A stretch of DNA of 64,000 nt from positions 1,454 through 65,453 of the forward strand of contig JAFRGC010000006.1 in the NCBI GenBank assembly GCA_017434025.1, given 5' to 3'. Below, piece after piece: positions 1 to 64,000 of the stretch; within the stretch, counting starts at the first letter, position 1; every line of letters starts with the position of its first letter. The position numbers were made by a program, and so were the translations under genes. Below the pieces are notes generated by a model. It made no database searches, was not told the origin of the DNA, and saw only the letters and a program-made list of their open reading frames with translations. This stretch comes from Mogibacterium sp. (GTDB lineage Bacteria > Bacillota > Clostridia > Peptostreptococcales > Anaerovoracaceae).

Positions 1-190
1 GTGCTGCAAGTATCAATGATAATGCTCTGTTATAATTGCGGTTGTTCTTCCTGTTATTACTCATCCAGTTCTCCCCGTTATAATTTCCTTCTTCTGCAAC
101 GGGGATATTTTACCACATTTTGGCAGGTCCTTTCAAATCTGACAGTCAGTTGTCAATATCGAACAGGAGCCACCATCCGGCCGGTCCTGT

Positions 191-1399
191 TCAGTTAGCA
201 CTTTTGCTCCTGTTCCTGCCCGTTATCAGGGCTCCCAGCTTCATCAGGTCAGCGGTCGGATGCTCGAATACCCGCAGACTGAAGAAGGCTGTCATGGCGA
301 TCCCAATCAGGAGGTACACCGCCAGCGCGCATGCCATTGAAAGACTGCTGCCGCCAAAAGCATGTCCCGGTATCTGCCCCGCTACGGTCTGGTCGTAAGT
401 CGCGCCGAACAATACTGCAAGCCTCGGCAGGACCTTCCAGGTCCTGAACAGGTAGCAGACCGGTCTGTGCCAGAAGTATACATTCAAGGTTCTGGATCCG
501 GCTGTTGTGATAAACCCATAATCTCTGTCCGGGATAACAATGATGATCGCAAGAGTCAGTATGATCGCGAACAGCCACACAGCGATCCTGATCCACCATC
601 CGTTCCTGACCGCATAACTGAAATACTCCGACAGGAACTCATATGTCCTCCTGCCGGTGAACCATTTGCGCCAGCTGTAGAGACCCCATCTGCCAAATCT
701 GCAGAGCAGGAGTGTGCCAACGATAACGACCCATGCTCCTGCCTTCATCAGGACGCGATGGCTCCCGTCCTCTATCCACGAGAGGAACTTCCTCATATCG
801 AGGTAGTATCCAAGGGCGTAGATCGGCAGGAAGTTGATCATCCTCGACAGGCAGAAGGTATCATTGATCGCAGGAATATATCCGACAGCCGCGCTCATCG
901 CAAACGCAATGGCGATGATCATCCATGGACGCAGCCCTCTGCTTTGCTCTGGAGTGTCCTGTCTGCTGACAACCGTCCCGCCTCCATCGATATGCCTCAT
1001 CACATAGAACAGCAGCTCGTACTCTGCCATCACGAAGAGATACCACGGGATCCCCGGCTCTGCTATCGTGTGCCACAGAGGATGCTGTCCCATCAGGGTC
1101 CTCGTGAACTGCAGGAACAGTTTGAGGCCATATCCGCAGAGGAAGAAACCGAGGACTTTGTCAGAGCGGAGCCTGGTCTCCCCGCGGATGCCAAGCGCCG
1201 CACGCTCTTCGGTAATATACTGCTTGTGGACCAGCCCGGAAATGAATATGAAGGCAGGCATATGGAAGGAATAGATCCACAGCGTGATCCATCTCACCAT
1301 AAAGGAATCGGACACATAATCTGTCGTCATGTGTCCGATCACTACAAGCAATATCAGAAATGCTTTGACATTATCGTACTTATATATCCTCTGTTTCAT
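191..1399 (-). CDS. Acyltransferase family 3 integral-membrane O-acyltransferase (OatA/WecH-like, no SGNH domain)
   Basis: The 402-aa ORF starts MKQRIYKYDNVKAFLILLVVIGHM, which contains the conserved His of acyltransferase_3 proteins. It has about 10 hydrophobic segments and is the last gene of the tagO-LCP unit. Confidence 0.75.
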   Translation of the reverse strand: MKQRIYKYDNVKAFLILLVVIGHMTTDYVSDSFMVRWITLWIYSFHMPAFIFISGLVHKQYITEERAALGIRGETRLRSDKVLGFFLCGYGLKLFLQFTRTLMGQHPLWHTIAEPGIPWYLFVMAEYELLFYVMRHIDGGGTVVSRQDTPEQSRGLRPWMIIAIAFAMSAAVGYIPAINDTFCLSRMINFLPIYALGYYLDMRKFLSWIEDGSHRVLMKAGAWVVIVGTLLLCRFGRWGLYSWRKWFTGRRTYEFLSEYFSYAVRNGWWIRIAVWLFAIILTLAIIIVIPDRDYGFITTAGSRTLNVYFWHRPVCYLFRTWKVLPRLAVLFGATYDQTVAGQIPGHAFGGSSLSMACALAVYLLIGIAMTAFFSLRVFEHPTADLMKLGALITGRNRSKSAN

Positions 1400-1405
1400 G
1401 ATCCA

Positions 1406-2749
1406 TCAGGCTGCTTCGTCAGTCTCGCTGTCCTGATTCCCTGCTTTCCCAGTAAATTTCCTGATAAAGTTGATGAAGCTTTCTTTCTTCTTATTCTCTA
1501 TATATGCCTCGCGGTATGCCTGGACTTCCGCTTCGCTCGGATTCATCACTTCATTGATCTTGTTGAGATTCGCCTGCACGCTGGCCGGATCAGGCTTGTA
1601 TACCTGGAACTTCTGCTCCTGTGTCAGCGACGCTACATAGTCCATATCATACTCGCCTTCGATCTTCTGCATCTGGACATCCCATGTACCGAGATCCTGC
1701 AGCTGCATCTTGACCAGTCTGCTCATGTCATCGGTCGTCATGTTGGTGCTCAGGTTCCTGCCCGCAGCCTTCATGATGTCACCATACTTGGTCAGCAGTA
1801 CCGTTGATGTCGTCATCTTATCGATGCACGCTTTGACGACACGCTGCTGATTCTCGACACGGATCGAGTCCTTGCCTTCGAACGCTTTGCGCTCTCTTGC
1901 GAAGTACAGCGCTTTCTTGCCGGTCATGTGGTTGACACCCTTCTCTATATTGTATCCCCACAGGCTGGTCTTGAACGCTACCGGTGAATATACATCGATC
2001 CCGCCCATCGCGTTGATGATGTCTCTTACAGCGCTGAAATTCATCTTGACATAGTAATTCAGGTCAAGCCCGAGCCATTTCTCAACGGTCTTGATCGTCT
2101 CTTCTACGCCGTAGATTCCGGTATGCGTCAGCTTATCCATCTCCGGGACATGATACAGCTCCACATAGGAATCTCTCGGGATGGAAGTCAGGAGGATCTT
2201 TCTCGTCAGCGGACATACCGTCACTATCATGTTGACGTCGCTGCGCTCGAGATCGTATCCCTTCTCGCTCGCCCACTGGTCTATACCGGTGATATATATA
2301 TTGAAGGATTCCTTCGTTACATCCAGCTGTCCTGCCGGTACTTCCGAGTCATTATTGCCGCTGATACTGGCAAGCATCGCGTAGGTCGATCCCATATAGT
2401 AAGTGCCGAGGCCGAATACTCCGAAGAACACCAGCGCAAGAACAAGCCCGATGATCCTCAGGACTCTGGACTTCCTTGCGATCAGGATCCATACCACGAG
2501 AAGCAGCCCGAACAGAGCGCCTATCAGCCACATCGTCATCTCTGTCGGGAATGAATTCATCACTGCCATCATAGCAAGAAAAGCGATGGCCAGCAGTGCC
2601 ATCAGCAGCAGGACCACCATATATCCCGGTTTCTCCGGTAAGATCCTCAGAATGCCTTTTCTCTTCTTGACTTTCTTGGTTTTCTTGGCGGTCTTGACTG
2701 GCTTTGCAGCCTGTTCCACCGCCTTGTTGTTATTATCAGTCTCTGACAT
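1406..2749 (-). CDS. LytR-CpsA-Psr (LCP) family wall-polymer ligase
   Basis: A basic N-terminus and one TM helix precede LCP motifs (RSDVNMIVTV, LTSIPRDSYV, INAMGGIDV, ALYFARERK). I prefer the ATG at 2749 with GGAGGAG upstream; the ORF track extends to a TTG at 2770. The gene overlaps the tagO 3' end by 14 nt. Confidence 0.85.
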   Translation of the reverse strand: MSETDNNNKAVEQAAKPVKTAKKTKKVKKRKGILRILPEKPGYMVVLLLMALLAIAFLAMMAVMNSFPTEMTMWLIGALFGLLLVVWILIARKSRVLRIIGLVLALVFFGVFGLGTYYMGSTYAMLASISGNNDSEVPAGQLDVTKESFNIYITGIDQWASEKGYDLERSDVNMIVTVCPLTRKILLTSIPRDSYVELYHVPEMDKLTHTGIYGVEETIKTVEKWLGLDLNYYVKMNFSAVRDIINAMGGIDVYSPVAFKTSLWGYNIEKGVNHMTGKKALYFARERKAFEGKDSIRVENQQRVVKACIDKMTTSTVLLTKYGDIMKAAGRNLSTNMTTDDMSRLVKMQLQDLGTWDVQMQKIEGEYDMDYVASLTQEQKFQVYKPDPASVQANLNKINEVMNPSEAEVQAYREAYIENKKKESFINFIRKFTGKAGNQDSETDEAA

Positions 2750-4088
2750 CAGCGTCGTTCTCCTCCGCAAGATCTCTGTCCTGCGCCTCTACCTGGCCTT
2801 TGACCAGTTCTCTGTATTTTCTCTCTGTCTCTGTATTCTTGATATCAGCTGTCTCTTCCAGCAGCTCTTCCAGAAGTTCTTCTTTGACTTCCTCTCTGAG
2901 CTCTTGTCTGAGTTCTTCCTTGATCTCTTCCTGAAGTCTGCGTCTCATCTCACGCTGATGATTGAGCAGCATTGCGAACTGCTCCTTCTCGATGTCTCTC
3001 GCATCCTGCGTGATGATCGTGCGCAGGTTCTTCTTAGGTAATTTCGGCACTACGATAATAGCGAGATACAGCAGCGCGATCATCGCCAGCATCAATGCAT
3101 CCAGATAAAGCTCACGGCTGATCAGCACCGCCACGATTCCCATGATGCCTACGATACCGTACATGATCAGCACGGACCTTCTCTGGCCGATCCCCGCAGC
3201 CATCAGATGATGATGAAGATGGCCTTTGTCGGCTTTCATGATGGACTCATGCCTCATGATCCTCCTCAGCATCGCAAACGCAGTATCCAGGATCGGTACT
3301 GCCAGTGCCAGCATAGGGATTACCGCACCGACGAAGGTAGCTCGTTTGAGCGGGGAGATGACAGAAAGCACAGCAATCATGTAGCCTAAGTACAGCGCGC
3401 CTCCATCACCCATAAACGTCTTAGCCGGCGAGAAATTATACGGAAGGAATCCGATGCAGCCGCCTGCAACAGCTATCAGGGCTATGCATACAGACATAGC
3501 GCCCAGCCTTGCTCCGTGGATATACGCAACATAAGCCAGCGACAGAGCCATGATCGCTGTCGAGCCCGCAGCCAGACCGTCCAGACCATCCATCAGGTTG
3601 ACGGCGTTCGTGACACCTACGATCCACAGCACTGTGATGATAAAGCCTACTCCGGTGCCGAGTATGATATTCGCATTCGAATCAACCGTAGCGGAACCGA
3701 AATAGTTGCTGATGAACCTGATCCTGATCCCCATGGAGTATACCAGAGCAGCGATACCAGCCTGGCACGCGAATTTGACGATCGGCTTGAGGTCCGCAAT
3801 ATCGTCAGCCACGCCGACCGCATACATGAGAATACCCCCCATCATGGCAATCTTGATGTTGACGTTCATTCCGGCCGGAATGACCAAGGCAGCCATAGAA
3901 CCCAGGAAAATACCCATACCGCCCAATCTCGGGATCGGGCGTTTGTGTACTCTCCGGTCATCTCTCGGCCTGTCAATGACATCCAGCTTATACGCCAGCT
4001 TGATGCTCAGAGGGGTCGTCAAAGCAGCGATCGTCACAGCGATCACGAAGACCAGTATTATTCTTTGCAGATAGAATGTTAATACCAT
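2736..4088 (-). CDS. tagO: Undecaprenyl-phosphate N-acetylhexosamine-1-phosphate transferase (MraY/WecA/TagO family) with a charged C-terminal extension
   Basis: Contains DRPRDDRRVHKRPIPRLGG and NAVNLMDGLDGLAAG motifs and about 10 TM segments. An additional roughly 100-aa E/K/R-rich tail follows the last TM. Confidence 0.8.
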   Translation of the reverse strand: MVLTFYLQRIILVFVIAVTIAALTTPLSIKLAYKLDVIDRPRDDRRVHKRPIPRLGGMGIFLGSMAALVIPAGMNVNIKIAMMGGILMYAVGVADDIADLKPIVKFACQAGIAALVYSMGIRIRFISNYFGSATVDSNANIILGTGVGFIITVLWIVGVTNAVNLMDGLDGLAAGSTAIMALSLAYVAYIHGARLGAMSVCIALIAVAGGCIGFLPYNFSPAKTFMGDGGALYLGYMIAVLSVISPLKRATFVGAVIPMLALAVPILDTAFAMLRRIMRHESIMKADKGHLHHHLMAAGIGQRRSVLIMYGIVGIMGIVAVLISRELYLDALMLAMIALLYLAIIVVPKLPKKNLRTIITQDARDIEKEQFAMLLNHQREMRRRLQEEIKEELRQELREEVKEELLEELLEETADIKNTETERKYRELVKGQVEAQDRDLAEENDADVRD

Positions 4089-4121
4089 TTAGTTTCTTTG
4101 TGTAAAGCTCTCGTCTGATTT

Positions 4122-5906
4122 CTAGAAACTGCCAAGATCGAATACATAGTTGTCTCTCATGTAGTGGCTTACTACCTTAGTCTTGACGGTCTTGTATTTC
4201 GTCTTGTATTTCCAGACTTTCTTCTTCTTATATTTCCACTTGCCTTTGACTTTCTTCCACTTGACCCTCTTGGTCACTTTCTTCCATTTGACCTTGTAAG
4301 CGACTTTCTTGTCGACCCATTTGTACTGCGGATTATTATAGTACTCTGTCAGGTAGAAGTGTTCTCTGCCATCGGCAGCTGCAGTATGGAAGATGCTCTC
4401 GGCTTCATGCGATGTCCCCAGTTTGATGACAGCATCCGGTGAACCATCGCCTGAATTATTGCACTTCCATGCGCTCTTAACATATTTCTCTTCCCCGTTT
4501 GCTACAGGAAGGAGTTTCTCGCTGTTCCAGTCCAGCGTGATGATCAGATTGGAGCTCTGATTCTTCCCGTCTGAACTGAGCAGCAGATAGACATATCTGT
4601 CATCAGCATCCATCGCCTGATATACGCCAGGATACTTCGCGTTGATCTTAGTCAACGCCAGACCGATCGCCTGGAAAGTATCCGGGTCGAACATCATGAT
4701 CTCATGATCGTTCCTCATCAGGGCGAGGTAGCAGTCATATCTCTCGCTGTAAGCCACGGCAGCAATGCCGTAACTCTTCTGCGATGCGGTATAGGTTCCG
4801 TTCTTGCCGTTGTAGTAGCTGTACTTGACGTTAGCCTGTCTGGTGATCGTCAGGGCGTCCGCGTCGATGCATGTGAGTTCCTGTCTGCGCTCTTCTCTCG
4901 AATTGACAACGAGCAGATGGCGCTTTGAATCGTATGTCATGCCATTACCGTGGCTGACATTGAGGATAGCTGACTTCTTGATCAGCTTGTTGTCACTCAT
5001 CCTGACTTTGGCGACAATGCCCTTCTGTGTGTACGACGACACCATCAGGTAGTAAGCATATGTCCCGTCAGTGCACGCGCCCTGGACGACAGCATATCCT
5101 GCGTGTCCCTGCCCGATCATCTTCCTGAGGTTGATCGCCGAACCGCCGGCAGTGAGCTTGGACGGGCTCTTGATCGTCCTGCTGGAGATCGCCTTACGGA
5201 AATTCTGATTGAATGTCACTACAGCGACCTTGTCTGATGCCGCAATAATAATACCATCCGCGTCAAGTGCCTCGACATGCAGCTCATATAATCCGTCCAG
5301 GCCAGTGAGTTCGCAAGCTGCGTCCGCTGCTGAGACCTGTACTGCTGTCTTGCCGTCCTTCTCCGCGTATGCTATATAAGAGACCGCACCTTCGAATGCG
5401 TCCCATGTCAGAGATGCTTTGCCGGCTCCGTCCGGTACTGCTTTGAGGTTCTCGATGACGCCGAGTTCGGCAGGGTCTTCATCTCCTGTATCACCGCTCT
5501 CATCACCGGCGCCTTCCTCAACAATGTCTTCTGCAGCACTTTTCACAGCAGCAGGTTCTTCCTGATCCTCTGCCTGAACATCAACAGGTTCCACTGTCTG
5601 ATCCGGCTCGCCTTGTACTGCAGTCTCATTTCTGTCATCAGAAGACTGCCCGTCTGCCCCCGCTGTCTGATCAGCAGAGTCTGCAGGCACTACATCCTGT
5701 CCGCCGGAAGAGGCATCGTTACTCTGTCCGGCTTCCTCCGCATTGCTCTGTTCTGTTTCGACTGATTCTGATGTGACAGTGCTATCTGCAGCTGCTTCCC
5801 CGTCATCAGCCCAAACCGCTTCGAATGCGGATCCGCACATCGACAGGGTCATCATCAGCGTCAGCAGCAATGCACCGGTTCTCTTGATCAAATCTCTCCT
5901 CTTCAT
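4122..5906 (-). CDS. Secreted protein: signal peptide, acidic low-complexity region, FN3-like module, uncharacterised beta-propeller-like domain, Lys/Trp-rich C-terminal tail
   Basis: The N-terminus is MKRRDLIKRTGALLLTLMMTLSMCGSAFEAVWA. There is an FN3-like LTWDAFEGAVSYIAY segment. The central domain shares recurring G-x-x-Y-D/hydrophobic blade-like motifs with the 13202-14749 product. Confidence 0.6.
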   Translation of the reverse strand: MKRRDLIKRTGALLLTLMMTLSMCGSAFEAVWADDGEAAADSTVTSESVETEQSNAEEAGQSNDASSGGQDVVPADSADQTAGADGQSSDDRNETAVQGEPDQTVEPVDVQAEDQEEPAAVKSAAEDIVEEGAGDESGDTGDEDPAELGVIENLKAVPDGAGKASLTWDAFEGAVSYIAYAEKDGKTAVQVSAADAACELTGLDGLYELHVEALDADGIIIAASDKVAVVTFNQNFRKAISSRTIKSPSKLTAGGSAINLRKMIGQGHAGYAVVQGACTDGTYAYYLMVSSYTQKGIVAKVRMSDNKLIKKSAILNVSHGNGMTYDSKRHLLVVNSREERRQELTCIDADALTITRQANVKYSYYNGKNGTYTASQKSYGIAAVAYSERYDCYLALMRNDHEIMMFDPDTFQAIGLALTKINAKYPGVYQAMDADDRYVYLLLSSDGKNQSSNLIITLDWNSEKLLPVANGEEKYVKSAWKCNNSGDGSPDAVIKLGTSHEAESIFHTAAADGREHFYLTEYYNNPQYKWVDKKVAYKVKWKKVTKRVKWKKVKGKWKYKKKKVWKYKTKYKTVKTKVVSHYMRDNYVFDLGSF

Positions 5907-6002
5907 GATATCTCACTTCTCTTTCGGATCGATCTATGCATATACTCTTTCACTATGATTTTATATTGTATTGACCTCCCGATGTGCTAAGTTGTACAGA
6001 TT

Positions 6003-6037
6003 TTAAGAAAGCAAACGCCGGATCATGGCGATCCGGC
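6003..6037 (-). terminator. Rho-independent terminator after pgi
   Basis: An 8-bp GC-rich stem (GCCGGATC / GATCCGGC, 5-nt loop) is followed on the minus strand by GTTTGCTTTCTT. Confidence 0.6.
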
Positions 6038-6052
6038 AGGTATTGCTGTATT

Positions 6053-7288
6053 CTACTGTCCGAGAAGATTTCTGATCTCCTGCTTGTAGTCTTCTACTCC
6101 AGGCTGGTTGAACGGATCGATGCACATCAGTTTGCCGGTAACTGCGGCTGTCATCATGAAGAAGTACAGCAGCTGTCCGAGTGAGTACTCTGTCATATCC
6201 TCGACATCAATGCGTACGATCTGGATATCTGCCTTCCTGTGTGCTGCCATTACACCCTTGACTGCCATCTTGTTGATGTCGTTCAGTGATCTGCCGGCAA
6301 GTTCAGGTCCTGCTGATTCAGGAACGATCACATCAGCGTCTCTGTTCAGCACGTTGATGACTGTCTCGAAGAAGATCTGTGTGCCTTCCTGGAGGAACTG
6401 TCCCATGGAGTGCAGGTCGGTCGAGAATGTCAGCGAAGCCGGGAACAGGCCTTTGCCTTCCTTGCCTTCGCTCTCGCCGAAGAGCTGTTTGCACCATTCG
6501 CCGATCAGTCTCATCGAAGGATCATAGTATTCGAATACTTCGATGTGCTTGCCCTGCTGGTTGAGTGCATATCTTGTCAGAGCGTATCTGACGCCTTCGT
6601 TCTTCCAGTATTCTTTGTCCGCCTGGACTGCTTTCGCTCCGCCTACGAATGCTTCAATGTCGACTCCTGCAACTGCGAGCGGGAACATGATGCCAGGTGT
6701 GAAAGCGGAATATCTGCCGCCGATATTGGACGGGATCTCGAAGGTCACATAACCCTCTGCATCAGACTCCTCTCTGAGGATTCCCTTATGCGGGTCGGTG
6801 ATCGCGACGATCCTTGCAGCAGTCTCTTCTCTGCCGTACTTCTCGTACATCCATCCTTTGATGATGCTGAACGCCAGTCTGCTCTCCATCGTTCCGCCGG
6901 ACTTGGAGACAACGCAGACACATACGTCATGCTCATCAACGACCTTCTTGAGACCTGCATGATAGAAGCCGCTCATGTTGTTGCCGGCATATACCAGTTC
7001 AGGGTATCCTTCTTTGCTGCCTCCGAGGGCCTCAAGGACTGCTGCTGTGCCGAGATAGGATCCGCCGATACCGATAACGATGAGCCTGTCACACTTGCCT
7101 CTGATGTCCTCAGCGACAGTCTTCATCTTCTCCATCCACTCTGCAGGAAGTGTCACAGGCCAGTTGACCCATCCTGTATAGGCTTCCTTGTCTTCGCGGA
7201 GTTCGTCCATGATAGCCAGGGCTCTGTTGTAATCTGCATCGCTATATACAGCAGATGCTGCAAATTCAGTGTTGAGGTTGATCTTCAT
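6053..7288 (-). CDS. pgi: Glucose-6-phosphate isomerase
   Basis: Firmicute-type Pgi of about 410-420 aa with IGIGGSYLG, a GGRYS-type signature (GGRYSAFT) and ESEGKEG. The start is uncertain among in-frame ATGs at 7321, 7297 and 7288; the GGGGGA Shine-Dalgarno spacing favours 7288. Confidence 0.9.
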   Translation of the reverse strand: MKINLNTEFAASAVYSDADYNRALAIMDELREDKEAYTGWVNWPVTLPAEWMEKMKTVAEDIRGKCDRLIVIGIGGSYLGTAAVLEALGGSKEGYPELVYAGNNMSGFYHAGLKKVVDEHDVCVCVVSKSGGTMESRLAFSIIKGWMYEKYGREETAARIVAITDPHKGILREESDAEGYVTFEIPSNIGGRYSAFTPGIMFPLAVAGVDIEAFVGGAKAVQADKEYWKNEGVRYALTRYALNQQGKHIEVFEYYDPSMRLIGEWCKQLFGESEGKEGKGLFPASLTFSTDLHSMGQFLQEGTQIFFETVINVLNRDADVIVPESAGPELAGRSLNDINKMAVKGVMAAHRKADIQIVRIDVEDMTEYSLGQLLYFFMMTAAVTGKLMCIDPFNQPGVEDYKQEIRNLLGQ

Positions 7289-7350
7289 TTCTTTCATTCC
7301 CCCTTCGTTTAGATATGTCATTGTATTACTCTTATCTGATGATTATGTGA

Positions 7351-10300
7351 TCAGTATCCCTTTTTCTTGAGATACTCGTATGTACGCTTGCTGTTATCAT
7401 TGTCTATATACTTGAAATATTTCGGTCTCATCTCTCTGGCGCGCTCGCTCTCCGTGAATCCGTCAGCGATATTGCGCTTGATGCTCTCGATCACATCCGG
7501 GAGCTCGGTATATCTCTCGCCGAACAGATCGTGCTCCATATCCAGGTAGCTGCCGTGGTTCTCCATGTACATGTCATAGTCGAACTGGTAGAAGACGACC
7601 GGTTTGCCCATGTAGTAGACATCCCAGCATACGCTCGAGTAGTCTGTGATGAGCATGGAACAGTGCATCATGATCTCGTTGAGCGGACGGCTGCCAAACT
7701 GCACGAGTTCGATGTTCTCACTCGACGAGCTGAACTTGCCGAGGAAGTCCTTGAACTTCGGATGTATGAAGAATATGAGCTTGACGTCGTTGTCCTTGAG
7801 ACACTTGTCGAGCGACTCATCCTGCAGCATCGTCATGTAGTTGCGGAAGTAGTCACTTGCCAGGAAGTCCTCGTCTGTCTTCTCTTCCAGCCATGCTCTC
7901 CAGGTCGGCATCACGAGGATGAGCTTCTCGTCAGGCGTGGATTTGTCCTCGAGCACGTCCCATCTGGTGAAGCCTACCACCGGAGCGTTGGCTGGTGAAT
8001 AGCCAAAATATTCATCCATGATCCGCTGCTCATAGTCCGACGTGGTCGTGATGTGTGTCATCGGGCTGCTGCCGTCTGCGCCGAATATGCTGTCGACTCT
8101 CTTGAGCGCCGTGACTCCGTGCTGCAGGAAATGGATCGGTTTCCTGCGCATCCTGCCGGATACCAGATTCGGTTTTGGCCTCCATACGTACAGGTGCTTG
8201 CGCGAGTCTGAACCGACGTAGACTCTGGCAGCGATGCAGTACAGCATGTGCCGGAAGCTCATGAACTGCAGCACATGGTCTGCGTACGGCTTGAGATTCT
8301 TCTCATAGTCGCGGGCGTTCTTGTCGATCACGAAGTAGATGTTCTTCTTCTCTGCATCGGACAGGTTATCCATACAGTACTTGAAGAAATAGTATCCATT
8401 ATCCTGAGCGGCAGAACAGAACTTCTCGAAGACCAGCCAGATGTGGCGCTTGCTGTAAAGTCTGCCGAAGATCCTGAAGTAGATGTATGCGGCTACTTCC
8501 TTGAATCTCGTCGACCGGTTGTCGTAAGGTGTCTTCTCTCTGTGCGTGAACGCGAGTGTCTCAAACAGCGAGATGTGCGGAAACGCAATATAATCGCCGA
8601 GGTCGCACTGATAGAACAGTGACTTGAGCCATTTGCGCTGCATCTTGCTGAGCATCGCATGGTACTTGTCCTCCGCTCCGTCCTTCTCGGTCAGGATGAA
8701 CATATCCCAGTAGACACAGCCGTGTTTGAGCACGGTCAGATCCGCGTCCGCCTTGATCCTGTAACGGTCCCTGTCCTCTTGCACGGTGTACGTGAGGCTG
8801 TGTGTGATGCTCTCGATGTTGCTGCGGTACTCGAGGATCACATCCTTGATGGTCCCTATCGAGACCGGGCAACTAAGCTCCACGTATGTATGTGTTCCGG
8901 ATGTACGGAATGATTCAACATTCACGCGTATAGGGCGATACTTCGTTGACGAAGCGATGTTCAGTTCACCGACCTGCCTCTTGCGGTTGCGCTGCCTTAC
9001 GGCTTTCTTCGCAGCCTTGGTCTTGATCAGTGCCTCACCGATCGTCTTCGGTACGGACTCTGTCGTGAAGATATACTCGAAAGCATCCGCGTAATCGTCT
9101 CTGATCCTCTTGCCGATCCTCTCGGAGATATGCGACTGGTGGAACACCACCAGATCGTTGTCAGGATCGATGCTCTCTGCGAAAACATCAACGTCGAACG
9201 GCGTCGCGAGTTTGCCGCAGTCTACCAGATGCCATGCTTTGTCCTTGTTGACCGACAGATCTGTGACCACCATATCGCCGGCATCGCCGCTGATCATGTA
9301 TTTCATCAGATCGGCCGCCGCAGTGACGGTATCGTAGCCGGTGAATCTCTTCCTGTAGGACTCTGCGTCTTCATAGCTGAGATCCTTGTATGATCCGGAC
9401 CTGAATACTTCGGTGAGTTCCTCCAGCGTGTCGACTCTGAGGAACGGCAGCTCCTCTATGCCGAAATACATGCCTCTCTCAGAGACATAATTATCGTAGT
9501 CGTAAGTGAAAAGGATGATCGGCTTGCCCGTGATGGAGTAGTCGAAGAATATACTGGAATAGTCTGTGATCAGCGCGTCAACGCTGTTGATGAAATCGTA
9601 CTTCTCGACTCCCTGCGGGAACTTGAAAATGTGCTTCATGCCCTCCAGGTCCAATCCGCTCTGCACGATCGGATGGAGGTTGACGTAGAGCTTCTGATCA
9701 TCGCTGAGTGCCTCATCCATCACTTTGAGCTGTGCGGTGATCTCCCGGGTCTGATCCTCCTGAGAAATGTTCTTGTTATCAGCGCCGCGCCAGGTCGGCA
9801 TGTACGCGAGGGTACTGATGCCGTCATCTCCGCATTGGTGCTTGACCTCTGCAGCTTTCGCCTTATCGCAGAATACGGAGTTGCGCGGGTAACCATGCGT
9901 GATCACTTTGCCTGTGAAAAGCTCATTGAGGTTGTAGTCGCGCATGATCGCTTCCCTGGTGAAATCATTCGGGAAGAGCAGATGACTCGCCTGCAGGAAG
10001 TTATGCTGTGCGTTGTGCATCGTCTCGATGCCGCCCTTCATCTGCTTGCCGAGTGTCTTCCACGGAGTTCCATGCCAGGTCTGCAGATACTGCTGCCCTT
10101 CTCTTCTGATGTAATAGGAAGGGAATGAGCTGTTGTTGATCAGCAGGCCTGCTGTTGCGAGCAGTTTTGCGTACTCATTCGAATGGATGTGGACCAGCTC
10201 GATATCCAGTCCGAGAGCCGCTATGACTTTGCTGTCCCTCTCGAGATCGGTCGTCGAGAAATACAGTCTGTAGTCTGCGGCCTCAGGCATTGCAAGCAGA

Positions 10301-10455
10301 GCCCTCGCCATAGCAAGCGGAGTATCGGAGATCTCCTTGCCGTGGAAAGACTCGAACAGGATCGCCTTTTTATCTACAGGAAGATTCTTATAGTACTTCG
10401 CGTAGATGTAGCGCATCCAGTATCTCTTGTCCGTATACTTCTTAATGCTTCTCAA
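7351..10455 (-). CDS. Double-domain CDP-glycerol/ribitol glycerophosphotransferase family protein (two TagF/TarF-like Glyphos_transf domains fused)
   Basis: Two copies of the family signature are present: N-terminal LITDYSSIFFDYSITGKPIILFTYDYDNY and C-terminal LITDYSSVCWDVYYMGKPVVFYQFDYDMY. Each is preceded by an HP-containing segment. The start is probably the TTG at 10455 (AGGGAG Shine-Dalgarno), overlapping the YfhO stop. Confidence 0.8.
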   Translation of the reverse strand: MRSIKKYTDKRYWMRYIYAKYYKNLPVDKKAILFESFHGKEISDTPLAMARALLAMPEAADYRLYFSTTDLERDSKVIAALGLDIELVHIHSNEYAKLLATAGLLINNSSFPSYYIRREGQQYLQTWHGTPWKTLGKQMKGGIETMHNAQHNFLQASHLLFPNDFTREAIMRDYNLNELFTGKVITHGYPRNSVFCDKAKAAEVKHQCGDDGISTLAYMPTWRGADNKNISQEDQTREITAQLKVMDEALSDDQKLYVNLHPIVQSGLDLEGMKHIFKFPQGVEKYDFINSVDALITDYSSIFFDYSITGKPIILFTYDYDNYVSERGMYFGIEELPFLRVDTLEELTEVFRSGSYKDLSYEDAESYRKRFTGYDTVTAAADLMKYMISGDAGDMVVTDLSVNKDKAWHLVDCGKLATPFDVDVFAESIDPDNDLVVFHQSHISERIGKRIRDDYADAFEYIFTTESVPKTIGEALIKTKAAKKAVRQRNRKRQVGELNIASSTKYRPIRVNVESFRTSGTHTYVELSCPVSIGTIKDVILEYRSNIESITHSLTYTVQEDRDRYRIKADADLTVLKHGCVYWDMFILTEKDGAEDKYHAMLSKMQRKWLKSLFYQCDLGDYIAFPHISLFETLAFTHREKTPYDNRSTRFKEVAAYIYFRIFGRLYSKRHIWLVFEKFCSAAQDNGYYFFKYCMDNLSDAEKKNIYFVIDKNARDYEKNLKPYADHVLQFMSFRHMLYCIAARVYVGSDSRKHLYVWRPKPNLVSGRMRRKPIHFLQHGVTALKRVDSIFGADGSSPMTHITTTSDYEQRIMDEYFGYSPANAPVVGFTRWDVLEDKSTPDEKLILVMPTWRAWLEEKTDEDFLASDYFRNYMTMLQDESLDKCLKDNDVKLIFFIHPKFKDFLGKFSSSSENIELVQFGSRPLNEIMMHCSMLITDYSSVCWDVYYMGKPVVFYQFDYDMYMENHGSYLDMEHDLFGERYTELPDVIESIKRNIADGFTESERAREMRPKYFKYIDNDNSKRTYEYLKKKGY

Positions 10456-13189
10456 TGTAATCGCTCCCTGTCTTTAAGCTCTGATTCTGCTTTCTCTTCC
10501 TGCTCCTGGATATACCGTCGATGATGCTGATGATCAGGATCAGTGCCAGTCCTGCGATCGAGATGCCCGCAGCCACTTTCCTGTTATGGTAGTCATATCT
10601 GAGCTCAACTTCATGGTGTCCCTTGGTCACTGGGGTCGCAAGGAACGCGTAGTTCGCATTGTGGATCTCTGCAGCAGGGAGTCCGTCGATATAGATGTCC
10701 CAGTTGCCGTAGACCGGCAGCGAGAGGAACAGATATCCGTCATCTGCCGCATCGATATATCCGGACACTTTGGATGAAGTCCTGTCAGTCACCTTATAGG
10801 TGCTGGTGCATCTCTCCTGTGCGAACTTATCGAAGTTCTCTACGCTCATGCCTGACACGTACAGCTTGTCAAACTCATAAATGCCCGGCTGGGAGAACTT
10901 GATATTGAGATTGCCTGTATAGTGATCGTAGTAACCCATGTTGAGGTCGTAATCTACGATGCCCTTGATCGTCTGGTTGTTCTTCTTGTTGCTGGCTTCT
11001 GCAGTCAGCTTGCCGCTGGCGCATTTGACCTTGAAATCGCCTATGTCTGCTCCGTTGCTGTTGAGTCTGCGCAGGTTGTCGAAGGAAACGATCATCTGGC
11101 AGTTCTCCACGTTGTTGACATGAAGTGAGAGCTTAGCCTTCTCTACGTCAGCAACGATCCTGTTGCCTTCTATGGTAAGTCCCTCCGTACCGACGATCTC
11201 GTAATCGACGTTGTCGATGTCGAATTCGAGATCCTTCGCCTTGACCTCTCTCTCCGGATCCAATGCCGCGAGATCTGCGTCAGGAATGACGACCGCCTGG
11301 AGCAGTGCCTGTTCTCTCTCAAGTCTCGACAAAGTGAGGAATTCACTCTCGGACATGTAATTGGTATATTCGAATCCGAGGCCAGGCGCGTAACGGCTCC
11401 TGAAAACGTTGACGCCGTCAAGGGTGTCATAGTATTCGAACGGATATCCGGCAAACGCGTCAGCTCCCAGTCTGTCGTTCTTGGTGTCATCTCCGAGGAA
11501 GTACTTGACGCCGTACAGGAAGTCCAGTCCCATACGGTTGCCGTTTGACTGCATGTAGACACGCTTGGAGTAACCGAGATTGTTGCCTACGAGCTTGTTG
11601 AACTCTAGCAGCCTTCCCGGGATCGTGGACTCGTACAGATAGATCGTATCGTTCTGCCACCACAGGTTCTCATTGACAGGCTGATCTGCATTGAGATGTA
11701 TATTGAGCCAGTCAACCTGGTCTATCCTGTAGAAATCATCGTCTTCGATCATCGTGCCGGCACGCTGTGTCGATGCCTCCAGCTGGTCGTTGATCTCTCC
11801 GTTCTCGAAGTAGTAGTCTGTTTCATTGTAGAACGATGCTGTCCAGCAGAGTGTCAGTGTTCCGATGACAGACATCACGATGAGGAACTGTCTTGCGCGG
11901 AGAGATGTGATCACTTTGCGTCCGAGCGCAACGATGATGATCATCACAAATCCTGCCGCGAGATTGCCTCCCACGAACGCGAGTGACTTCTTGCTGAGAT
12001 CATCGGTGATATCCAGATAGCAGAATCCCAGTGTGGTCATGACGAGCACCGCCCACCACAGCAGCATGATCAAAATATTGTGAGTCTTGCTCAGCTCATC
12101 GAGATCCATGTGCTCAGCGGCGCACCATGTGACGAAGAATACCAGGATGAAGAACCATCTGTTGGTAGCATACAGGAAACCGTTGAACATCGACGAGCAG
12201 AAAGGCGACATGCTCATGAACACGAGCAGAAGCGCCATGATCGTATGGGTCGCCTTGATCGTCGGTTTGCCCTTGACCGTCACTGCTGTCAGCAACGCGA
12301 AGATCGGTATGCCTATATACCCATAGGAGAACCGGTAGCCTTTGGATACCAGTGTCATACCTTCCGTAAGAACCGTCCATCTGCTAGGCAGGAACTGAGG
12401 CAGTACCGAGCTGGCACTGATCGTCGCTCCGGTGACAGACTGGACCGATACGAGGAAGAAGAATGCGGATACCATGATCCCGGCAATTCCGAAGAGGATG
12501 AATTTGCCGAGATATGCGGCATAGCCGCCGATCGAAAATTTGTAGTATTTGAAATATCTGAAGATGATATAGATGATGATGCCGATCGCCGTCATATATG
12601 CCAGATAGTAATTCATCGCGACGATGAGCCCTACCATCAGCATGAAGAAGAACGGAGACCGCCCCTTGCAGATCCTGTCTACTGACATTGCCAGCAGCGG
12701 GAACAGCAGGAACATGATCGTATAATGTCCCTGGACCAGAGCAAGGTTGATCGTCCATGTCGCCGAAACATAGCAGAGCGATCCAAGCAGGGCCTGGTAG
12801 TTGCTGAGCTCGACTTCCTTGCAGAACAGGATAAATGCTATCCCGGCAAAATACAGGCGCAGCAGGGTAGCTACCGAATATCCGAGCTCCATGCTGCCCG
12901 CCGGAAACAGTGCGGCGATATACATGAATGGATCGATATTCAGCTTCAGCTCTGAGCCAGTTCCCCGGTACCAGGACCACAGAGGCATTCCGTGTCCGGC
13001 GGCAATGCTGTCCAGTTCATGCTTGATCTCAGCGATCCAGAAATATCCCTGGTCATATGCGTCCGCATGATTGACGAGTGTCCTATGCTGAATAATGAAC
13101 AACAGGAAAATACCCGCCATCATCAGGCAGAACAGGAATGTATATGTCACCAGTGTGGTGAAAGTATTTTTCAATGGTCGTATTTTCAT
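10442..13189 (-). CDS. YfhO-family polytopic membrane glycosyltransferase (GT-C-like)
   Basis: The 915-aa protein has a roughly 450-aa multi-TM N-terminal half, a large extracytoplasmic domain and a final C-terminal TM. This architecture and size match YfhO proteins. Confidence 0.7.
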   Translation of the reverse strand: MKIRPLKNTFTTLVTYTFLFCLMMAGIFLLFIIQHRTLVNHADAYDQGYFWIAEIKHELDSIAAGHGMPLWSWYRGTGSELKLNIDPFMYIAALFPAGSMELGYSVATLLRLYFAGIAFILFCKEVELSNYQALLGSLCYVSATWTINLALVQGHYTIMFLLFPLLAMSVDRICKGRSPFFFMLMVGLIVAMNYYLAYMTAIGIIIYIIFRYFKYYKFSIGGYAAYLGKFILFGIAGIMVSAFFFLVSVQSVTGATISASSVLPQFLPSRWTVLTEGMTLVSKGYRFSYGYIGIPIFALLTAVTVKGKPTIKATHTIMALLLVFMSMSPFCSSMFNGFLYATNRWFFILVFFVTWCAAEHMDLDELSKTHNILIMLLWWAVLVMTTLGFCYLDITDDLSKKSLAFVGGNLAAGFVMIIIVALGRKVITSLRARQFLIVMSVIGTLTLCWTASFYNETDYYFENGEINDQLEASTQRAGTMIEDDDFYRIDQVDWLNIHLNADQPVNENLWWQNDTIYLYESTIPGRLLEFNKLVGNNLGYSKRVYMQSNGNRMGLDFLYGVKYFLGDDTKNDRLGADAFAGYPFEYYDTLDGVNVFRSRYAPGLGFEYTNYMSESEFLTLSRLEREQALLQAVVIPDADLAALDPEREVKAKDLEFDIDNVDYEIVGTEGLTIEGNRIVADVEKAKLSLHVNNVENCQMIVSFDNLRRLNSNGADIGDFKVKCASGKLTAEASNKKNNQTIKGIVDYDLNMGYYDHYTGNLNIKFSQPGIYEFDKLYVSGMSVENFDKFAQERCTSTYKVTDRTSSKVSGYIDAADDGYLFLSLPVYGNWDIYIDGLPAAEIHNANYAFLATPVTKGHHEVELRYDYHNRKVAAGISIAGLALILIISIIDGISRSRKRKQNQSLKTGSDYIEKH

Positions 13190-13201
13190 AGCAATATTCT
13201 A

Positions 13202-14749
13202 TCAGAGACCTGCTGCAATGTCTCCAATATTTATTCTTGTCTTCCATATATAGTCGACTTTGGAGGTGTTGTTGGCCAGTATCTCCAGATATCCCTCGTC
13301 ATCGACTATGCAGCTTTCCACTTCACTCAGATCACAGGCTAGCGAGCCCAGATAGTTGCCGTTGATCATATCGTACAGATCGATGTAATTCGTGCCGTGC
13401 TTGGAGCTGCCTGAGAGACATCTCATCATGATCCCTGCATGCCCGCCGCAGTCCTGCGTATAAGTCGAAACACTGTGACTCACCACGCCTACCGTGTTCT
13501 GCACTGTGTAGTCATCGTCACTGCCGTCGCAGGTATAGGCGACCATCGCCGTCCTGGATGATGTGTACAGCATCTTCCTGGCCCGGTCATAGGCAATTCC
13601 GGACGCACCATACGGAAGCGTGATCAATCCGTACTCTCCGGTCTCCGGTGAATATGTCACGCATCTGCCAGTCCATCCTCTGACGCAGTAGCACAAACCG
13701 GTGCTTTCCGCGTAGCAGAATCCGTTCGGATGACCAAGGTCGATCGACGGAACGCTGACGTCGCGGCCGGATCCCTCTGTGTCGAAAGAGATGATCCTCT
13801 GCGATCCGGCATCCCCATAGGCTACGTAATACTTGTCTCCGGAATATCCTACTCCCTGCGGAACATGGATGCTGCCTTCTCCGGCGATCGCTTCGACCGC
13901 CTCGCAGTTATCCGGACTCAGATTGTAGATGATATACGCGGATGCTCCTCCGGCACTGACAGGAGTAGACGCGATGACCTCTATATCCATCTGTGTCTCA
14001 TCCGGCATGTAGTCAGCAGTTTCCTTCGCCTTGATGGTTATTGTCGCGGTGCCCTCGCCCTTGACCTTGACCTGTCCGCTGGATTTGTTGACAGAGACCA
14101 CTTTAGGATCACTCGATTCATACGACAGCTTGGTCTCCGCCTTAGCATCCAGCTTGAACGGCTTGCTGGAGGTGAGTTTCGTCATGTGATCTCTTACTTC
14201 GATCGTCTGCGTACCCTTGGTGCTGAAGGTTTTGCCCTTGGTCTCGAAGCCCTCACGTTCTGTGCTGTCGGCCCGTACCACGAAAACATACTCGGTTCCC
14301 TCGTCAAGGTCGCTGACTTCGGCGGATGCTTTGCCGCCATCCGTACGCTGACTGCCGTCACCATCCTCTTCAACGACGTGTGGAGCCAGTTCCAGTTTGG
14401 TCCAGTCGGCGTATTCCTTGCCAAACTTCTTGTAGTAGAGTACGTACGTGTCCGTATTCCGCGCCTCTTCCCACTGCAAGGTGATGCTGTCGTCAGTCCT
14501 CTCAACAGCCCGGAGCGTTGAAGCTTCAATGATCCCCGGACGTTCCCGGTAATCTCTGTAGAGGAACACGCCGGTCACGAGGATCATAATGACAAGCATC
14601 ACAGACATAATACGCAGCTGCTTGAGTCTCTGCTGTCTCGTCAGCCTGCGGATCCTGCTCTTCCGCTTACCTACAAAAGCCCCTGACTGAGTTGCGGGGG
14701 CTTCTGTCTGGCTGGTGTTATTCTGTTGTTCTGCAGTATTCTTATCCAA
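13202..14749 (-). CDS. Type II membrane-anchored protein with FN3-like, Big_2 and beta-propeller-like domains (paralog of the 4122-5906 C-domain)
   Basis: A basic cytoplasmic N-terminus is followed by one TM (MSVMLVIMILVTGVFLY). It carries an FN3-like ITLQWEEARNTDTYVLYY and a Big_2 signature SSDPKVVSVNKSSGQVKVKGEGTATITIKA. The only in-frame start near the ORF top is a TTG at 14749, so the start is uncertain. Confidence 0.6.
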   Translation of the reverse strand: MDKNTAEQQNNTSQTEAPATQSGAFVGKRKSRIRRLTRQQRLKQLRIMSVMLVIMILVTGVFLYRDYRERPGIIEASTLRAVERTDDSITLQWEEARNTDTYVLYYKKFGKEYADWTKLELAPHVVEEDGDGSQRTDGGKASAEVSDLDEGTEYVFVVRADSTEREGFETKGKTFSTKGTQTIEVRDHMTKLTSSKPFKLDAKAETKLSYESSDPKVVSVNKSSGQVKVKGEGTATITIKAKETADYMPDETQMDIEVIASTPVSAGGASAYIIYNLSPDNCEAVEAIAGEGSIHVPQGVGYSGDKYYVAYGDAGSQRIISFDTEGSGRDVSVPSIDLGHPNGFCYAESTGLCYCVRGWTGRCVTYSPETGEYGLITLPYGASGIAYDRARKMLYTSSRTAMVAYTCDGSDDDYTVQNTVGVVSHSVSTYTQDCGGHAGIMMRCLSGSSKHGTNYIDLYDMINGNYLGSLACDLSEVESCIVDDEGYLEILANNTSKVDYIWKTRINIGDIAAGL

Positions 14750-14757
14750 TATATGCT

Positions 14758-15888
14758 CTATTTCGAATAGAACTCTTTGATCTTATCGCAGACGTACTCG
14801 ACTTCATCAAGCTGAAGTCCATAGTACATCGGCATTCTCAGAAGTCTTTCGAATGTGTTCGTAGTGTATCTGTCCTCTCCGTGGAATCTGCCGAACTTCT
14901 GTCCTGCAGGCGCGCTGTGGAGCGGAACATAGTGGAATGCGCTTCCGATGCCGTTATCCTTGAGGAATTTGCTCAGTGCGGTCCTCTCGTCGATGCCCGC
15001 TGTCTTGACATAGAACATATGGGAATTGTGCTTGCATTCCTCCGGTACGACCGGCAGCTCGATCTTTCCCTCTTCAGCGAGCGGAGTCAGCAGTTCATAA
15101 TACGCATCCCAACTTGCTCTTCTGTTCTGATTGATCATATCGGCATCCTCCAGCTGTGCGTAGAGATATGCCGCGTTGATATCACTCGGAAGATAGGAGG
15201 AGCCCATATCCACCCATGTGTATTTGTCGATCATGCCCTTGAGGAATCTGCTCCTGTCGGTGCCCTTCTCTCTGATGATCTCTGCCTTGTCGACGTTCTC
15301 CTCATCTCTGATGAGCAGCGCGCCGCCTTCGCCCATGCTGTAGTTCTTGGTCTCGTGGAAGCTGTAGCAGCCAAAATCTCCGATGCTGCCCAGTCCTCTG
15401 CCTTTGTATTCCGACATGACACCCTGCGCCGCATCTTCAACAACCATCAGACCGTGCCTCTTCGCGATGTCCATGATGGTGTCCATCTCGCATCCGACAC
15501 CTGCGTAGTGAACCGGAGCGATGACTTTGGTCTTATCGGTGATCGCATCTTCGATCAGTTTCTCGTCGATATTCTGCGTATCCGGGCGGATATCCACGAA
15601 CACGAGCGATGCACCTCTCAGGACAAAAGCATTTGCGGTCGATACGAAGGTATACGACGGCAGGATGACCTCATCGCCAGGGCCGACGCCAGTGAGGATC
15701 GCCGCCATATCGAGAGCTGTCGAGCCGGATGTGACCAGCAAGGCTTTCGACACGCCGGTCTTCTCCTCGATCCACGCGTGACATTTCTTGCTGAATTCAC
15801 CATCGCCGCAGATCTTCTTGTTGGCGATTGCCTGGGTTATATATTCCTGTTCCCTGCCGAGGAACGGCGGTCTGTTGAACGGTATCAT
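14758..15888 (-). CDS. wecE: dTDP-4-amino-4,6-dideoxygalactose (Fuc4N) transaminase, DegT/WecE family
   Basis: From MIPFNRPP onward the sequence tracks E. coli WecE as I recall it (EVILPSYTFVSTANAFVLRGA, VHYAGV.CEMD, FHETKNY, DKYTW.D.GSSY). AAGGAGA lies 7 nt upstream of the ATG at 15888. Confidence 0.8.
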   Translation of the reverse strand: MIPFNRPPFLGREQEYITQAIANKKICGDGEFSKKCHAWIEEKTGVSKALLVTSGSTALDMAAILTGVGPGDEVILPSYTFVSTANAFVLRGASLVFVDIRPDTQNIDEKLIEDAITDKTKVIAPVHYAGVGCEMDTIMDIAKRHGLMVVEDAAQGVMSEYKGRGLGSIGDFGCYSFHETKNYSMGEGGALLIRDEENVDKAEIIREKGTDRSRFLKGMIDKYTWVDMGSSYLPSDINAAYLYAQLEDADMINQNRRASWDAYYELLTPLAEEGKIELPVVPEECKHNSHMFYVKTAGIDERTALSKFLKDNGIGSAFHYVPLHSAPAGQKFGRFHGEDRYTTNTFERLLRMPMYYGLQLDEVEYVCDKIKEFYSK

Positions 15889-15945
15889 ATTCATTCTCCT
15901 TATTAAAACTATCCCTGACCCTTGCTGCAGATCTGTAAGATCTGT

Positions 15946-16965
15946 TTATCTGTTGCCATACATCTTCTCGTAGTACTGCTGGTATTCACCGCTTACGATG
16001 TTCTTCCACCAGGACTCATTGTCGAGATACCACTGGATGGTCTTGCGGATGCCGTCTTCGAACTTCGTCTCAGGCAGCCAGCCGAGTTCCTCGTGGATCT
16101 TGGTAGGATCGATCGCGTATCTCTGGTCGTGGCCCTTGCGGTCCGTGACATATGTGATCAGGCTCTCAGGTTTGCCCAGCTGAGCCAGAATGATCTTGAC
16201 GACTTCGATATTGGCTTTCTCGTTGTGGCCGCCGATGTTGTAGACTTCGCCAACTCTGCCGTTGTGGATCACCAGATCGATCGCTCTGCAGTGATCTTCG
16301 ACATAGAGCCAGTCTCTTACGTTAAGGCCTTCACCGTAAACAGGGAGCGGCTTATCTGCTGTCGCGTTGGCGATCATCAGCGGGATGAGCTTCTCCGGGA
16401 ACTGGTAAGGGCCGTAGTTGTTGGAACATCTGCTAATGGTGACCGGCAGGCCGTAAGTCCTGTGGTAAGCCATAACGAGCAGGTCTGCCGAAGCTTTGGA
16501 AGCAGAGTACGGACTCGATGCGGTCAGCGGCATCGTTTCAACGAAGAACAGGTCCGGTCTGTCAAGCGGCAGATCACCATAAACTTCGTCCGTACCGACC
16601 TGGTGGAATCTCTTCACGCCGTACTTGATCGATGCGTCCATCAGCACCTGTGTGCCGAGTATATTTGTCCTGAGGAAGATCCCCGGATCCTCTATGGAAC
16701 GGTCGACATGCGATTCCGCCGCGAAGTTGACGACGATGTCGAATTTCTCCTGCGCGAAAAGCTCATCGATGGCCTTTGCGTCAGTGATGTCGATCTTCAC
16801 GAACTTGAAGTGCGGATCGTCCATTACCGGAGCCAGAGTCTCAAGATTGCCCGCATATGTCAGGGAGTCGAGACCGACGATATCATAATCAGGGTGTGCG
16901 TCCAGCATGTGGAAAACGAAGTTGCTGCCGATGAATCCAGCAGCTCCGGTTACAAGAATCTTCAT
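15946..16965 (-). CDS. rfbB: dTDP-glucose 4,6-dehydratase
   Basis: [16 protein letters not shown] Rossmann motif, [11 protein letters not shown] (YxxxK) and a typical RmlB C-terminus. GAGAGGAGA lies upstream of the ATG at 16965; the ORF track extends 18 codons further. Confidence 0.9.
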
Positions 16966-17154
16966 GGAATTCTCCTCTCGTGTTTTACAAAAAGTATTCA
17001 ATATATTATACTTAATCATGCGCTATAATTCAATGAATATGCGGTTGCGGACGCCCGGAACGGACTCCATTAACAGATGCAACACCCGGGCCCTGCAGCG
17101 ACACTTATATATGAACAGATCCTACAATATCTGTTGGAAAGGAGGCGGTACGCC

Positions 17155-17715
17155 ATGAAGAAAATACTTTCGATCCTGTCGATGATCATGATCCTGCTGC
17201 TGGCTGTAATGAGTTTCACAGCATGTTCAGGCGGTCTGGGCGGAGATGCCGACAAGGATACTGATGCGGACCAAACCGCAACCGAAGAGGTTGCTGAGGA
17301 TATCGAAGAAGAGGCTGAATTAGTCGATGATCTTGTGGATCTCGACGAGGAATACGGTGACGTTTCCTACGAAGACGAGGCGGAAGACGGCGAGATAGAG
17401 AAGGTCAAGACCGATATTTCCAAATTCGTCGGTACCTGGGAAGCGAAATCTGCCAAAGCGAAATACCTCTACGGCAACGTCGACTTAACGGTCAACGCGA
17501 ACGGCACATGGACTGCCGATATCACCGGGGAACAGCTCGGCGGCAAATGGTACGACAAGGGTGACTATCTGTGGCTGGAGGACAGCAACGAGATCTTCAG
17601 TTTCGGAATCGCTTACAATAAGTCTGGCAATCTGATCATGATGGAACAGGTCGATGATGAAGGTGTCAGCAGTGATGACGGCGAGTATATCAACTCTGTA
17701 CTTACCCGCAAATAA
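17155..17715 (+). CDS. Small lipoprotein with acidic linker, function unknown
   Basis: GGAAAGGAGG Shine-Dalgarno, then MKKILSILSMIMILLLAVMSFTAC with a lipobox-like FTAC. An Asp/Glu-rich stretch follows. It is one of only three plus-strand genes. Confidence 0.65.
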   Translation: MKKILSILSMIMILLLAVMSFTACSGGLGGDADKDTDADQTATEEVAEDIEEEAELVDDLVDLDEEYGDVSYEDEAEDGEIEKVKTDISKFVGTWEAKSAKAKYLYGNVDLTVNANGTWTADITGEQLGGKWYDKGDYLWLEDSNEIFSFGIAYNKSGNLIMMEQVDDEGVSSDDGEYINSVLTRK

Positions 17716-17736
17716 CGGGATACACTAACACAGAAG

Positions 17737-17768
17737 AACCCGGGATCTGAGATCCCGGGTTTTGATTT
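17737..17768 (+). terminator. Rho-independent terminator (possibly bidirectional)
   Basis: An 11-bp perfect stem AACCCGGGATC / GATCCCGGGTT with a 3-nt loop, followed by TTTGATTTG. Confidence 0.8.
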
Positions 17769-17802
17769 GCTGTAAATAATCGTGGATGATGTTCTGCCGG
17801 TT

Positions 17803-19083
17803 TCATGCCTCGCTTAGCTGATGCTTCCTCTTGTTGATGAAGAACACGAGCACTACTGCGAAGGCTGCTGAGATCAGCGCCATCAGTATCGTATACAGGA
17901 CGGTAGCGCCTCTTATTCCGTATGCGGCAACGGTGCGGTTCGCCAGGAGCCATGCTGCAATAGCGGTTATCACGTATCCTACCATAAGGTATTTCTGTGT
18001 CCTCATTACGGTAACTACGACAGCAAAGAAGTTTACCAGGGCCAGCATGCCGCCGCCGACCATCAGAATGACGAGATCGGTCTTGTATGGAGCCAGATCA
18101 GCATTGTACAGAAGTCCGAGCACCGGGCAGCCTATTGTGAGCGCTACAGCGATCGCCAGCAGTGTCACCCCTGCGATAACGAACAGCTGCCTTACAACGA
18201 TCTTCGTGAATGCTTTGATATCGCCCTCTTCCCAGTTGTGAGCCAGATTGACCAGCACAGGGTTGAAGATGAAATTCGCGAACAATCCTACTGCGAATAC
18301 CGGCATGAATATGAAGTTGTAGCATGCCTGATCAACATCGCTCATCGTTGCATCAATGGCGTATTTCGGCGCATTGCTGACATACAGCAGCAGGAAGTAT
18401 CCCAGGAAGAGCGGCAGACATTCCACGTAGATCTTCCAGATCTTCTTCCATCTGAACGTGAACGTAAGTGAGCCGAAGTCCGGATAGACCAGGATGCTTG
18501 ACAGGAGCATTCCGATCAGCGCCAATACGAACCACACTGTCATTGAAATGACCATGTCGTGAGTGATGATCAGTGCGATCATGCATCCGCACATTCCCAG
18601 GATCGTTCTGAACAGATTTGTCTTGGAGGATACGTCAAGACGGCCCACCTGCTGGAATCTGCCGAAGAACACTTCTGAGTAAGCTTCTACTACTTTGAGC
18701 AGACAGATCATGAATATGATGTACGCCTTGCGTGCAGAGTATCCCTGGATGAAATACCCGCTCGCGACATACAGTATGCTCACGATCAGCATCAGGGTGC
18801 AGCTGGTGACCCTGTGGGAGTGGTAGTCGGTGAAGGTCAGCCTCTCCATGACGTCGCTGACCTGGTACTTGCGGACACCGTATTCTCCTATATAGTACAT
18901 GAGGCTTCCTACAGCGTATGCAATGGAGAAGATACCGGCATCTTCCAGCCCGACCGTATGGGTGATCACGATCAGCACGATGGCAGACTGAAGTGCAAAC
19001 ACAGTCGCGGACATCGTGTTCCAGATGTAACTGTCCCTCACCGGGTTGTCAGATTTAATAAACAGGTCCTTAAGAAATTTCAT
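17803..19083 (-). CDS. Polysaccharide/teichoic-acid flippase-like MOP (Wzx) family membrane protein
   Basis: About 426 aa with about 12 predicted TM helices and little soluble sequence. This fits Wzx-type flippases. The assignment rests on architecture and context only. Confidence 0.5.
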   Translation of the reverse strand: MKFLKDLFIKSDNPVRDSYIWNTMSATVFALQSAIVLIVITHTVGLEDAGIFSIAYAVGSLMYYIGEYGVRKYQVSDVMERLTFTDYHSHRVTSCTLMLIVSILYVASGYFIQGYSARKAYIIFMICLLKVVEAYSEVFFGRFQQVGRLDVSSKTNLFRTILGMCGCMIALIITHDMVISMTVWFVLALIGMLLSSILVYPDFGSLTFTFRWKKIWKIYVECLPLFLGYFLLLYVSNAPKYAIDATMSDVDQACYNFIFMPVFAVGLFANFIFNPVLVNLAHNWEEGDIKAFTKIVVRQLFVIAGVTLLAIAVALTIGCPVLGLLYNADLAPYKTDLVILMVGGGMLALVNFFAVVVTVMRTQKYLMVGYVITAIAAWLLANRTVAAYGIRGATVLYTILMALISAAFAVVLVFFINKRKHQLSEA

Positions 19084-19089
19084 GTCAGT

Positions 19090-19097
19090 ATTATACA
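19090..19097 (-). promoter_or_regulatory. Extended -10 element (TGTATAAT) 6 nt upstream of the flippase ATG
   Basis: The minus-strand sequence is TGTATAAT-ACTGAC-ATG. No Shine-Dalgarno is present, which suggests a leaderless mRNA. Confidence 0.3.
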
Positions 19098-19138
19098 ACG
19101 AAAAGCGTCTCCTCTGCAGTCAATACATAGGAGACGCT
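19097..19138 (-). terminator. Terminator after the 19161-20528 gene
   Basis: A 9-bp stem AGCGTCTCC / GGAGACGCT with a 17-nt loop, followed on the minus strand by TTTTCGTT. Confidence 0.5.
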
Positions 19139-19160
19139 ATGTTTTAACAAATGAACTATT

Positions 19161-20528
19161 CTAGAAGAATATGACTGCCGTATTCAGAGGTACATGAGTG
19201 AAGATCCATTTCGCATGATCATTGGTGTTCCTTACGCATGCGCCTGACTTAGGATATCCGAGCGCCCACTTCTTGTTCTTGCCGTGCAGTGAATATACGT
19301 TGCATACATTCCAGTATGCGATTCCGTGATTGCTCTTCATCCTGCGGGAGATCTTAGTCATACCGTTAGCAGTCGGCGATGAAGGCTTTCCGGAGGATAC
19401 CTGCCAGCCGCCCTTGTTGACTACTTTCCATTTTCCCTTGCTGCCGGAGAAGATATACAGTCTCTGTGTGTAGCCGCTTGTCCAGATCAGGTAATTCTTC
19501 GAGCTGGTCAGGCCTCTTCTGTTGACATAGGACTCTGCTTCTGCATCAGTGTAAACCAGTTTGTTATTGATCCTCGCTACGCCGTGAGCCTTGGTACGGA
19601 CTCTGTTGGCGTAATAATAGCTGCCATTGTACCAGAATCTGTACTGTCCTCTCTGGAAGGCATCCGCAACTATCACCTGATTCTTAGCAAACGGTGTGTT
19701 CGAACGGCTGATTCCGCCATGGCTGGTCAGCTTGCAGGCTGCCTTGAACTTGAATGAATAGCACAGTGGTCTTACTGCCTCATCGTTGCGGGACGCGAAG
19801 GTCCTTGACAGCTGGCCATTCAGTTTGGCGAAGATCCTGAAGTAGTATCTCTTTTCCAGTGACTGTACAGCAACAGGGAATGTATAGGTCAGCGTATCTC
19901 CGCTCGGGACGATGATCTTATTGCTGTAAGGTCCGGATGCGCTGGTGCTCCAGTAGATAACATAGCTGTCTGCATTGGAGACCTTGCCCCAGTTCAGAAT
20001 GATCGCATTAAAGCTCGATAAAGTTGAGAACTTCGTAACACTCCAAGGTCTCTGCGGAGGTGTTGTGTACTCGACCGGATCGGTGCTGGCGACAACTTCG
20101 CCTTCTACCTGGAGTTCAACACGGAATGTATAAGTGGTCTTAAATGCAAGGCCTTCTGCAGTATAAGATGTAGCGTCTGTGACTCTGGCGATCTCTGCTT
20201 CATCCTGGTAAACAACGAACACTGCGCCTTCAGCAGGAGCAGGTTCTACCGCCCATGTAAGATCTGCCTTGGTATCATTGTTGCCAAGTGCCACTTTGAA
20301 ATCTGTGAATGCAGGCTGTGGCTCTGGATCCGGTTCACCAGGAGTCTCTGGATCACCAGCTGCTCTGAGTACCGGTGCTGCCTCCTGTGCTGTGAGAACT
20401 TCAGCCTCATTATCGTTTGACTCAACAACCGCATCATCTGTTGCTGTGCCTTCGGCGAATGCGAATGCCGGCATATATGCCACCACCATCATTGCCATCA
20501 AAAGTATTGCCATTAATCTTTTCTTCAT
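19161..20528 (-). CDS. Secreted L,D-transpeptidase (YkuD domain) with two FN3-like modules
   Basis: Signal peptide MKKRLMAILLMAMMVVAYMPAFAFA. FN3-like segments DLTWAVEP..VFVVYQ and ILNWGKVSNADSYVIYW. The C-terminal YkuD signature is LHG...SGACVRNTNDHAKWIF (His and Cys). Confidence 0.75.
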   Translation of the reverse strand: MKKRLMAILLMAMMVVAYMPAFAFAEGTATDDAVVESNDNEAEVLTAQEAAPVLRAAGDPETPGEPDPEPQPAFTDFKVALGNNDTKADLTWAVEPAPAEGAVFVVYQDEAEIARVTDATSYTAEGLAFKTTYTFRVELQVEGEVVASTDPVEYTTPPQRPWSVTKFSTLSSFNAIILNWGKVSNADSYVIYWSTSASGPYSNKIIVPSGDTLTYTFPVAVQSLEKRYYFRIFAKLNGQLSRTFASRNDEAVRPLCYSFKFKAACKLTSHGGISRSNTPFAKNQVIVADAFQRGQYRFWYNGSYYYANRVRTKAHGVARINNKLVYTDAEAESYVNRRGLTSSKNYLIWTSGYTQRLYIFSGSKGKWKVVNKGGWQVSSGKPSSPTANGMTKISRRMKSNHGIAYWNVCNVYSLHGKNKKWALGYPKSGACVRNTNDHAKWIFTHVPLNTAVIFF

Positions 20529-20639
20529 ATCCAGCTCCCTTCAATTATCTTGTTCAAGTTGGATAACTCCAAACAATCTATAGTATATATTATTAGGTTG
20601 GTGAATTAATCTGCCAATAATAACGACACTATTCACTTT

Positions 20640-20669
20640 ATTCTATATGTATTTCGTTAAAAGAATCAA
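20640..20669 (-). promoter_or_regulatory. Candidate sigma-A promoter for the 19161-20528 gene
   Basis: The minus strand reads TTGATT-N18-TAGAAT, about 110 nt upstream of the start codon. Confidence 0.3.
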
Positions 20670-20729
20670 TAAGTTTTTGGCGAAAAATATTTTTTCGTTT
20701 TTTCGTAATCTGTTTCATCCATTTCGGAA

Positions 20730-22466
20730 CTACTGCTGTGGTTCTCTGACGACCTTGTACAGACCCTTGTCTCCTACCTCGCCGAGCTTCACGAACCGGA
20801 TGGTCGTGCCTTCTTCCGCATACCACTTGTTGTAATACTCAGCCAGCCTCTTCTGTTTGGCCCTTCCCAGATAAATGGCATTATCGTTGTCGATCAGGTC
20901 ACCGACGAGATTGGTCATGCCGTACTCCGCCAGCTGCTCCAGCTCGTAAGGCGCAAGCGTTCCCCATCCGCCTGTTCCAGTTGCGTTTCTCTCGACAACA
21001 GGGACTTTGAGCGGTGTCAGATAGCTCGGATGGCGCTTCTTGCTGCCTGTCGTGCACACATAGAAAGTGTCCTCATGATCAATGTAGAACTGTGTCATCT
21101 CATCGGACTGGATCTTGTCCCGGATATTGCTGCTCTGATTTATCAGATTCTCTCTGGCAGGAACGAACAGCACGCATACTGCTGCGGTCGCCAGCAGGCA
21201 GACCAGGATACCGAATATGCGGCCTTTGCTCTTGCCCCATCTCTCCTCGCGCTGCGCCAGCACGTACAGCATCCACATCGTGGCACTGACATCCATGACG
21301 TAGAACGCCCGGTACTGTGCTCTGCCCAGATAGAAGATCAGCACATACATGCCTGCGGCAGCAGCCCCTATGAAAATCATGTACCACCACGCGCCTGGTC
21401 TCACGGTAAGAAGGATATATATACTCAGCACGATAAGAATGGCTATGTGCATTGCGGTAAATCCGCGATCCTTCGCTGATGAAACGACTCTGCTCGCGAA
21501 CTGTTTTGCCGCTTTTACTACAGAGCGGTCTCTCACTACGCATGGATAGTTGATCTCGTTGATCTTGACGAGATTGTCGTAGGATGCAGCTCCGTCATAG
21601 TCGAGGAACCAGTGCGACACCAGATATACATCGTTCTCGCTCAGACCGATCGCGTCGTATTTGTCACTGTTCTCTTCATAATATTCATACAGCGGATAAT
21701 CTGTGATCTTGACGCGCTCTGCCTGATACTCTCTGTAAGCCTTGAGCTCCGGTGTGCTCGCGTTCATCTTATCCGACATTTTGTCAATGCCATACGGGGC
21801 GACGGCCAGCGCTGCTATCACGATGAACAGCAGGATCTCTGCGATCACCGAACGTCCCTCATAGAACTCTTTGCGGTTACGGAAGAACCATATGATCATG
21901 AAGATCCCCGCAAAAGCCAGTGACGGGAACATTCCTCTCTCCCGATAGCCCACGCCGATATAGAACAGGAAGATCGCCGCCAGAAATCCTAAGATACTGC
22001 GGTTATGCGTATAAGTGTCGGCAAGTACGATCAGGCCGGCTGCCATGAGCAGAGCAGATGTTTTGGTAAACTGCAGACTGCTGTAGTGATCCAGTGAGTA
22101 GAAAGCGATCACGACTGCAGCCAGAATTCCGTCAACGGCAGTCACGCGATTGTCCAGATAGACTTTGAGAAGAGCAGTGAAAGAGAGGAAAGACATCACG
22201 ATCTGCGAAAGCACGAAAACATTGATCCCTGTCAGATATTTCTGGATGAATATCAGCGCTTCACAGAGATAATAATTGACAAATCCTATATAAGGAAATC
22301 CATCTGCGATCTTGGCAGCTATGCCAAACTCATCGTTCGTCTCATACATCAGATCTGTGAAAATGAAGACTGCCGCGAGTATCGCCGCGTTGATGATCAG
22401 CGATATCAGCAGACTGTAATTATGCTCCTTCTCTGTACTGTAATGTGCTCCTTCGATTCTGGCCAT
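20730..22466 (-). CDS. Uncharacterised polytopic membrane protein with a central loop and a C-terminal soluble domain (possible polymerase/ligase/GT-C-like)
   Basis: I prefer the start at MARIEG (GAAAGGA Shine-Dalgarno). There are about 8 TM segments, a roughly 100-aa hydrophilic loop, about 4 more TM segments, then a roughly 140-aa soluble tail. I recognise no family motif. Confidence 0.4.
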   Translation of the reverse strand: MARIEGAHYSTEKEHNYSLLISLIINAAILAAVFIFTDLMYETNDEFGIAAKIADGFPYIGFVNYYLCEALIFIQKYLTGINVFVLSQIVMSFLSFTALLKVYLDNRVTAVDGILAAVVIAFYSLDHYSSLQFTKTSALLMAAGLIVLADTYTHNRSILGFLAAIFLFYIGVGYRERGMFPSLAFAGIFMIIWFFRNRKEFYEGRSVIAEILLFIVIAALAVAPYGIDKMSDKMNASTPELKAYREYQAERVKITDYPLYEYYEENSDKYDAIGLSENDVYLVSHWFLDYDGAASYDNLVKINEINYPCVVRDRSVVKAAKQFASRVVSSAKDRGFTAMHIAILIVLSIYILLTVRPGAWWYMIFIGAAAAGMYVLIFYLGRAQYRAFYVMDVSATMWMLYVLAQREERWGKSKGRIFGILVCLLATAAVCVLFVPARENLINQSSNIRDKIQSDEMTQFYIDHEDTFYVCTTGSKKRHPSYLTPLKVPVVERNATGTGGWGTLAPYELEQLAEYGMTNLVGDLIDNDNAIYLGRAKQKRLAEYYNKWYAEEGTTIRFVKLGEVGDKGLYKVVREPQQ

Positions 22467-22645
22467 TGATCCTGTCCTTTCTTCCCTATGATACATGCAT
22501 TTTACCATTGAACAGCGGACCGCCGCAAGGAACCTCACTGTCTGTTCATGCAGCAGCCTGCTGCAGCGACCGTATATTAATAGGTAATTAAAGGTTGCGA
22601 AGGGGCGTTGAACATAATAGAATGACTATGAATGAGGTGAAAAAC

Positions 22646-23653
22646 ATGAAATATTCTATAGTAATACCTTGCTACAAGTCTGCCCATACGATCCGGCAGG
22701 TGGTCGAAGAGACGAGCGCAGAGCTGGAGAGGATCGGCCGTACTCCATACGAATTTGTGCTTGTGGACGATTTCTCGCCGGATGAAGGCAACACAGTCCG
22801 TGAGCTCCGCGCGCTTGCGGAAGAGTACGACTTTGTCACATCGATCGCTTTGGCACACAATGTCGGACAGCATAACGCTCTGATCGCCGGGCTCAATTAT
22901 GCAGAGGGCGATATCATCGTTTTCATGGATGATGACATGCAGACGCATCCGTCGCAGCTGGATAAGCTGATCAGCGCTCTGGATGAAGACCATGATGTCG
23001 TCTACGGATATTATCCGGAGAAGAAGCACTCCGGTTTCCGCAGATTCGGTTCCTGGTTCACGCATATGAGTGTCCGTGTCCTGATCGGCAAGCCTAAAGA
23101 CATGAAGACTTCGAGCTACCTCTGCATGAAGAAATATGTCAGAGACTATATCATCCAGTATCCGGCTCACTACACGCAGATGCAGGGACTGATCCTGCGC
23201 ACAGTCGCTCCGTCACGTATCGCGAGTGTTCCTATACAGCATTTTGACAGAGCATACGGTGAGTCAGGTTACACGATCAAGAAGCTGCTGAGCTTATGGT
23301 CTAACATAGCAGGATTCTCTATCGTTCCGCTCCGTTTCGCACAGAGATTCGGTGTCTTTACCACCCTGTGCGGAGTTCTTGGCCTGATATGGCTGCTGGT
23401 ACGCAAACTCATCAGCAAGACCAAGATCCTCGGCTGGACATCCACGATGATGACCATCATCATTTTCTCAGGCATTATCCTTGTGACTCTCGGTGTTGTC
23501 GGCGAATACGTCGGCCGGATGTTCCTCACCATGGGCAATTACCCGCAGTTCGTCGTGCGGGAGATCTATAAGAGCGAGCCGGAGAAGACTGGCGCCGGCC
23601 CTTCAGCCGGCCCGGCTGCAGACGCCTCGTCCGGTCCCGGATCGGAGGCCTAA
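22646..23653 (+). CDS. GT2 polyprenyl-phosphate glycosyltransferase (GtrB/CsbB/ArnC-like)
   Basis: GAGGTG Shine-Dalgarno, then MKYSIVIPCYKS. Contains VDDFSPD and a DDD acidic motif (MDDDMQTHP), and two C-terminal TM helices ending GEYVGRMF..YPQFVV. This is typical of C55-P-sugar synthases. Confidence 0.8.
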   Translation: MKYSIVIPCYKSAHTIRQVVEETSAELERIGRTPYEFVLVDDFSPDEGNTVRELRALAEEYDFVTSIALAHNVGQHNALIAGLNYAEGDIIVFMDDDMQTHPSQLDKLISALDEDHDVVYGYYPEKKHSGFRRFGSWFTHMSVRVLIGKPKDMKTSSYLCMKKYVRDYIIQYPAHYTQMQGLILRTVAPSRIASVPIQHFDRAYGESGYTIKKLLSLWSNIAGFSIVPLRFAQRFGVFTTLCGVLGLIWLLVRKLISKTKILGWTSTMMTIIIFSGIILVTLGVVGEYVGRMFLTMGNYPQFVVREIYKSEPEKTGAGPSAGPAADASSGPGSEA

Positions 23654-23692
23654 CGTCTTCTATTGATTCACATCCACAGTTGACATAATTAC

Positions 23693-23728
23693 AACCGCAT
23701 CGTCGATCCCGGCATGCGGTTTTGTTTT
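23693..23728 (+). terminator. Rho-independent terminator after the plus-strand GT2 gene
   Basis: Stem AACCGCAT / ATGCGGTT followed by TTGTTTTG. Confidence 0.6.
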
Positions 23729-23762
23729 GCACAAGGCCTGCCGGCACTCAACAAAATGAAAT

Positions 23763-23798
23763 AAAGAGTCAGGAATCGTTATCCTCCTGACTCTTTTT
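23763..23798. terminator. Bidirectional terminator between convergent genes
   Basis: A 12-bp stem AAAGAGTCAGGA / TCCTGACTCTTT with a 10-nt loop. It is flanked by T-rich sequence when read on either strand. Confidence 0.75.
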
Positions 23799-23874
23799 CA
23801 TCTATTTCTCTATTGAGTGATCTTGTACTTCTGCCCGGCCAGCCCGGCCTGTCTCACACTATCAGTTCAGGACA

Positions 23875-24765
23875 TCAGGCTTTCATCTCTGCTACTGCTG
23901 CTTCCATATCCAGCGGCTCGTACCCCAGCTGCTCTCTGAGTACTGTGATGTCCATGCAGGATGACCGGATGGTCTCCGGCGTTGCATCGTCGTAATTGAT
24001 TGGGGTCGGATTGCTGTAGACACGGTTGACGATCTGCGCGATCTCCAGGTTGGAGTACGCGTTTGGCATGCCGGCATTGACGATGAGCCTGTCCGACGGC
24101 TCCCTTGCAGCCAGCTTCGTCAGTATCCTCACCAGATCTTTGACATAGAGATATTGCCTCTTCGCCACGCTCTTTCCGATCACTTTGATCTCGCCGCCTG
24201 CTGCTGCTGTGTCGAGGAAAACGTTCATCATTGCGCGTCTCCTCTCGCCTGCTCCGAGGACCTGTGCGATCCTGACGATACCGTACCCAAACCCGGATTC
24301 TTCCGCGTACTGCTGTATCAGCTCCTCGCACCTGATCTTGGAGTTGCCGTACATCGTGCGGCCTTTGAGCGGGGTGTCTTCGCTCCACGGGATCAGATCC
24401 ACATCGTCATACACCGAGATCGTCGACGCGAAAACGATCCGCCCGACTCCATCCGATACCATCGCTTTGAGGATATTCTCTGTGATCTGCTCATTGATCA
24501 CATAATCATCCGGGTTGCTTGTCGTCCCCCGGACTCCTGCAAGGTGGATGACCACATCCGCTCCTGCAAGCGCTGTCCTGAGGCTCTCTTCGGAAAAATC
24601 CGTGGCTCGCCACTCACAGCTCATATCTCCACACGAAGAAGAATCCGCCTGCGCGGATCCCCCTCTTGTAAGTCCTATGATACTGATCTCATCTTCATGA
24701 CTGCCGATATACTCAAGCAGCTCTGTTCCTATAAACCCGCTGGCTCCGGTCACTGCGATTCTCAT
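23875..24765 (-). CDS. NAD-dependent epimerase/dehydratase family SDR
   Basis: MRIAVTGASGFIGTEL Rossmann motif and YGNSKIRCE (YxxxK). AGGAG lies 10 nt upstream of the ATG at 24765. Substrate unknown. Confidence 0.75.
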   Translation of the reverse strand: MRIAVTGASGFIGTELLEYIGSHEDEISIIGLTRGGSAQADSSSCGDMSCEWRATDFSEESLRTALAGADVVIHLAGVRGTTSNPDDYVINEQITENILKAMVSDGVGRIVFASTISVYDDVDLIPWSEDTPLKGRTMYGNSKIRCEELIQQYAEESGFGYGIVRIAQVLGAGERRRAMMNVFLDTAAAGGEIKVIGKSVAKRQYLYVKDLVRILTKLAAREPSDRLIVNAGMPNAYSNLEIAQIVNRVYSNPTPINYDDATPETIRSSCMDITVLREQLGYEPLDMEAAVAEMKA

Positions 24766-24798
24766 CAGATCCTTACTCCTCATCTGCGGCGCATACGC

Positions 24799-26121
24799 CT
24801 ACTTCACATTGCATACAAAGCATCTCTGCTTGCCTGTCTTCTCCGGCGGCAGCTCATCCAGCCACTCGATCGTGATCCTGAACTCATCGCCGTAGAGCTT
24901 GGTGACCTCAGTGATAAATCTGTCTTCGATCTGCTCCTTGGTCATCGACTTGTTGAACGGATCGGCTACCAGCTGGATCTTCATATCGTGGTAAGTTTCC
25001 TCAATAAATCTGAACTGCGACAGTCCGACTGTGTGGTTTGCGATCCTCATGAGCTGGAGCGCTGAAGAATCTGCACCTCCCTCATGCTTGACGAGGTCGT
25101 TCATACGGCCTTCGATCGCAGTGAAATATCTGATGCCGTCCTTGACATAGGATTTGCCGAGGTCGAGAGTTTCGTAGTTGATCAGCGGATAGGTCTGCTT
25201 GTAAAGCGATGTTACGAGAATGCGCCCGTCATCCGCCAGTTCGTTCTTATCGTTATAGACATTGGCGACCGCAATGTCGTTCGCGACGACACGGTAGCCT
25301 TTGCCCGGGAATTCATAGATAAAGCTGCCCATCTCGGATACTCCGTACGCGTCGATGAGTCCTGGCCCGAGCGCTTTGGCAAGCATCTTGCGGGTAACAT
25401 CATCGACCATCTCACTGATCGGCGCGTAGAATTTCGGCTTCCAGACATCGAACTTGTGGGCCTCTGCATAAGCGACCATCCTGACCATGACGTTGCGGCG
25501 CAGGCAGATCAGGTCCGGTTTGTACTCGTTGATGTCCTTGATCAGATCCGCGATACCGTCACCGACGATGTGGTCTTCACCGACGACTTTGCGCCTCATC
25601 AGGCCAAACTTCTGTACGATCGAGTCTCTGTCTTTCTTCCTCGGGCCTTTGTGGCTCGTCGAGAAGGAATACATCTTACCTCTCAGCGGCTTGTATCCTG
25701 CCGATGCCAGTGCTCTCGCCCAGTTCGCGTCGCTGCAGGCCTGCTCCTTCTGTGTATAGAGCATCTTGAGCGGTGTGCCCGACGATCCGCTGGTGCTGAG
25801 GATGTTGATATCCTTCTGCTTATCCGGATGATCGTCCCATTCGTGCTGCATCCACAGGCGCAGCTCCGGTTTGGTGAGCGGCGGGAACTTGACCAGATCT
25901 TCACTGCAGTGATAATCGTCCGGTGTCGTGCCCGACTGTTCGAACTTCTCTCTGTAGAAAGGGATCTTGTAAGCCTTCTTCATCAGCTTGTGGATCCTTC
26001 TGTTCTGGTCCTTCTTGATCTTCTTAGGATCTCCGTCCAGATTCCTGCTGAGTGTCAGCAGATACCATACGGTGTATACATTCTTGAGTTTCTTCTGCAG
26101 ACTCATTTGCGCAACCCCCAT
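24799..26121 (-). CDS. Adenylate-forming enzyme, phenylacetate-CoA ligase / CapK / F390-synthetase-like
   Basis: Contains STSGSSGTPLKM (the SSGTTG-like AMP-binding loop), and the length and order match PaaK/CapK proteins. The start is ambiguous: ATG at 26121, two nt after the upstream stop, or ATG at 26106. Confidence 0.7.
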   Translation of the reverse strand: MGVAQMSLQKKLKNVYTVWYLLTLSRNLDGDPKKIKKDQNRRIHKLMKKAYKIPFYREKFEQSGTTPDDYHCSEDLVKFPPLTKPELRLWMQHEWDDHPDKQKDINILSTSGSSGTPLKMLYTQKEQACSDANWARALASAGYKPLRGKMYSFSTSHKGPRKKDRDSIVQKFGLMRRKVVGEDHIVGDGIADLIKDINEYKPDLICLRRNVMVRMVAYAEAHKFDVWKPKFYAPISEMVDDVTRKMLAKALGPGLIDAYGVSEMGSFIYEFPGKGYRVVANDIAVANVYNDKNELADDGRILVTSLYKQTYPLINYETLDLGKSYVKDGIRYFTAIEGRMNDLVKHEGGADSSALQLMRIANHTVGLSQFRFIEETYHDMKIQLVADPFNKSMTKEQIEDRFITEVTKLYGDEFRITIEWLDELPPEKTGKQRCFVCNVK

Positions 26122-26123
26122 TT

Positions 26124-27251
26124 CTAGACCAGATTGCCGGTCTTGCGGATCACATATCCGCACTTCTCGATAAAGCCATTGATCTTGAGCACTCTGTCTC
26201 CGTCAGCGTAGTAGTAGCAGGTATACTCTGCGCCATCTGTATCGAAATCCGCTTTCGCAAACTTTGCGTTCGATTCCTTGCTCATGAATTTCAGACTGTA
26301 TTCCACAGAGGACTGTGGATACTCATCGTCGAGCACGGATTCCCCTTCCAGCAGATGCCTGAAGCACGCATCCAGCAGATCCGCGCCACAGTAGTGTTTG
26401 ATCAGATTCCACATGTGACATCCATCAAGTCTCGGTGTCACTTCGATAATGTATGGCTCAGTGCTGTCTTTAAGTTTGATCTGGAAATACGCCGGTCCGT
26501 CGGTGATCCCCAGCTTGTCTGCGATCCTGCGGGCAAGATCGACAGTCTTTTCTTTGGTTTCTTCATCTGCGAACGACGAAGGTACGCGGTGCTCCTTGAT
26601 GATCCCTCCCGGATATTCGTCGAAAGCGTAACGGTCACTGACTACGGCAATCTTCATCTCACCGTTCTGCATGTACGCATTGACCGAGATCTCCGGTCCG
26701 TCGATGAACTCTTCGATTATGACTTTGCCATCGATCGAGTAGTCAAGGGATGCGGCAAAATTCGCTTTGATATCTTCCGCCGAATCCACACGGAAGCAGC
26801 CTCTCTGCCCCTGCGAGTCCACCGGCTTCATCATTCCAGGGAATCTGTCGTACTGCAGCGCCTCTTCAAGCGTGCTGCATACCATGAACGCTGCATTTCC
26901 CTTGAAATCGCTCCCCAATGCTTCACGCATGAGATTCTTGGAGTGGCACACCTCGGCTGTCTTCGATGATATGAAATGCGGCAGACCGAGAATCTCGCTT
27001 GCCTTCATGACGGTAGGCATTGCCAGATCGGACCCGATCGAATAGATCGCGGCTACTTCGTACTTGGTCGCCAGTGCCATGACCCCTTCGATACTCTTGA
27101 TGTCCACCTGCTCGAAGTAGTCAAGATGCGGGATCCCGCAGTCTACAGTCGTATAGCTGCAGCCTACGACTTCATATCCATGCGCTTTACAGTATTCTAT
27201 TGCATCTATCTGAGCGTTTCCCGCGCCCAGGATCAATACTCTTTTCTTCAT
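26124..27251 (-). CDS. ATP-grasp domain ligase (paralog 1)
   Basis: N-terminal pre-ATP-grasp fold MKKRVLILGAGNAQIDAIEYCK. The central K-containing segment is PGMMKPVDSQGQRG, followed by VIIEEFIDGPEISV and EVTPRLDG. Confidence 0.75.
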   Translation of the reverse strand: MKKRVLILGAGNAQIDAIEYCKAHGYEVVGCSYTTVDCGIPHLDYFEQVDIKSIEGVMALATKYEVAAIYSIGSDLAMPTVMKASEILGLPHFISSKTAEVCHSKNLMREALGSDFKGNAAFMVCSTLEEALQYDRFPGMMKPVDSQGQRGCFRVDSAEDIKANFAASLDYSIDGKVIIEEFIDGPEISVNAYMQNGEMKIAVVSDRYAFDEYPGGIIKEHRVPSSFADEETKEKTVDLARRIADKLGITDGPAYFQIKLKDSTEPYIIEVTPRLDGCHMWNLIKHYCGADLLDACFRHLLEGESVLDDEYPQSSVEYSLKFMSKESNAKFAKADFDTDGAEYTCYYYADGDRVLKINGFIEKCGYVIRKTGNLV

Positions 27252-27273
27252 TACTATCTTTCCTGTTGTTTTT

Positions 27274-28566
27274 CTATTCCCAGATCGCTCCTCTGATCAC
27301 TCCATCGTCTCCCTTGACTTTGACATTGATCAGTTCTTTGATATGCTCGATCCTCTCCATTATCTGCGGTCTGCTGTCTGCGAACAGAACGATAGCGACA
27401 CGCTGGTTCTTGTCAGTGGCGGACAGCGTGTGCTGGCCGACCTTGAAGTTGCCGAGATTTGTCTTGACGACATAGTCAAGTGCTTCGACCTCATCGGCAC
27501 CTTCCATGGAGATGATCTCTCCGAACGGCATGTAGAAGCATACATATCCGCAGCTGCACTGATTCATTTCGAATTCAGGAACATCGTGTGTTCTGCCAAG
27601 TGCAACATTGACCAGGAATTCCGCAGTGTCGATACCTGTCTGCAGTTGCGTGATGTAGGAAGCGATATAGGTACCGCCGCCTCTCAGCGCCGCTTCGATC
27701 AGATAGATCTCACCGGTCTTGGCGTCCATGATGTATTCGTTGTGCGAGAGACCCTGTATCATGCCAAAGCCTTCATTGACCTTCTGGCTGTAGTCAAGGA
27801 GTCTCTTCGTTGTTTCTTCATCGATATCTGCAGGATACAGTCTGGTCTTCGATGAGAAAACATTCGGGATCTTGAACTCATCGAGATCTGCATACATCAG
27901 CGGAACGACATGTCCGCCTGCCGCGATCGAATCGACCTCGAACTGCGGGCCTTCGATAAACTTCTCGATGATGACTCCGCCGCTGCGAGAGATCTCTTTG
28001 GCCTCGTCCCACTTAGCGATCAGTTCCGCTTCATCAGGGATCTTGGAGATGCCGCGGCTGCTGCTGGCATCGACCGGTTTGATGATCGCTGTCGTGCCAA
28101 AACTCCTGAACGCTTCGAGCGCCTCATCGAGAGTGTAGACCATCACGCTCTCGATCGTTGCGAGACCGAGTTCTTTCGTGCGCACTCTCATGCGGTGTTT
28201 GTCAGTGTATAACAGAGCAGTCTCGTAACCGTTGCCCGGGAGTCCCATCTTCTCTGCAGCGTATGCCACCGCTCTGACGAAAATCTCTCCCTGGTCGGAA
28301 ATAACACCATTGACGTTCTCCACTCTGGCTACGTCAGCAACATATTCTTCGATCTTGGCATCATGGAAATATACCTTGTCTGCTACTTTGATCCCAGGAT
28401 AGGTGCCGTGTGGCGTCACCGCGATGACGTATGCGTCCATAGCCTGTGCCATTTCGATCAGGTGCATCTGGAACGGGCCGGCTCCGAGGATGATGAGTTT
28501 ATCCTGTCCTGATGAACTGTCATACGGCCTGTTCGTTAAGGTATCATGCGTAAATTCTGCGTTCAT
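27274..28566 (-). CDS. ATP-grasp domain ligase (paralog 2)
   Basis: Contains KLIILGAGPFQMHLIEMA, AIIKPVDASSSRG, VIIEKFIEGPQFEV and LIEAALRGGG. GGAGG Shine-Dalgarno lies inside the end of the upstream gene. Confidence 0.75.
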   Translation of the reverse strand: MNAEFTHDTLTNRPYDSSSGQDKLIILGAGPFQMHLIEMAQAMDAYVIAVTPHGTYPGIKVADKVYFHDAKIEEYVADVARVENVNGVISDQGEIFVRAVAYAAEKMGLPGNGYETALLYTDKHRMRVRTKELGLATIESVMVYTLDEALEAFRSFGTTAIIKPVDASSSRGISKIPDEAELIAKWDEAKEISRSGGVIIEKFIEGPQFEVDSIAAGGHVVPLMYADLDEFKIPNVFSSKTRLYPADIDEETTKRLLDYSQKVNEGFGMIQGLSHNEYIMDAKTGEIYLIEAALRGGGTYIASYITQLQTGIDTAEFLVNVALGRTHDVPEFEMNQCSCGYVCFYMPFGEIISMEGADEVEALDYVVKTNLGNFKVGQHTLSATDKNQRVAIVLFADSRPQIMERIEHIKELINVKVKGDDGVIRGAIWE

Positions 28567-28568
28567 AG

Positions 28569-29504
28569 TTACCTCCGCTTATCTATCACATCTCTGACAA
28601 CATATTGAGGATTCTGATTGAGGCACAGGTAGATCCTTCCTACGTATTCCCCTATCACACCGAGCACTATCATTATCATGCCGCCGATAAGAATCGTAGT
28701 GGCGATCATAGATGTCCAGCCCAGCGCTATATTGTTATGAGTAAGTTTGACGATCACAAGCACGATGATCGTGATGAATGCGAGTATCGCCATCAGCATT
28801 CCGAAGATAACGGCCAGTCTCAGCGGCTTGATCGAGAAAGTAGTGAGGCCGTTGACCCATGTCGAGAGCAGCTTCCTGAGATTATATCCCGATGAGCCTG
28901 CAGCTCTGTCCTTCTGTTCTACTTTAACGTTGCCGATATTATTGGTCGTCCTGAGGAGGAGTCCTCCCATGTGCGGGTAAGCATTGTCGTACTTGATCAT
29001 CTCGTCAATGACGAAACGTTTTGCCAGGAAATATACTGATGTAGTGATCTCCTTAGGCTTGTCGAGGAAGAACCTGATCATAGCGGTGTTGGCCCAGGTC
29101 CCCAGTCGCCTGAACAGGCTCCGGTCACCTCTCTCAACGTAATCGGCACAGACGACATCGTATCCACCTTCAACCATATGATCGTAGAACTGGAAGACTG
29201 TCTCGATCGGTGTCTGGCCGTCATCATCACTGATCGCGACGAGTTCGCCGGTCGTTTGTCTCAGTCCCGCCATAATAGCGCACTGCTGTCCGCTGTTTTT
29301 GGCGATATCAACGCCTATTACATTATCGTATCTGCTGTGGATCTGCTGTATGACTTCCCAGGTGTTGTCCGGGGAGCAGTCATTCACCAGAACGATCTCA
29401 GCTTCAAAACCATCCTTGTCTGCCACGACTGACTGAATGGTATCTACCACCGCAGGAAGTGTCCTGGCAGATCTGTAGCACGGAATCACAAATGATATCA
29501 GCAT
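28569..29504 (-). CDS. GT2 polyprenyl-phosphate glycosyltransferase (GtrB/CsbB-like), second copy
   Basis: Contains MLISFVIPCYRS, VNDCSPD and SDDDGQTP, and two C-terminal TM helices with GEYVGRIY..NPQYVV. Confidence 0.8.
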   Translation of the reverse strand: MLISFVIPCYRSARTLPAVVDTIQSVVADKDGFEAEIVLVNDCSPDNTWEVIQQIHSRYDNVIGVDIAKNSGQQCAIMAGLRQTTGELVAISDDDGQTPIETVFQFYDHMVEGGYDVVCADYVERGDRSLFRRLGTWANTAMIRFFLDKPKEITTSVYFLAKRFVIDEMIKYDNAYPHMGGLLLRTTNNIGNVKVEQKDRAAGSSGYNLRKLLSTWVNGLTTFSIKPLRLAVIFGMLMAILAFITIIVLVIVKLTHNNIALGWTSMIATTILIGGMIMIVLGVIGEYVGRIYLCLNQNPQYVVRDVIDKRR

Positions 29505-29522
29505 ATTGTTTGCACCTCAGTT

Positions 29523-30650
29523 CTACTCTCTGACTTCATATATATAATAACCGCATCTTTCATAGATGTTGGTAGGATCATCTTTGAGTATGATCCTGCG
29601 GTCGACTTTATCTTTAATAATGGAATCCGGATGTTTTCTCTTGATCTTGCTGTACTGCTCCAGATCCGCTTTCTGCGTGATGAATCCGACTCCGACTTTT
29701 CTTACATCTCTCACCACCGGTGGTTCTTCGATAGCGTCTCCCATAGCGATGCTCACTACCGCCCCGACAAAATCATATCCTGTAGAAAGCTGTACGAGGT
29801 CACTTCCGATGAAGTCGCCGCCCATACGTCCGCCGATCTCGATGAGCTTGATGTTGCCCTTCGCGTCGACTTTGAGCTCTACGTGCGCAGCGCCATTCTC
29901 AAGCTTGAGAGTATCCAGTGCATGGTCTGCGACTTTCCTGATCTTCTCTTTGAGCTCGTCACTGATCGGAGCAGGCTGTATATGCCCTGTTTCAATGAAG
30001 TGCGGCGCGCCTGTGGTAAATTTCTGTGTGACTGTGAGCATGTAATGTCTGCCGTGATAAGAAATATACTCGACACTGTATTCATCACCGGTAGCAAATT
30101 CTTCTACCAGAGCCTTCTTCTCGAAGCTCTCCTGGACCGCTGCGGCAATTGCTCTTGCGAGGCCTTCCGGGGATTCCAGTTTGTTGACGCCTCTGCTGCC
30201 ACTCCTGTCTGTCGGCTTGACAATGATCGGGTATTCAAGCGGCGGCAGTTCGCTCACATCGGTATCCATATCCACAAGAATGCTCTTCGGACTCGGATCT
30301 CCGTTTGCGGCAAACGCCTCTCTCATCCAGTGCTTATTCATGCTTATTCTGGTTGCTTCAAGGCTGTTGCCGACCAGTCCCATTTTGTCAGCAATATAGT
30401 TGACAGCATCCATCGCCAGATCTGAGCCGATGCTGATGATGCCGTCGATACCGATCTCTCTGCATCTCGCCAGGATCTTATCCTTCTCTCTTGTACTGAT
30501 CGGATAGAAGTAATCCGCAAGGGACTCACCGATATCTCCCGTCTTCCAGGCAAATACATGTGTCTCTATCCCCATCTCACTTGCTTTGAGGATCAGCGCC
30601 TCCTGGAAAAGAGACGCACCAATGATCGCGATCTTTCTTTTTGCTTCCAT
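29523..30650 (-). CDS. ATP-grasp domain ligase (paralog 3)
   Basis: GGAGG Shine-Dalgarno, then MEAKRKIAIIGASLFQ. Contains IIVKPTDRSGSRG, ALVEEFATGDEYSVE and LIEIGGRMGGD. Confidence 0.75.
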   Translation of the reverse strand: MEAKRKIAIIGASLFQEALILKASEMGIETHVFAWKTGDIGESLADYFYPISTREKDKILARCREIGIDGIISIGSDLAMDAVNYIADKMGLVGNSLEATRISMNKHWMREAFAANGDPSPKSILVDMDTDVSELPPLEYPIIVKPTDRSGSRGVNKLESPEGLARAIAAAVQESFEKKALVEEFATGDEYSVEYISYHGRHYMLTVTQKFTTGAPHFIETGHIQPAPISDELKEKIRKVADHALDTLKLENGAAHVELKVDAKGNIKLIEIGGRMGGDFIGSDLVQLSTGYDFVGAVVSIAMGDAIEEPPVVRDVRKVGVGFITQKADLEQYSKIKRKHPDSIIKDKVDRRIILKDDPTNIYERCGYYIYEVRE

Positions 30651-30667
30651 TTCGCTACCTCCGGGAG

Positions 30668-31918
30668 TCATTCTGTTACTATGATTCTCTTGAGAACTCT
30701 GGCGGATGCGTTGCCATCGTCCTTAGGGTTGTATTTCGCGCAGAATTCTTCGTACTTCTGATCCGGCTGCCATGTGTCACACGCCCTGACCTCAGCAATC
30801 AGCGCGTCCTCATCTCTGACGATCGGTCCCGGCAGTTCGTCAAGCGAGAAGTAGAATCCTCTCAGCTCGTTGGCGTACTGCTCGAGGTCGTACATGTAGA
30901 AGATGACCGGTTTGCGCAGGTTGGCGTAGTCGAAGAACACGCTCGAATAATCCGTCACGAGGATGTCCGCCGCGATGTACAGCTCGTTGATGTCGCTGTA
31001 CGACGAGACATCTTCGACGAAACCTGCGTATTTGTCAAAGTCGAAGCTGTTGGCTACCAGATAGTGCGCTCTGAAGAGTATCACGTACTCGTCGCCGAGC
31101 GCCTCTCTCAGTTTGTCAAAATCGACTTCCGTCTTGTATGTGTATCCCTCCCCGCTTGTGTGCTGGTTGTCACGCCAGGTCGGAGCGTAGAGGATGACTT
31201 TCTTGTTCTCGACGCCCAGCTGCTTCCTCAGCTCAGTCCGTTCTTCCGGCGTCGTGTTGATCAGCCTGTCGTTCCTCGGATAGCCTTCCTCAATGATCTT
31301 GTGCGTCTGGTGTGTCTTCACCAGGTTCCATGCAGAGGCGAACTTCTCAGTCGTGAACGGCGAAGGCGATATTATATAGGAGAACTTCTTCGCATCGGAC
31401 TTATACTTGCTGCGGATCTCCTGGCCCGAATTCATGACGTTGTCGCTGGATTCCAGGTCGTAGCCGAGCCTCTTGAGCGGTGTGCCGTGCCAGCACTGAA
31501 CGTAGATCTGGCCCTTGCGCGGATACTGATGATTGAGCATCCTGTAGTTGGTGATCCAGTATTTTGCCGTCCTCAGCGCGACGTTATCTGCCTTGGTACG
31601 GAACTTGACGAGAGTCGTGCGGTCGTTCTCGAGGAAACGGAATTTCTCAGGCTCCTTGAAGCTCCACACGAACCGGAAATCCTTATACTCCGGCGCCTTC
31701 ATCATGTATTCGTACATCGCCTTAGGCGAATCACTGTAGCCCCTGCCCGAGAATGTCTGGAAATATACCAGCTTGTCATCGATCTTGCCGAAAGGATCAT
31801 CGGCCGTCATCTTGGCGCGGTACAGGATATCCCTGGCGCCTCTCGAGACTACACGGAATGCCTTGTTCTTCTTGGAGATGTCGAATATTATTTTCTTTGC
31901 TTTCTTCGTAAAACTCAT
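30668..31918 (-). CDS. CDP-glycerol glycerophosphotransferase family protein (TagB/TagF-like)
   Basis: Glyphos_transf signatures QCWHGTPLKRLG, LYAPTWRD and LVTDYSSVFFDYANLRKPVIFYMYDLEQY. An ATGA start/stop overlap links it to the upstream gene. Confidence 0.85.
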   Translation of the reverse strand: MSFTKKAKKIIFDISKKNKAFRVVSRGARDILYRAKMTADDPFGKIDDKLVYFQTFSGRGYSDSPKAMYEYMMKAPEYKDFRFVWSFKEPEKFRFLENDRTTLVKFRTKADNVALRTAKYWITNYRMLNHQYPRKGQIYVQCWHGTPLKRLGYDLESSDNVMNSGQEIRSKYKSDAKKFSYIISPSPFTTEKFASAWNLVKTHQTHKIIEEGYPRNDRLINTTPEERTELRKQLGVENKKVILYAPTWRDNQHTSGEGYTYKTEVDFDKLREALGDEYVILFRAHYLVANSFDFDKYAGFVEDVSSYSDINELYIAADILVTDYSSVFFDYANLRKPVIFYMYDLEQYANELRGFYFSLDELPGPIVRDEDALIAEVRACDTWQPDQKYEEFCAKYNPKDDGNASARVLKRIIVTE

Positions 31919-33030
31919 ATCAGTCTCTCAATGAAATCTGCCAGCGCTGCTGTGCAGTTCTCTGTATCGATGTCAATGTATCTGTCTCTGAATGCCCTGA
32001 GGGCTTCCTTATCGTAAGGCTGCTCCAGCGCAGCCGCGAGTTTCGCCGGGTCCGTAAACACGTAAGGCGCGATCGGCTCACTGCTGAAGTCCATATTCAG
32101 ACCTGTGGTCTGCATGTAGGAGTCGATATCGTATGTGTAGAGATAAAGCGGTTTGTCCGCCAGAGTCGCTTCGACGACCAGCGAAGAGTAATCGCTGATC
32201 ACGATATCCGCGACGGACAGCCAGTCATACGAGCGGAACTCCGCATCGTAGATGATATTCTCCCCTCTGACCTCTTCATTGCTTGCCCGGTCGATCGGGT
32301 GCAGCTTGACCACAAGATCGTATCTGTCAGGATCGATAGCCGCCGCAAGCCCTGCGACATCGACCGGTTTGCCCTTGTGGAACGTCGGAGCGTACAGTAT
32401 GACTTTCTTGTCTCCTGCGAGCTGCGGATATCTCTCGCGGATCCTTGCCGCAGTCTCTTCCCTCTCACTGCCCAGAGCGACCCGCTTGATATAGTCTATG
32501 CGAGGGAGCCCCAGCTTGACGATCTTGTCGCGGCTCACCCTGAATGCTTCGCTGAAGTGTTCGGCTGTGATGTCACTGCAGCATACCACATGATCGTATC
32601 CGTTGTGCATCTTCATCAGACGGGCAGTCCTCTCAGACGAACCATCTGCCAGACCGACTGTCTGCCAGCCAAACTTCTTGACTGCACTCAGCGCGTGCCA
32701 CATCTGCACGGTCGTGAGACCCTTGCGGTGCGGCAACATGCTGACAGGTATGATATACGTATCCATCACTACCACGTCGGAGTCGATCATACTGGCGGCC
32801 TGCTTCATCATATGGCCGATGTAGCCGAGCGCCTTCAGAGACTTCTCCTTGGTCAGCAGCCTGGTAAGCGTCCTGATCTCGATGCCCCTGCCTTGCAGCT
32901 CCTGCTCGAGCAAGCGAATATCCAGAGTCTTGGAATTGCTCTCTCTGCTGATTATCGTAACTCTTTTCTTTCCTCGTCTGCTCACTGTCAGTCTGTACTC
33001 CGCTCTCAAGTGGTCATGCTTCTTCAACAT
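31915..33030 (-). CDS. CDP-glycerol glycerophosphotransferase family protein (TagB-like, short form)
   Basis: Contains QMWHALSAVKKFG, LYAPTFHKG and VISDYSSLVVEATLADKPLYLYTYDIDSY. Confidence 0.8.
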   Translation of the reverse strand: MLKKHDHLRAEYRLTVSRRGKKRVTIISRESNSKTLDIRLLEQELQGRGIEIRTLTRLLTKEKSLKALGYIGHMMKQAASMIDSDVVVMDTYIIPVSMLPHRKGLTTVQMWHALSAVKKFGWQTVGLADGSSERTARLMKMHNGYDHVVCCSDITAEHFSEAFRVSRDKIVKLGLPRIDYIKRVALGSEREETAARIRERYPQLAGDKKVILYAPTFHKGKPVDVAGLAAAIDPDRYDLVVKLHPIDRASNEEVRGENIIYDAEFRSYDWLSVADIVISDYSSLVVEATLADKPLYLYTYDIDSYMQTTGLNMDFSSEPIAPYVFTDPAKLAAALEQPYDKEALRAFRDRYIDIDTENCTAALADFIERLI

Positions 33031-33094
33031 AAAAGTTTATCACAACGAGTGGTAGTTCACAACTTCCAGCGATATATATATTGTGTTGGTTCCA

Positions 33095-33122
33095 TGAAAA
33101 ACGAGGGGCTGTACGCCCCTCG
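33095..33122 (-). terminator. Rho-independent terminator after the SH3b protein gene
   Basis: An 8-bp GC stem CGAGGGGC / GCCCCTCG with a 5-nt loop, followed on the minus strand by TTTTT. Confidence 0.75.
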
Positions 33123-33147
33123 CTGTGAAGTTATTGCTATTGATCGA

Positions 33148-34977
33148 TCATGCTGCTGTGACATTGCCTGGTTTGCAGCAGACCCATCCGCTTGGGATCC
33201 TCATCCAGTCTCCCCTGACCTCAAGACAGGTGACTTCTGTTCCCTTCCTGAGTTTGGCCTGAGTCTGGTTGAATGCGTGCTTCTTGGCATCTGCAGAAAG
33301 CTGACTATAATTCTTTGCCGAATAGTTTGTACCTGGACCGGTCCTTACAAACAGATCCTTGCTGAGCTTATATACTTTGTTCTTCTTTACGGTTACTGTT
33401 GTGGCTGCTGCCTTCTTTGCAGCTATGACTTTCTGGCCTTTGAGATTTCCTGCCTTAGCGCAGATCCATCCGCTTGGTACTCTGATCCATTCTCCTTTGA
33501 TCTCCAGACAAGTTACAACGGTATTCTTCTTGAAAACTGCGTATTTACCTTTCTTCGAACACTTCTTGGCGCTTCTTGAAAGTTTGGATCTCAGGACCTT
33601 CGCATATTTGGTGCTAGGTCCTCTCCTGACATTCATAACCTGCGCAAGTGTATAATCGTTGCCAACCTTGATTGTCATGCCGCCAATAACGGCTGATGTA
33701 GGTTTCTTTGCGGCTGCGGCTGCCTGTGCTGCCTTCTTTGCGGCGGCTTCTGCTGCTGCTTTTTCCTCTGCTGCTTTCTTTGCTGCTGCTGCTTTCTCAT
33801 CCGCAGCTTTCTTTGCAGCTGCCTCTGCCGCTGCCTTCTCCTCTGCCGCTTTCTTGGCCGCAGCGGCCTTTTCTTCTGCAGCTTTCTTCGCGGCGGCTTC
33901 TGCTGCTGCCTTCTCCTCTGCTGCTTTCTTGGCCTCTGCATCCTCAGTGACTGTTTCACCTAATACCGCTTCCTCGGTCTGCAGCTGAGCAGCTTCCTGT
34001 GCCTCTATCCTCGCTTCATCTTCCTTCGTGCACAGTCTTACGTAACTTTCATCTCCGTCCTTACCGCAGATCCATCCACTCGGGATCTTGATCCAGTTGC
34101 CGCTCGACAGCAGACATGTAACGATCGTGTCTTCCTTGAGAACTGCATCTGACTGATCAAGCGCGTGTTTCTGTCCGTCCTCGGTCAGTTCTGATCTTTT
34201 CTTGACTTCATAATCTGTTCCCGGACCGTATCTGATGCAGAGGTCGGAAGTGGTGATGTAATTGATGCCTTTCTTGAATGCTCCAGCACTGTCTGATGCT
34301 GTGGCGACTTCTGCAGCATTGCTGCTTACTGAATTCGGGCTGCTTACGACCATTGCTCCATGCTGGTGTGAACCTGTCGACAGGAGGATGTCTCCTGCTA
34401 CCAGTTTCTTGTCCGAAGCATAATAGTCACTGGTAGTAAAGCATGTGAATCTGCTGTCCTTCTTGAGCAGATTGTACAGGCTGGTCGCACTGCGGTCTGT
34501 GGTGATCTCTATACCGGCTGCATTGATGCACGCTGCGATGAGCGGTGTACAGCTGCATTCGACATCCTTCGTGATCTTGCTTGCATCCCAGTTTGCGGCT
34601 TTGAGCGCATAGAAGAAAGAATTTCTCTGTTCCGCGTTGACCTTATCATATCCGACATGCTGATTGTCGCAGGCGTTCTTCATCGTTTGCGCCATCTTTT
34701 TCGCTTTGGCCTGATCCTTACATCTGATCACGACCGTCCAGTGCCTTGCGGAGGAAGCGGAACTTGAGTACACCCAGCTCATAGTGTATACTTCCTTGCC
34801 CGTCTGATCTCCCGCCTTCTGATTCGAGAGTCCAGACTCACCACTTGCAGCGTGTCCTATCACAACAGAAGAAGCTGCATATGTCTCTCCAGGGCCGGCA
34901 CAGTTTAAAACCCCTGTTACCATCATGCATGTCATGATGAGAGCTGCTATTCTTCTTGATATCGTCGTAGTATTCAT
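33148..34977 (-). CDS. Secreted protein: papain-like (Amidase_5/NlpC-P60-like) putative peptidoglycan hydrolase domain, three SH3b domains, Ala/Glu/Lys repeat linker
   Basis: GGAG Shine-Dalgarno, then MNTTTISRRIAALIMTCMMVTGVLNCAG. The N-domain has a Cys segment (VECSCTPLIAACINAAG) and GDILLSTGSHQHGAMVV, which resemble Amidase_5 Cys/His motifs. There are three G-[ED/N]-W-[IM]-[KR]-[IV]-P-S-G-W-[IV]-C SH3b-like signatures. Confidence 0.6.
   Translation of the reverse strand: MNTTTISRRIAALIMTCMMVTGVLNCAGPGETYAASSVVIGHAASGESGLSNQKAGDQTGKEVYTMSWVYSSSASSARHWTVVIRCKDQAKAKKMAQTMKNACDNQHVGYDKVNAEQRNSFFYALKAANWDASKITKDVECSCTPLIAACINAAGIEITTDRSATSLYNLLKKDSRFTCFTTSDYYASDKKLVAGDILLSTGSHQHGAMVVSSPNSVSSNAAEVATASDSAGAFKKGINYITTSDLCIRYGPGTDYEVKKRSELTEDGQKHALDQSDAVLKEDTIVTCLLSSGNWIKIPSGWICGKDGDESYVRLCTKEDEARIEAQEAAQLQTEEAVLGETVTEDAEAKKAAEEKAAAEAAAKKAAEEKAAAAKKAAEEKAAAEAAAKKAADEKAAAAKKAAEEKAAAEAAAKKAAQAAAAAKKPTSAVIGGMTIKVGNDYTLAQVMNVRRGPSTKYAKVLRSKLSRSAKKCSKKGKYAVFKKNTVVTCLEIKGEWIRVPSGWICAKAGNLKGQKVIAAKKAAATTVTVKKNKVYKLSKDLFVRTGPGTNYSAKNYSQLSADAKKHAFNQTQAKLRKGTEVTCLEVRGDWMRIPSGWVCCKPGNVTAA
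33706..33930 (-). repeat. In-frame tandem repeat, 3 x 75 bp, encoding (KKAAEEKAAAEAAAKKAAEEKAAAA)3
   Basis: Seen directly in the DNA as GCN/AAR/GAR periodicity. It also creates spurious ORFs in other frames and on the other strand. Confidence 0.9.
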
Positions 34978-35084
34978 AATTGTCTCCAAAACAAAAAACT
35001 TCGCAAACAATAACGTTTGTGAAGCTGATTGTAAGACGTAAAATTGAACAGAACAACGAACCTTTACGTTCTTATATATTTATA

Positions 35085-35112
35085 ATTATATAGATTAAAA
35101 TCCATTAAGCAA
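35085..35112 (-). promoter_or_regulatory. Candidate sigma-A promoter for the SH3b protein gene
   Basis: The minus strand reads TTGCTT-N16-TATAAT, about 100 nt upstream of the ATG at 34977. Confidence 0.45.
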
Positions 35113-35206
35113 AGTGCCTCAACCCCAGTAATTGCAAGGCTTACAGGAAATTTGCACATCTTGTGTCACGTGCATCCGGGACCCCCAACATCTGCGATTT
35201 CACTGA

Positions 35207-35935
35207 TCAGTTCTTGGCCTCATAGAACTCTATTGCCTCTTCGATCGGCCCATCGAAAAGTTTGGTGCCTTTCTCCAGAACGATCCCTCTGCTGCAGAAA
35301 TCCTGGGCTGTTGTCAGAGAATGTGTGACGAACAGCAGCGTGACATCTTCGTCTGCCATGATCTCAGCGACCTTATCCTTGCACTTCTTCTGGAAGGCTT
35401 TATCACCTACACTCAGTGCCTCGTCAACGATCAGGATGTCCGGCTGAGCATTTACGTTTATTGCAAAACCAAGTCTGGCTTTCATACCGCTGGAATACGA
35501 TCTGAGCGGCTGATCGATATAATCACCGATATCCGCAAATTTAATGATATCACCCTCGACAGCCTTGATCTCCTCCTCATTCATGCTCATGAGGCTGCAC
35601 TTGAAGGAGATGTTTTCTCTGCCGGTGGACTCTATATCAAATCCCGCGCTGAGTTCCAGCAGCGCGCTGACTTTGCCGTTGACGTATACTTCGCCCTCTG
35701 TCGGGAAAGTAACGCCCGTAACCATCTTGAGGATCGTTGACTTGCCAGCGCCGTTACGCCCGAACAGCGCAACACTCTCGCCTCTCCTCACTTCAAAGGA
35801 GAGGTTCTTGACGGCACGGTTCTCTTTGTAAGGAACTTTCTTGCTGAACAGTCCCTTGAACCTCGCGCGGCTGCTCTTGTACAGCTTGTAGAGCTTGGTT
35901 ACGTTATCGAATCTTACTACTACTTCGTTTTCCAT
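35207..35935 (-). CDS. tagH: Teichoic-acid/polysaccharide export ABC transporter ATP-binding protein (TagH/Wzt/KpsT type, short form)
   Basis: Walker A GRNGAGKSTILK, signature YSSGMKARLGF and Walker B ILIVDEALSVGD. The N-terminal YKLYKSSRARFKGLF segment is typical of TagH/KpsT. Confidence 0.85.
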   Translation of the reverse strand: MENEVVVRFDNVTKLYKLYKSSRARFKGLFSKKVPYKENRAVKNLSFEVRRGESVALFGRNGAGKSTILKMVTGVTFPTEGEVYVNGKVSALLELSAGFDIESTGRENISFKCSLMSMNEEEIKAVEGDIIKFADIGDYIDQPLRSYSSGMKARLGFAINVNAQPDILIVDEALSVGDKAFQKKCKDKVAEIMADEDVTLLFVTHSLTTAQDFCSRGIVLEKGTKLFDGPIEEAIEFYEAKN

Positions 35936-35956
35936 ATATCTAATCTCAACAAATCA

Positions 35957-36763
35957 TTAAAGTACATCCGGGATCTCTTTGCGCAGCTTCCTGTACGCCC
36001 ATAACGCGCCTAAGATGGCGACCGTCAGGGTGATAGCGAAGCAGACCAGCGATACTTTATCCGTCCAGAACCATTTCTTGTAGATGAACACTCTTCTGTA
36101 TCCTGTAGCGATGACTGTGACAGGATTGAACTTCAGGAGGATCCGCACCCACCTGGATGGAATATCGTCTACATTGTAAATAATGCCTGACATCCAGAAT
36201 ATTGCAGATGATAATGCTGTTACCAGATTCTGGAAGTCCTTGCTCAGCGCAGACAGCATCCCTGCAAACAGGGACCATACTATGAAGAATACCAGCATCA
36301 TGAACATATACAGCGGTATCTGCAGCGCATAGATATCCGGCGCATGGCCGAAGGCAGCAAACAATACAAATGTAATGCCAAGAATGATCAAGTGAATGAA
36401 CAGGTGCGACAGATTCACGTATGTCGGGATGATGGAAACCGGGAATTTCATTTTGGTGACAAGATGACTGTACTTTCTTATACAGCCAGCACCTCCGGTT
36501 ATCATTTCCTGCATGAAGAACCAAGGCAGGAAGCCCGCTTCAAGCCACAGGAAGAAAGGATATCCCTCAACTGGTTTGCCGCTTCTCAGTCCTACAGAGA
36601 AAGCAAACCAGAATACGAACAGCGTGATCAACGGTTTGATGATCGCCCATGACCAGCCAAGTGCAGCTCCTCTGTATGTCTTCACCAGATCGGATTTGGC
36701 AAGTTTAATTATCTGTTCCTTGTATTGAAGATGCTCGTCGAGTATTTCTTTAATCGTATTCAA
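35957..36763 (-). CDS. tagG: ABC-2 type transporter permease (TagG/KpsM type)
   Basis: 268 aa with 6 TM segments. The N-terminal DLVKTYRGAALGWSWAIIKP motif is typical of ABC-2 polysaccharide permeases. Probable TTG start. Confidence 0.85.
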   Translation of the reverse strand: MNTIKEILDEHLQYKEQIIKLAKSDLVKTYRGAALGWSWAIIKPLITLFVFWFAFSVGLRSGKPVEGYPFFLWLEAGFLPWFFMQEMITGGAGCIRKYSHLVTKMKFPVSIIPTYVNLSHLFIHLIILGITFVLFAAFGHAPDIYALQIPLYMFMMLVFFIVWSLFAGMLSALSKDFQNLVTALSSAIFWMSGIIYNVDDIPSRWVRILLKFNPVTVIATGYRRVFIYKKWFWTDKVSLVCFAITLTVAILGALWAYRKLRKEIPDVL

Positions 36764-36789
36764 TGTACTGAACTTCTCTCTTTCTCAAT

Positions 36790-38952
36790 TTACTTCTTCC
36801 CGATTACTGATTTGATCTTCTTTCTGATACGGCTCAGATTATCTACACCGCTCAGGACTCCATACTTCGCGGCTTTATCTACAGATGTCTTCAGTCCCAT
36901 ATAGAAGTTGTTTTCCTGGATCATCTTATTATTATCCAGCAGAGACTTTTCGTAAAGCACTGATAACATCATCTTCTTATATACTTCTGACTTCAGGCTG
37001 GCATCTTCAATGATGTCCTCCAGTTCATCAATGACAGAGTACGCGAAGACTCTTCCGTCAGCGATCACACTCCAGTCATAGTATTCATAGAAGACATTTG
37101 CGATCTGTCCTGCCAGGAAGTTGAAGTCATCTTCATCTGTATACCTGTTGATCAGTGTGAGGATCTTCTCTGCAAAATGATCACGGCCTTCTTCTATGCT
37201 GAGATATGTCTCCGGATTGATGTACAGAGATACCCCCTGTTTCCTTCCAACGTTCCCTTTGTAATCGTATACAGTCTCAGCAAAACCGATCTCAGATATA
37301 TTGCCTCTGCGGATGAAATCCATGATCAGTTCTCTGTGCCACAGCTTGTTGCACAGATCTCCTCTGAAGTCGGAGCCAACGAAGCCCGGGCTGACGGTGA
37401 CCATCTTGTTCCTGTTTCTGGTCGTTACCTTCTCCGAGTGGCAAGGGAAGCACATGCCGACACTCATATGACGGGTCAGGCTGTCATAGATCTTCTCCGT
37501 CAGTCTGAACTGCGGTTCTTTGGACTCGATCAGCATCATATAGTCATAATCGGAGTGCCCGGCGATCGCCTCACGGAATATATCCCAATCGTCGAACGAC
37601 GATACTTTGGTCAGGTCGATCGTAGGTTTGTACCTTTCGAGCCACAGCTTGATCCTGTTCAGCTCAAGGTGCCACAGATCTCTTTCTTTCGTTCCCCGTT
37701 TCTTTGCCCGGTATTCGTGTATCCTTTCAGCCAGATGTGACTGATCATAGTATGCCCGGTACTCTTCCTCATTGCCGTCAGTTATGAGCAGATGCAGATT
37801 CGTATGGAAATACTTATAGTTGAAGATGCAGCTGTAGATATTGATATATGTCTCCGGCGACATCTCTCTGACTTTAATGTAGAAATCAACGGTCAGCTTC
37901 TCATTATCTGTCTCACTCTTGATGAACGCCTTGACCTCTTCCGGAGTGGTGTCGGTCTTGTCAAAATACCTGTAGTATTCATCTCCGCACGAGATGATCG
38001 ATGCACCCGTCGAGCTGAATGTAACGACTCTGGCGAAGCGCTTTCCCTGATAGTTGAGTACTTCTATAGGGAAATCCTTAGGCAGGACTGTTACGTTGTC
38101 ATTCCCGTAGATCATCCAGTTATTCTTCTCTGCCGGATGAGGTTTGAGGATGACATGGTATCCCTGTTCGATCTCGTTATTAATGATTTTCTTATTCAGA
38201 AGATAACTCTGCAGATATGTACAGTACTTGGCCCTGTCAAGCGGCTGCCCGATCACAAGGCTGCTGTTATCCTGAATATTGAATCTGCCTACATCGAATA
38301 TGTACAGTAAGGCATCTCTGAACTTCTCAGGGTTCTCCTCGACGATGTCCTTGAAATCCCTGACTTCCAGTTTTGATTTATAGTAATCATCAAGCTCATC
38401 AATGTAGATACTGCTTATGATCTTCTTGACCTTCTCATATCTGTACAGCGGCTGCGGATAGTAGCCTTTCTCTACAAATGGTTCGATCAGAGCTGCATCC
38501 CCTCTAAGTCTGTGAATGCTGACCTGCTGCAGAAGTGATCCGTATCCGTCCTCAACACCTATGATATTCTCGAAATGCTTGCAGATGTAATAATAATGCC
38601 ACTGGAAGTCATTATATACATAGATCTCATCGTCCGGGTCAGCATCAGTGAACAGCTCTGCATAATGCGGGATCAGATACTCATCGAAAAGTGAAGATCC
38701 GAGCGCGTCGATCTCTGATTCATCCATATCGATCGTCTTGCGGAGTTCCCTGAGAAATGGTACATGTTCACCTCTTCTGGTAATACCGATGACCTTGTTG
38801 AAAACACCGGTATCTTCTATTCGTTCAAGCACCTCATCGCTGAGATTGATGTACGACATCGAAAAATAGAGATTCGGCTTCTCATCAAATGTCAGTGCCA
38901 ATGCGATCGAATGCATCAGCTGATAATATGTCATTGCTACTAATGATTTCAT
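36790..38952 (-). CDS. Two-domain protein: N-terminal bacterial sialyltransferase-like (GT52/GT38-like) domain plus an uncharacterised C-terminal half
   Basis: The N-terminal 320 aa carry VEDGYGS (D/E-D/E-G motif, about aa 134), KPHPAEK (HP motif, about aa 272) and TFSSTG (S-S motif, about aa 313). This region is homologous to the C-terminal domain of the next gene's product. Confidence 0.5.
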   Translation of the reverse strand: MKSLVAMTYYQLMHSIALALTFDEKPNLYFSMSYINLSDEVLERIEDTGVFNKVIGITRRGEHVPFLRELRKTIDMDESEIDALGSSLFDEYLIPHYAELFTDADPDDEIYVYNDFQWHYYYICKHFENIIGVEDGYGSLLQQVSIHRLRGDAALIEPFVEKGYYPQPLYRYEKVKKIISSIYIDELDDYYKSKLEVRDFKDIVEENPEKFRDALLYIFDVGRFNIQDNSSLVIGQPLDRAKYCTYLQSYLLNKKIINNEIEQGYHVILKPHPAEKNNWMIYGNDNVTVLPKDFPIEVLNYQGKRFARVVTFSSTGASIISCGDEYYRYFDKTDTTPEEVKAFIKSETDNEKLTVDFYIKVREMSPETYINIYSCIFNYKYFHTNLHLLITDGNEEEYRAYYDQSHLAERIHEYRAKKRGTKERDLWHLELNRIKLWLERYKPTIDLTKVSSFDDWDIFREAIAGHSDYDYMMLIESKEPQFRLTEKIYDSLTRHMSVGMCFPCHSEKVTTRNRNKMVTVSPGFVGSDFRGDLCNKLWHRELIMDFIRRGNISEIGFAETVYDYKGNVGRKQGVSLYINPETYLSIEEGRDHFAEKILTLINRYTDEDDFNFLAGQIANVFYEYYDWSVIADGRVFAYSVIDELEDIIEDASLKSEVYKKMMLSVLYEKSLLDNNKMIQENNFYMGLKTSVDKAAKYGVLSGVDNLSRIRKKIKSVIGKK

Positions 38953-38975
38953 GTGTTTTTGCTTCCCTATTACAG

Positions 38976-41963
38976 TTATTTAAGCATTAACGTTTTCTTG
39001 ATCTTCCGCTTGATCTTTTTGATCTTTCGTTTGATTTTCTTACTTCTGCTGACTGGAACTTCTTTGATGATTTCCTTTATAGCTTTGCCTACCTCTTCAT
39101 ACTCAAAGTCATGTAATTTGAAGAATGCTTTCTTCTCTTTGGCAATCGTTATCGTTTCTATAGCACTTGATCCGAAGGTAATGGCTCTTGATATCTCTAC
39201 ATCAAGATAATTATAGACTTCGATCGGAACGTTTTTCGGTAATATCGTTCCTCCCAAATAGCTGTAATCCATTTTATCAGCAGGGTGAGGTTTGATAAGA
39301 ACCCTCCCGCTCTTGTATGTCGCAAGCATTTTCTTCATCAGCTTCCTTTGGTCGTTTTCGGAACAATAACCGAATAACGCCAGCGGTTGTGTCAAAAGAA
39401 GCGTTGCATCAGGACTAAACTGTCCCGGATCAACATCGTATATCTGCAGCAGAAATTTCCTTATCTCATCATGATATTCCTGCTCGACCAGTTTCGTATC
39501 ATCGATCTCTATTTTATCATAATAGAATTCCGGAATCTGTTCCGGCCGGGAACTGACAATGATTTTATTGATCTTGTCAGATCGGAAGAACATCAGTGGG
39601 TATGTGGTACCTTCATATTTCTGTATTCCTGCCCATATACCCTGGATCTCATGGGTCTTCACCTCACGGTCAAAGGAATTGTAAGCATCTTCCAGCTTCA
39701 CGATATGATCAAATTCTCTTTCGATATAATACCAGTACGGAAGTGAATCCGAGAATATATAAATAGTGTCAATCTTAGTGTTGCACTCTTTGAAAACATC
39801 CTTGAACCTGCTGTACAAGAAATGAGGAATGATTATATCGTCCTCCCCCGGTCGTTTTCTTAACTCTTCGAAGAGATTTACTACGATACCTCCATAAACA
39901 AACGGTTTTACAAGATCGAAGATCCCGGTTTGTCTTATTTTATAAATCAGGTTAGTATCAAACGGAATATATGACTGGCAGATGAACAATCTGCATTTTC
40001 TCTTATTTTTCAGCGCATACAGGCATGCGACATATAGATGATAGTGCGTAAATACAACATAATCATCATATGGTTCGGCCTGATCTCCTTCTGTCCCGTA
40101 ATATTTATCTATTACATATTTAAAATACTCAAAATTATCAACTGTAAATGCTTGTGTTAACTCTTTGATATTCTGAGCATACTTATCAACAGAAAGATAT
40201 TCTTTCCTTTCGAGCACAAACTTTCTTATTTTTTCAAAGGCAAGTAATTGGTCCTTCTCAGGGAACGAATAGAAAGAATACAGATACAGATTAAGATCTG
40301 TCAGAAGAATCGTCTCTAATCGTCTTGATCTGGCCACCTCAGGATAATCGATCCATGCACGCGCCTGTTTCGTTAATCGCTCCTCAAGGTTTCTGATAGT
40401 AACTGTTGATGATATCGTCGTATTATCTCCATACTGATACCACCAATATATTGGAACATTTATATAATGAAATTCCGGGATATTTGCATATAACTTTGCG
40501 GAATACTCAACATCTTCATACAAACCTGGGGTAAACCATATACCTGCGTCATTGATTCTCTGTCTTCTGATGAGTGAATTAGTCACCATGACATCCGAAT
40601 ATATTTCGTTTTCACTATTATCCGCGTAATAGCAGGTAAAAGTATCTCCGGCAAGATACTTCTGTGATTCTATCTGCGGTACCCCTTTGTCATCACACAG
40701 AATTCTGATACCGCGAACCATATCCAGATCATAGAAATCTGCATGTGACACCAGACACCTTAATCCATCACGGCTTATGGTATCATCTGCGTCCAGGAAG
40801 AAGATATATTTGCCGGTGGCTTTCCTGATCCCGTAATTCCTGGATAGCCCAAGGCCTTCATTTTCTTTATGGAAGTATTTTATCCTGTTATCATTGAAGG
40901 TTTCTGCTAATTGTTTTTCTACATTGTCTCTGGAACCATCATCAATGATCAGGATCTCGACATTTTCATGACCACTGTTAAGTACAGATCCCACAGCACG
41001 ATTCACGAAATCCATAGGAGTGTTGTACCTGCAGATAATAAAGCTTACTTTGCTTTCAGCACAATTATTGATATTGTACAGAGCCTCCATGAGTTTTCTG
41101 TACTTTACATATTCGCTGTCTTCTGAGCCGAATTCTATAGTCTTTGACTTTGCTGCAGCGTCTTCTAATACTTTCAGCTGAAAGTCTGAAAACCTTCGTA
41201 TATTATCTGTTTTCAGCTTAATGTCATTCTTGCTTATTAATTCATCAAAATAGCTTTTTGAATACTCGTCTTCTATAAGAATCGTTCCGTCAAACTCTTT
41301 AAGAACGGACAGCGGTTCAAGCTGTGCCTTTAATTCGAGAAAGGTTGTAGCGCATTTCTCGTTGCGTTTCTCGGAGCAGATTATAATATTGTTGCCTGAG
41401 TCTTCTTTTACAGAATTAAAGAGATGGTATAGACCATTTCTGTCTTTGAGCGCATCTTCCTTTCTGTTGGATGTAACTATCAAAAAATCTTCTTTATCAG
41501 CCGGAGGATCCTCTTCGATGTCCATTGCATCTATGATCGTTTCCGGTGTACAGGATCCAATTTTTTTTACATGAATATGATCAAATCTTGTCGCTATACT
41601 CTCTTCTACAGATGAGCTGTCAGTGATGATCTCATTGATCTCTGCCATGCATCCGGCGAAATGATTAACATCGAAATCATGCAGCACATAGATCAGCGTC
41701 TGATTGTTTTTTCTCTTAAAATAGCGCGGCGCCTGCGTAGTAACTACTGTATATTCTGCAGTATCCCGGAAATAAATGAACCGGCTGGAGTTCATCTCAA
41801 AGTGGATCTTCCTGTCGAGAACACTCCTGGATATATAGCTAAAATTATAGCCGGTAACTAAAATGTCATAACATTCCGAGTATCTGCCTACAAATGCATC
41901 AAGCAATTCGGGAATGCCTTTTTCCTTATAGTCACCGATAAACAGTATCTTTGGCTTTTTCAT
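38976..41963 (-). CDS. Three-domain glycosyltransferase: N-terminal unknown/GT-B-like domain, central GT2 domain, C-terminal sialyltransferase-like domain, basic tail
   Basis: GAGGAG Shine-Dalgarno, then MKKPKILFIGD. The GT2 core is VSFIICRYNTP..ILIIDDGSRDN..FLDADD. The C-domain has LEDAYNS, IKPHPADK and TFGSSA, and the tail is KKIKRKIKKIKRKIKK. G+C is markedly lower than in the flanks. Confidence 0.6.
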   Translation of the reverse strand: MKKPKILFIGDYKEKGIPELLDAFVGRYSECYDILVTGYNFSYISRSVLDRKIHFEMNSSRFIYFRDTAEYTVVTTQAPRYFKRKNNQTLIYVLHDFDVNHFAGCMAEINEIITDSSSVEESIATRFDHIHVKKIGSCTPETIIDAMDIEEDPPADKEDFLIVTSNRKEDALKDRNGLYHLFNSVKEDSGNNIIICSEKRNEKCATTFLELKAQLEPLSVLKEFDGTILIEDEYSKSYFDELISKNDIKLKTDNIRRFSDFQLKVLEDAAAKSKTIEFGSEDSEYVKYRKLMEALYNINNCAESKVSFIICRYNTPMDFVNRAVGSVLNSGHENVEILIIDDGSRDNVEKQLAETFNDNRIKYFHKENEGLGLSRNYGIRKATGKYIFFLDADDTISRDGLRCLVSHADFYDLDMVRGIRILCDDKGVPQIESQKYLAGDTFTCYYADNSENEIYSDVMVTNSLIRRQRINDAGIWFTPGLYEDVEYSAKLYANIPEFHYINVPIYWWYQYGDNTTISSTVTIRNLEERLTKQARAWIDYPEVARSRRLETILLTDLNLYLYSFYSFPEKDQLLAFEKIRKFVLERKEYLSVDKYAQNIKELTQAFTVDNFEYFKYVIDKYYGTEGDQAEPYDDYVVFTHYHLYVACLYALKNKRKCRLFICQSYIPFDTNLIYKIRQTGIFDLVKPFVYGGIVVNLFEELRKRPGEDDIIIPHFLYSRFKDVFKECNTKIDTIYIFSDSLPYWYYIEREFDHIVKLEDAYNSFDREVKTHEIQGIWAGIQKYEGTTYPLMFFRSDKINKIIVSSRPEQIPEFYYDKIEIDDTKLVEQEYHDEIRKFLLQIYDVDPGQFSPDATLLLTQPLALFGYCSENDQRKLMKKMLATYKSGRVLIKPHPADKMDYSYLGGTILPKNVPIEVYNYLDVEISRAITFGSSAIETITIAKEKKAFFKLHDFEYEEVGKAIKEIIKEVPVSRSKKIKRKIKKIKRKIKKTLMLK
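39000..39041 (-). repeat. 2 x 21 bp tandem duplication encoding KKIKRKI-KKIKRKI at the transferase C-terminus
   Basis: GATCTTCCGCTTGATCTTTTT and GATCTTTCGTTTGATTTTCTT match at 17 of 21 positions. Confidence 0.8.
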
Positions 41964-42009
41964 TACGCACTCCTCGCGACCAGACAAATGCCAATCAGTC
42001 AGCACAGGA

Positions 42010-43023
42010 TCAGTTGATCAGATCCCACGACAGCGGTGTGCCGGCCTCTGCATCAACAGCGAATTCCCTGCCCATCACTTTGTCATATTCCTTCGGTGCA
42101 AGTCCGTTGGATGGCCTGACGCTTCTTACATTATCCGGAGTGATCTTATCTCCGGCTTTCACATCTTGCGCAATGAACAGCGACCTGGCATATTTGCGGC
42201 TGTTCTGCTTCTTCTCTGTGATCTCGTATGTGACCTGTCCTCTGATCTTCTCGACCAGCCGGACCTTCTCGACCATAGCGCCGAATTCCTCCGGTGTCAT
42301 AGAGAAAGATGCGTCCGGACCGCCTATCGCTTTGTCGAGAATAAAGTGCTTCTCTATAACAGCGGCACCCATTGCTGCTGCTGCGACTGCTACCGCGTCA
42401 CCGGTTGTATGATCGGAGAGTCCCGTCTTGCAGCCAAATCGTTCTTTCATGTCAAGCATGGTGTTCAGATTGGCATCTTCGAGTTTCGCCGGGTATTCCG
42501 ATGTGCATTTGAGCAGGCATACGTCTGTATTGCCTACCTGGTGACAAGCCTCTACGGCGTCTCTTATCTCTTCCTCAGTCGCTATGCCGGTAGAGATGAT
42601 CATTGGTTTGCCCAGTCTTGCCGCGTACTTGATCAGCGGAATGTCGGTGATCTCGAACGATGCGATCTTATAGATCGGGTTCCCGCATTTCTCCAGCAGA
42701 TCTACTGCAGTGAAATCGAAAGGCGTGGACAGAAGCGGGAAGTCTATGCTTCTCGCATATTCGTACAGCTCTTCATGCCACTCCCACGGCATGAATGCCT
42801 CGCTGTACAGCTTGTAGAGCGTCGTTCCGTCCCAGATCGTTCCTGTATCGATCTGGAAGTATTCGTTGTCGCAGTCCAGGGTGATAGTATCTGGAGTATA
42901 TGACTGGATTTTGGCAGCATCACAGCCGATCTCTTTCGCTTTCAGTATCGATTTCTTGACGATCTCGATGTCATGTCCGTGATTAGCCGAAATCTCAGCG
43001 ATCATCATTACTTTGTTACTCAT
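42010..43023 (-). CDS. Nonulosonic acid synthase (NeuB/PseI/LegI family)
   Basis: MIAEISANHGHD, a TIM-barrel NeuB signature, and a C-terminal SAF/antifreeze-like domain (GDKITPDNVRSVRP). GGAGG Shine-Dalgarno. The ATGAGTAA overlap with the upstream stop indicates translational coupling. Confidence 0.85.
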   Translation of the reverse strand: MSNKVMMIAEISANHGHDIEIVKKSILKAKEIGCDAAKIQSYTPDTITLDCDNEYFQIDTGTIWDGTTLYKLYSEAFMPWEWHEELYEYARSIDFPLLSTPFDFTAVDLLEKCGNPIYKIASFEITDIPLIKYAARLGKPMIISTGIATEEEIRDAVEACHQVGNTDVCLLKCTSEYPAKLEDANLNTMLDMKERFGCKTGLSDHTTGDAVAVAAAAMGAAVIEKHFILDKAIGGPDASFSMTPEEFGAMVEKVRLVEKIRGQVTYEITEKKQNSRKYARSLFIAQDVKAGDKITPDNVRSVRPSNGLAPKEYDKVMGREFAVDAEAGTPLSWDLIN

Positions 43024-43990
43024 CACATCCTCCGCTGCAGGCTGTTTCACAGATGAGATCCTTGCCGGACCGGTCTGACCGGAAAGATCTCAGTTTGTCA
43101 GCCATCTGTTTTCTTTTATCAAATGAGAACATGCTCCTGATGACTTCCGCGTCATCATCATACATGGCCTCTGTGAATCCGTTTTCTGTCAGGTACATGG
43201 TGTTCAGCCTCTGGTTGTCAGCAACAACGACCAATACTGACGGGAGCTGCATCTTGATCAGTTCGTTTGTCGTTCCTCCTGCGGATGCAACAGCAAAATC
43301 ACATTTCTCCATAAGGCTGCACATATCGGCTGCCTCAATATTCAGATATAATCTGTCTTCACTGCCGAGACTGTTCCTGATCTCATCCAGATCTCTGTAC
43401 GCTCTCGTGCAGACTACATGAAGACGGGCGGTTTCTGAAATCTCTTTGAGGTCTTTGATGATCACCGCGGTTCTTCCCAGAGGATCCGTTCCTCCCATGG
43501 TGATCAGGATATCGGTAACCTCTTCCTTGATGGTCCTCTCACCATGCAGTCTGAATTCATCCCTCAGTAAGGTGTAATCCTTGCCAAGATACAGAGTGTT
43601 GTTCCGGTCAGCAGGATAGTTCATGAAGACCGAGAAATAATTCGGATTGAGGATCTTCATATCATGATAGTCGAGCCTGATATTATCATCTATTACTATC
43701 ATGTCTCCGGCCAGAGCGCGGAATTCCTCCAGCAGCTGCAGATCCACATGGTAGGAATCAATGACAAGCAAAACATTCCTGTTAAGTATGCTTCCGTATA
43801 CTTCAGGATCTTTCCATTCTGCGAATTCTATATATTCCTTGTCCAGATTGGATCTCGCAGTGTCATCTGCCATCAGGTACATCGTCACATCACGGCCTTC
43901 TCTGACCGCTCTGTCGCAGATGCCTGACATTCTGTAAAAATGACCGAAGCCGTACATGAAGCCGGCTTCGGAAAAAATCACTAATTTCAA
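43016..43990 (-). CDS. PseG/SpsG-like UDP-sugar hydrolase (GT28/MurG-like fold)
   Basis: The N-terminus KLVIFSEAGFMYGFGHFYRMSGICDRA fits the PseG consensus (x-R-x-D-x-x-x-x-G-x-G-H), and GGT..E lies near the C-terminus. Probable TTG start. At 324 aa there is no fused GNAT domain. Confidence 0.65.
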   Translation of the reverse strand: MKLVIFSEAGFMYGFGHFYRMSGICDRAVREGRDVTMYLMADDTARSNLDKEYIEFAEWKDPEVYGSILNRNVLLVIDSYHVDLQLLEEFRALAGDMIVIDDNIRLDYHDMKILNPNYFSVFMNYPADRNNTLYLGKDYTLLRDEFRLHGERTIKEEVTDILITMGGTDPLGRTAVIIKDLKEISETARLHVVCTRAYRDLDEIRNSLGSEDRLYLNIEAADMCSLMEKCDFAVASAGGTTNELIKMQLPSVLVVVADNQRLNTMYLTENGFTEAMYDDDAEVIRSMFSFDKRKQMADKLRSFRSDRSGKDLICETACSGGCDE

Positions 43991-43994
43991 ATTA

Positions 43995-44822
43995 CTATTT
44001 GCCCTCCAGAAGAGCCGCAGCCCTGTTCATTTCCTGCAGCTTGAGCAGCTTAACTGCAGCCTCGAGCTCTGCCTCAACCGTATCGTATTTCTGCTTCTGC
44101 ATGATATCACCATTGATATTGCTGATATACGGATGCTCTTTGAAGCAGTCGAGTACAGTTCTGAAAGACAGTCTGTTCTCTTTGCCGCGGATGAAATCTG
44201 TGACTACGCATGCCAGTGTGTAGTCATTGATCGTATCGACCGTGATCCTCACCTTGCTGTAATCTTCATCCGGCAACGCGAGGCTTCCGATCCTGAATTC
44301 ATCCTGATGATGTGTAACATAGCTGGTAACATGCTCTCTGTAGAACTGCTCCGTCGTGTTCTCATGCATCCATTTGAGGACATCATAAGTCAGGATCTCA
44401 CAGTCGAGTCCGTGAGGATAAGTTCTCCTGATGCAATTGCTCGCATACTGATAGTCTCCTTTGATGAAGAGGTCTATCAGCTCCTCGATGACCGAAGGGT
44501 CGAGGAACGGACAGTCACTTGTGATCCTTACTACGTTGTCATATCCGAATTCAGTCGCCGCGTTGTAGAAACGGTCCAGAACGTCATTCTCACTTCCGCG
44601 GTAATATGCGATGCCTTCTCTGGCTGCGTATTCTGCCAGCGGATCATCATCTGCATTGATCGTGCACGCAATGACAAAGTGATCCAGGTTCTTCACAGCT
44701 CTGAGTCTTTCGACTACACTGCCGAGGACAGTCATCCCATTCGAATAATCCAGAGTCCTGAGCACCTTACCCGGCAGTCTGCTCGAGGTCATTCTGGCCT
44801 GAACGATACATCCTGTTTTCAT
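43995..44822 (-). CDS. Cytidylyltransferase (CTP_transf_3, SpsF/PseF/NeuA-like), putative CMP-nonulosonate synthetase
   Basis: MKTGCIVQARMTSSRLPGKVL is the characteristic SpsF-type nucleotide-binding loop, and RITSDCPFLDP is also present. Confidence 0.7.
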   Translation of the reverse strand: MKTGCIVQARMTSSRLPGKVLRTLDYSNGMTVLGSVVERLRAVKNLDHFVIACTINADDDPLAEYAAREGIAYYRGSENDVLDRFYNAATEFGYDNVVRITSDCPFLDPSVIEELIDLFIKGDYQYASNCIRRTYPHGLDCEILTYDVLKWMHENTTEQFYREHVTSYVTHHQDEFRIGSLALPDEDYSKVRITVDTINDYTLACVVTDFIRGKENRLSFRTVLDCFKEHPYISNINGDIMQKQKYDTVEAELEAAVKLLKLQEMNRAAALLEGK

Positions 44823-44837
44823 TGTATTATGACTCCT

Positions 44838-45848
44838 CTAGACAAGCTTGTATTCTACGAGCAGTTTCTCAATATCTTCGACTGAAAGCCACTCAGAGTT
44901 GTTTCCGGAGTTATACTCAAAACCGTCCTCGATCGGCTTGCCGCCTTCTTTGAAGGAACGCTTGAAATCGAACCATTCGAAGTTTGGATAGATGATGTAG
45001 TAATCACCATAATCGTATGTTGATCTGGAGTCATCCTTGGTGATCATGACTTCGTGGATCTTCTCACCCTCTCTGATGCCTACGATCTTCATCTTAGCAT
45101 CCGGTGCCATAGCCTTGCAGATGTCTGTTACTTTATATGAAGGGTTCTTGAATACGAAAGTTTCACCGCCTGTCATATTTTCAACAGCCATGAGAACCAG
45201 CTTAACTGCCTTGTCGAGGGTCATCCAGAATCTGGTCATTCTCTCATCTGTTACAGGGAGCTCATCAAATCCCTTGTCGATCAGATCCTTGAAGAACGGG
45301 ATTACCGAACCGCGGCTTCCGGATACGTTGCCGTATCTTACCAGACCGAACTTGGTGCCGTTTGCTCCGGAATATGCGTTAGCCGATACGAACAGCTTGT
45401 CGGATACCAGTTTGGTACCGCCGTAGAGGTTGATCGGGTTGACAGCCTTGTCTGTAGACAGAGCGACTACCTTCTCTACACCAGTCTCAAGAGCAGCATC
45501 AATGATGTTCATAGCTCCGTTGATGTTGGTCTTGATAGCCTCTGTAGGGTTGTATTCGCAAGCCGGTACCTGCTTCATAGCAGCTGCATGGATAACGATA
45601 TCTACACCCTTGAATGCCAGCTTGAGTCTGTCCTTATCCCTGATATCTCCGATGAAGAATCTGAACTTCTTCATTGCTTCAGCACCATACTTTGCTGTGA
45701 AGTCCTTCTTCATCAGGTCCTGCTTGAACTCATCTCTTGAGAAAATGATGATTTTTCCGAAGTTGTACTTTTCGATCAGCTCTCCGGAAAATGCTTTACC
45801 GAATGAACCTGTTCCCCCAGTGATAAGAATAGTTTTGTCTGCGAACAT
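44838..45848 (-). CDS. pseB: UDP-N-acetylglucosamine 4,6-dehydratase (inverting), PseB/FlaA1/CapD-like
   Basis: KTILITGGTGSFGKAF, IIIFSRDEFKQ and YGGTKLVSDKL (YxxxK) form the typical PseB pattern. Confidence 0.8.
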   Translation of the reverse strand: MFADKTILITGGTGSFGKAFSGELIEKYNFGKIIIFSRDEFKQDLMKKDFTAKYGAEAMKKFRFFIGDIRDKDRLKLAFKGVDIVIHAAAMKQVPACEYNPTEAIKTNINGAMNIIDAALETGVEKVVALSTDKAVNPINLYGGTKLVSDKLFVSANAYSGANGTKFGLVRYGNVSGSRGSVIPFFKDLIDKGFDELPVTDERMTRFWMTLDKAVKLVLMAVENMTGGETFVFKNPSYKVTDICKAMAPDAKMKIVGIREGEKIHEVMITKDDSRSTYDYGDYYIIYPNFEWFDFKRSFKEGGKPIEDGFEYNSGNNSEWLSVEDIEKLLVEYKLV

Positions 45849-45890
45849 ACCTGTTTCCTCCGTGTTTAATGATTAGTTTAAATTAGTATC

Positions 45891-47039
45891 TTATATTTTG
45901 AACTTCTTAATAGTATCGATAACGAATCCCTGCTCTTCCGCTGTCATGCTGTGGTACATCGGAAGGCTGATCTCTCCAGTATAGAATGCTTCTGCTTCCG
46001 GACAATCGCCTTCTTTGAATCCGAAATTATCCATGTAGTATGGATGCAGATGAAGAGGTACATAATGGATCTGTGCATAGATCTTATTCTCACGCAGATA
46101 AGCGTGTAAAGCCTTGCGGACTTCCGCTGAGCAGCATCTGATCGTGAACAGATGATATGAGTGAACTGTATCGCCCTCTGCATCAAATCCGAGATGCGGC
46201 GGCAGTTCGAAGAAGCTGCAGTCCTTGAGCTCCTCATGATATCTTGCTGCAATAGCATTTCTTGCTGCAAGATTCTCTTTGAGCCTTGCGAACTGGCTGA
46301 GTCCGAGCGCTGCCTGGAAATCCGTCAGTCTGTAGTTGTAGCCAAGCTCCTGCATCTCATAATACCATGGGCCGTCATTCTTCCTGAGTCTTGCCGGATC
46401 TCTGGTGATACCGTGTGTCCTGAACAGTCTGAGTTTCTCATTCAGCTCGTCACTGTTCGTCAGGACCATGCCGCCTTCACCTGTCGTTACGTGCTTGACC
46501 GGATGGAAGGAAAGGATGGCCATGTCGACGTATTCCATGCCAAATGTTCCGTCTCTCCTGCTTCCGAGTGCGTGGCATGCGTCATGGATAATGTGGCAGC
46601 CCTTCTCCTGCGCGATCTCGTGGATCGCTTTCAGATCAACCGGATATCCTGCATATGATACCGGTGTGATCACCTTAGTCTTGTCTGTAATAGCATCTCT
46701 GAGCTTGTTGACGTCCAGGCAGTTTGTGGAAGGATCCATATCAACAAAGCGAGGTGTCGCGCCACAGTAGAGACCGCCGTTGACAGAAGCTGCAAATGTG
46801 ATCGGTGAAGAGATCACTTCATCTCCCGGGCATGTTCCAAGCGCGTAATAAGCAGCGTGGAGGGCTGCTGTTCCGTTGGCAAATGCTACACCATACTTAG
46901 CGCCGTGATACTCCGCAACAGTTCTCTCGAATTCCGGAAGGACCTCTCCCTGAGTGATCAGTTCAGATCTGAGGACCTCTACCACTCTTGCTATGTCTTC
47001 TTCTGTAATGCACTGTTTACCGTAAGGTATCTTGTTCAT
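45891..47039 (-). CDS. pseC: UDP-4-amino-4,6-dideoxy-N-acetyl-hexosamine transaminase (PseC/DegT family)
   Basis: IPYGKQCITEEDIARVVEVLRSELITQGEV and FANGTAALH, with the PLP-Lys region SFHPVKHVTTGEGG. GGAGG Shine-Dalgarno lies before the ATG at 47039. Confidence 0.8.
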   Translation of the reverse strand: MNKIPYGKQCITEEDIARVVEVLRSELITQGEVLPEFERTVAEYHGAKYGVAFANGTAALHAAYYALGTCPGDEVISSPITFAASVNGGLYCGATPRFVDMDPSTNCLDVNKLRDAITDKTKVITPVSYAGYPVDLKAIHEIAQEKGCHIIHDACHALGSRRDGTFGMEYVDMAILSFHPVKHVTTGEGGMVLTNSDELNEKLRLFRTHGITRDPARLRKNDGPWYYEMQELGYNYRLTDFQAALGLSQFARLKENLAARNAIAARYHEELKDCSFFELPPHLGFDAEGDTVHSYHLFTIRCCSAEVRKALHAYLRENKIYAQIHYVPLHLHPYYMDNFGFKEGDCPEAEAFYTGEISLPMYHSMTAEEQGFVIDTIKKFKI

Positions 47040-47053
47040 CTCATCCTCCCTTT

Positions 47054-48205
47054 CTATCTGCACGCCTCCAGGATCTTCTGGACTGCGAGTTTATCAAGCG
47101 TCAGATATCCGTTGATATTGTTTTTCCTGCAGATCGCTTCAGCCATATCGGCTGCGTCGATCTCTTCTATTCCTGCGGCTTTCAGTGATGATGCCAGTCC
47201 GAGGGTCTCATACAGGAATTTCTCCACGCTGTCCACCGCTGCGCATTCATCAGTAACGCCGAAAACATTCTCTCCGAACTCTCTGAATCTTGCTCTGGTC
47301 TCCGGCTCTGCATCCATACAGTATCTCATCCACTTAGGAATGATGATCGCCAGTCCGAGACCATGTGTCATATCGTATCTTGCGGACAGTTCGTGTTCGA
47401 TCGGGTGACAGCTCCATACCTGTCTGGATCCTCCTCCGAACAGTCCGTTGATCGCCCAGGATGCCGCCCAGAGCAGGTTCCCTCTTGCCTCGTAGTTATC
47501 CGGCTCAGCAAGTACCTTCTCTGCGTTGGCAACGACCGCTTTCATAACGCCTTCCATCATTCTGTCGAGCAGGCAGAAGTCCAGGTCCTTCTTGAAGTAA
47601 CTCTCCATCACATGTGAGAGTATATCTGCTGCTCCGCAGGCTGTCTGGAACCGAGGCACAGAATAGGTCAGCTCCGGATCCAGGAATGAGGCCTTAGGAA
47701 AGACCGGGAATCCTCCCCGTCCGAGTTTCTCGCAGGTCTCATCATTGCTGATGACTGCCCCGCAAGTCATCTCAGATCCTGTAGATGCCATCGTCACGAT
47801 CGTGAACAGCGGCAGGGCCTTCTCGATGGCTCTGCGCGGGCCGCCATAGAACTCCCATGGATCGAAATCCACACAAGCGCCGGCTGCGATCGCTTTGGAC
47901 GCATCGATAACGGAGCCGCCTCCGACTGCCAGGATGATCTCTATCCCTTCTTCTTTGCACTTATCTGCACCTCTGCGGATCGACCCGATCTTAGGATTTG
48001 GTTCGATCCCTCCGTGTTCGAAGACTTCAAAATCATCTCCCAGCAGATCCTTGATCCTGTCAAGCAGGCCGGTCCTGATCACAGAGCCTCCGCCGTAAAC
48101 GATAAGGACTTTTCTTCCGAAACTCTTCAGCTCAGCGTTCAGCTTGCCGAGGCAGTCCTTACCGAAATACATCTTGGTAGGAATGTGGAAAACAAAATCA
48201 TTCAT
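47054..48205 (-). CDS. Iron-containing (group III) alcohol dehydrogenase, butanol/4-hydroxybutyrate dehydrogenase-like
   Basis: Contains VGGGSVIDASKAIA and metal-binding His motifs (HPIEHELS..THGLGLA). AGGAG Shine-Dalgarno. Confidence 0.8.
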   Translation of the reverse strand: MNDFVFHIPTKMYFGKDCLGKLNAELKSFGRKVLIVYGGGSVIRTGLLDRIKDLLGDDFEVFEHGGIEPNPKIGSIRRGADKCKEEGIEIILAVGGGSVIDASKAIAAGACVDFDPWEFYGGPRRAIEKALPLFTIVTMASTGSEMTCGAVISNDETCEKLGRGGFPVFPKASFLDPELTYSVPRFQTACGAADILSHVMESYFKKDLDFCLLDRMMEGVMKAVVANAEKVLAEPDNYEARGNLLWAASWAINGLFGGGSRQVWSCHPIEHELSARYDMTHGLGLAIIIPKWMRYCMDAEPETRARFREFGENVFGVTDECAAVDSVEKFLYETLGLASSLKAAGIEEIDAADMAEAICRKNNINGYLTLDKLAVQKILEACR

Positions 48206-48217
48206 ATCGTAAATCTC

Positions 48218-49417
48218 CTACAGTTCATTCAGCACTCTGTCCAGTGTGTCGACTGCAAAATCAATATCTTTCTCTTCTATCAGGTAATCCGGCAGGAATC
48301 TGAGTGTATGTCCGCCGTTCGTTCCCTGGATGATCACACCGTTCTTCATCATGCGGTCGTAGAGTGTGGCGTAGAGAGGTCTGTAATCCTCAACGCCTTC
48401 ATAATACAGCTCGCATCCCAGCATCAGGCCCTTGCCTCTTGCGTCTCTGATATGATCATTCTTCTGCTCCAGCTCCTTGAGCTTCTCAAGGAAGTAATCG
48501 CCTCGTGCAGTGATGCCAGCCAGCACATCATTCTTCTCGATATATTCAACAGCAGTATTGATGATTGCTGCCGCAAAGGAATCATTCTGGTGTGAGCTGT
48601 AATGCGACATTCTGTATACTTCGTCAGGAACGAGTTCTTTCCTGAACATCGCTACCGATACCGGGAATCCGAGGCCTACGCTCTTGGCAAGAACGACCAT
48701 ATCCGGAACGGTCTCAAAGGTCTGGTACGCGAACCAGTTACCGGTCCTTCCGAACCCTGTCTGGCTCTCGTCGAATACGAGCAGTGTATCGTTGTCATCG
48801 CAGACTTTGCGCAGCAGCTCGAACCACTTCTTCGGCGGATACAGCATTCCTCCGACAGAAACGATCGGCTCGAGTATTACAGATGCGTAATTGCCTGTAG
48901 CGAGGAGCTTATCCAGCGCAGCTGCTGATTCAACAGCCTCCTCTTCTGTTACAGGGACCTTGATGGTCTCGATCTCGTCTACATGAGGTTTCGCGAATTT
49001 GCCGCCAAACGTGATCGTCTGTGAACCGAGTGTAAGTCCGTGATATCCCTTGTCAAAACAAACTACGCCTTCTCTGCCCTTGAGGAATTTGGAGAACCTC
49101 ATGCAGAATTCCACTGCTTCCGAGCCTGTGCTCAGGAGGATGCTGTACGCATCCATATCTCCGCTCAGCTCATTGAGTTTGTTAGAGCATATTGCGACTT
49201 CATCAGTATATATATTAGAAGCTGTATGAACGATCTTCCTTGCCTTATCGAAGATCTTCTCCAAGACTTCTTCATTTGAATGTCCAAGCGCGACACAGAA
49301 CTGTCCTGAATTGAGATCAAGATATTTCTTGCCCTCAACATCATAGACCCAGCTGCCTTCACCTCTGGACATGATCTCTTCAGTGAAATGAATAATAGGT
49401 AATAAATGGTTTTCCAC
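48218..49417 (-). CDS. Class III (omega/GABA/acetylornithine-type) PLP aminotransferase
   Basis: Contains YLDLNSGQFCVALGH and LVFDESQTGFGRTGNWFA, with the catalytic-Lys region VLAKSVGLGFP. I prefer the GTG start at 49417, just after the upstream stop, with AAGGAGG upstream. The ORF track extends to 49477. Confidence 0.75.
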   Translation of the reverse strand: MENHLLPIIHFTEEIMSRGEGSWVYDVEGKKYLDLNSGQFCVALGHSNEEVLEKIFDKARKIVHTASNIYTDEVAICSNKLNELSGDMDAYSILLSTGSEAVEFCMRFSKFLKGREGVVCFDKGYHGLTLGSQTITFGGKFAKPHVDEIETIKVPVTEEEAVESAAALDKLLATGNYASVILEPIVSVGGMLYPPKKWFELLRKVCDDNDTLLVFDESQTGFGRTGNWFAYQTFETVPDMVVLAKSVGLGFPVSVAMFRKELVPDEVYRMSHYSSHQNDSFAAAIINTAVEYIEKNDVLAGITARGDYFLEKLKELEQKNDHIRDARGKGLMLGCELYYEGVEDYRPLYATLYDRMMKNGVIIQGTNGGHTLRFLPDYLIEEKDIDFAVDTLDRVLNEL

Positions 49418-49422
49418 TACTC

Positions 49423-50637
49423 CTATACCTCCTTGATAATAAATTTTTTCTCTATTTCTGCACAGATCTCTCTGCACTTATCTAAAGTATCTGCTTTCAC
49501 AACATAGAAGCCTCTGCCCATAACAGAGCTTCCGTCTGTGACTTTGCCCAGCCTGTCGCCTTCCTTCATATAGCAGTTATAACAGAAGACGCCTTCCATC
49601 GCTTCGATCTCTTCCTGCGTCGGGAGATACTCGATCACGCCCTCAAGCAGGTCAAAATAGCGGATAAGCATGCTTTCCGCATTGTATGTATAGCATACCT
49701 TATGCTCTTCGCCGCGTGAACGGGCTGTCGCATAGTCTATATACTCTGAAAGCATATCAAATCCTGTTGCGTATCTTGTAAAGTAATTGTGAAGATAATG
49801 TCCGGATGGACGAGGTGACAGCTCGATGATAAAGGCTTCCTTGCCATCATCCATTATATCCACGTGCATCAGGCAGTCATCGAGGCCGAGGACCTCTGTC
49901 GCTCCGCCAAGAACAGCATAGACTCTGTTAAAGAGTTCTGCAGTCTCACTATTCTGCTCAATTGCGTAATATCCGACACACTGTCTGTAAGGTTCCGGTG
50001 TCAGGAGCTTCTCTCTGAGAAGGATCAGGTGGAACTCTCCCCCTGCTATAAACGCATCGACGCCATATTCAATGCCTGGTTTGCAGGTCTCGACGATATA
50101 GTCTTCATCGTATTCTGCAACATCGGCATTATCATCCCTGAGCTCTTCAAAAGACTTGTAGACCTTGACTGCTCTGCTTCCTGAGCCGAATCTAGGCTTC
50201 ATTACGACCGGATACTGCATATCCCTGAGTCCGTCTATCTGCTCCTTGCGGTTGATCAGCACAGCATCCGCGTTGCGAAGACCCGCGTCTGAAAGGATCC
50301 GATGGAATTCCCATTTATCAGTCGCGAGACTGGCTGCTCTCTGTCCAACGCCCGGAAGTCCGTATCTGTCATTCACCGCGCCGGCGGTAGTCAGAATTCT
50401 GCCAACCGGGACCGGCAGCAGAAAGTCTACCGGGTTGCTGTCAAAGAACTCGAATACCGCACCCGTATCTCTCAGATCTACTGTATATCCTTCATCCGCG
50501 CATTCCAAACCCGGTGCAGCCGGATTACCGTCTATTGCGATCGTCGTTATGCCCCTTGCACGGGCTTCTTTGATCGCATATATAGATTCACTGCTTGCAC
50601 CGATGATTCCTGCTCTATATTTCTCTTTCATATACAT
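49423..50637 (-). CDS. ATP-grasp domain ligase (paralog 4), first gene of the nonulosonic-acid operon
   Basis: Contains YRAGIIGASSESIYAIKEAR, VVMKPRFGSGSRA, YIVETCKPGIEYGVD and IIELSPRPSG. Confidence 0.75.
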   Translation of the reverse strand: MYMKEKYRAGIIGASSESIYAIKEARARGITTIAIDGNPAAPGLECADEGYTVDLRDTGAVFEFFDSNPVDFLLPVPVGRILTTAGAVNDRYGLPGVGQRAASLATDKWEFHRILSDAGLRNADAVLINRKEQIDGLRDMQYPVVMKPRFGSGSRAVKVYKSFEELRDDNADVAEYDEDYIVETCKPGIEYGVDAFIAGGEFHLILLREKLLTPEPYRQCVGYYAIEQNSETAELFNRVYAVLGGATEVLGLDDCLMHVDIMDDGKEAFIIELSPRPSGHYLHNYFTRYATGFDMLSEYIDYATARSRGEEHKVCYTYNAESMLIRYFDLLEGVIEYLPTQEEIEAMEGVFCYNCYMKEGDRLGKVTDGSSVMGRGFYVVKADTLDKCREICAEIEKKFIIKEV

Positions 50638-50683
50638 ATAACCTTAATATCGTTATCAAGCCGCTTAACCCCATTATTATGTA

Positions 50684-50712
50684 ATTTTAACACAATATGC
50701 TGTATTGAACAA
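50684..50712 (-). promoter_or_regulatory. Candidate sigma-A promoter with extended -10 for the 12-gene operon
   Basis: The minus strand reads TTGTTC-N17 (ending TGT)-TAAAAT. It lies directly downstream of the 50741-50773 terminator and about 45 nt upstream of the ATG. Confidence 0.5.
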
Positions 50713-50740
50713 TTTGAAACTCTTGAGATCCTTTCAATAA

Positions 50741-50773
50741 CAAAAAGAGGCTTCTGCTATCAGCAGAAGCCTC
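50741..50773 (-). terminator. Rho-independent terminator after the NlpC/P60 gene
   Basis: A 12-bp perfect stem GAGGCTTCTGCT / AGCAGAAGCCTC with a 3-nt loop, then TTTTT on the minus strand. Confidence 0.85.
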
Positions 50774-50793
50774 CCCCTGATCCTGTATATTTT

Positions 50794-52986
50794 CTAGTTG
50801 AATATTCTCTTAACTTTACATACTGTACCGTACTCGTAGCTCATGCCTGTGACTTTGACGCCTGCGAGTGCAGAGTGGATGATCTTGTTATTACCCAGAT
50901 AGATCGCTACGTGGATGACTACTCCGCTGCTGTTTGCGTAGAAGATCAGGTCTCCTCTCTTGCGGTTACTGTATGATACCGTCTTGAGGTTGGACATCTT
51001 GGCGATGTTGCGGGACTCGTATTCGTATGCAGGTGATCTGTGCCTGTGCGGATTGCTCGGCCAGAGATCGACTCCTGCGCCGTAGCATGCCTGCATGACG
51101 AGTCCTGAGCAGTCTACACCTTTGCCCGGAGCGCGTGACTGGCAAACGACATACGGATCGCCCAGGTACTTGTAAGCGGTCTTGATCATCGCCTCAATAT
51201 GATCATCCTTGGTGCTCATATTGTTGACCAGAACCGGCGCAGTATAATAGCTGTATCCGTGCTTGGAGATACTATTGGTGATCTGGACGTATCCCTTAGG
51301 ATTCTGATAGCGCCTTGTTGTTTTGATGACGAGCTTGCCGCTGGTATAAGCTGCCGCGTCTGCGCTTGCCGGGATGTAGAGTCTCCATGTGGAGCTGTTC
51401 AGTTTCCACCAGTTATCCGGGAATGCCAGGCTGACTGACGATACTCCGGCCCCTGCAGGAAGCGTGATACTCTTCTTATTGACCCATTTACTGTTTTCAT
51501 ACATCTGCAGCTGGGCGGTCCTGCCGTCCGGTGCCTTGACGCTGACAGTTACTGTATAATGCGATGCTGCCTTAGGCGACGCAGATGAAGGGAATCCGCT
51601 GACAGTTGTCTTGCGAGGGGTCTTTACAGCCTTCTGCGTCAGAACTGCTGACTTGTCGCTGAGTGCGGTCGATCCTCTGTTGTCATTTCTCGCCTGCAGA
51701 TAGTATTTGTATTCATGCGCTTCTGTCAGACCGGTATGAGTATATCCACAGGACTTCGTGTTGGTGACCTTCTCATATGTCGCACCGCCGTCTTCTGAAC
51801 AGTAGAGATCGTATGAAGTCGCGTGGCTGGTCTTGCCCCAGGACAGTTCGATACTCTCAGTATTGGAATACTCGAGACTCAGCGTCGGTTTGCCCGGTTT
51901 GTACGCTGCGACGACTGTTACCTTGCAGATAAAATCTCTGCCGCTCGCGACACGTGCTGTAACATTCGCTGTACCAGGGCCGACTGCTGTCAGCTTACCG
52001 GTCTTATCGACTGTAAGGACATTCTTGTTGCTGGAGACCCAGCGGATGCTGGAAGCCCAGAAGGTCTTCTTCTTCGCATGCTTCAGCGACAGTTTATATG
52101 TCTCACCCTTCTGACGTGTCAGGGTCTTGTTGCTGATAGTAGCACTGTAACCATTCTTGAGTTTGCTCTTGGTCGTCTCACCGGCAGCCCAGTTAGAAGC
52201 CGGAGCGATCCTGATGTCATTACCGACCTTCTTATATCCTACAACTACATATGAGTATGCTGTATTCTTCTTCTTAGCTTTCTTATCTGTATAAGAAGTA
52301 GCTGTCTTGGCAACCTTGGCGATCTCCGTATATACGGATGCGTTGCCTATCCTGCGCAGAATGATGTAACCATCGATGGCGCTCAGGTCTGCAGCCTTCT
52401 TCCAGATGACCTTCATGCTCTTCTTCTGCCCTGTGATCCATGCATGCACAGAACCAGCTTTCGCATTGAGAGGATTGTCGATCAGAACGTTCCATGTTTT
52501 GAACTGCAGCTTGCTTCCGGTCCACACCAGAGTTTTGGCCTTGCGTGGCGGTGCTGCGACCGGTGCCGGTGCCGGCTCCTGTGCCGGTTCCGGGTCCTGG
52601 ACTTCCTGGCTGGACTCAGCAGCCTGTTCTGCACCAGTAACTACTGCCGGATCTTCACTGCCGGCAGTCGCTGTTCCGACGGCATCTGTACCGGCAATTT
52701 CCTGAGCAGTATCTGTTCCGGTTGTGTCTGTGCCTGCAGCAGAATCATTCTGCGGATCGGCAACTACATCACTTCCCGACTGATCTGTTCCCTGTGTGGT
52801 GTCCGAAGGCGTTCCGCTATCTGTCGATGAACCTGTATCTGCAACTTCTGTTACAGTCTGGCCATCGGTATTTCCTGCAGCACCCTCTTCGCCGCCTTCA
52901 GCAAAGGCACTGAACGGGAGCAGCATGACGCACAGCATCAGTGCCAGCATCACTCTGATATAATGTCTGTATCCTGTATTCTTCAT
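50794..52986 (-). CDS. Secreted NlpC/P60 endopeptidase with FN3-like and Big_2 modules
   Basis: I prefer the start at MKNTGYRHY (AAGGGGTGG Shine-Dalgarno), followed by a signal peptide. Big_2: SSNKNVLTVDKTGKLTAVGPGTANVTA. C-terminal NlpC/P60: GVDCSGLVMQACY..GDLIFY..HVAIYLG..IIHS. Confidence 0.8.
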   Translation of the reverse strand: MKNTGYRHYIRVMLALMLCVMLLPFSAFAEGGEEGAAGNTDGQTVTEVADTGSSTDSGTPSDTTQGTDQSGSDVVADPQNDSAAGTDTTGTDTAQEIAGTDAVGTATAGSEDPAVVTGAEQAAESSQEVQDPEPAQEPAPAPVAAPPRKAKTLVWTGSKLQFKTWNVLIDNPLNAKAGSVHAWITGQKKSMKVIWKKAADLSAIDGYIILRRIGNASVYTEIAKVAKTATSYTDKKAKKKNTAYSYVVVGYKKVGNDIRIAPASNWAAGETTKSKLKNGYSATISNKTLTRQKGETYKLSLKHAKKKTFWASSIRWVSSNKNVLTVDKTGKLTAVGPGTANVTARVASGRDFICKVTVVAAYKPGKPTLSLEYSNTESIELSWGKTSHATSYDLYCSEDGGATYEKVTNTKSCGYTHTGLTEAHEYKYYLQARNDNRGSTALSDKSAVLTQKAVKTPRKTTVSGFPSSASPKAASHYTVTVSVKAPDGRTAQLQMYENSKWVNKKSITLPAGAGVSSVSLAFPDNWWKLNSSTWRLYIPASADAAAYTSGKLVIKTTRRYQNPKGYVQITNSISKHGYSYYTAPVLVNNMSTKDDHIEAMIKTAYKYLGDPYVVCQSRAPGKGVDCSGLVMQACYGAGVDLWPSNPHRHRSPAYEYESRNIAKMSNLKTVSYSNRKRGDLIFYANSSGVVIHVAIYLGNNKIIHSALAGVKVTGMSYEYGTVCKVKRIFN

Positions 52987-53038
52987 CTGTAAAACCACCC
53001 CTTGCATCAAGTAGTTCTCATTATAATAATCCATTGTT

Positions 53039-53067
53039 ATTTTATTGATTAATGGCCTAATAATCAA
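53039..53067 (-). promoter_or_regulatory. Candidate promoter of the NlpC/P60 gene overlapped by an inverted repeat
   Basis: The minus strand reads TTGATT-N17-TAAAAT. The inverted repeat ATTGATTA-N9-TAATCAAT (53044-53068) spans the -35 to -10 interval. Confidence 0.4.
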
Positions 53068-53072
53068 TGTAG

Positions 53073-53100
53073 ATTAAGAATCATTAAGATTAAATTAAGA
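53073..53100. promoter_or_regulatory. Three phased direct repeats ATTAAGA (minus strand TCTTAAT) at 10-11 bp spacing
   Basis: Copies start at 53073, 53083 and 53094. They lie immediately upstream of the candidate -35 of the NlpC/P60 gene, inside the divergent region shared with plsC. Confidence 0.4.
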
Positions 53101-53186
53101 TTCTCCTGACGATTATTATTCTTTCCTCTGCGGATTGTAGTATAATCTTCTCGAAAATTATTATTCGATCTGAACAGGAGCAGCAT

Positions 53187-53915
53187 ATGATGAATCCTTT
53201 CACTACAGTTCCCAAGGCACTAGATCTGTACTTTACCGTCAGTCGTTACAACCGCCACAAGAAGGAGTTTGACAAGCTCCGCGCGGAGGGCCGCATCGAA
53301 GAAGAGAAGGCTCTGATCAACAAGTACCAGCGTGAATTCATCGAGGATTTCTCGGCAAGAGTCAAACTGACTTACGATATCACCGGTGAGGAGAATATCC
53401 CTGAGCAGGGTCCGTTTATGGTGTACTGCAATCATCAGAGTTATGCAGATCTGTTCGCATCGCTCTGGCTGTTCCGCAATCACTGCCAGATGGGATATGT
53501 AGCGAAAGAGGAGTGGCGCAAATTCAGATTCCTCTCACTCGCGATCGAATACTCCCGCTCGATATTCCTGATCCGCCATAATCCTCGTGAAGCAGTCAAA
53601 GCGATCAATGAGGCCAAAGCACTGCTTGATCAGGGATTCAACATGCTGATCTTCCCGGAAGGCACACGTTCCAGACGCCATGAAATGGGCGACTTCAAAC
53701 ACGGTGCTTTCAAATTCGCCGAGAAGGCCAAAGTCCCTGTCCTCCCAATCACATTCGACGGAGGATACAAACTGCTCGAGGAAACCGGCTCCTATCACCC
53801 ATGCACTGTCAAGATCACCGTTCATCCGCTCGTCCATCTCGAGCAGATGAGCAAATCTGAGCAGAAGGAAGCCGAAGCACAGATAGAGGCAGCCATCAGG
53901 TCTGCACTCGACTGA
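53187..53915 (+). CDS. plsC: 1-acyl-sn-glycerol-3-phosphate acyltransferase
   Basis: HX4D motif NHQSYADL and FPEGTRS motif. AGGAG Shine-Dalgarno. A perfect TATAAT lies at 53141-53146. Confidence 0.85.
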   Translation: MMNPFTTVPKALDLYFTVSRYNRHKKEFDKLRAEGRIEEEKALINKYQREFIEDFSARVKLTYDITGEENIPEQGPFMVYCNHQSYADLFASLWLFRNHCQMGYVAKEEWRKFRFLSLAIEYSRSIFLIRHNPREAVKAINEAKALLDQGFNMLIFPEGTRSRRHEMGDFKHGAFKFAEKAKVPVLPITFDGGYKLLEETGSYHPCTVKITVHPLVHLEQMSKSEQKEAEAQIEAAIRSALD

Positions 53916-53947
53916 TTCTCTATTCCAGAATATTGCAGCAAATAAAG

Positions 53948-53987
53948 AACAGGCAGTTCACATGTCATGCGAACCGCCTGTTTTTTC
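53948..53987. terminator. Terminator between convergent plsC and galE
   Basis: A 12-bp stem AACAGGCAGTTC / GAACCGCCTGTT with one mismatch, followed by TTTTTT on the plus strand. An A-rich left flank serves the minus strand. Confidence 0.6.
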
Positions 53988-53998
53988 AGTTTCTGCAA

Positions 53999-55015
53999 TT
54001 ATTTATCATATCCCTGCGGATTATGGCTCTGCCAGTTCCACGCGTCACGGCAGATCTCATCGATGCCGCGCTGAGCCTCCCAGCCGAGAACCGCTTTCGC
54101 TTTGTCTGCATTCGCCCAGCTGTCCTGAACGTCGCCGGCTCTCCTCGGTCCGATCTCGTATTTGACCTGGTGGCCGCAAGCCTTGCTGAATGCATTGACC
54201 ATATCGAGTACGCTGTACGGATTCCCTGTTCCAAGGTTGAATACTTCTGTTCCCTTGTGTGAAACTGCATATTCAGCAGCCTTGACATGTCCCTCTGCAA
54301 GGTCCATAACGTGGATGTAATCTCTCCTGCATGTGCCGTCCGGCGTGTCATAATCATCGCCGAAAACAGTCAGATGATCTCTCCTGCCGACAGCTACCTG
54401 AGAGATGTACGGCATCAGATTGTTAGGGATGCCCTGTGGATCTTCGCCGATCTTCCCGCTCTCATGCGCTCCGACCGGATTGAAGTATCTCAGAAGCACT
54501 ACCGACAGCTCGTCATTTGCGACCGTAGCATCGCGGAGGATCTGCTCCTGCATCCATTTGGTCCATCCATACGGGTTGGTGCATACACCCTTAGGCATTT
54601 CTTCGGTAAACGGAGGTACGTTATCCTCGCCGTATACTGTCGCGGAACTCGAGAAAACGAAATTCGTGACGCCTTCCTCCCTCATGCACTCGAGCAGTGT
54701 GAGGGTCGTGTCGATATTGTTCCTGTAATACTCAACAGGTTTGGCTACTGATTCGCCAACTGCCTTGAGTCCTGCGAAGTGGATGATGCAGTCCGGCTTC
54801 TCGTCATGCAGGATCTTGCGCATGACTTCTGCGTCCGCCGCGTCTGCTTCGTACAAAGCGATCTTCTTCCCCGTGATCTCCTCGACTCTGCGGATCGCTT
54901 CCGGCGAACTGTTGTAATAGTTGTCGACTACGACAACGTCATGTCCTGCCTCGATCATCGCAACTGCTGTGTGTGAACCGATATAGCCAGCCCCTCCTGT
55001 CAGTAATGTCTTCAT
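53999..55015 (-). CDS. galE: UDP-glucose 4-epimerase
   Basis: MKTLLTGGAGYIGSHT, YGWTKWMQEQIL (YxxxK) and a typical GalE length of 338 aa. Confidence 0.9.
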   Translation of the reverse strand: MKTLLTGGAGYIGSHTAVAMIEAGHDVVVVDNYYNSSPEAIRRVEEITGKKIALYEADAADAEVMRKILHDEKPDCIIHFAGLKAVGESVAKPVEYYRNNIDTTLTLLECMREEGVTNFVFSSSATVYGEDNVPPFTEEMPKGVCTNPYGWTKWMQEQILRDATVANDELSVVLLRYFNPVGAHESGKIGEDPQGIPNNLMPYISQVAVGRRDHLTVFGDDYDTPDGTCRRDYIHVMDLAEGHVKAAEYAVSHKGTEVFNLGTGNPYSVLDMVNAFSKACGHQVKYEIGPRRAGDVQDSWANADKAKAVLGWEAQRGIDEICRDAWNWQSHNPQGYDK

Positions 55016-55078
55016 TTATAACTTACCTCCTCTGCTATAACTTATGCTGCCCTTCCGGGATCTATGACTCTGTTGCTT

Positions 55079-56419
55079 CTACTTCTGTACGATCACTTTG
55101 GTGCCGACAGGCGCGTTGTTATACAGATACTTCGCGTCTGATGGTCTCATATTGATGCATCCGTGTGAGCCGCTGTATACGTATGTCTTGTTATTGCGGA
55201 AATCCGCGTCGCTCCACCATGGCGCGTCGTGCAGTCCGTATGAACTCCCTATGAATGCCATCCAGTATTTAACAAATACATTCCAGGTCGGTCCGGTAAG
55301 ATAAATATTCCTGGCCTTCGATCTGATCTTATACGTTCCGGTAGGCGTATCCATCTTGTTCTTGAGTCCGGTAACTACGTTGCCTGACCTCTTGAGCTTG
55401 CCGCCTTTATAGAACTTGATCGTCTGATCGGAAATATCTACGAGGACGAAAGTCTTGTATTTGCGCTTATAATACTCCAGCCCTGTGATATATCCGGAAG
55501 ATGTAGTCGTATAGGTGACTCCGTCAGATGCCTTGAAGGTTCCCTTGACCATAGCGCCATCTGCGTCCATGTAGTACAGCTTGCCCTTGATCGTGTTGAA
55601 TCCCGGGCCGGCAGGTTTCTTCTTGGCGGTGAACCAGAATCTCTTGCCGTCAGCTGTTACCCATTTCTTCTTCGTGTTCTTGCTGATGGCTTTGATGAAA
55701 ACTCCCTTCTTGTTGAAGTAGCACCACTTCACAGCAGCCTTCTTCGCATTGCCGGATTTGATCTTCTGCCAGCCTTTGACCGGAAGACTCTTGTTGTTCA
55801 GGTAGTATCTCTTGCCGTCAACTGCCACCCATTTCTTGTACGCGGTAAGCTTAGGAACGACCTGCGTCTCGCCGGCACCGCATTTGGTGCATTTATGAGT
55901 CCGGCTTCCTGCAGCGAAATACGTCGCTTTCTTCGTTACTGTCCACGCAGCCCAGCTGTGCGTCGTGCATTTGAGAACCGGTATCGTTTCCTGCTGCACC
56001 GTTCCGCAGTTGGCGCATGTCCTGGTGCGGCTGCCTGCTGCGGTATATGTCGCAGGCGTGACCTCATTCCAGCTGCCCCACGCATGGTCAGTGCAAACCA
56101 GCTTCGCTATGGATTCGGTCTCCGTTTCACCGCAGTTGCCGCATGTTCTGGTACGGCTGCCTTCGCTCGTATACGTTGGTTCATCAGTTACGACCCAATC
56201 TCCCCATACATGCTCTGTACAGACCTCAGGTTCTTCCGGTTCAGGCTCTTCGGCCGTACCGCCGGCAGGTTCGCCTTCAGGTTCTCCTCTGAGTTCTGTG
56301 ACAATGCCTTCTCCACTGTCAGTTGTTACTTCGTCCTCAGCATATGCCGGCACGAAAAAGCCTGCCACAAGCAGCATTGTGAGTATCAGGCTTATCAGTC
56401 TATTCTTTGAAGTAGTCAT
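55079..56419 (-). CDS. Secreted L,D-transpeptidase (YkuD) with three Cys/His-rich repeats and cell-wall-binding (CW_binding_1-like) repeats
   Basis: Signal peptide, then 3 x 42-aa C-x2-H..W..C-x2-C repeats. Aromatic repeats follow (KWVAVDGKRYYL, KWVTADGKRFWF, GKLYYMDADGAMVKG). C-terminal YkuD: YGLHDAPWW..SGSHGCINM. Confidence 0.8.
   Translation of the reverse strand: MTTSKNRLISLILTMLLVAGFFVPAYAEDEVTTDSGEGIVTELRGEPEGEPAGGTAEEPEPEEPEVCTEHVWGDWVVTDEPTYTSEGSRTRTCGNCGETETESIAKLVCTDHAWGSWNEVTPATYTAAGSRTRTCANCGTVQQETIPVLKCTTHSWAAWTVTKKATYFAAGSRTHKCTKCGAGETQVVPKLTAYKKWVAVDGKRYYLNNKSLPVKGWQKIKSGNAKKAAVKWCYFNKKGVFIKAISKNTKKKWVTADGKRFWFTAKKKPAGPGFNTIKGKLYYMDADGAMVKGTFKASDGVTYTTTSSGYITGLEYYKRKYKTFVLVDISDQTIKFYKGGKLKRSGNVVTGLKNKMDTPTGTYKIRSKARNIYLTGPTWNVFVKYWMAFIGSSYGLHDAPWWSDADFRNNKTYVYSGSHGCINMRPSDAKYLYNNAPVGTKVIVQK
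55844..56221 (-). repeat. 3 x 126 bp in-frame repeat encoding the CT[ED/T]H.W..W....TY...GSRT[RH].C..CG module
   Basis: The three consecutive 42-aa units align without gaps. Cys, His, Trp and the GSRT motif are conserved in all three. Confidence 0.85.
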
Positions 56420-56456
56420 ATGATCACCCTGCCCCTGTCAGGAGCAATACTAAGAT

Positions 56457-57839
56457 CTATTCCGGATCATCGCCGGATTCTGCATCTCCGGTCTCATCAG
56501 AATCTTCCGTATCATCCGGATCAACCGGATCCGGAGCCGGCAGCGGCGTGTAAACAGGTCTTGCGTATCCTCTTATATATTTCCAGCCGACAGGGATCGT
56601 TCTTCTTCCGACCTTACCGATTCCCATATTTCCTTCAATGGTCGTTATGGTATTCCCTTCGACTTTCTCTACGATTCCTATATGGCTGGCGTTGTTCTTC
56701 ACAGCCGGAAACCAGTTAAATACTATCAAATCTCCCGGCTGAGGTACAGTATTATTTCCTTCAAGCCATATGCCCAGAGATTTAAAAATCTTGATATGCC
56801 TAGGGACACTGCATTCTCTTCCGGTCTTCTCCGCATTGCCTGTGACGATGGCAGCTGCGCTGACGGTGCAGTCGCACCACGCATCCCAGTATTTCATTTT
56901 GTACCCTGCAGGCAGAGGATACATCGAGTTGTAGATGTCTACGATGCTCTTATGCTTGCCGTTGGTGTAGCTGTAGTCCATCCAGCTGCGCATGACCTGC
57001 ACCATTGACTGGGCATCGCCGCCTTTGAAGACGGTGACCTTAATGCTGATCATCTTGCCGGTATGCGTCCTGGCGTAGATCGTCGCCGTTCCGATATTCT
57101 TCGCAGTGATCCTGCCGCTGCTGTCTACAGAGGCAACATTGCTGTTGCTGGACGACCACCGGATGCTCTTGCTGTAAGCTTTCTTCGGAAACGTGACCTT
57201 GACGGTAATGCTGCGTCCTTTCATGATCGCCGCTACACTTGCAAGATTGGTGAAAGTCAGGCTGTTGACATTCTTCTTCTTGCTGCGTGTCGTAACGGAA
57301 CCGGCCCAGCCTGTGGTGCCGGAGATCCTGACTTTTCCACTGACCTTCTTATACGCGACCACATTGTACTGGTAGAACTTGTTCTTGGTCTTAGCTTTCG
57401 TATCCGTATAAGAAGTGACGGTGCGGCCGACTCTCGCGATCTCGCTATACCTGCTGCCCTTGAGATCCTTTCTGAGGATGATATATCCATCGATCCCGGC
57501 TGAGTTGGAAGCGCTCCCCCAGGTGAGTTTGATCTTCTTCTTGTAAGCACTCGTCACAAGATTCCTCGGACTGCAGTTACTGCCGAGAAATACACTGCTC
57601 ACTACTGCACTCTTGAAAGCCGCGTCAATACCACTGACCCTTAGCCTCTTTGCGGTCTTGATCGTCTCCGGAGCGGCAGCAGTGGTCTCCTGTGCCGCCG
57701 CCACTTCAGAGGCCACTGTCCCGGTGCTGTTATCCGGAGCTGCCTCTCCCTCGGCAAAGACCGGCGTCAGTGTTCCCAGCACCATGACCGCAGCGAGCAG
57801 CATGCTTATGATTCTTGATCTTGCTGTTTTCATAGCCAT
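56457..57839 (-). CDS. Secreted CHAP-domain peptidoglycan hydrolase with FN3-like and Big_2 modules and an acidic C-terminal tail
   Basis: I prefer the start at MAMKTARSRIISMLLAAVMVLG. Big_2: SSSNSNVASVDSSGRITAKNIGTATIYA. CHAP-like Cys (DAWCDCTVSAAA) and His (ASHIGIVEKVEGNTITTIEGN). Confidence 0.75.
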   Translation of the reverse strand: MAMKTARSRIISMLLAAVMVLGTLTPVFAEGEAAPDNSTGTVASEVAAAQETTAAAPETIKTAKRLRVSGIDAAFKSAVVSSVFLGSNCSPRNLVTSAYKKKIKLTWGSASNSAGIDGYIILRKDLKGSRYSEIARVGRTVTSYTDTKAKTKNKFYQYNVVAYKKVSGKVRISGTTGWAGSVTTRSKKKNVNSLTFTNLASVAAIMKGRSITVKVTFPKKAYSKSIRWSSSNSNVASVDSSGRITAKNIGTATIYARTHTGKMISIKVTVFKGGDAQSMVQVMRSWMDYSYTNGKHKSIVDIYNSMYPLPAGYKMKYWDAWCDCTVSAAAIVTGNAEKTGRECSVPRHIKIFKSLGIWLEGNNTVPQPGDLIVFNWFPAVKNNASHIGIVEKVEGNTITTIEGNMGIGKVGRRTIPVGWKYIRGYARPVYTPLPAPDPVDPDDTEDSDETGDAESGDDPE

Positions 57840-58005
57840 CACATCCTTCTTGAATGATCTGTAGTATATCATGTCTCTTTTGTTCCACGCAAAAAGCGGG
57901 GATAGACTTCTAGCCATTGTACGCAAATTCTATCACCGCTTTCAGATCATTCAATTAACAGACGTTTAGTATTAACAGAATTAAAGGAAACCCTTGCGCC
58001 GACGC

Positions 58006-58452
58006 TTACAGCCTGTCGGAATCCAGCAGGATCGTGAACGGCCCGTCGTTGAGCAGTTCAACATCCATGTGCGCGCCGAACGAGCCTTTCTCTACGACCG
58101 GCACGCTCTTCTTACATCTTTCTATTATATATTCGTATAATGCGTTGGCCTTATCCGGCGATCCGGCTTCTACGAATGACGGTCTGTTGCCTTTCTTGCA
58201 GTTCGCGTAAAGTGTGAACTGCGAGACCAGAAGCAATCCGCCGCCGACGTCTGCGAGGGAAAGGTTGGTTTTGCCCTCTGCATCCTCGTTGATGCGCAGC
58301 TTGATCATCTTGTCGACCATCTTATCAGCTACAACTTCGTCGTCAGTGTCACAGACACCGATCAGCACCATGTATCCGCGGTCGATCTTGCCTACCACTT
58401 CATTATCTACAGTCACGGATGCGTGGCGCACCCTCTGGATCACAAATCTCAT
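58006..58452 (-). CDS. dtd: D-aminoacyl-tRNA deacylase
   Basis: [18 protein letters not shown] and GAHM motifs. 148 aa. Confidence 0.9.
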
Positions 58453-58489
58453 CTATATTATTGTTCCTCTCTCAAGATTGCTTATCGTT

Positions 58490-59608
58490 TTACACGCTGA
58501 ACTTATATGTTGTTCTCGATGTAAAGCGTTCTCCCTCGTGGAGTACTCCTCCCGGGAATGCGATGCGGTTGATCGCATCCGGCCAGAACTGCGTCTCAAA
58601 ACATACTGAGCAGCGCTGCCAGTATACGGCTCCGTCCTTGCCAGGTTCACCGCTCATGCCGTTTGCTGTGTACAGCTGCATGCCCGGCAGATCCGTAAGT
58701 ACGCTCATATGGATACCGCTTTCTTCGGAGAAGAGCGAAGCGACCTCTCTGTATCCCTCGCCGTCGAGGACAAAGTTGTGGTCGTATCCGTTCCCTACTC
58801 GCAGCTGTTCGTCTTCCATGCCGATATCACGGCCGAGAGCTTTGGCCTTGCGGAAGTCCATTGGCGATCCGGCAACATCGCGGATCTCGCCGGTCGGCAG
58901 TGACCACTCATCGTTCGGCGTGAACTTCTCAGCGTTGATCTGTACCAGCTGGTTGAGCACCGATCCGCTGTCATGACCATCCAGGTTGAAATAGCTGTGA
59001 TTGGTCAGGTTGAGCGGAGTGTCCTCGTTGCACAGCGCGCTGTAGTCGAGATGCAGTTCGTTATCATCAGTCAGCGTGTATGTGACCTCGACATGCAGAT
59101 CACCCGGAAAACCCTGATCGCCGTCCGGGCTGTCCAGGCAGAACGTGACGCTGTCACCTGCAATGTTCTCTTTCAGAAAAGCATTCGCGTTGTCGTTCAG
59201 ACTCTCTTTGGCGTATTTGGATATCTCGTGCGAGCTGATCTGTCCGAAAGCGACTTTGGTATCCCACAGTCGTTTTACATATGGGTCACGGCCGCCATGC
59301 AGCGCATTCGGGCCGTTGTTGGCGGTCAGTTCGTAGGAATCGCGGCCGATCATGAATCTGGCATTGCCGATCCTGTTGGCAAAACGTCCGACGACTGCTC
59401 CGATCGATCCGTGTCCGGTCTCGTACCCAGACACATCATCATGACCGAGTACAACATCGCGGCACACACCGTCCCTGCCCGGCAGCAATATACTGACGAT
59501 CGTTGCACCGTAATCTGTCAGTCTGACTTCCATTCCATTAACGTTCCTGAGGATGTACAGACCTGCAAGTCTGCCATCACTGAGTTTTCCGAAACTTACA
59601 GCTTTCAT
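58490..59608 (-). CDS. galM: Aldose 1-epimerase (galactose mutarotase)
   Basis: Contains NGPNALHGG, NLTNHSYFNL and FCFETQ motifs. 372 aa. Confidence 0.85.
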   Translation of the reverse strand: MKAVSFGKLSDGRLAGLYILRNVNGMEVRLTDYGATIVSILLPGRDGVCRDVVLGHDDVSGYETGHGSIGAVVGRFANRIGNARFMIGRDSYELTANNGPNALHGGRDPYVKRLWDTKVAFGQISSHEISKYAKESLNDNANAFLKENIAGDSVTFCLDSPDGDQGFPGDLHVEVTYTLTDDNELHLDYSALCNEDTPLNLTNHSYFNLDGHDSGSVLNQLVQINAEKFTPNDEWSLPTGEIRDVAGSPMDFRKAKALGRDIGMEDEQLRVGNGYDHNFVLDGEGYREVASLFSEESGIHMSVLTDLPGMQLYTANGMSGEPGKDGAVYWQRCSVCFETQFWPDAINRIAFPGGVLHEGERFTSRTTYKFSV

Positions 59609-59610
59609 AA

Positions 59611-60141
59611 CTATTCTCCTGTTCTGACCTTGATCTGGCAGGTCTGCATGGTACTGAGGGCAGCTTCATGTGTCGCCGGAGTTACACCCGCGCAGCATGA
59701 GGCATCTACTGAGATCGGTACTTCCGGCATTGCCGCCTTGAGCAGCAGAGCGTTGGACACGACACAGATATCTGTGCACAGCCCGATGAGTTCCAGCTCG
59801 ATCTCTTCTGATGCGGCAAGTTCCGCGAGATCCTTCGCGAGTTCCACGCTGCCGAATGTAGGTTTATCGTATATCTTCGCGTTACCGAGCAGTTCCGCGA
59901 TGTCCGGCCTGATCTGCCACCCGTCAGTTCCTTTGACACAATGGACGACCGGCAGATTGCGGCCTTCCTGCGTCTCGAGGTAATTGACCGCATGGGTGTC
60001 TCTGGTCGCGATGACATCCTGAGGATCATAAGAGCGGATCTTCGCTTTGACGTTCTCGACGATAGCCTTCGCCTCCCTGGTTCCCAGCGCACCGTCGATG
60101 AAGTCATTCTGCATATCAATGACGATCAGCAGTTTTCTCAT
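59611..60141 (-). CDS. Isochorismatase-family cysteine hydrolase (nicotinamidase-like)
   Basis: LLIVIDMQNDF at the N-terminus and GLCTDICV catalytic Cys motif. 176 aa. Confidence 0.8.
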   Translation of the reverse strand: MRKLLIVIDMQNDFIDGALGTREAKAIVENVKAKIRSYDPQDVIATRDTHAVNYLETQEGRNLPVVHCVKGTDGWQIRPDIAELLGNAKIYDKPTFGSVELAKDLAELAASEEIELELIGLCTDICVVSNALLLKAAMPEVPISVDASCCAGVTPATHEAALSTMQTCQIKVRTGE

Positions 60142-60210
60142 TTCAAGCCTCCATGTATTTCTTGCGGTATGATTTTCTTCTATTTAAGTATAACACAATA
60201 TGTGAGTTTC

Positions 60211-60525
60211 CTATTTCTGATTCTCCAGACTCTTCAGTACAGCCCGCTGCATTCTTGTCATCAGTTCCGTATGATCGGTGATCAGATCATAAACTGCGTC
60301 TTCTGACAGCACACCCCTCTTGAGGTCTGCCGGCAGCTTACCGGCTTCGTCATCTTCGTAATCACTCATCCACTGAGCGCTGCCGTAATACTTCTCCAGC
60401 CTGTAATAATTCTTCTGGATCATCTCATACTCTGACAAAGCATCCGAGAGCCGTGTGACTGCCGCTTTGGACTGATCCAGGTATTCTTCCATTTTCTGAA
60501 TGCGTGCTGCCTGTTCCTTATTCAT
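60211..60525 (-). CDS. DUF4298-like small coiled-coil protein
   Basis: 104 aa with AGAGAGGA Shine-Dalgarno. The pattern MEEYLD...YYRLEKYYGS..W..DYE matches my recollection of DUF4298 proteins. Confidence 0.55.
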   Translation of the reverse strand: MNKEQAARIQKMEEYLDQSKAAVTRLSDALSEYEMIQKNYYRLEKYYGSAQWMSDYEDDEAGKLPADLKRGVLSEDAVYDLITDHTELMTRMQRAVLKSLENQK

Positions 60526-60669
60526 GCCGGATCCTCTCTGAAAAAAGAATTAAATCTTACCGCTTAAGTTTCAATTAAGTTTCGTGTTCTATTCTATCAT
60601 TGTCAGAACTAAGACAACTAGAATTTTTCTTCATAAACTCCATATAATACTTTCAATACCTTATAACGA

Positions 60670-60700
60670 CCCTCCGGAGAACTGGTGAAGCTCCGGAGGG
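60670..60700. other. Strong 10-bp GC-rich hairpin in the 327-bp gyrA-downstream spacer
   Basis: CCCTCCGGAG - 11 nt - CTCCGGAGGG. A T-rich tail (CCGTTTATTTG) is present only on the plus strand, so orientation and function are ambiguous. Confidence 0.4.
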
Positions 60701-60852
60701 CCGTTTATTTGTGATAATCTTCCATATGATTATCGTAAATAGAAAAACCGGGCTTTCATGAGGCTAACGAACCGTTTTTCCCGATGATATCACCCGGTTT
60801 TTTGTAATATTATTATATTATTCCTAATATGTTTACAATTCTGTCTGCATTT

Positions 60853-63369
60853 CTACATCAGTGTCATCTGCTCGCTCCCGTCCTTACCGACGTTAGGATT
60901 CTTCTCGTGGGCCGGAACTTGCGGCTTGGCAGCGTTCTCTTCATCCACTACTTTGGCGAAGGAGACGATACGGTTACCCTTCTCGACCTTCATGACCTTG
61001 ACACCCTGTGTCGTCCTGCCGGATGTGCTGACCTCGTTGGCGCGGATCCTGATGATGACTCCGTTGGAGTTGATGACCATGACTTCGTCCTCATCACTCA
61101 CGAGGGTCGCTCCGACCAGTCTGCCGGTCTTGCCGAACTTAGTCTTGTCGTATGTCGCTACACCCTTGCCACCGCGGGACTGCAGTCTGTACTCATCGAG
61201 CGGTGTCCTCTTGCCGAAACCATTCTCAGTGATCACGAGCATCTTCCTCGTCTGATCGATGTCGAGCTCCATGCTGACGACTTCATCGTCCTTGTCGAGC
61301 AGTATCGCTCTGACTCCGCCGGCATTTCTGCCCATCGGTCTGACGTCATCTTCGGAGAATGCGATCGCTTTGCCCTGCTTGGTCACGACGAGGATGTTCT
61401 CCTTGCCGCTTGCCTGCGCGACAGAGATCAGCTTGTCGCCTTCCTTGAGAGTGATCGCGATCAGTCCGGTCTTGCGGTTCGTATCGAACTCGGACAGCGG
61501 TGTCTTCTTGATCGTACCCTGTTTGGTGACCATGACGAGGCACTCGTTCGGATCGAACTCTCTGATCGGGATGACGGCCGTGACTCGCTCAGTGCTGTTG
61601 AGGTTGAGGAAGTTGATGACCGGCGTTCCCTTAGCCGTTCTTGAAGCCTCCGGGATCTCGTAAGCTTTGATCTTGTATACACGTCCCATGTCAGTGAAGA
61701 ACATGAGGTAGTCATGCGTGCTCGTGATGATCAGGTCGCGGACAAAATCAGATTCGCGCGTCGTCAGTCCCACGATGCCCTTGCCTCCTCTGCGCTGAGC
61801 TTTGTAGGTATCCGCCGGCACTCTCTTGACGTATCCGAGGTGTGTCAGTGTGACCGCTACATCCTGCTCATCGATGAGAGCCTCTTCGTCCAGCTCGCCT
61901 TCATCCGCTACGATCTTGGTCCTGCGCGGGTCTCCCCACTTCTGCTTGATCTCGAGCAGCTCGTCCTTGATGACTCCCATCAGCAGGTGCTCGTCAGCAA
62001 GCAGGCTCTTGTAGTATGCGATCCTCTTCCTGAGCTCATCATACTCAGCCTGGATCTTCTCGCGCTCCAGACCCTGCAGCTTGGCCAGTCTCATGTCGAG
62101 GATGGCCTGCGCCTGGATCTCAGTGAGCCCGAATCTGATCATGAGCTTTTCCTTGGCATCATTGTAGGATGACCTGATCGTTGCGATGATCTCATCGATG
62201 TTATCCAGCGCGATGATCAAACCTTCTAAGATGTGCGCTCTCGCCTCAGCTTTGGCCAGATCGAATCTCGTTCTCCTGGTCACTACGATCTTCTGATGTT
62301 TGAGGTACTCCTCGAGGATCTGCTTGAGGTTGAGGATCTTAGGCTCGCCGTCGACCAGCGCCAGCATGATCATGCTGAACGATGTCTGGAGTGCTGTGTG
62401 TTTGTAAAGCCTGTTGAGGATGACATTCGGGTTGACATCCTTCTTGAGTTCAATGACGATCCTGGTGCCTTCTCTGTTGGACTCATCCCTGATCGCCGAA
62501 ACGCCTTCGAGTCTCTTCTCCCTTACCAGATCCGCCATAGACTCGATGAGTCTTGCCTTGTTGACCTGGAACGGGATCTCGCTGACGACGATCCTGAGTT
62601 TGCCGCGGCTGGTCTCTTCGATCTCGCAGACCGACCTGACATTGACTTTGCCCTGACCTGTGAGGTACGCTTCACGCGCTGCATGCTTGCCGAGGATGAT
62701 CGCACCGGTCGGGAAGTCCGGAGCTTTGATGATCCTGATCAGATCATCGATCGAGCAATCCGGATCATCGATCATCTTGACGCATGCATCGATCGTTTCG
62801 CCGAGATTGTGCGGCGGGATCGATGTCGCCATACCTACGGCGATACCGTTCGATCCATTGATCAGAAGGTTTGGCACTCTCGACGGCAGTACTACAGGTT
62901 CCTGCTCCTCGCCGTCGTAGTTGTCCATGAAATCTACGGTGTCCTTCTCAATATCTCTGACCATCTGCAGAGAGAACGGGGACATCCTCGCCTCAGTGTA
63001 TCTCGAAGCCGCAGCGCCGTCGCCGTCAACCGAGCCAAAGTTACCGTGCCCGTCGACCAGCGGATATCTCGTCGAGAAATCCTGCGCCATCTTGACCATC
63101 GCATCGTAGATGGATGAGTCACCGTGAGGGTGATACTTACCCATTACCTCACCGACGATACGCGCCGACTTCTTGTGAGGCTTGTCCGGAGTGATACCCA
63201 GGGAGTGCATGCCGTACAGGATCCTCCTGTGTACCGGCTTGAGTCCGTCCCTGACATCCGGGAGAGCACGGCCTACGATTACACTCATCGCGTAATCGAT
63301 ATACGAGTTCTTCATCTCGTTATATATCTCGTGCTCGATAATTGTACTGTTATCCAAAATATCTGCCAT
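60853..63369 (-). CDS. gyrA: DNA gyrase subunit A
   Basis: Contains [27 protein letters not shown] and the [14 protein letters not shown], followed by C-terminal beta-pinwheel repeats. 838 aa. Confidence 0.97.
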
Positions 63370-63406
63370 ATTCCAATTCCTTGTATATTCGTGAGTTCAG
63401 TGCGGA

Positions 63407-64000
63407 TCAGATATCCAGATTGCGCACGTATCTCGCGTTCTCTTCTATGAATGCTTTGCGCGGCGGAACTTTGTCGCCCATGAGCGTCGTGAAGATCTCA
63501 TCGGCTGCCGCAGCGTCTTCGACGGTGATCCTGACGAGGGTACGGCTGTTGTAGTCCATGGTGGTCTCCCACAGCTGGTTGAAGTCCATCTCTCCAAGAC
63601 CTTTGTAACGCTGGATCTCTATCTTGTTGTTGCCGCCCTTGGCTCTGAGATCCGCAAGCAGCTTATCCTGCTCAGCATCTGAATACGTGTACCAGATCTG
63701 CTTGCCCTGCTTGACTCTGAACAGCGGAGGCTGTGCAGCGTATACGTAACCGCCTTCGACCAGCGGTGTCATATATCTGAAGAAGAATGTCAGCAGCAAT
63801 GTCCTGATATGCGCTCCGTCGACATCAGCATCGGTCATGATGATGATCTTGTGGTATCTCAGTTTGTCGATATCAAATTCTTTGCCGATATTGCATCCGA
63901 ATGCCGTGATCATGTTCTTGATCTCTTCCGAGCTCAGTACACGGTCGAGCCTTGCTTTCTCGACGTTGAGGATCTTACCGCGCAGAGGCAGGACTGCCTG
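63407..64000 (-). CDS. gyrB: DNA gyrase subunit B, C-terminal part (5' end beyond window edge)
   Basis: Toprim/C-terminal motifs [34 protein letters not shown] and a C-terminus ending YVRNLDI. The reading frame stays open to position 64000. Confidence 0.95.

What the first reader, a model, noticed from the sequence alone, without database searches (positions are those of the whole stretch)
24799..30650. Three divergent ATP-grasp ligases + CapK-type adenylating enzyme + C55-P-sugar synthase inside a TagB/TagF operon: candidate new amino-acid/peptide/acyl decoration system for a teichoic-acid-like polymer
Seen: one minus-strand unit is bounded by the terminator at 33095-33122 upstream and the bidirectional terminator at 23763-23798 downstream. 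It encodes, in order, TagB-like, TagB/F-like, ATP-grasp 3, GtrB-like GT2, ATP-grasp 2, ATP-grasp 1, a PaaK/CapK-like enzyme (SSGTP loop) and an SDR. Gaps are very short or overlapping (ATGA at 31915-31918; 2-22 nt elsewhere). The three ATP-grasp proteins are highly diverged from each other, so they are not a recent duplication. No acyl or peptidyl carrier protein, no DltABCD and no Mur-ligase-like gene is present. Known: ATP-grasp enzymes form amide or ester bonds through acyl-phosphates (D-Ala-D-Ala ligase, L-amino-acid ligases, and, as I recall, a glucuronate amidoligase in Campylobacter capsule synthesis). CapK/PaaK enzymes activate carboxylates as acyl-adenylates. Inference: the module could build a short peptide or amino-acyl/acyl substituent stepwise (up to four ATP-dependent ligations) on a glycerol-phosphate polymer or on the C55-P-linked sugar. 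That would be functionally analogous to D-alanylation but mechanistically unrelated. I know of no characterised system with this gene combination.
Basis: partly seen in the sequence, partly recalled or inferred. Interest (0 to 1): 0.8.

Follow-up and report, generated by a model that had tools for sequence, protein, structure and literature searches.

The report
Amino-acid ligases decorating wall-polymer sugars
A teichoic-acid operon of an uncultured gut/rumen Clostridia-class bacterium carries three amino-acid-ligase-like enzymes and a CapK-like adenylating enzyme that most likely attach amino-acid or acyl groups to lipid-carried sugars used to decorate the cell-wall polymer, a combination for which I found no experimental study.

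Summary
Eight tightly packed minus-strand genes lie between two real terminators: TagB-like, TagF-like, ATP-grasp AG3, GtrB/ArnC-like GT2a, ATP-grasp AG2, ATP-grasp AG1, a PaaK/CapK-like enzyme and an SDR. The three ATP-grasps are about 27% identical to each other. They resemble L-amino-acid ligases most closely, not purine, biotin or carbamoyl-phosphate enzymes.

The block looks like two decoration modules, not one four-step line on glycerol phosphate.

- **Module A (AG3-GT2a-AG2).** AG3 belongs to a family matched in at least 497 stretches of a one-genome-per-species collection, mostly Clostridia. Of 58 well-flanked loci, 56 carry a GtrB-like GT2 and/or a WecE-type dTDP-Fuc4N aminotransferase nearby. 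Many also carry ArnE/F-like small membrane proteins and GT-C enzymes, which gives Arn-pathway logic. TagB/F is nearby in only 10%. The window itself encodes RmlB and WecE.
- **Module B (AG1-CapK-SDR).** This module recurs with a Wzx flippase, a GT2b-type synthase and YfhO or Mem602. AG1-SDR fusion proteins exist.

Best model, inferred rather than shown: ATP-dependent N-acylation or aminoacylation of sugars on the cytoplasmic side, flipping, then GT-C transfer onto the TagGH-exported polymer. The closest precedents are VpsH (a CapK-like glycine ligase), ArnC/ArnT logic and predicted TupA-like ATP-grasps. I rate it a new variant of a known kind.

The parts
33095..33122 (-). Intrinsic terminator ending the upstream ELLD-SH3 gene; marks the start of the TagB operon
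   Evidence: Sequence GCGAGGGGCGUACAGCCCCUCG followed by UUUUU. Fold energy -28.5 kcal/mol, z=-4.6.
31915..33030 (-). TagB-like CDP-glycerol glycerophosphotransferase (371 aa)
   Evidence: PF04464 E=2.4e-45. TarB model 3e-34, below the equivalog cut-off.
30668..31918 (-). TagF/TarF-like glycerophosphotransferase (416 aa)
   Evidence: PF04464 E=1.2e-107. TarF model 2.5e-97, below cut-off. 73-78% identical orthologues lie next to AG3 in L007, L008, L011, L012 and L014.
29523..30671 (-). AG3: Lal-like ATP-grasp ligase (382 aa). Predicted N-acyl/aminoacyl ligase for the amino sugar of module A.
   Evidence: Family and PDB sequence matches. AF2 model pLDDT 88.7; best Foldseek hit 3vot, TM 0.82. Orthologue context: GT2 79%, WecE 57%.
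28569..29504 (-). GT2a: GtrB/ArnC/PgfS-type polyprenyl-phosphate sugar synthase (311 aa; two C-terminal TM helices)
   Evidence: PF00535 9e-26. PgfS 2e-41 and ArnC 6e-39 over the full length. TM helices. Directly adjacent to AG3 orthologues in 31 of 58 loci.
27274..28566 (-). AG2: Lal-like ATP-grasp ligase (430 aa) with a weak LAL_C2 tail; second ligase of module A
   Evidence: BacD 1.3e-21. LAL_C2 2.4e-4, below cut-off. Follows GT2a in L006, L007, L011, L012 and L013.
26124..27251 (-). AG1: Lal-like ATP-grasp ligase (375 aa); ligase of module B
   Evidence: 3vot 6.9e-15. Followed by the CapK-like gene in L007, L009-L011, L052 and L091. Fusions of AG1-like and SDR domains exist.
24799..26121 (-). 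PaaK/CapK-like adenylate-forming enzyme (440 aa). Predicted amide (or ester) ligase acting on a lipid-linked or nucleotide sugar.
   Evidence: PaaK model 3.9e-17. PaaK structures 7e-10. CapK_C is listed as a weak precomputed hit. STSGSSGTPLK and C-terminal GK motifs are visible in the translation. Contexts.
23875..24783 (-). SDR, NDP-sugar epimerase/dehydratase-like (302 aa); partner of AG1
   Evidence: PF01370 4e-37. 3m2p 4.8e-37. 50% identical orthologue after the CapK-like gene in L091. The fused SDR domains match it best among the 24 window proteins compared.
23763..23796 (.). Hairpin terminator shared by the convergent operon end and GT2b
   Evidence: 13-bp stem found by the terminator scan.
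22646..23653 (+). GT2b: second GtrB-like polyprenyl-phosphate sugar synthase (335 aa from the ATG used by public gene calls)
   Evidence: PF00535 2.5e-24. Two C-terminal TM helices. 53-77% identical orthologues accompany the CapK-like gene in L009, L011, L012, L014, L052, L090 and L091.
20730..22466 (-). Mem602: multi-pass membrane protein with no Pfam family; candidate divergent GT-C transferase paired with GT2b
   Evidence: No Pfam hit. AF2 model pLDDT 90.7. The only high-probability Foldseek hits are GT-C enzymes (ALG12, ArnT, STT3, EmbB, Pmt4), but they are weak: E about 3e-3, TM 0.33-0.43. Invariant YETND motif (D46 nearly invariant) after TM1. Next to a GT2b-type gene in L006, L009 and L011.
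17803..19098 (-). Wzx/MOP-type flippase candidate
   Evidence: PF01943 2.7e-11. A Wzx gene lies directly beside the CapK-like gene in L012-L014, L090 and L091.
15946..17019 (-). RmlB, dTDP-glucose 4,6-dehydratase
   Evidence: PDB 6bi4 E=3e-122.
14758..15894 (-). WecE-type dTDP-4-amino-4,6-dideoxygalactose (Fuc4N) transaminase; supplies the amino sugar proposed as AG3's acceptor
   Evidence: PDB 4piw E=2.8e-160. Orthologues 59-88% identical lie within 6 kb of AG3 orthologues in 33 of 58 loci.
10442..13189 (-). YfhO-family GT-C transferase (915 aa)
   Evidence: PF09586 E=2.2e-76.
35207..36763 (-). TagH/TagG-type ABC exporter for the polymer
   Evidence: ABC_tran 2.7e-21 and ABC2_membrane 6.2e-16. 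Conserved upstream of the block in L007, L009, L011 and L014.

Best explanation
The operon joins backbone synthesis (TagB/TagF-like glycerophosphotransferases) to two cytoplasmic tailoring modules for lipid-carried decoration sugars.

**Module A (AG3-GT2a-AG2).** The window's RmlB and WecE make dTDP-4-amino-4,6-dideoxygalactose (Fuc4N). AG3 is a Lal-type ATP-grasp. It activates a small carboxylate, most likely an amino acid, as an acyl phosphate and N-acylates the 4-amino group. This is the step done by WecD in ECA synthesis and by the ArnA formyltransferase in the Arn pathway. GT2a transfers the sugar to undecaprenyl phosphate. AG2 adds a second residue.

**Module B (AG1-CapK-like-SDR, with GT2b).** An SDR-modified sugar is placed on undecaprenyl phosphate by GT2b. 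AG1 tailors it through an acyl phosphate and the CapK-like enzyme through an acyl adenylate, in the way VpsH adds glycine to a lipid-linked sugar.

**Export and attachment.** The lipid-linked products are flipped by the Wzx-like protein. GT-C enzymes (YfhO, Mem602) transfer them outside the membrane onto the TagGH-exported, LCP-attached polymer.

**Shown versus inferred.** Shown: gene identities, operon structure, family affiliations, conserved gene associations and the fusion proteins. Inferred: every substrate, the order of steps and the final acceptor.
For: - **Family.** All three ATP-grasps match Lal enzymes best by sequence. For AG3 this also holds by structure. The catalytic core of AG3 aligns with BL00235.
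- **Amino-sugar supply.** The window encodes RmlB (3e-122) and WecE (2.8e-160), and no WecD-like acetyltransferase was seen in the ORFs scanned.
- **Census of 58 AG3-orthologue loci.** 56 have WecE and/or a GtrB-like GT2 within 6 kb: 23 both, 23 GT2 only, 10 WecE only. GT2 is directly adjacent in 31. Small EamA pairs occur in 45%. PMT_2, YfhO or DUF2142 GT-C genes occur in 19%.
- **Arn-like gene orders.** L086 and L088 show DegT-GT2-SDR-AG3-EamA-EamA and DUF2142-EamA-EamA-DegT-GT2-AG3.
- **AG3 at the nucleotide-sugar level.** The ten WecE-only loci include Wzx-type clusters without GtrB, for example C. ljungdahlii L035. This favours action on the nucleotide sugar.
- **Module B.** Wzx-AG1-CapK-SDR occurs as a unit in L091. 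CapK-Wzx lies opposite YfhO-GT2b-type-ATP-grasp in L090. AG1-like and SDR domains are fused in P0345, P0357, P0434 and P0455.
- **Precedent.** CapK-like VpsH is genetically required for glycine addition to a bactoprenyl-PP-linked disaccharide (PMC13463779).
- **Third component.** YfhO is present at 2e-76, and Mem602 has a GT-C-like fold.
- **Link to poly(GroP).** TagB/F lies upstream, and TagD and GDPD sit inside the block in relatives.
Against: - No substrate was tested; the chemistry rests on gene context and family resemblance.
- In the window, WecE and RmlB lie 7-10 kb beyond the operon's 3' end (about 13.6 kb from AG3) and across other genes.
- 25 of 58 AG3 loci show no WecE within 6 kb, so the acceptor may differ in some lineages.
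- PurT (formate-dependent) and PurK are close structural neighbours of AG3 (TM about 0.75). The activated acid could therefore be formate or another non-amino acid.
- Module B has no evident amine or carboxylate donor on the sugar. No second aminotransferase and no UDP-glucose dehydrogenase was found in the window.
- Mem602's GT-C assignment is weak: Foldseek E about 3e-3, and hhalign against PMT_2 and DUF2142 was negative.
- TagD is absent from the 64-kb window.
- Whether tailoring occurs before or after transfer to the lipid is unknown.
Confidence: 0.5

Rival explanations
1. Direct backbone aminoacylation. The ATP-grasps and the CapK-like enzyme esterify or amidate the poly(glycerol phosphate) chain itself in the cytoplasm before TagGH export, as a carrier-free analogue of D-alanylation.
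For: - The genes are co-operonic and translationally coupled with TagB/TagF.
- TagD sits between AG2 and AG1 in L007 and L011, and next to AG2 in L019.
- ATP-grasp enzymes can form esters (D-Ala-D-Lac ligases appear among the weak family hits).
Against: - TagB/F is near AG3 orthologues in only 10% of 58 loci, against GT2 in 79% and WecE in 57%.
- AG1-CapK-SDR occurs without any TagB/F in L090 and L091.
- AG1-SDR fusions point to sugar chemistry.
- Each ligase set travels with its own C55-P-sugar synthase.
Confidence: 0.1
2. Same pathway logic, but AG3 is a PurT-like ligase. It installs a formyl or other non-amino-acid acyl group (acetyl, glyceroyl, hydroxybutyryl) on the amino sugar, so no peptide is built.
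For: - PurT and PurK are strong structural neighbours of the AG3 model (TM 0.72-0.76).
- The weak family hits include a formate-dependent GAR transformylase model (3.6e-9).
- The Arn pathway uses N-formylation at the equivalent step (established knowledge).
Against: - Sequence and structure are closer to Lal enzymes (3vot 2e-21 and TM 0.82).
- No ArnD-like deformylase or deacylase turned up among the recurrent gene clusters near AG3 orthologues, though I did not search for one specifically.
- Extra Lal-like ligases (AG2) directly follow GT2a, which suggests extension of a free amine.
Confidence: 0.15
3. Uronic-acid amidation. One or more of the ligases, especially the CapK-like enzyme and AG1 with the SDR, activate the carboxylate of a uronic acid residue and amidate it with an amino acid or amine. 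VpsH does this (glycine on GulNAcA), as do the Campylobacter glucuronamide ligase and WemR/TupA-like enzymes.
For: - VpsH is CapK/PaaK-like and acts on a lipid-linked uronic acid (PMC13463779).
- The window SDR has moderate similarity to UDP-GlcA 4-epimerase (MoeE5, 6e-18) and decarboxylases (about 2e-14).
- Module B loci lack an aminotransferase.
Against: - No UDP-glucose or UDP-ManNAc dehydrogenase family was found in any scanned ORF of the window.
- The SDR's best match is a GalE/UDP-GlcNAc 4-epimerase-type protein (3m2p, 4.8e-37).
- The ATP-grasps do not match the TupA-like or sugar-transfer ATP-grasp Pfam families.
Confidence: 0.15
4. The ligases make a soluble small molecule (a dipeptide or acyl-amino acid, dapdiamide-like) that has nothing to do with the glycopolymer, and the co-location is incidental.
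For: - The dapdiamide pathway also combines a PaaK-like amide ligase (DdaG) with a Lal-type ATP-grasp (DdaF).
- Weak hits to both models were seen: AG3 against DdaF at 1.5e-8, and the PaaK-like enzyme against DdaG at 0.007.
Against: - The genes are translationally coupled inside a glycopolymer operon.
- They are consistently linked with GtrB-like synthases, flippases and GT-C enzymes across dozens of genomes.
- AG1-SDR fusions exist.
- No exporter or resistance gene typical of antibiotic clusters was seen.
Confidence: 0.05

Closest known systems
Arn (L-Ara4N) lipid A modification pathway (ArnB, ArnA, ArnC, ArnD, ArnE/F, ArnT)
   Same: The logic matches that of the AG3 family's usual neighbourhood. 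A sugar aminotransferase makes an amino sugar, its amine is acylated, and a GT2 places it on undecaprenyl phosphate. Two small EamA-like proteins flip it and a GT-C transferase attaches it outside. GT2a matches the ArnC model over its full length (6e-39).
   Different: The aminotransferase is WecE-type (dTDP-Fuc4N), not ArnB. An ATP-grasp ligase stands where the folate-dependent formyltransferase would be, and no deformylase was seen. The acceptor is a Gram-positive wall polymer, not lipid A. The window itself has a Wzx-like flippase and YfhO/Mem602 rather than ArnE/F and a PMT_2 enzyme.
Three-component teichoic-acid/protein glycosylation systems (CsbB/GtrB/PgfS + GtcA-type flippase + YfhO or other GT-C)
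   Same: Two GtrB-like synthases (GT2a matches PgfS at 2e-41), a YfhO protein (2e-76) and a flippase candidate lie beside teichoic-acid genes. The principle is described in PMC5836110 and PMC7389260, which were listed.
   Different: Known systems transfer plain hexoses or HexNAc. None of the papers found joins them to ATP-grasp or CapK-like ligases.
VpsH of Vibrio cholerae (CapK/PaaK-like enzyme adding glycine to GulNAcA of the lipid-linked VPS repeat unit; PMC13463779)
   Same: It is a PaaK/CapK-like adenylate-forming protein in a surface-glycan locus that acts on a polyprenyl-linked sugar before flipping. It adds an amino acid without a carrier protein.
   Different: Direct homology of the window protein to VpsH was not tested because no VpsH sequence was available. 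VPS is a Wzx/Wzy heteropolysaccharide with a uronic acid, and no uronic-acid genes were found here. The VpsH chemistry is itself not yet shown in vitro.
L-amino-acid ligases (BL00235, BacD/YwfE, RizA) and dapdiamide DdaF/DdaG
   Same: These are the best sequence matches for all three ATP-grasps and the best structural match for AG3. They use acyl-phosphate chemistry to form amide bonds without carriers. Dapdiamide synthesis pairs a Lal-type enzyme with a PaaK-like amide ligase.
   Different: Those enzymes join free amino acids into soluble dipeptide antibiotics. Here the context indicates a sugar-borne acceptor. Identities are only 15-22%, and all NCBIfam scores lie far below the equivalog cut-offs.
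TupA-like (PF14305) and sugar-transfer-associated (PF14397) ATP-grasps, WemR, and the Campylobacter capsule glucuronamide ligase
   Same: They share the general idea of ATP-grasp amidoligases that decorate surface polysaccharides with amino acids or amines. This is predicted for TupA/WemR (PMC13419641). The Campylobacter enzyme is recalled from memory and was not checked here.
   Different: AG1-3 do not match PF14305 or PF14397 at E<=0.01. Those enzymes are thought to activate a uronic-acid carboxylate on the glycan.
DltABCD D-alanylation of teichoic acids
   Same: The possible outcome is the same: amino-acid-bearing, less anionic teichoic acid.
   Different: The window has no DltC-type carrier, no MBOAT and no DltD. 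The adenylating enzyme is PaaK-type, not DltA-type.

Membership tests
ATP-grasp superfamily, L-amino-acid-ligase (Lal) branch | ATP-grasp fold with a flexible Gly/Ser-rich loop after a conserved Lys, acidic Mg-binding residues and an E-x-x-x-R-x-G-G motif | tested here: met
   Pfam ATP-grasp_4: 1e-24, 3e-12 and 3e-13. Motifs are visible in all three: VKPtDrSGSRG / EIGGRMGG (AG3), IKPVDASSSRG / EAALRGGG (AG2), MKPVDSQGQRG / EVTPRLDG (AG1). AG3 aligns with BL00235 through these motifs. AF2 and Foldseek give TM 0.82 to 3vot.
ATP-grasp superfamily, L-amino-acid-ligase (Lal) branch | Closer to Lal enzymes than to the PurK/PurT, biotin carboxylase, CPS or Ddl clades | tested here: met
   The top PDB sequence hits for all three are 3vot, BacD and 4dim. 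For AG3, Foldseek ranks 1-6 are Lal-type entries, with PurK/PurT next. All NCBIfam scores are far below the equivalog cut-offs.
ATP-grasp superfamily, L-amino-acid-ligase (Lal) branch | Ligation of two free L-amino acids; LAL_C2 C-terminal domain | tested here: inconclusive
   LAL_C2 is seen only in AG2, at 2.4e-4 (21.7 bits against a cut-off of 29.4), and not in AG3 or AG1. Substrates cannot be tested here, and gene context argues for a sugar-borne acceptor.
TupA-like / sugar-transfer-associated ATP-grasps (PF14305, PF14397) | Match to the family profile | tested here: not met
   Neither family is listed for AG1-3 at E<=0.01.
GtrB/ArnC/DPM1-type polyprenyl-phosphate sugar synthases | N-terminal GT2 (GT-A) domain with an acidic DxD-type motif plus two C-terminal TM helices; full-length similarity to characterised members | tested here: met
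   GT2a: PF00535 9e-26; PgfS 2e-41 and ArnC 6e-39 over residues 1-309; SDDDG motif; TM helices at about 233-251 and 271-289. GT2b: PF00535 2.5e-24 and two C-terminal TM helices. Scores are below the equivalog cut-offs, so the sugar specificity is unknown.
Arn pathway | ArnA formyltransferase/decarboxylase, ArnD deformylase, ArnB-type aminotransferase, ArnE/F and ArnT | tested here: not met
   Window: the aminotransferase is WecE-type (4piw 2.8e-160 against ArnB 7e-46). No EamA pair was found (tblastn). No formyltransferase or deformylase family appeared in the Pfam scans. Only the logic is shared. EamA pairs and PMT_2/DUF2142 occur in other AG3 loci.
Three-component glycosylation (GtrB-like + flippase + GT-C) | All three components encoded together | tested here: met
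   GT2a and GT2b. A Wzx-like MOP protein, PF01943 2.7e-11. YfhO 2.2e-76. Mem602 has a GT-C-like fold, weakly supported. GtcA was not searched for.
PaaK/CapK adenylate-forming enzymes (ANL superfamily) | Ser/Thr/Gly-rich phosphate-binding loop, C-terminal catalytic Lys and similarity to PaaK | tested here: met
   PaaK model 3.9e-17 over residues 48-358. PaaK structures 7e-10. STSGSSGTPLK and EKTGKQR are visible in the translation. CapK_C appears as a weak precomputed hit, but no Pfam-A family passed in my own scan.
PaaK/CapK adenylate-forming enzymes (ANL superfamily) | Amino-acid ligation to a lipid-linked sugar (VpsH-type activity) | not testable with these tools
   There is only a precedent from PMC13463779. 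No VpsH sequence was available for comparison.
TagB/TagF glycerophosphotransferases | Glyphos_transf domain; use of CDP-glycerol | tested here: inconclusive
   The domain is met (2e-45 and 1e-107). TagD is absent from the window but embedded in the block in L007, L011 and L019. Donor specificity was not tested, and scores are below the TarB/TarF equivalog cut-offs.
Dlt D-alanylation system | DltA, DltC carrier, DltB MBOAT and DltD | tested here: not met
   No MBOAT hit in the window. There is no space for a carrier gene in the operon. The adenylating enzyme is PaaK-type. The rest of the genome is unseen.

The most novel reading that the evidence does not exclude
Many gut and rumen Clostridia possess an Arn-like pathway in which a Lal-type ATP-grasp aminoacylates dTDP-Fuc4N. 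The product is then carried on undecaprenyl phosphate and attached to wall polymers by GT-C enzymes. This would be a dlt-independent way of placing amino-acid (potentially cationic) groups on the Gram-positive surface. In the Anaerovoracaceae/Mogibacterium-like variant seen here, extra ATP-grasps and a CapK-like enzyme would build a short carrier-free, non-ribosomal peptide or acyl-peptide on lipid-linked sugars that decorate a teichoic acid.
Probability: 0.3. Interest if true: 0.8.

Novelty: new variant of a known kind. Interest (0 to 1): 0.6.

Why it matters
Wall teichoic acids and related polymers control surface charge, resistance to cationic peptides, autolysin and phage binding, and host recognition. 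The established amino-acid modification of teichoic acids is Dlt-dependent D-alanylation.

If the model is right, it defines a second, mechanistically different route: ATP-grasp and CapK-like ligases working on nucleotide- or lipid-linked sugars. That route would operate in abundant but poorly studied gut and rumen Clostridia.

It would also assign a function to a large unannotated ATP-grasp family. The family gave at least 497 confirmed matches in a one-genome-per-species collection and thousands of protein clusters, some mislabelled 'biotin carboxylase'. The model also suggests a role for CapK-like enzymes outside Vibrio.

Cultured carriers of the core cassette make the hypothesis directly testable. 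They include Clostridium ljungdahlii, Agathobacter ruminis, Pseudobutyrivibrio xylanivorans, Butyrivibrio sp. and Gemmiger formicilis.

Tried and rejected
- **Primary-metabolism clades rejected.** I tested purine, biotin and CPS clade membership for the ATP-grasps. The Lal branch fits better.
- **TupA-like or ATPgrasp_ST membership rejected.** There were no profile hits.
- **Mem602 by sequence profiles failed.** Pfam gave nothing. hhalign against PMT_2-type and DUF2142 proteins was negative. Only the fold search gave weak GT-C hits.
- **Missing genes in the window.** TagD, ArnE/F-like EamA pairs and MBOAT were searched for by tblastn and not found.
- **SDRs not narrowed down.** PDB searches for the cassette SDR and the window SDR gave only generic epimerase-like hits. 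L-threonine-dehydrogenase-like hits also appeared for the cassette SDR.
- **Literature.** Searches joining ATP-grasp to teichoic acid with undecaprenyl, ArnC/ArnT, GtrB/YfhO or WecE/Fuc4N/Qui4N/viosamine found nothing relevant. The Iyer et al. 2009 amidoligase paper was not held. One search was rejected for syntax.
- **Artefact in my ORF picking.** My first greedy selection produced antisense shadow ORFs (clusters c31 and c46) that hid the RmlB and WecE genes. A later tblastn run with those proteins as queries picked up their orthologues.
- **Pseudaminic-acid alternative considered unlikely.** I considered that the three ligases modify the neighbouring pseudaminic-acid pathway. That cluster has its own (fourth) ATP-grasp, and the three are co-transcribed with TagB/F and GT2a instead.

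Full report
**1. Observation.**
- TagB-like, 31915-33030
- TagF-like, 30668-31918
- ATP-grasp AG3, 29523-30671
- GT2a, 28569-29504
- ATP-grasp AG2, 27274-28566
- ATP-grasp AG1, 26124-27251
- PaaK/CapK-like, 24799-26121 (ATG start used by public gene calls)
- SDR, 23875-24783

Junctions are 4-nt overlaps or gaps of 2-22 nt. The upstream terminator is a canonical GC-rich hairpin plus U-run at about 33122-33095 (z=-4.6). The downstream 13-bp hairpin lies at 23763-23796.

Pfam and NCBIfam confirm every domain call. The three ATP-grasps are 27-28% identical to each other. The same contig occurs in several metagenome assemblies.

**2. What the ligases resemble.**
- By sequence against the PDB, all three ATP-grasps match L-amino-acid ligases best. 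These are BL00235/3vot, BacD and the mis-named 4dim. Ddl, CPS, PurT and PurK matches are weaker.
- An AlphaFold model of AG3 (pLDDT 88.7) has its best Foldseek matches to 3vot (TM 0.82), 4dim and BacD. PurK and PurT follow at TM about 0.75.
- The ATP-grasp signature motifs are intact in all three. They do not match the TupA-like or sugar-transfer ATP-grasp families.
- The CapK-like protein matches PaaK models and structures. It keeps the phosphate-binding loop and the C-terminal Lys.

**3. Surroundings.** The window is a large wall-glycopolymer locus.

Beyond the operon's 3' end, at lower coordinates:
- A second GtrB-like synthase, GT2b, on the plus strand.
- Mem602, a 578-602-aa membrane protein with no Pfam family.
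- A YkuD-domain protein and a Wzx-like flippase.
- RmlB (6bi4, 3e-122) and a WecE-type dTDP-Fuc4N transaminase (4piw, 2.8e-160).
- A YfhO GT-C enzyme (2e-76) and a 1034-aa TagF-like protein.
- A TagO-like GT4, an LCP ligase and an acyltransferase.

Upstream of the operon, at higher coordinates:
- An ELLD-SH3 wall protein.
- The TagG/TagH exporter.
- A GT52 polysialyltransferase-like protein and a 1009-aa GT2.
- A complete pseudaminic/legionaminic-acid cluster, headed by a fourth ATP-grasp, a class-III aminotransferase and an Fe-ADH.

TagD is absent from the window.

**4. Census.** AG3 has thousands of homologues. A scan of one genome per species returned at least 497 confirmed matches, of which I kept 80 loci. 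Nearly all are Clostridia, and the closest are Anaerovoracaceae and Mogibacterium MAGs.

For the 58 loci with adequate flanks, genes found within 6 kb of the AG3 orthologue:

| Gene near the AG3 orthologue | Share of loci |
|---|---|
| GtrB-like GT2 | 79% |
| WecE orthologue (59-88% identical to the window's) | 57% |
| Pair of small EamA proteins | 45% |
| SDR | 38% |
| RmlB / RmlA | 22% / 21% |
| GT-C-like protein | 19% |
| CapK-like | 14% |
| TagB/F | 10% |
| AG1 | 10% |
| AG2 | 9% |

- 56 of 58 loci have WecE and/or GT2: 23 have both, 23 GT2 only and 10 WecE only. GT2 is directly adjacent in 31.
- Pfam confirmed the cluster identities: DegT, EamA, PMT_2, YfhO, DUF2142 and a TagD-like cytidylyltransferase.
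- Typical gene orders are DegT-GT2-SDR-AG3-EamA-EamA and DUF2142-EamA-EamA-DegT-GT2-AG3, often beside wall hydrolases. This is the logic of the Arn pathway, with an ATP-grasp in the place of the formyltransferase.
- In ten loci WecE and AG3 occur without any GtrB-like gene. Some of these are Wzx-type clusters, for example C. ljungdahlii L035. This argues that AG3 works at the nucleotide-sugar level.

**5. Modules.** The full TagB/F-linked block occurs only in the closest relatives (L007, L009-L012, L014), and its content varies.
- **AG2** directly follows GT2a wherever it occurs, except in L019, where a Wzx and TagD intervene (L006, L007, L011-L013).
- **AG1** is always followed by the CapK-like gene (L007, L009-L011, L052, L091).
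- **The CapK-like gene** travels with a Wzx flippase (L012-L014, L090, L091). It also travels with a GT2b-type synthase that is 53-77% identical to GT2b, and with Mem602 or YfhO.
- **L091** carries Wzx-AG1-CapK-SDR as a stand-alone unit.
- **L090** carries CapK-Wzx opposite YfhO-GT2b-type-ATP-grasp.
- **The AG1 family** is small: 198 representatives at E<=1e-30. It includes proteins in which an AG1-like domain is fused to an SDR domain. Among the window proteins compared, that domain matches the operon's SDR best. Tandem ATP-grasp fusions also exist.

I therefore read the block as backbone genes plus two tailoring modules. Module A is AG3-GT2a-AG2, fed by RmlB and WecE. Module B is AG1-CapK-SDR, working with GT2b, Mem602 or YfhO, and Wzx.

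**6. Mem602.**
- Sequence profiles fail to place it.
- A confident model (pLDDT 90.7) has only GT-C glycosyltransferases among its high-probability Foldseek hits: ALG12, ArnT, STT3, EmbB and Pmt4. The E-values are weak (about 3e-3) and the TM-scores low (0.33-0.43).
- An invariant YETND motif (the following Asp is nearly invariant) follows the first TM helix.
- It lies next to a GT2b-type gene in L006, L009 and L011 as well.
- I regard it as a probable but unproven divergent GT-C enzyme.

**7. Mechanism (inferred).**
- RmlB and WecE make dTDP-Fuc4N.
- AG3 activates a small carboxylate as an acyl phosphate and N-acylates the 4-amine. Given the Lal affinity, the carboxylate is most likely an amino acid.
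- GT2a moves the sugar to undecaprenyl phosphate, and AG2 adds a second residue to the new free amine.
- In module B an SDR-modified sugar on undecaprenyl phosphate (via GT2b) is tailored by AG1 and the CapK-like enzyme.
- The lipid-linked products are flipped. GT-C enzymes then transfer them onto the TagB/TagF-built, TagGH-exported polymer.
- TagD and a GDPD enzyme sit inside the block in relatives, which supports a glycerol-phosphate backbone.
- Not shown: any substrate, the order of acylation relative to lipid transfer, the acceptor polymer, and the chemistry of module B.
- I put 0.5 on this overall model. Within it, I am more confident that the ligases act on sugars of a lipid-linked decoration pathway than on any of the details.

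**8. Rivals.**
- **Direct aminoacylation of the glycerol-phosphate chain (0.1).** It is disfavoured by the weak family-wide link to TagB/F and the strong link to GtrB-like synthases, flippases and sugar enzymes.
- **PurT-like formyl or other acyl transfer by AG3 (0.15).** It keeps the pathway but removes the peptide, and is not excluded.
- **Uronic-acid amidation, as by VpsH (0.15).** It fits the CapK precedent but lacks uronic-acid genes in the window.
- **A soluble dipeptide product (0.05).** It conflicts with the conserved context.

**9. Known systems.**
- The searchable literature holds no paper that joins ATP-grasp enzymes to GtrB/YfhO systems, ArnC/ArnT in Firmicutes, or WecE/Fuc4N.
- Precedents for parts exist. 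CapK-like VpsH is genetically required for glycine addition to a bactoprenyl-PP-linked VPS disaccharide (PMC13463779). TupA-like ATP-grasps are predicted to add amino acids to surface polysaccharides (PMC13419641). An 'ATP-grasp amino acyl ligase' is annotated in a clostridial nonulosonic-acid locus (PMC4000134).
- The finding is thus a new variant of known kinds (three-component or Arn-like decoration combined with carrier-free ligases), not a categorically new system.

**10. Limits.**
- Only one 64-kb window and 20-kb neighbourhoods were seen. Genome-wide presence of dlt, TagD, WecD or distant WecE genes could not be assessed.
- The census used the best 80 of at least 497 hits and simple tblastn assignment.
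- All functional statements beyond family membership and gene association are inference.

Noticed in passing
window 47054-50637 (-), continuing to 42010: A fourth Lal-like ATP-grasp (49423-50637; weak LAL_C2) heads a sub-operon. It is followed by a class-III aminotransferase (48218-49477), an Fe-alcohol dehydrogenase (47054-48205) and a complete PseC/PseB/CMP-synthetase/PseG-like/NeuB set. This suggests a nonulosonic acid carrying an unusual amino-acyl or hydroxy-acyl N-substituent.
   Followed up: partly
window 36790-42005 (-): A GT52/polysialyltransferase-like protein (720 aa) and a 1009-aa GT2 lie between the NulO genes and TagGH, in a stretch of clearly lower GC (0.39-0.41 against about 0.50). 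This may be a horizontally exchanged, serotype-like segment that polymerises the nonulosonic acid.
   Followed up: no
window 20730-22538 (-): The Mem602 family comprises about 100 protein clusters, mostly Mogibacterium/Anaerovoracaceae and all 'hypothetical', two of them with DUF6056. It has no Pfam assignment but a confident model whose only meaningful fold hits are GT-C enzymes. An invariant YETND loop motif follows TM1. It lies next to a GtrB-like gene (GT2b type) in the window and in L006, L009 and L011.
   Followed up: yes
L006:7123-9902, L013:3748-5196, L016:12412-15191: In some close relatives an MBOAT-family O-acyltransferase lies inside the ligase block; in L006 and L016 it comes with a 382-387-aa partner that has no Pfam family. 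The window has no such gene. It could O-acylate the polymer or, more speculatively, pass an activated acyl group across the membrane as DltB does.
   Followed up: partly
L011:13332-13739, also L007 and L019: A TagD-like glycerol-3-phosphate cytidylyltransferase sits between AG2 and AG1 in L007 and L011, and next to AG2 in L019. It is missing from the whole 64-kb window. A GDPD phosphodiesterase follows the SDR in L009 and L010.
   Followed up: partly
proteins P0345, P0357, P0434, P0455; P0473, P0486: Natural fusions exist of an AG1-like ATP-grasp with an NDP-sugar SDR domain. Two Lal-like ATP-grasps in tandem also occur. Both are useful Rosetta-stone evidence, and good targets for biochemistry.
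   Followed up: partly
L047:6104-7096 (cassette SDR): The SDR found between GT2 and AG3 in many cassettes matches SDR-type L-threonine 3-dehydrogenases about as well as it matches GalE-type epimerases (E about 1e-15). Its role is unclear, and it may act on the acyl part rather than on the sugar.
   Followed up: no
window 33148-35010 (-): The endolysin-like (ELLD) plus SH3 wall protein contains a long Ala/Lys/Glu-rich repeat region (AAKKAAEEKAAAEAAAKKAA...). Public gene calls for otherwise near-identical contigs give different product lengths (609 and 541 aa against the 620-aa ORF here), which suggests repeat-number variation.
   Followed up: no
window 13202-14749, 19161-20528, 50794-53067, 55079-57926: Many secreted wall enzymes are interspersed with the glycan genes. 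They carry fn3/Big_2, YkuD, NlpC/P60 and CHAP domains and choline-binding-type repeats. In other AG3 loci, amidase and glucosaminidase genes flank the cassette. The decorated polymer may be their anchoring ligand.
   Followed up: no
window 4122-5906 (-) and 17077-17715 (+): Two ORFs have no family assignment. One is a 594-aa protein between the TagO-like gene and a PGI/SIS-like gene. The other is a 212-aa single-TM protein on the opposite strand, and it is conserved in L006 and L014.
   Followed up: no

Follow-up and report, generated by a model that had tools for sequence, protein, structure and literature searches.

A block of 12 minus-strand genes (35207-50637 of the window, by which the whole 64-kb stretch of DNA analysed here is meant) is, as far as the genes alone tell, likely to direct the synthesis of a wall glycopolymer of the teichoic-acid type, which would include a modified pseudaminic acid (Pse) and depend on an ABC transporter for its export, and we assign this reading a probability of about 0.6. 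In silico it is well supported, because a 720-aa transferase, the Pse genes and TagGH are syntenic and the gene runs of distant loci also include TagD, TagB, TagF and an LCP ligase. Systems of this kind are already known, but no earlier description seems to exist of the two large transferases in their proposed role as polymerases, nor of one sugar-tailoring step. An earlier sequence-only reading had proposed a self-contained operon for a TagGH-exported nonulosonate polymer that is attached by an LCP enzyme; the gene linkage and the distant gene runs with LCP, TagD, TagB and TagF speak for such a polymer, but not for an operon that suffices by itself.

Layout and boundaries of the operon

All 12 ORFs were found at the coordinates previously given for them, with several overlapping genes and gaps that do not exceed about 47 nt, so that the dense packing reported earlier stands, as does the strong terminator upstream (-28.3 kcal/mol, z = -5.05 versus shuffles), which by its sequence delimits the unit on its 5' side. 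The proposed extended -10 promoter is plausible and its TG-extended -10 can be read, but a generic consensus scan omits it because the -35 hexamer matches only 3/6 positions. A terminator scan found none 3' of tagH and none up to the TarB/TarF-like genes, and transcription may therefore continue into these genes. As they lie outside the operon, and as the operon has no PseH, no priming phosphoglycosyltransferase and no LCP gene, it cannot be called self-contained. A Pfam scan of coding-frame ORFs of 200 aa or more across the window found no Wzx/Wzy, flagellin or Maf in the operon, as had been claimed, and no flagellin or Maf domains elsewhere in the 64 kb. A Wzx-like gene is located outside the operon at 17803-19098. 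The host does not belong to the Lachnospiraceae but is a Gram-positive gut/rumen anaerobe of the Anaerovoracaceae (Mogibacterium sp. MAG).

Features of the operon and of its putative partners in the window
Feature	Position	Strand	Evidence
Upstream intrinsic terminator, belongs to NlpC/P60 gene	50737..50779	-	18-bp hairpin (~50741-50779) + U-run
Candidate promoter	50684..50712	-	TTGTTC, 17 nt, TGtTAAAAT (TG-extended -10 TAAAAT), read from sequence
ATP-grasp carboxylate-amine ligase, 404 aa	49423..50637	-	PF02655, PF13535, LAL_C2
Class-III (omega-) aminotransferase, acetylornithine/GABA-aminotransferase-like	48218..49477	-	PF00202, 254 bits; PDB relatives
Fe-dependent alcohol dehydrogenase/aldehyde reductase (Fe-ADH), BdhA/YqhD-like	47054..48205	-	PF00465, PF25137
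PseC, UDP-4-amino-4,6-dideoxy-N-acetyl-beta-L-altrosamine transaminase	45891..47063	-	TIGR03588, 441.9 bits (cut-off 423.5)
PseB, inverting UDP-GlcNAc 4,6-dehydratase	44838..45848	-	TIGR03589, 515.6 bits (cut-off 407.75)
Cytidylyltransferase (CTP_transf_3)	43995..44822	-	PF02348, 86.9 bits
PseG-like UDP-sugar hydrolase, divergent	43016..43990	-	TIGR03590, 133.6 bits (under cut-off 153.55); PF04101
PseI, pseudaminic acid synthase	42010..43050	-	TIGR03586, 468.5 bits (cut-off 340.25)
1009-aa transferase, whole gene	38976-42005	-	ORF
1009 aa: N-terminal Rossmann-like domain, aa 15-300	41106..41963	-	AlphaFold2 model, alternating strand-helix pattern
1009 aa: central GT2 (GT-A) domain	40407..41057	-	PF00535, 101.9 bits; DDGS and LDSDD motifs conserved
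1009 aa: C-terminal GT52/polysialyltransferase-like GT-B domain, aa 645-1009	38979..40073	-	hhalign
720-aa transferase, whole gene	36790-38952	-	ORF
720 aa: N-terminal GT52/polysialyltransferase-like GT-B domain, aa 1-325	37978..38952	-	PF07388, PF07922
720 aa: GT-A-like domain, aa 330-600	37153..37965	-	Foldseek
720 aa: C-terminal all-helical tail, aa 601-720	36793..37152	-	DSSP on AlphaFold2 model
TagG-like ABC-2 permease	35957..36763	-	PF01061, 59 bits; weak KpsM and Wzm matches
TagH-like ABC ATPase, short form without C-terminal extension	35207..35935	-	NF010065 233 bits, NF010066 205 bits; PF00005
TarB-like glycerophosphotransferase, 371 aa, outside operon	31915-33030	-	PF04464 155 bits; NF041711 118.7
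TarF-like glycerophosphotransferase, 416 aa, outside operon	30668-31918	-	PF04464 360 bits; NF041712 326.4 bits
WecA/TagO-like GlcNAc-1-P transferase, outside operon	2736-4088	-	PF00953 126.8 bits; TIGR02380 131.9 bits
LCP ligase, outside operon	1406-2770	-	PF03816, 125.8 bits

A pseudaminic-acid-type sugar with a proposed non-standard acyl group

The sequence-only reading had left it undecided whether the sugar is of the Pse or the Leg type. By its profile scores it is Pse, because PseB, PseC and PseI pass the NCBIfam equivalog cut-offs and the Leg and NeuB scores are much lower (NeuB 288.6 for the PseI product, under its cut-off of 399.65). A Leg-type sugar is ruled out by the low scores of the LegB model for the PseB product (63) and of the LegC model for the PseC product (213.7). 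A sequence identical to PseB is annotated as inverting dehydratase in a Mogibacterium MAG. The PseG-like protein, the cytidylyltransferase and the TagH-like ATPase all fall short of curated equivalog cut-offs, and the alignment of the first spans positions 1-277 of the 280 of TIGR03590. The cytidylyltransferase had no match to the PseF model TIGR03584 in the profile search and is presumed to be a CMP-Pse synthetase of a non-canonical subfamily; at the corresponding position, the homologous locus L013 has a canonical PseF (299.8 bits).

No PseH was found in the 64-kb window, and it is proposed that the ATP-grasp ligase at the head of the operon replaces this N-acetyltransferase. Among the 10 loci compared, acetyltransferase and ATP-grasp are mutually exclusive, as a PseH/LbH acetyltransferase occurs in 0/4 loci with ATP-grasp (window, L008, L016, L017) and in 6/6 transferase loci without it (L010-L013, L018, L019), although these loci are phylogenetically related and the pattern thus stands for fewer independent events than ten. 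The PDB relatives of the ATP-grasp protein are L-amino-acid ligases, and Butyrivibrio and Adlercreutzia have homologues in their nonulosonate clusters, while the whole triad of ATP-grasp, aminotransferase and Fe-ADH recurs within an actinobacterial Pse cluster. The Fe-ADH matches PDB 1vlj, 7w9x and YqhD (E 1e-70 to 1e-86), and the aminotransferase probably starts near 49417 (399-aa call). PseB and PseC would convert UDP-GlcNAc to UDP-4-amino-4,6-dideoxy-L-AltNAc, the 4-amino group of which (the future N7) would be acylated by the ATP-grasp ligase and not by an acetyltransferase. The carboxylate for this step would be made or trimmed by the aminotransferase and the Fe-ADH, probably resulting in an omega-hydroxy- or amino-acyl group, and the PseG-like hydrolase, PseI and the cytidylyltransferase would then yield the CMP-Pse derivative. 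PseI of C. jejuni is reported to convert non-acetyl N-acyl variants (PMC13576459), and the tolerance of PseF to N-substitution has been studied with such variants (PMC11040635). pseH could also sit elsewhere in the genome, and in this case the triad would have another role, such as amidating a carboxylate.

Large transferases, export and the conserved neighbourhood

The two "giant transferases" noted before are both present and can be described more precisely as bifunctional, each combining a sialyltransferase-like with a GT-A domain. In the 720-aa enzyme (AlphaFold2 model, pLDDT 89.8), the N-terminal domain scores 44.7 bits with PF07388 (cut-off 23.3) and 33 bits with PF07922 (cut-off 26.1), its model matches the sialyl-/polysialyltransferases 2zwi, 5wc6 and 2ex1 in Foldseek, and neither E134-D135-G136 nor H272-P273 varies among 33 homologues. 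D/E-D/E-G and HP motifs are typical of bacterial sialyltransferases and occur in Tannerella Pse/Leg transferases (PMC5420450), and sequence and model make this domain a candidate pseudaminyltransferase or polymerase. The GT-A-like domain matches GT-A enzymes (5hea, AvpGT, TarS, TarP) and nucleotidyltransferases in Foldseek; it is weakly conserved, with only D470 and N535 nearly invariant, and given this poor conservation it may be non-catalytic. The C-terminal domain of the 1009-aa enzyme aligns with the N-terminal domain of the 720-aa enzyme (hhalign probability 100%, E 9e-61), four homologues (P0058, P0060, P0063, P0066) match PF07922 or PF07388, E772-D773 is invariant and H907-P908 is conserved to at least 90%. 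Neither sialyltransferase-like domain has a sequence-level match among solved structures, profile search included, and the N-terminal domain of the 1009-aa enzyme has neither a TagF-like or sialyltransferase-like profile match nor a PDB sequence match. In its GT2 domain D355, D356, D405, D407 and D408 are invariant, and Foldseek ranks RmlT, TarP and TarS, all glycosyltransferases of teichoic acids, and CgT highest. These nearest structures are teichoic-acid-decorating enzymes and not polymerases, which counts against a function in polymerization.

In the proposed pathway, the WecA/TagO-like enzyme would begin an undecaprenyl-linked primer at the cytoplasmic face, and the TarB/TarF-like glycerophosphotransferases (30668-33030) would lengthen it. 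The 1009-aa enzyme would alternate a UDP-sugar (GT2 domain) with Pse (sialyltransferase-like domain) to form a [sugar-Pse]n chain, an analogue of the Gal-Kdn teichulosonic acid of Streptomyces, and the 720-aa enzyme, which would be the conserved core of the family, may prime, co-polymerise or branch with Pse. The lipid-linked polymer would be exported by TagGH and ligated to peptidoglycan by the LCP enzyme. The TarB/TarF-like pair as well as the LCP ligase and the WecA/TagO-like enzyme are probable partners of the operon. The TagH-like ATPase stays below the cut-offs of both NF010065 and NF010066, which are models of teichoic-acid export ATPases. Searches of the 64-kb window turned up neither TagA nor, with an approximate query sequence, TagD, and both could sit elsewhere in the genome. 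TagGH is the sole ABC exporter in the window and other TagF-like polymerases are encoded at 7351-10455, so that TagGH may serve more than one polymer.

A comparison of this architecture across genomes had been suggested earlier, and in it the linkage recurs: synteny of the Pse genes with the 720-aa transferase and TagGH is seen in Anaerovoracaceae and in one Erysipelotrichaceae MAG. The 720-aa transferase is always accompanied by PseB, PseC, PseG and PseI and often directly adjoins TagG/TagH, all examined homologue loci that reach past the transferase genes contain Pse genes, and no Neu5Ac-pathway genes are among the families called there. TagG homologues of 55-75% identity adjoin the transferase or Pse genes at L007, L008, L012, L013 and L015, and the linkage of TagG/TagH to these genes persists to 33-36% transferase identity, including the Erysipelotrichaceae MAG; no TagGH lies within 10 kb at L010, L011 and L018. 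TarB/TarF-like homologues neighbour Pse/transferase genes at L007, L010, L012, L015, L018 and L019, and TagF-domain proteins sit between pseI and the transferase gene at L006, L007 and L015. Single gene runs comprise TagD-TagB-TagF-PseC-ST-PseB and the remaining Pse genes (L018), or TagH-TagD-TagB-TagF-PseC-ST and onward to PseI-PseG-LCP (L019).

Alternative products and known systems

It is possible, but considerably less likely, that Pse is only a side chain, with TarB/TarF/TagF-like enzymes building a glycerol-phosphate teichoic acid backbone to which the large transferases, like TarS, TarP or RmlT, add hexose and Pse in the cytoplasm before export by TagGH. The structural proximity of the GT2 domain to those decorating enzymes fits this, as do the TarB/TarF-like genes that follow tagH without a terminator between, and the TagF-domain proteins (with TagD at L018 and L019) inside the Pse clusters of relatives. 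However, the nearby glycerophosphotransferases have primase/oligomerase size and match TarB/TarF best and not TagF/TarL, and paralogous polysialyltransferase-like/GT-A fusions with long helical tails are nearer to bifunctional polymerases than to single-sugar decorators, though neither point is decisive.

Rather improbable is a capsule, exopolysaccharide or S-layer/protein-linked glycan that stays on a lipid anchor, is released or is passed on to protein and is not LCP-ligated to peptidoglycan, like group-2 polysialic acid capsules, Geobacillus S-layer glycans or the poly-Pse K-antigen of Sinorhizobium fredii HH103 (PMC4270759). While the polysialyltransferase homology, the weak similarity of the permease to KpsM and Wzm and the distance of 32 kb to the LCP gene agree with it, searches of the window detected neither KpsC/S/D/E-type genes nor a domain of the O-antigen-ligase or oligosaccharyltransferase-like (Wzy_C) kind, and homologous clusters contain LCP (L019) and TagD/B/F linkage-unit genes (L018, L019). 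Very unlikely is that the parts are functionally unlinked, with Pse glycosylating flagellin, on which it is best documented in Firmicutes (PMC13317340), or another protein, and TagGH, for which TagF-like enzymes in other parts of the window are possible clients, exporting an unrelated glycerol-phosphate teichoic acid. The Pfam scan found no flagellin or Maf gene in the 64 kb, the operon itself contains polymerase-like transferases, and Pse genes, transferase and TagGH stay adjacent across lineages despite the low transferase identity. Also, Mogibacterium is described as non-motile.

Compared with the canonical CMP-Pse5Ac7Ac pathway of Campylobacter and Helicobacter (PseB, C, H, G, I, F), PseB, PseC and PseI are at equivalog level and a PseG-like protein and a cytidylyltransferase follow in pathway order, but PseH is missing, the triad forms the operon head and the cytidylyltransferase is outside the PseF subfamily. 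With bacterial polysialyltransferases (GT38 of NmB and E. coli K1, GT52 Lst) and bifunctional capsule polymerases the large transferases share the GT-B fold, PF07388 and PF07922, the two motifs, a fused second glycosyltransferase domain and ABC-transporter-dependent export (KpsMT there), whereas the predicted donor is a CMP-Pse derivative and not CMP-Neu5Ac, the host is Gram-positive and the exporter is of the TagGH type without KpsC/S/D/E. Hexosyl-sialyl bifunctional capsule polymerases comparable to the fused transferases are those of N. meningitidis W/Y. The K-antigen of S. fredii (rkp-3 region) is likewise a Pse-derivative polymer of an ABC-transporter-dependent capsule pathway, unlike here in a Gram-negative with a lipid anchor, and the likeness is one of polymer and pathway type. 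Its Pse bears a non-acetyl N-acyl group.

With the wall teichoic acid pathway of Bacillus and Staphylococcus (TagO/TarO, TagA, TagB/TarB, TarF, TagD, TagGH/TarGH, LCP) the system shares the ABC-2 exporter, the WecA/TagO-like initiator, TarB- and TarF-like enzymes and the LCP ligase in the same window, and in relatives TagD, TagB, TagF and LCP are joined into the cluster; searches of the window did not find TagA or TagD, and in the operon the sialyltransferase-like/GT-A fusions and the CMP-nonulosonate pathway take the place of a long TagF/TarL-type polymerase. Pse-containing wall polymers reportedly occur in Kribbella and Actinoplanes (Tul'skaya et al. 2011). Compared with the teichulosonic acids of actinomycetes, the operon is found in Clostridia and not in Actinobacteria, and a Pse derivative is predicted instead of Kdn, the likeness being one of polymer type. 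Like these, of which the Gal-Kdn polymer of Streptomyces coelicolor (cluster SCO4873-SCO4882) is one, the product would be an anionic, peptidoglycan-linked wall polymer with a nonulosonic acid as its acidic unit, LCP ligation is expected, and the [hexose-nonulosonate]n repeat fits the expected product of a fused GT2 and sialyltransferase-like enzyme (PMC11481543, PMC7831098, PMC13011467).

Operon boundaries and the type of sugar

The operon consists of 12 co-directional ORFs on the minus strand at 35207-50637, which are separated by intergenic gaps of at most about 47 nt and in several cases overlap, and the gene families that had been named for it by the sequence-only reading are all supported by Pfam and NCBIfam. 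The strong terminator noticed upstream consists of a hairpin (about 50741-50779) and a U-run behind it (dG -28.3 kcal/mol, z -5.05). At the promoter that had been proposed for 50712-50684, direct reading gives TTGTTC, 17 nt and TGtTAAAAT, and this makes a plausible extended -10 element, but a generic promoter scan missed it, and it is kept as a candidate on direct reading only. After tagH no terminator was found, the next strong minus-strand hairpin being at 23796-23763, so that transcription may run on beyond tagH. The view of the operon as self-contained had to be given up, not only for this lack of a terminator but also as functions for priming, ligation and PseH are missing from the 12-gene block. 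GyrA and PseB of the window have identical counterparts in an NCBI MAG labelled Mogibacterium sp., a genus of the Anaerovoracaceae (Peptostreptococcales, Clostridia), and near-identical contigs are present in several metagenome samples.

Whether the sugar is pseudaminic acid (Pse) or legionaminic acid (Leg) had been left undecided, and the curated equivalog models answer this in favour of the Pse type. The inverting UDP-GlcNAc 4,6-dehydratase PseB (TIGR03589, 515.6 bits, cut-off 407.75), the aminotransferase PseC (TIGR03588, 441.9 bits, cut-off 423.5) and the synthase PseI (TIGR03586, 468.5 bits, cut-off 340.25) all exceed their cut-offs, whereas the models for LegB (63 bits against 475), LegC (213.7 against 420) and NeuB (far below its own cut-off) do not reach theirs, and legionaminic and neuraminic acid were rejected as products on these scores. 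Nor did Pfam and NCBIfam scans of the operon find a NeuC/LegG-type hydrolysing epimerase. Two of the enzymes are less typical: the PseG-like UDP-sugar hydrolase is divergent, scoring 133.6 bits with TIGR03590 (cut-off 153.55) in a nearly full-length alignment, and the cytidylyltransferase matches PF02348 but lies outside the PseF subfamily (no match to TIGR03584). In one of the compared loci with homologous genes, L013, a canonical PseF (299.8 bits) is found at the equivalent position.

The missing acetyltransferase and the ATP-grasp triad

Neither a PseH-type (GNAT) nor an LbH acetyltransferase was detected within the 64-kb window by tblastn and Pfam scans. At the head of the operon there are instead genes for a carboxylate-amine ligase of the ATP-grasp type, which is akin to L-amino-acid ligases, an aminotransferase of the acetylornithine/GABA type and an aldehyde reductase of the BdhA/YqhD type (Fe-ADH). 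An acetyltransferase is present in none of the four loci with the ATP-grasp gene (the window, L008 of a Mogibacterium MAG, L016 of Butyrivibrio and L017 of Adlercreutzia), but in all six related transferase loci without it (L010, L011, L012, L013, L018 and L019), and as these loci are related, they represent fewer than ten independent events. In L012 and L013 the acetyltransferase is PseH, with scores above the TIGR03585 cut-off of 93.1 (106.6 and 105.2 bits), L018 and L019 have a homologue that is 43-46% identical to this PseH, and in L010 and L011 a hexapeptide-repeat acetyltransferase adjoins pseC. The Pse cluster of Adlercreutzia contains the same triad of ATP-grasp, aminotransferase and Fe-ADH genes, and the nonulosonate cluster of Butyrivibrio has the ATP-grasp gene without the rest of the triad.

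From this pattern we infer that the ATP-grasp ligase may replace PseH. It would acylate the 4-amino group of the UDP-sugar, which is later N7 of Pse, and the acid for this reaction would be produced or trimmed by the aminotransferase and the Fe-ADH. A pseH gene may also lie elsewhere in the genome, outside the window. As to the acyl group at N7, 4-hydroxybutanoyl would be a guess, for which no support was found in the literature.

Other gene arrangements were noticed in the compared clusters. In Butyrivibrio proteoclasticus (L016, 11200-13110), the gene after the ATP-grasp homologue (45% identity) encodes a cytidylyltransferase fused to an Orn/DAP/Arg-type decarboxylase, and NeuB and PseG-like genes come next, so that the same ligase family has a different tailoring partner in another nonulosonate cluster. 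In two Pse clusters, that of Adlercreutzia (L017, 5894-9978) and that of a metagenomic relative (L018, 13282-16295), the cytidylyltransferase has as neighbours an aldo-keto reductase and another class-III aminotransferase.

The two large transferases

Only few enzymes are known to transfer Pse. The 720-aa transferase of the operon matches PF07388 (polysialyltransferase) with 44.7 bits (cut-off 23.3) and PF07922 (GT52) with 33.0 bits (cut-off 26.1). Its AlphaFold2 model (pLDDT 89.8) has an N-terminal GT-B domain that resembles sialyl- and polysialyltransferases (Foldseek: 2zwi, 5wc6, 2ex1), then a GT-A-like domain of weak conservation (aa 330-600) and a helical tail beyond it; sequence searches of the PDB gave no match, neither with the protein alone nor with a 33-sequence profile, so that all structural information came from the fold search. 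When 33 homologues are aligned, E134-D135-G136 and H272-P273 are invariant, and these are the D/E-D/E-G and HP motifs that have been described for bacterial sialyltransferases as well as for Pse/Leg transferases of Tannerella (PMC5420450). The family is rare: a set of 1.84 billion proteins has 85 representatives of it at E<=1e-30, and it was detected in 10 of 185,579 species genomes. Its public annotations include 'hypothetical protein', 'alpha-2,8-polysialyltransferase family' and 'glycosyltransferase family 52'. The genes do not point to CMP-Neu5Ac as donor, the NeuB model being below its cut-off and NeuC being absent, and Pse genes accompany the enzyme in all examined loci that extend past the transferase genes. 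CMP-Pse is thus the inferred donor of the sialyltransferase-like enzymes.

The 1009-aa protein has three domains. Its Rossmann-like N-terminal domain matched neither TagF-like nor sialyltransferase-like profiles in hhalign, nor the PDB in a profile search. The GT2 domain is closest to the teichoic-acid glycosyltransferases RmlT, TarP and TarS in Foldseek, a result that is dominated by this domain and from which the other domains of the full model cannot be read. In hhalign, the C-terminal domain proves to be a homologue of the sialyltransferase-like domain in the 720-aa protein (probability 100%, E 9e-61). Four homologues have direct Pfam matches, and it is only by way of these and hhalign that the domain belongs with PF07388/PF07922. 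E772-D773 is invariant here with Ala in place of the following Gly, and H907-P908 is kept in at least 90%.

The G+C content of the 1009-aa gene is 38.9%, whereas the window has 49.9% and the neighbouring pseI 51%, which suggests horizontal acquisition or exchange of a polymer-specific gene. Other relatives have proteins with TagF domains and GT8 proteins in place of this gene, and the low G+C together with the replacement is the pattern that would be expected of a serotype-determining, exchangeable polymerase gene. In an otherwise near-identical gene from another metagenome sample (L002, position 7665, corresponding to codon 226), a GGA-to-TGA nonsense mutation splits the transferase gene into ORFs of 225 and 704 aa and is a natural strain-level variant or an inactivation of a variable transferase.

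Export and the predicted wall polymer

The putative TagG/TagH exporter of the operon matches PF01061 and PF00005, and its best NCBIfam models are those of teichoic-acid export ATPases, which score 233 and 205 bits and so do not reach their cut-offs of 538 and 320. Homologues of TagG/TagH adjoin the 720-aa transferase or Pse genes in five compared loci (L007, L008, L012, L013 and L015), and this adjacency persists at transferase identities of 33-36% and in an Erysipelotrichaceae MAG. Two distant metagenomic loci extend the association. In L018, a single run encodes TagD, TagB, TagF, PseC, the transferase, PseB, the cytidylyltransferase, further genes, PseG, PseI and PseH, and in L019 a single run starts with TagH, TagD, TagB, TagF, PseC, the transferase and a second sialyltransferase-like protein, and continues with PseB, the cytidylyltransferase, PseH, PseI, PseG and an LCP protein. 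In the window itself, TarB- and TarF-like genes are found two genes past tagH, and a WecA/TagO-like initiator and an LCP ligase are encoded further away (see the table). Pfam scans detected no PF03808 ORF for TagA within the 64-kb window, and tblastn with one TagD query sequence found no TagD there, although TagD occurs in L018 and L019. This synteny with TagGH, TagD/B/F and LCP genes, together with the TarB/TarF-like, WecA/TagO-like and LCP genes of the window, supports a predicted polymer of the teichoic-acid type that would be lipid-linked, ABC-exported, LCP-ligated and Pse-containing.

Features of the operon and of the surrounding window
Feature	Position	Strand	Remarks
ATP-grasp ligase	49423-50637	-	triad
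Class-III aminotransferase	48218-49477	-	triad
Fe-ADH	47054-48205	-	triad
pseI	42010-43050	-	
1009-aa transferase	38976-42005	-	
720-aa transferase	36790-38952	-	
tagG	35957-36763	-	
tagH	35207-35935	-	
NlpC/P60 gene	50794-53067		upstream of operon; terminated by hairpin ~50741-50779
TarB-like glycerophosphotransferase	31915-33030		outside 12-gene block; PF04464 155 bits
TarF-like glycerophosphotransferase	30668-31918		outside 12-gene block; PF04464 360 bits
WecA/TagO-like initiator	2736-4088		PF00953 126.8 bits; 31-34 kb from operon
LCP ligase	1406-2770		PF03816 125.8 bits; 31-34 kb from operon
ATP-grasp ligase	26124-27251	-	
ATP-grasp ligase	27274-28566	-	
ATP-grasp ligase	29523-30671	-	
PaaK-like adenylating enzyme	24799-26163	-	
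ArnC/PgfS-like polyprenyl-phosphate glycosyltransferase	28569-29504	-	
Epimerase	23875-24783	-	
Wzx-like flippase	17803-19098	-	
DegT-type aminotransferase	14758-15894	-	
GDP-mannose-dehydratase-like enzyme	15946-17019	-	

In the horse-faeces Mogibacterium MAG (L008, 12341-18989), an IS30 transposase gene lies between the genes of the 720-aa transferase and tagG, two reverse-strand ORFs separate tagG from tagH, and a DDE transposase gene follows just downstream of tagH; this cluster is disrupted or mobilised.

Several further genes of the window relate to the cell envelope. Downstream of the TarB/TarF-like genes and with no terminator between, six minus-strand genes at 23875-30671, among them three more ATP-grasp ligases, have the look of a pathway that makes a lipid-linked sugar modified with an amino acid or a peptide, which perhaps is a further decoration of the same polymer. 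At 7351-13189 (minus strand), a double-domain TagF-like protein (1034 aa) adjoins a GT-C protein of the YfhO family (915 aa), and the opposite strand encodes a second ArnC-like GT2 (22595-23653), which points to a teichoic acid, separate or additional, that would be glycosylated outside the cytoplasm; a second ABC exporter was not found in the window. The Wzx-like, DegT-type and GDP-mannose-dehydratase-like genes at 14758-19098 show that a flippase-dependent glycan pathway coexists in the window outside the operon, and a perfect 13-bp palindromic hairpin between convergent genes (17735-17763) probably terminates transcription in both directions. On its flanks the operon has several enzymes for wall hydrolysis or remodelling that carry wall-binding modules (33148-35010, 50794-53067 and 55079-57926). 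They are an endolysin-like domain with SH3, an NlpC/P60 protein that has Big_2 and fn3, an L,D-transpeptidase whose repeats are of the choline-binding type and a CHAP protein that also has Big_2, and they may be anchored via the polymer.

Pse and a hexose may instead decorate a glycerol-phosphate chain, a role that would fit the nearby Tag genes and a GT2 domain whose fold is TarP/TarS-like, but the neighbouring Tag enzymes are short and of the primase type, and the fusion architecture of the transferase is polymerase-like. The operon may also make a glycan that is not bound to peptidoglycan but forms a capsule or is linked to protein. The KpsM model gives only 43.5 bits against a cut-off of 300, however, Pfam scans of the window found no PF05159 (KpsC/S) and no KpsD/E-type genes, the membrane proteins at 4122-5906 and 20730-22538 have no O-antigen-ligase- or oligosaccharyltransferase-like domains, and in L019 the LCP gene is part of the cluster. 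That the Pse genes and TagGH are functionally unlinked is argued against by their conserved adjacency and by the lack of Maf or flagellin genes in the 64-kb window; flagellin glycosylation as such was rejected also in view of the exporter and the polymerase-like enzymes.

The domain assignments and the synteny are observed; the substrates, the order of action and the structure of a peptidoglycan-bound Pse polymer would be as follows. CMP-Pse with its N7-acyl group would be made via the triad branch, an undecaprenyl-PP-GlcNAc primer would be lengthened by the TarB- and TarF-like glycerophosphotransferases, and the GT2 and sialyltransferase-like activities would alternate in elongation to give [sugar-Pse]n, which would then be exported by TagGH and joined to peptidoglycan by the LCP enzyme. 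With a probability of roughly one in three (0.35), Anaerovoracaceae and some further Clostridia of gut and rumen may possess an undescribed class of teichoic-type wall polymer whose backbone would contain Pse, a Firmicute 'teichulosonic acid'. It would be polymerised by a rare clade of GT52/polysialyltransferase-like enzymes, as the first pseudaminyl polymerases of sialyltransferase fold, and its Pse would be supplied by a new branch of the pathway, where the ATP-grasp triad takes the place of PseH and adds a non-acetyl N7-acyl group.

Pseudaminic acid is a host-mimicking, immunologically active sugar that is mostly known from Gram-negative capsules and LPS, and from flagellins. In full-text literature searches, neither a wall polymer that contains Pse and is exported by TagGH nor an ATP-grasp-dependent Pse branch turned up. 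Wall teichoic and teichulosonic acids, ABC-dependent polymerisation and the Pse pathway are already known in kind, and what would be new is their combination in Clostridia, the candidate Pse polymerases of sialyltransferase fold and the PseH-replacing triad. If true, a Pse wall polymer in commensal Clostridia would widen the range of teichoic-type polymers and be relevant to phage and lectin recognition and to the host immune sensing of gut and rumen anaerobes, the 720-aa family would supply candidate pseudaminyltransferases or polymerases for glycoengineering, and the triad would define a new, testable tailoring route. As the locus L012 belongs to a cultured human-gut isolate, bacterium 210820-DFI.6.37, that has the transferase family and PseH but not the triad, the polymer prediction is directly testable. 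The proposed [sugar-Pse]n would be analogous to the Gal-Kdn teichulosonic acid of Streptomyces, which is free of phosphate (PMC11481543, PMC7831098).

Follow-up and report, generated by a model that had tools for sequence, protein, structure and literature searches.

The window analysed here, a stretch of 64,000 nucleotides from Mogibacterium sp., holds a nonulosonate operon without the acetyltransferase PseH of pseudaminic acid (Pse) synthesis, which raises the question of what acylates the 4-amino sugar instead and what three non-canonical genes at the operon head contribute. Going by the sequence, the best explanation is that the operon would supply CMP-activated pseudaminic acid with a non-acetyl N7 substituent for an ABC-exported cell-wall glycopolymer.

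Operon layout and the search for PseH

The operon comprises 12 genes with gaps of no more than 43 nt, all on the minus strand, to which every coordinate below refers. Three open reading frames that a preliminary description had placed between the operon promoter and pseC were confirmed; they run from 50637 to 47054 and encode an L-amino-acid-ligase-like ATP-grasp enzyme, a class III aminotransferase and a group III Fe-alcohol dehydrogenase (Fe-ADH), together called the trio. Directly downstream lie pseC, pseB, a cytidylyltransferase gene, a pseG-like gene and pseI, then two glycosyltransferase genes and an ABC exporter. The position of the trio at the operon head is plausible: in the predicted control region at 50684..50773, as read from the sequence, a hairpin with a T-run (about 50742-50773) behind the upstream NlpC/P60 gene, the terminator of that gene, is followed by a promoter-like TTGTTC-17 nt-TGTTAAAAT at 50684-50712 with the extended -10-like TGTTAAAAT at 50684-50692, though a consensus scan found no canonical promoter at 50684-50773. 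Next to the operon, the window has a teichoic-acid-type cluster with three further ATP-grasp genes.

The operon shares with the canonical PseB-PseC-PseH-PseG-PseI-PseF pathway of Campylobacter and Helicobacter (PMC7910423, PMC4363471) three proteins that exceed their NCBIfam equivalog cut-offs: the UDP-4-amino-4,6-dideoxy-N-acetyl-beta-L-altrosamine transaminase PseC (45891..47063; TIGR03588, 441.9 bits against 423.5), the inverting UDP-GlcNAc 4,6-dehydratase PseB (44838..45848; TIGR03589, 515.6 against 407.75) and the pseudaminic acid synthase PseI (42010..43050; TIGR03586, 468.5 against 340). PseG-like and cytidylyltransferase genes lie in the same operon here too. It differs in having no PseH, in the trio at its head, in a PseG-like UDP-sugar hydrolase (324 aa, 43016..43990) that falls below the equivalog cut-off (TIGR03590, 133.6 bits against 153.55), and in a cytidylyltransferase that is not recognised as PseF. 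The latter, assigned as a divergent CMP-nonulosonate cytidylyltransferase in the PseF role (43995..44822; Pfam CTP_transf_3, 2.3e-24), gave no PseF equivalog match, and its NCBIfam matches are weak and of the KdsB type. Further downstream, a multidomain glycosyltransferase of 1009 aa (38976..42005) has a GT2 core (Pfam Glycos_transf_2, residues 321-482) and a faint TagF-like N-terminus (Glyphos_transf, E 0.008), with a GC content of 0.39-0.41 here. It is followed by a polysialyltransferase/GT52-like nonulosonate transferase of 720 aa (36790..38952; Pfam A-2_8-polyST and Glyco_transf_52), whose 47% identical homologue in Mogibacterium L003/L007 sits at the corresponding place, and by the ABC-2 permease (35957-36763; Pfam ABC2_membrane) and ABC ATPase (35207-35935; Pfam ABC_tran) of a TagG/TagH-type glycopolymer exporter.

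The earlier statement that no acetyltransferase is encoded between 35.2 and 50.7 kb held up. Domain scans of all operon genes revealed no GNAT or hexapeptide acetyltransferase across this interval, and none was detected in the 10 largest antisense ORFs or in 20 further flanking ORFs of the window, five genes beyond the operon (191-5906 and 60853-63369) lying outside the scan. No acyltransferase domain turned up where the two large glycosyltransferases lack annotation, and the PseG-like protein is, as had been described, not fused to an acetyltransferase, Glyco_tran_28_C being its sole Pfam domain. Among the loci with a full PseB/C/G/I/cytidylyltransferase set, none of the 22 harbors an acetyltransferase candidate (GNAT or LbH), and several have no unassigned ORF within the cluster; this sweep was run on representatives of the clusters and on the 25 families at the top of the list, and a singleton GNAT may have slipped through. 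The absence of PseH was assessed at the loci and in the window rather than over whole genomes, and PseH could lie elsewhere in the genome. That it is missing from a tightly packed and otherwise complete Pse operon counts in favour of a ligase as its substitute.

Three enzymes at the operon head

The first gene of the trio (49423..50637) encodes an L-amino-acid-ligase-like carboxylate-amine ligase of 404 aa with ATP-grasp_3/ATP-grasp_4 and weak LAL_C2 matches in Pfam. Against PDB profiles it matches 4dim, L-amino-acid ligases (LALs) and CPS, and the AF2 model (pLDDT 93) gave 4dim, BL00235, RizA, BacD, PurK and PurT as top Foldseek matches; the predicted fold is thus closest to L-amino-acid ligases and PurK/PurT. 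In LALs and PurK/PurT a small acid is coupled to an amine on a bulkier substrate, often a ribose-phosphate, and the likeness counts in favour of our best explanation. As had been proposed, the enzyme is a candidate for amide formation, and by sequence the sole one in the operon.

The class III (fold type I) PLP aminotransferase of about 399 aa (48218..49417; Aminotran_3, 2.4e-75) probably starts at the GTG at 49417, since homologues begin MENHLLP, the mechanical ORF being 48218-49477. It is 100% identical to a protein of a Mogibacterium sp. MAG, and database names for these proteins are generic, e.g., 'aspartate aminotransferase family protein'. Every NCBIfam equivalog stayed under its cut-off, those for GABA-AT and the arginine pathway far under. 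In the alignment, 'YHGLT' of the enzyme corresponds to 'FHGRT' of ArgD and 'WHGMT' of dialkylglycine decarboxylase (DGD), and the substrate-carboxylate-binding Arg of ArgD, an equivalent of which is presumably carried by GabT and OAT, is replaced by Leu in 120/120 family members. Both results set aside the GABA-type identity suggested before. The enzyme keeps the Arg for the co-substrate, the Lys for PLP and the counterpart of DGD Q52, and the signature Q/Y/L/S-V/K/R, invariant in all 120 homologues, marks a distinct subfamily. Its active site appears to resemble that of DGD in part: Q52, K272 and R406 have identical counterparts, and W138 to Y and M141 to L are conservative, while S215 is replaced by Val and overall identity is about 30% (168 bits for DGD against 179 bits for ArgD). 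We hypothesise that the enzyme may perform decarboxylative chemistry; the change of S215 to Val leaves the DGD-like signature only partial, which counts against our best explanation.

The third protein, of 383 aa (47054..48205; Pfam Fe-ADH and ADH_Fe_C), carries both PROSITE patterns (ADH_IRON_1 and ADH_IRON_2) and the GGGS motif, and its PDB comparisons gave 4e-86 for 1vlj and 1e-69 for YqhD. It is proposed to be a putative aldehyde reductase. The earlier assignment to the 4-hydroxybutyrate dehydrogenase type was not supported, since the model for it, with its cut-off at 500 bits, gave 132; butanol dehydrogenase/YqhD aldehyde reductases are closest.

These assignments bear on whether the acyl group is made before ligation. 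The aminotransferase and ADH might act on free metabolites, for example from GABA through succinate semialdehyde to 4-hydroxybutyrate, and the ATP-grasp enzyme might then ligate the finished hydroxy acid for PseH. Such a route explains the make-up of the trio and the lack of PseH as well as the best explanation does; 4-hydroxybutanoyl is known on 8-epilegionaminic acid of Yersinia ruckeri and is reported on another amino sugar as well, and the clade-specific pairing of ATP-grasp subtypes with their partners (below) could mean different acid substrates. However, the missing substrate-carboxylate-binding Arg and the low GABA-AT and 4-hydroxybutyrate dehydrogenase scores argue against it, and it leaves a decarboxylase/cytidylyltransferase fusion found in relatives unexplained; we consider it quite improbable.

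Conservation across species loci

The view of the trio as a conserved, non-canonical part of Pse operons was borne out in other species. Of 80 species loci, from several phyla, 71 have a PseI homologue no more than 10 kb from the member of the ATP-grasp family, and a PseG-like gene is present in 65 and a cytidylyltransferase gene in 69 of the 80. The partner of the ATP-grasp gene is a fold-type III PLP decarboxylase in 61 loci and the class III aminotransferase of the trio in 12, the two never occurring together, and ATP-grasp subtypes pair with the partner type clade by clade. Wherever upstream DNA was available for aminotransferase homologues of at least 45% identity, the ATP-grasp gene was directly upstream, and in the longer contigs L085-L087 the aminotransferase adjoins NeuB/PseI (3/3). 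The 8-gene module of the window was also observed in RUG MAGs of Clostridiales, in MAGs of Mogibacterium and, with changed gene order, in an Erysipelotrichia MAG; within it, the ATP-grasp enzyme (63-73% identity) and PseG (63-66%) diverge fastest, the remaining genes being 80-97% identical, and this counts in favour of our best explanation. Recurrence of these genes in other species puts their arrangement far beyond what chance would produce.

The ADH slot varies, with different Fe-ADH subtypes, a Zn-ADH in the actinobacterium L085 and AKR plus Fe-ADH in L070, and the gene is missing from many aminotransferase loci, a pattern that fits a generic aldehyde reductase finishing step. Within the trio, the ATP-grasp/aminotransferase pair is the conserved part, with an optional and replaceable ADH.

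The same linkage speaks to the very improbable case that the trio is unrelated to the nonulosonate, being housekeeping ArgD/YqhD-like genes or the decoration of another part of the wall polymer, with PseH elsewhere and Pse5Ac7Ac as the sugar. The additional ATP-grasp genes of the neighbouring teichoic-acid-type cluster could mean that ATP-grasp decoration is common in the organism, and the generic database names would agree with it; against it stand the invariable upstream ATP-grasp gene, the adjacent NeuB/PseI in L085-L087, the PseI linkage over several phyla and the low arginine-pathway scores.

The decarboxylase of the relatives matches N-citrylornithine decarboxylase FslC best, with LysA also among the best matches, and BtrK (PDB 7ru7) at 3e-20. 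It is related to BtrK, FslC and LysA, enzymes of tethered amino acids, although the matches to FslC and LysA would fit tethering by the amine as well as by the carboxylate. In Butyrivibrio it is fused to the CMP-transferase (cytidylyltransferase), which we read as monomer-level tailoring. Distant aminotransferase/ATP-grasp(/Fe-ADH) cassettes adjoin DegT sugar aminotransferases in non-nonulosonate loci, and the ATP-grasp enzymes beside these distant homologues carry a PylC-like_N domain. A UDP-sugar 6-dehydrogenase gene adjoins the cassette in L105, while the 9 kb of L102 contain no acidic-sugar gene; no acetyltransferase was found in L102 or L105 (in L105 with a 412-aa ORF outside the scan), L104 and L108 being scanned in part, and these cassettes count in favour of our best explanation. 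At two distant trio loci an acetyltransferase does adjoin the ATP-grasp gene, an XAT-type LbH (L039) and a GNAT (L070), neither of which reached the cut-off of a model for PseH or for NeuD-type proteins; they count against the PseH-replacement reading. Downstream polymerases vary between strains.

Order of the reactions and acceptor of the amide

In our preferred reading, which we hold to be about evenly balanced between right and wrong, the ATP-grasp enzyme N-acylates the 4-amino sugar for PseH, after which the amine or amino-acid end of the acyl group is converted to a hydroxyl by the PLP enzyme and the reductase. PseB and PseC, by equivalog-level homology, yield UDP-4-amino-4,6-dideoxy-beta-L-AltNAc. 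The L-amino-acid-ligase-like enzyme would form the acyl phosphate of a small acid, carboxylic or amino, and amide-link this acid to the sugar C4 amine, later N7 of Pse. The aminotransferase, without an Arg for binding a free carboxylate, would convert the free amine or alpha-amino-acid end to an aldehyde by omega-transamination or DGD-like decarboxylative transamination, and the YqhD/butanol-dehydrogenase-like Fe-ADH would reduce this to a terminal hydroxyl, giving an omega-hydroxyacyl group, possibly with an amino group too. The divergent PseG-like protein, PseI and the cytidylyltransferase would finish the monomer. In most relatives, the decarboxylase in place of aminotransferase and ADH would leave an omega-aminoacyl group. 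This replacement suggests the order 'ligate, then tailor', which is preferred to 'make free acid, then ligate'; of the first alternative offered earlier, the ligase acting for PseH is favoured and the prior synthesis of a free acid is not. The mutual exclusion of the two PLP enzymes likewise fits tailoring of one ligated group.

Known systems offer partial likenesses. In butirosin synthesis, the ATP-grasp enzyme BtrJ tethers an amino acid and BtrK decarboxylates gamma-glutamyl-S-BtrI. ATP-grasp tethering followed by an Orn/DAP/Arg-family decarboxylase removing the alpha-carboxyl of the tethered residue would be common to this pair and the relatives; here, however, a carrier protein is lacking, a sugar amine would serve as acceptor, and the window has aminotransferase and ADH rather than a decarboxylase. 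In pyrrolysine synthesis, PylC, also an ATP-grasp enzyme, ligates a diamino acid via its carboxylate to an amine, and the NAD-dependent dehydrogenase PylD converts the terminal amine to an aldehyde. The ligate-then-aldehyde logic and the PylC-like_N domain of the distant cassettes are shared, whereas amine removal here would be by transamination and the window's enzyme is LAL-like, not PylC-like. In Shewanella oneidensis, whose flagellin bears a nonulosonic-acid-type modification, the uncharacterised ATP-grasp_4 protein SfmE (SO_3265) is encoded in a flagellin-modification operon (PMC3765264), a similar context as judged by description rather than sequence, with a methyltransferase and a ketoreductase as partners instead.

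A Campylobacter precedent, given correctly in the preliminary description, would favour another acceptor. For the glucuronamide of the Campylobacter jejuni HS:2 capsule, the transaminase Cj1437 or the decarboxylase Cj1436 makes a free amine, the ATP-dependent amidoligase Cj1438C works after sugar incorporation, and Cj1435 is a phosphatase (PMC11800397). Both are surface-polysaccharide loci with an ATP-dependent amide ligase and a PLP transaminase or decarboxylase, and this identity with the pattern of GlcA amidation counts against our best explanation. By analogy, in the main rival reading, the PLP enzyme would provide a free amine from an aldehyde that the ADH makes from an alcohol, while in relatives the decarboxylase would release it from an amino acid; the ATP-grasp enzyme could then attach this amine to a carboxylate, at C1 of pseudaminic acid or on some other acidic sugar, probably once the polymer has formed, as happens in HS:2. 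The finding that aminotransferase and decarboxylase exclude each other, as alternative amine suppliers would, the FslC match, the UDP-sugar 6-dehydrogenase in L105, the acetyltransferases in L039 and L070, and the fast ATP-grasp divergence alongside strain-to-strain differences in downstream polymerases are all consistent with it. Even so, we regard it as rather unlikely. Under it, 22/22 complete clusters would have no enzyme to acylate the N7 amine; CMP activation requires a free carboxylate, the Butyrivibrio fusion indicates monomer-level chemistry, and we know of no natural C1-amidated nonulosonate. The ADHs are aldehyde-reductase types whose patchy occurrence suits reduction more than obligatory oxidation, and L102 lacks an acidic-sugar gene. 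Unlike HS:2, where the acceptor is the C6 carboxylate of GlcA in the polymer, the missing PseH here argues for an amine, and neither a HAD phosphatase nor any other accessory gene of the Campylobacter type is present in the operon. The class III aminotransferase and fold-type III decarboxylase are presumably also unlike the Campylobacter PLP enzymes. N-acylation is therefore favoured over carboxylate amidation, on the gene content of these loci.

No published characterisation of this ligase/PLP-enzyme system was found. From its genes, this operon of a gut or rumen Mogibacterium would make a sugar with a non-acetyl decoration, as yet uncharacterised and probably widespread in anaerobes.

Layout of the pseudaminic acid operon and the search for an acetyltransferase

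The three genes at the head of the pseudaminic acid (Pse) operon form three ORFs that run in one direction on the minus strand, at the coordinates given for them in the preliminary description. The first encodes an ATP-grasp protein (49423-50637) with ATP-grasp_3/4 domains and a weak match to LAL_C2, the second a class III aminotransferase (48218-49477; Aminotran_3, 2.4e-75), which probably starts at the GTG at 49417, and the third an iron-dependent alcohol dehydrogenase (47054-48205) with Fe-ADH and ADH_Fe_C domains. The genes after the trio overlap or are spaced by no more than 43 nt, and encode PseC (TIGR03588, 441.9 bits against a cut-off of 423.5), PseB (TIGR03589, 515.6 against 407.75), a cytidylyltransferase with only a generic CTP_transf_3 match, a PseG-like protein of 324 aa that scores under its cut-off (TIGR03590, 133.6 against 153.55), and PseI (TIGR03586, 468.5 against 340.25). 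Downstream of PseI lie a 1009-aa GT2 protein and a 720-aa polysialyltransferase/GT52-like protein, with an ABC-2 permease and its ATPase at the end of the gene run. In the profile search PseB, PseC and PseI all exceed their NCBIfam equivalog cut-offs; the operon is a Pse operon with these three as true members, while the third step and the tailoring are non-canonical. The NlpC/P60 gene upstream of the ATP-grasp gene ends in a hairpin followed by a T-run, and after this hairpin an extended -10-like motif, TGTTAAAAT, can be read from the sequence ahead of the ATP-grasp gene; the trio therefore plausibly heads the operon and precedes pseC, as originally described. A consensus promoter/terminator scan called no promoter at the operon head, its counts being at shuffle level.

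The region at 38000-42000, which covers the 1009-aa GT2 gene and part of the polysialyltransferase-like gene, has a GC content of 0.39-0.41 as against about 0.50 elsewhere, and two close relatives (L001 and L008) carry TagF-like polymerases at this position. The region has the appearance of a polymerase cassette that has been swapped and varies between strains.

In the canonical pathway, PseH N-acylates the PseC product as the third step (PMC4363471, PMC7910423). Pfam searches detected no GNAT or hexapeptide-repeat domain in the 12 operon genes, in the ten largest antisense ORFs at 35.2-50.7 kb, in the unannotated N- and C-terminal parts of both large transferases, or in 20 flanking ORFs of the window (five genes at 191-5906 and 60853-63369 lay outside the scan). 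A hidden acetyltransferase domain in the large glycosyltransferases or the antisense ORFs is ruled out at Pfam sensitivity, and the earlier claim that PseH is absent from 35.2-50.7 kb holds at that sensitivity for the ORFs of the window that were scanned; so does the claim that the PseG-like protein is unfused to an acetyltransferase, as it has no second domain. Among the relatives, 22 loci combine PseB, PseC, PseG, PseI and the cytidylyltransferase; none of them yielded an acetyltransferase candidate, and several contain zero unassigned ORFs inside the cluster. Two distant trio loci do have an acetyltransferase beside the ligase, and in neither is the role of PseH clearly filled: that of L039, of the XAT-type left-handed beta-helix (LbH) kind, is XAT/Vat-like and reached no PseH or NeuD model, and the GNAT of L070 matched no NCBIfam model at 1e-10.

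Further glycopolymer genes were observed elsewhere in the window. Three more ATP-grasp genes (26124-27251, 27274-28566 with a weak LAL_C2 match, and 29523-30671, all on the minus strand), with about 25% identity to the operon ligase, surround a GT2 gene (28569-29504) and are directly followed by TagF-like glycerophosphotransferases (30668-33030), suggesting that a second wall polymer is decorated with peptides or aminoacyl groups. A second amino-sugar pathway, also on the minus strand, comprises a 4,6-dehydratase (15946-17019) and a DegT aminotransferase (14758-15894). Its surroundings include a Wzx-like flippase (17803-19098) and YfhO (10442-13189) as well as a large TagF-like protein (7351-10455), and here too the search near the genes at 14758-17019 detected no acetyltransferase. 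Within the glycopolymer region, four ORFs (197-602 aa) gave no Pfam match (17077-17715 on the plus strand; 22577-23170, 20730-22538 and 24799-26163 on the minus strand).

Recurrence of the module across genomes

The eight-gene module, in the order ATP-grasp, aminotransferase, Fe-ADH, PseC, PseB, cytidylyltransferase, PseG-like and PseI, recurs in Clostridiales RUG and Mogibacterium MAGs with ATP-grasp homologues of 63-73% identity, and the aminotransferase has a 100% identical counterpart on a 67-kb contig of a Mogibacterium sp. MAG. The polymerases downstream vary, being TagF-like in some loci and polysialyltransferase-like in others, and the fastest-diverging genes of the module are those of the ATP-grasp protein and PseG. 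An Erysipelotrichia MAG (L037) carries the same eight genes reordered and followed by an ABC transporter. Megablast of the trio against the E. coli genome gave no match, and an exact-protein look-up of the ATP-grasp protein returned no record.

When an alignment of the ATP-grasp family was scanned against one genome per GTDB species, 187 stretches encoding relatives were confirmed, and neighbours up to roughly 10 kb from the ATP-grasp gene were counted in 80 kept loci, each on its own contig of that collection. Co-occurrence of the trio with pseBC was proposed for checking in the preliminary description; for the ATP-grasp family, a PseI homologue lies near the gene in 71 of the 80 loci, PseC in 35 and PseB in 28; a cytidylyltransferase (69/80) and a PseG-like protein (65/80) are also frequent. 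A fold-type III PLP decarboxylase is present in 61 loci and a window-type class III aminotransferase in 12, the two never occur together (0/80), and seven loci contain neither. The aminotransferase homologues form a tight subfamily in sequence searches. On metagenome contigs that retain the upstream DNA, all 17 homologues of at least 45% identity are directly preceded by an ATP-grasp gene, and on longer contigs three of three (L085-L087) adjoin an ATP-grasp gene and NeuB. The ATP-grasp family, the aminotransferase subfamily and the decarboxylase are spread over rumen and gut Clostridia, including Butyrivibrio, Lachnospiraceae, Eisenbergiella and Mogibacterium, and also occur in Erysipelotrichia, Elusimicrobia, Treponema and Bacteroidales MAGs and in one actinobacterium.

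More distant aminotransferase homologues (37-41% identity) still adjoin ATP-grasp ligases, from different subfamilies: a LAL-like one in L102 and PylC-like ones in L104, L105 and L108. These four are non-nonulosonate polysaccharide loci, some with an Fe-ADH; a DegT-family sugar aminotransferase is present in L102, L105 and L108, and neither L102 nor L105 yielded an acetyltransferase (the 412-aa ORF of L105 lay outside the scan, and L104 and L108 were scanned in part).

Several loci show additional features. Many class III aminotransferases with 25-30% identity to the window enzyme were found on metagenome contigs (L110-L167), captured by the peptide pattern HYSSHQND or GYHGLTLG[AST], and may point to a broader Arg-less clade. 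The trio locus of the oral spirochaete Treponema sp. OMZ 840 (L070) contains an extra class III enzyme, an aldo-keto reductase and the GNAT (8091-9386, 6609-7400), the second class III enzyme being of the glutamate-1-semialdehyde aminomutase type (371 bits, below cut-off), which suggests a more elaborate nonulosonate modification. Proteins with DUF4910, DUF2172 and HTH_47 lie inside decarboxylase-type loci (L047, 6364-7719; also L052 and L082), and this family includes Campylobacter Cj1295, which is linked to a Pse modification.

Predicted functions of the ligase, the PLP enzymes and the dehydrogenase

The ATP-grasp protein passes the Pfam cut-offs for ATP-grasp_3 (38.7 bits against 23.2) and ATP-grasp_4 (35.3 against 27), and scores 21.4 bits against a cut-off of 29.4 for LAL_C2 (PF18603). 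Its PDB sequence and profile matches are headed by 4dim, an uncharacterised structural-genomics protein, followed by L-amino-acid ligases (LALs), carbamoyl-phosphate synthetase, PurT/PurK and D-Ala-D-Ala ligases. An AF2 model (pLDDT 93) has the three-domain ATP-grasp fold, and Foldseek placed 4dim, BL00235, RizA and BacD at the top (TM 0.72-0.79), with PurK and PurT also among the neighbours, the fold search not discriminating acceptor types. The fold and the Pfam domains would place the protein in the LAL-like branch of the ATP-grasp superfamily, as a putative ligase. Enzymes of the LAL, PurK and PurT types convert a small carboxylate into an acyl phosphate, which is then passed to an amine on another substrate, often the larger of the two. 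A neighbour-joining tree of ATP-grasp sequences gave no decision on whether decarboxylase-type and aminotransferase-type loci share an acid substrate.

The aminotransferase (PF00202, 254 bits) retains the PLP lysine, the Asp-x-x-Gln motif and the C-terminal co-substrate Arg, with VLAK, FDESQTG and TLRFLP kept in 120 of 120 homologues. It scores below the cut-off of every NCBIfam equivalog, including ArgD, GabT/GABA-AT, OAT and putrescine aminotransferase. In the HMMER alignment its 'GYHGLTLG' lies over 'FHGRTLG' of T. maritima ArgD and 'WHGMTG' of dialkylglycine decarboxylase (DGD), so that the Arg position of the ArgD 'HGRT' is occupied by Leu, which is invariant in all 120 family members. 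In ArgD-type enzymes this Arg holds the carboxylate of the substrate, as do its counterparts in GabT (R141) and OAT (R180). The GABA-type label first given to the enzyme is not sustained, both by this invariant Leu and by the equivalog scores, and a housekeeping ArgD/GabT and YqhD identity is rejected on synteny and the Arg-to-Leu change. The active-site set of DGD consists of Q52, W138, M141, S215, K272 and R406 (PMC10169451). The equivalents of Q52 (the 'SGQ' glutamine), K272 and R406 are identical in the window enzyme and W138 and M141 are conservatively replaced by Y and L, whereas S215 differs (V); these positions are likewise invariant in 120/120 members. The residues suggest that the substrate is most likely an amine without a free carboxylate at the usual distance, such as an amide-tethered residue, and we hypothesise that the enzyme might work in the manner of DGD, with decarboxylation coupled to transamination.

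The dehydrogenase contains both PROSITE iron-ADH signatures (1 and 2), the GGGS nucleotide motif and the Fe-ADH Pfam domains, and is a group III member. Its assignment to the 4-hydroxybutyrate dehydrogenase type is not supported, as it scores far under that equivalog cut-off (NF058672, 132.5 against 500) and its nearest structures are the butanol dehydrogenase 1vlj (4e-86) and the aldehyde reductase YqhD (1e-69); the YqhD equivalog is also missed (NF011717, 262 against 645). The dehydrogenase is optional, the aminotransferase having no such partner in L034, L055, L066, L080, L086 and L087, and it is divergent in L037, L039 and L070 (Fe-ADH subtypes of 25-29% identity), the last of which adds the aldo-keto reductase. 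In the actinobacterium Gryllotalpicola reticulitermitis (L085, 6771-7832) a zinc MDR dehydrogenase, best matching scyllo-inosose and threonine dehydrogenase types below cut-off, stands in the place of the Fe-ADH between NeuB and the ATP-grasp/aminotransferase pair, and is a non-orthologous replacement. This patchiness and non-orthology would be expected of a generic finishing step that reduces an aldehyde, and cellular reductases are often able to cover such a step.

The decarboxylase of the relatives carries Orn_Arg_deC_N and is fused to the cytidylyltransferase in Butyrivibrio. It matches the N-citrylornithine decarboxylase FslC (132 bits; PDB 7kh2, 6e-32), LysA, and the L-glutamyl-[BtrI] decarboxylase BtrK (PDB 7ru7, 3e-20), its nearest characterised kin acting on DAP or on amino acids tethered via the side chain. 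In butirosin biosynthesis a gamma-linked glutamate becomes a 4-aminobutyryl group through the combined action of BtrJ, an ATP-grasp ligase, and BtrK; the decarboxylase loci could carry out the equivalent conversion on a sugar amine. The fusion suggests tailoring at the monomer stage, and NeuA with an esterase domain is a precedent for tailoring fused to a CMP-transferase.

Acylation of the sugar amine or amidation of a carboxylate

The ATP-grasp protein is the sole candidate for an amide-forming enzyme and travels with the Pse genes where PseH is absent, and therefore an order in which the ligase acylates the amine and a PLP partner then remodels the acyl end is favoured, the chemistry being predicted. 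The ligase would attach a small acid or amino acid to the C4 amine (the future N7), and the PLP partner, a decarboxylase in most relatives, would remodel the free end of the ligated group. In the window version the aminotransferase would turn this end into an aldehyde, which the reductase would convert to a hydroxyl; the product would be an omega-hydroxyacyl group that may also carry an amino group. The non-canonical PseG-like protein and cytidylyltransferase, the fast divergence of ATP-grasp and PseG, and the distant aminotransferase/ATP-grasp pairs in non-nonulosonate loci all fit this order.

The main alternative, a live one although we consider it rather unlikely, is that the ATP-grasp enzyme amidates the C1 carboxylate of Pse, or another acid, in the manner of the Campylobacter HS:2 capsule. 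There, the transaminase Cj1437 or the decarboxylase Cj1436 makes an amine, which the ATP-dependent amidoligase Cj1438C joins to glucuronate in the polymer, at its C6 carboxylate (PMC11800397). The pattern of an amide ligase with either an aminotransferase or a decarboxylase is shared by the window and its relatives and follows the same logic; L105 encodes a UDP-sugar dehydrogenase, and the acetyltransferases beside the ligase in L039 and L070 also speak for amidation. However, under amidation none of the complete clusters would have an enzyme left to acylate N7, and the CMP-transferase fusion points to monomer chemistry. The HS:2 system has a HAD phosphatase, whereas Pfam searches found neither a HAD phosphatase nor a UDP-sugar dehydrogenase in the window operon, which contains no phosphatase or other accessory gene. 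We know of no C1-amidated nonulosonate.

Acylation followed by remodelling may extend further, although we hold this wider reading only tentatively and think it rather improbable as a whole: a widespread 'ligate-then-tailor' system in which an ATP-grasp enzyme takes the place of PseH, which depends on acetyl-CoA, and links an amino acid to the amine of the nucleotide sugar, and interchangeable PLP enzymes, either a BtrK/FslC-like decarboxylase or a new DGD-like aminotransferase with a recruited aldehyde reductase, remodel the pendant end in situ to give omega-amino- or omega-hydroxy-acyl Pse. Its carriers would be gut and rumen Firmicutes, Actinobacteria, Spirochaetes and Elusimicrobia, and the cassette would also serve other DegT-derived amino sugars.

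Literature searches for a connection between pseudaminic, legionaminic or nonulosonic acids and an ATP-grasp or amino-acid ligase yielded only the uncharacterised Shewanella SfmE and an unrelated C. difficile locus, with no paper tying such a ligase to Pse or Leg biosynthesis, and nothing relevant was found on 4-hydroxy- or 4-aminobutanoyl Pse. The ATP-grasp family, the aminotransferase subfamily with its Q/Y/L/V signature and the decarboxylase alternative appear to be uncharacterised; the observation itself is solid and its generalisation new, and we infer the chemistry. As surface antigens and immune-evasion sugars, nonulosonic acids are of major importance; their N-acyl groups define serotype and receptor recognition, and to our knowledge the enzymes installing non-acetyl N-acyl groups are poorly characterised. 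If the proposed route is correct, an ATP-dependent, acetyl-CoA-independent reaction would explain the origin of such groups, the genes would serve as a genomic marker by which novel Pse derivatives could be predicted for uncultured anaerobes of gut and rumen, and the chemoenzymatic toolbox for sialic-acid-like sugars would gain a ligase and a class III aminotransferase subfamily, both of them new.
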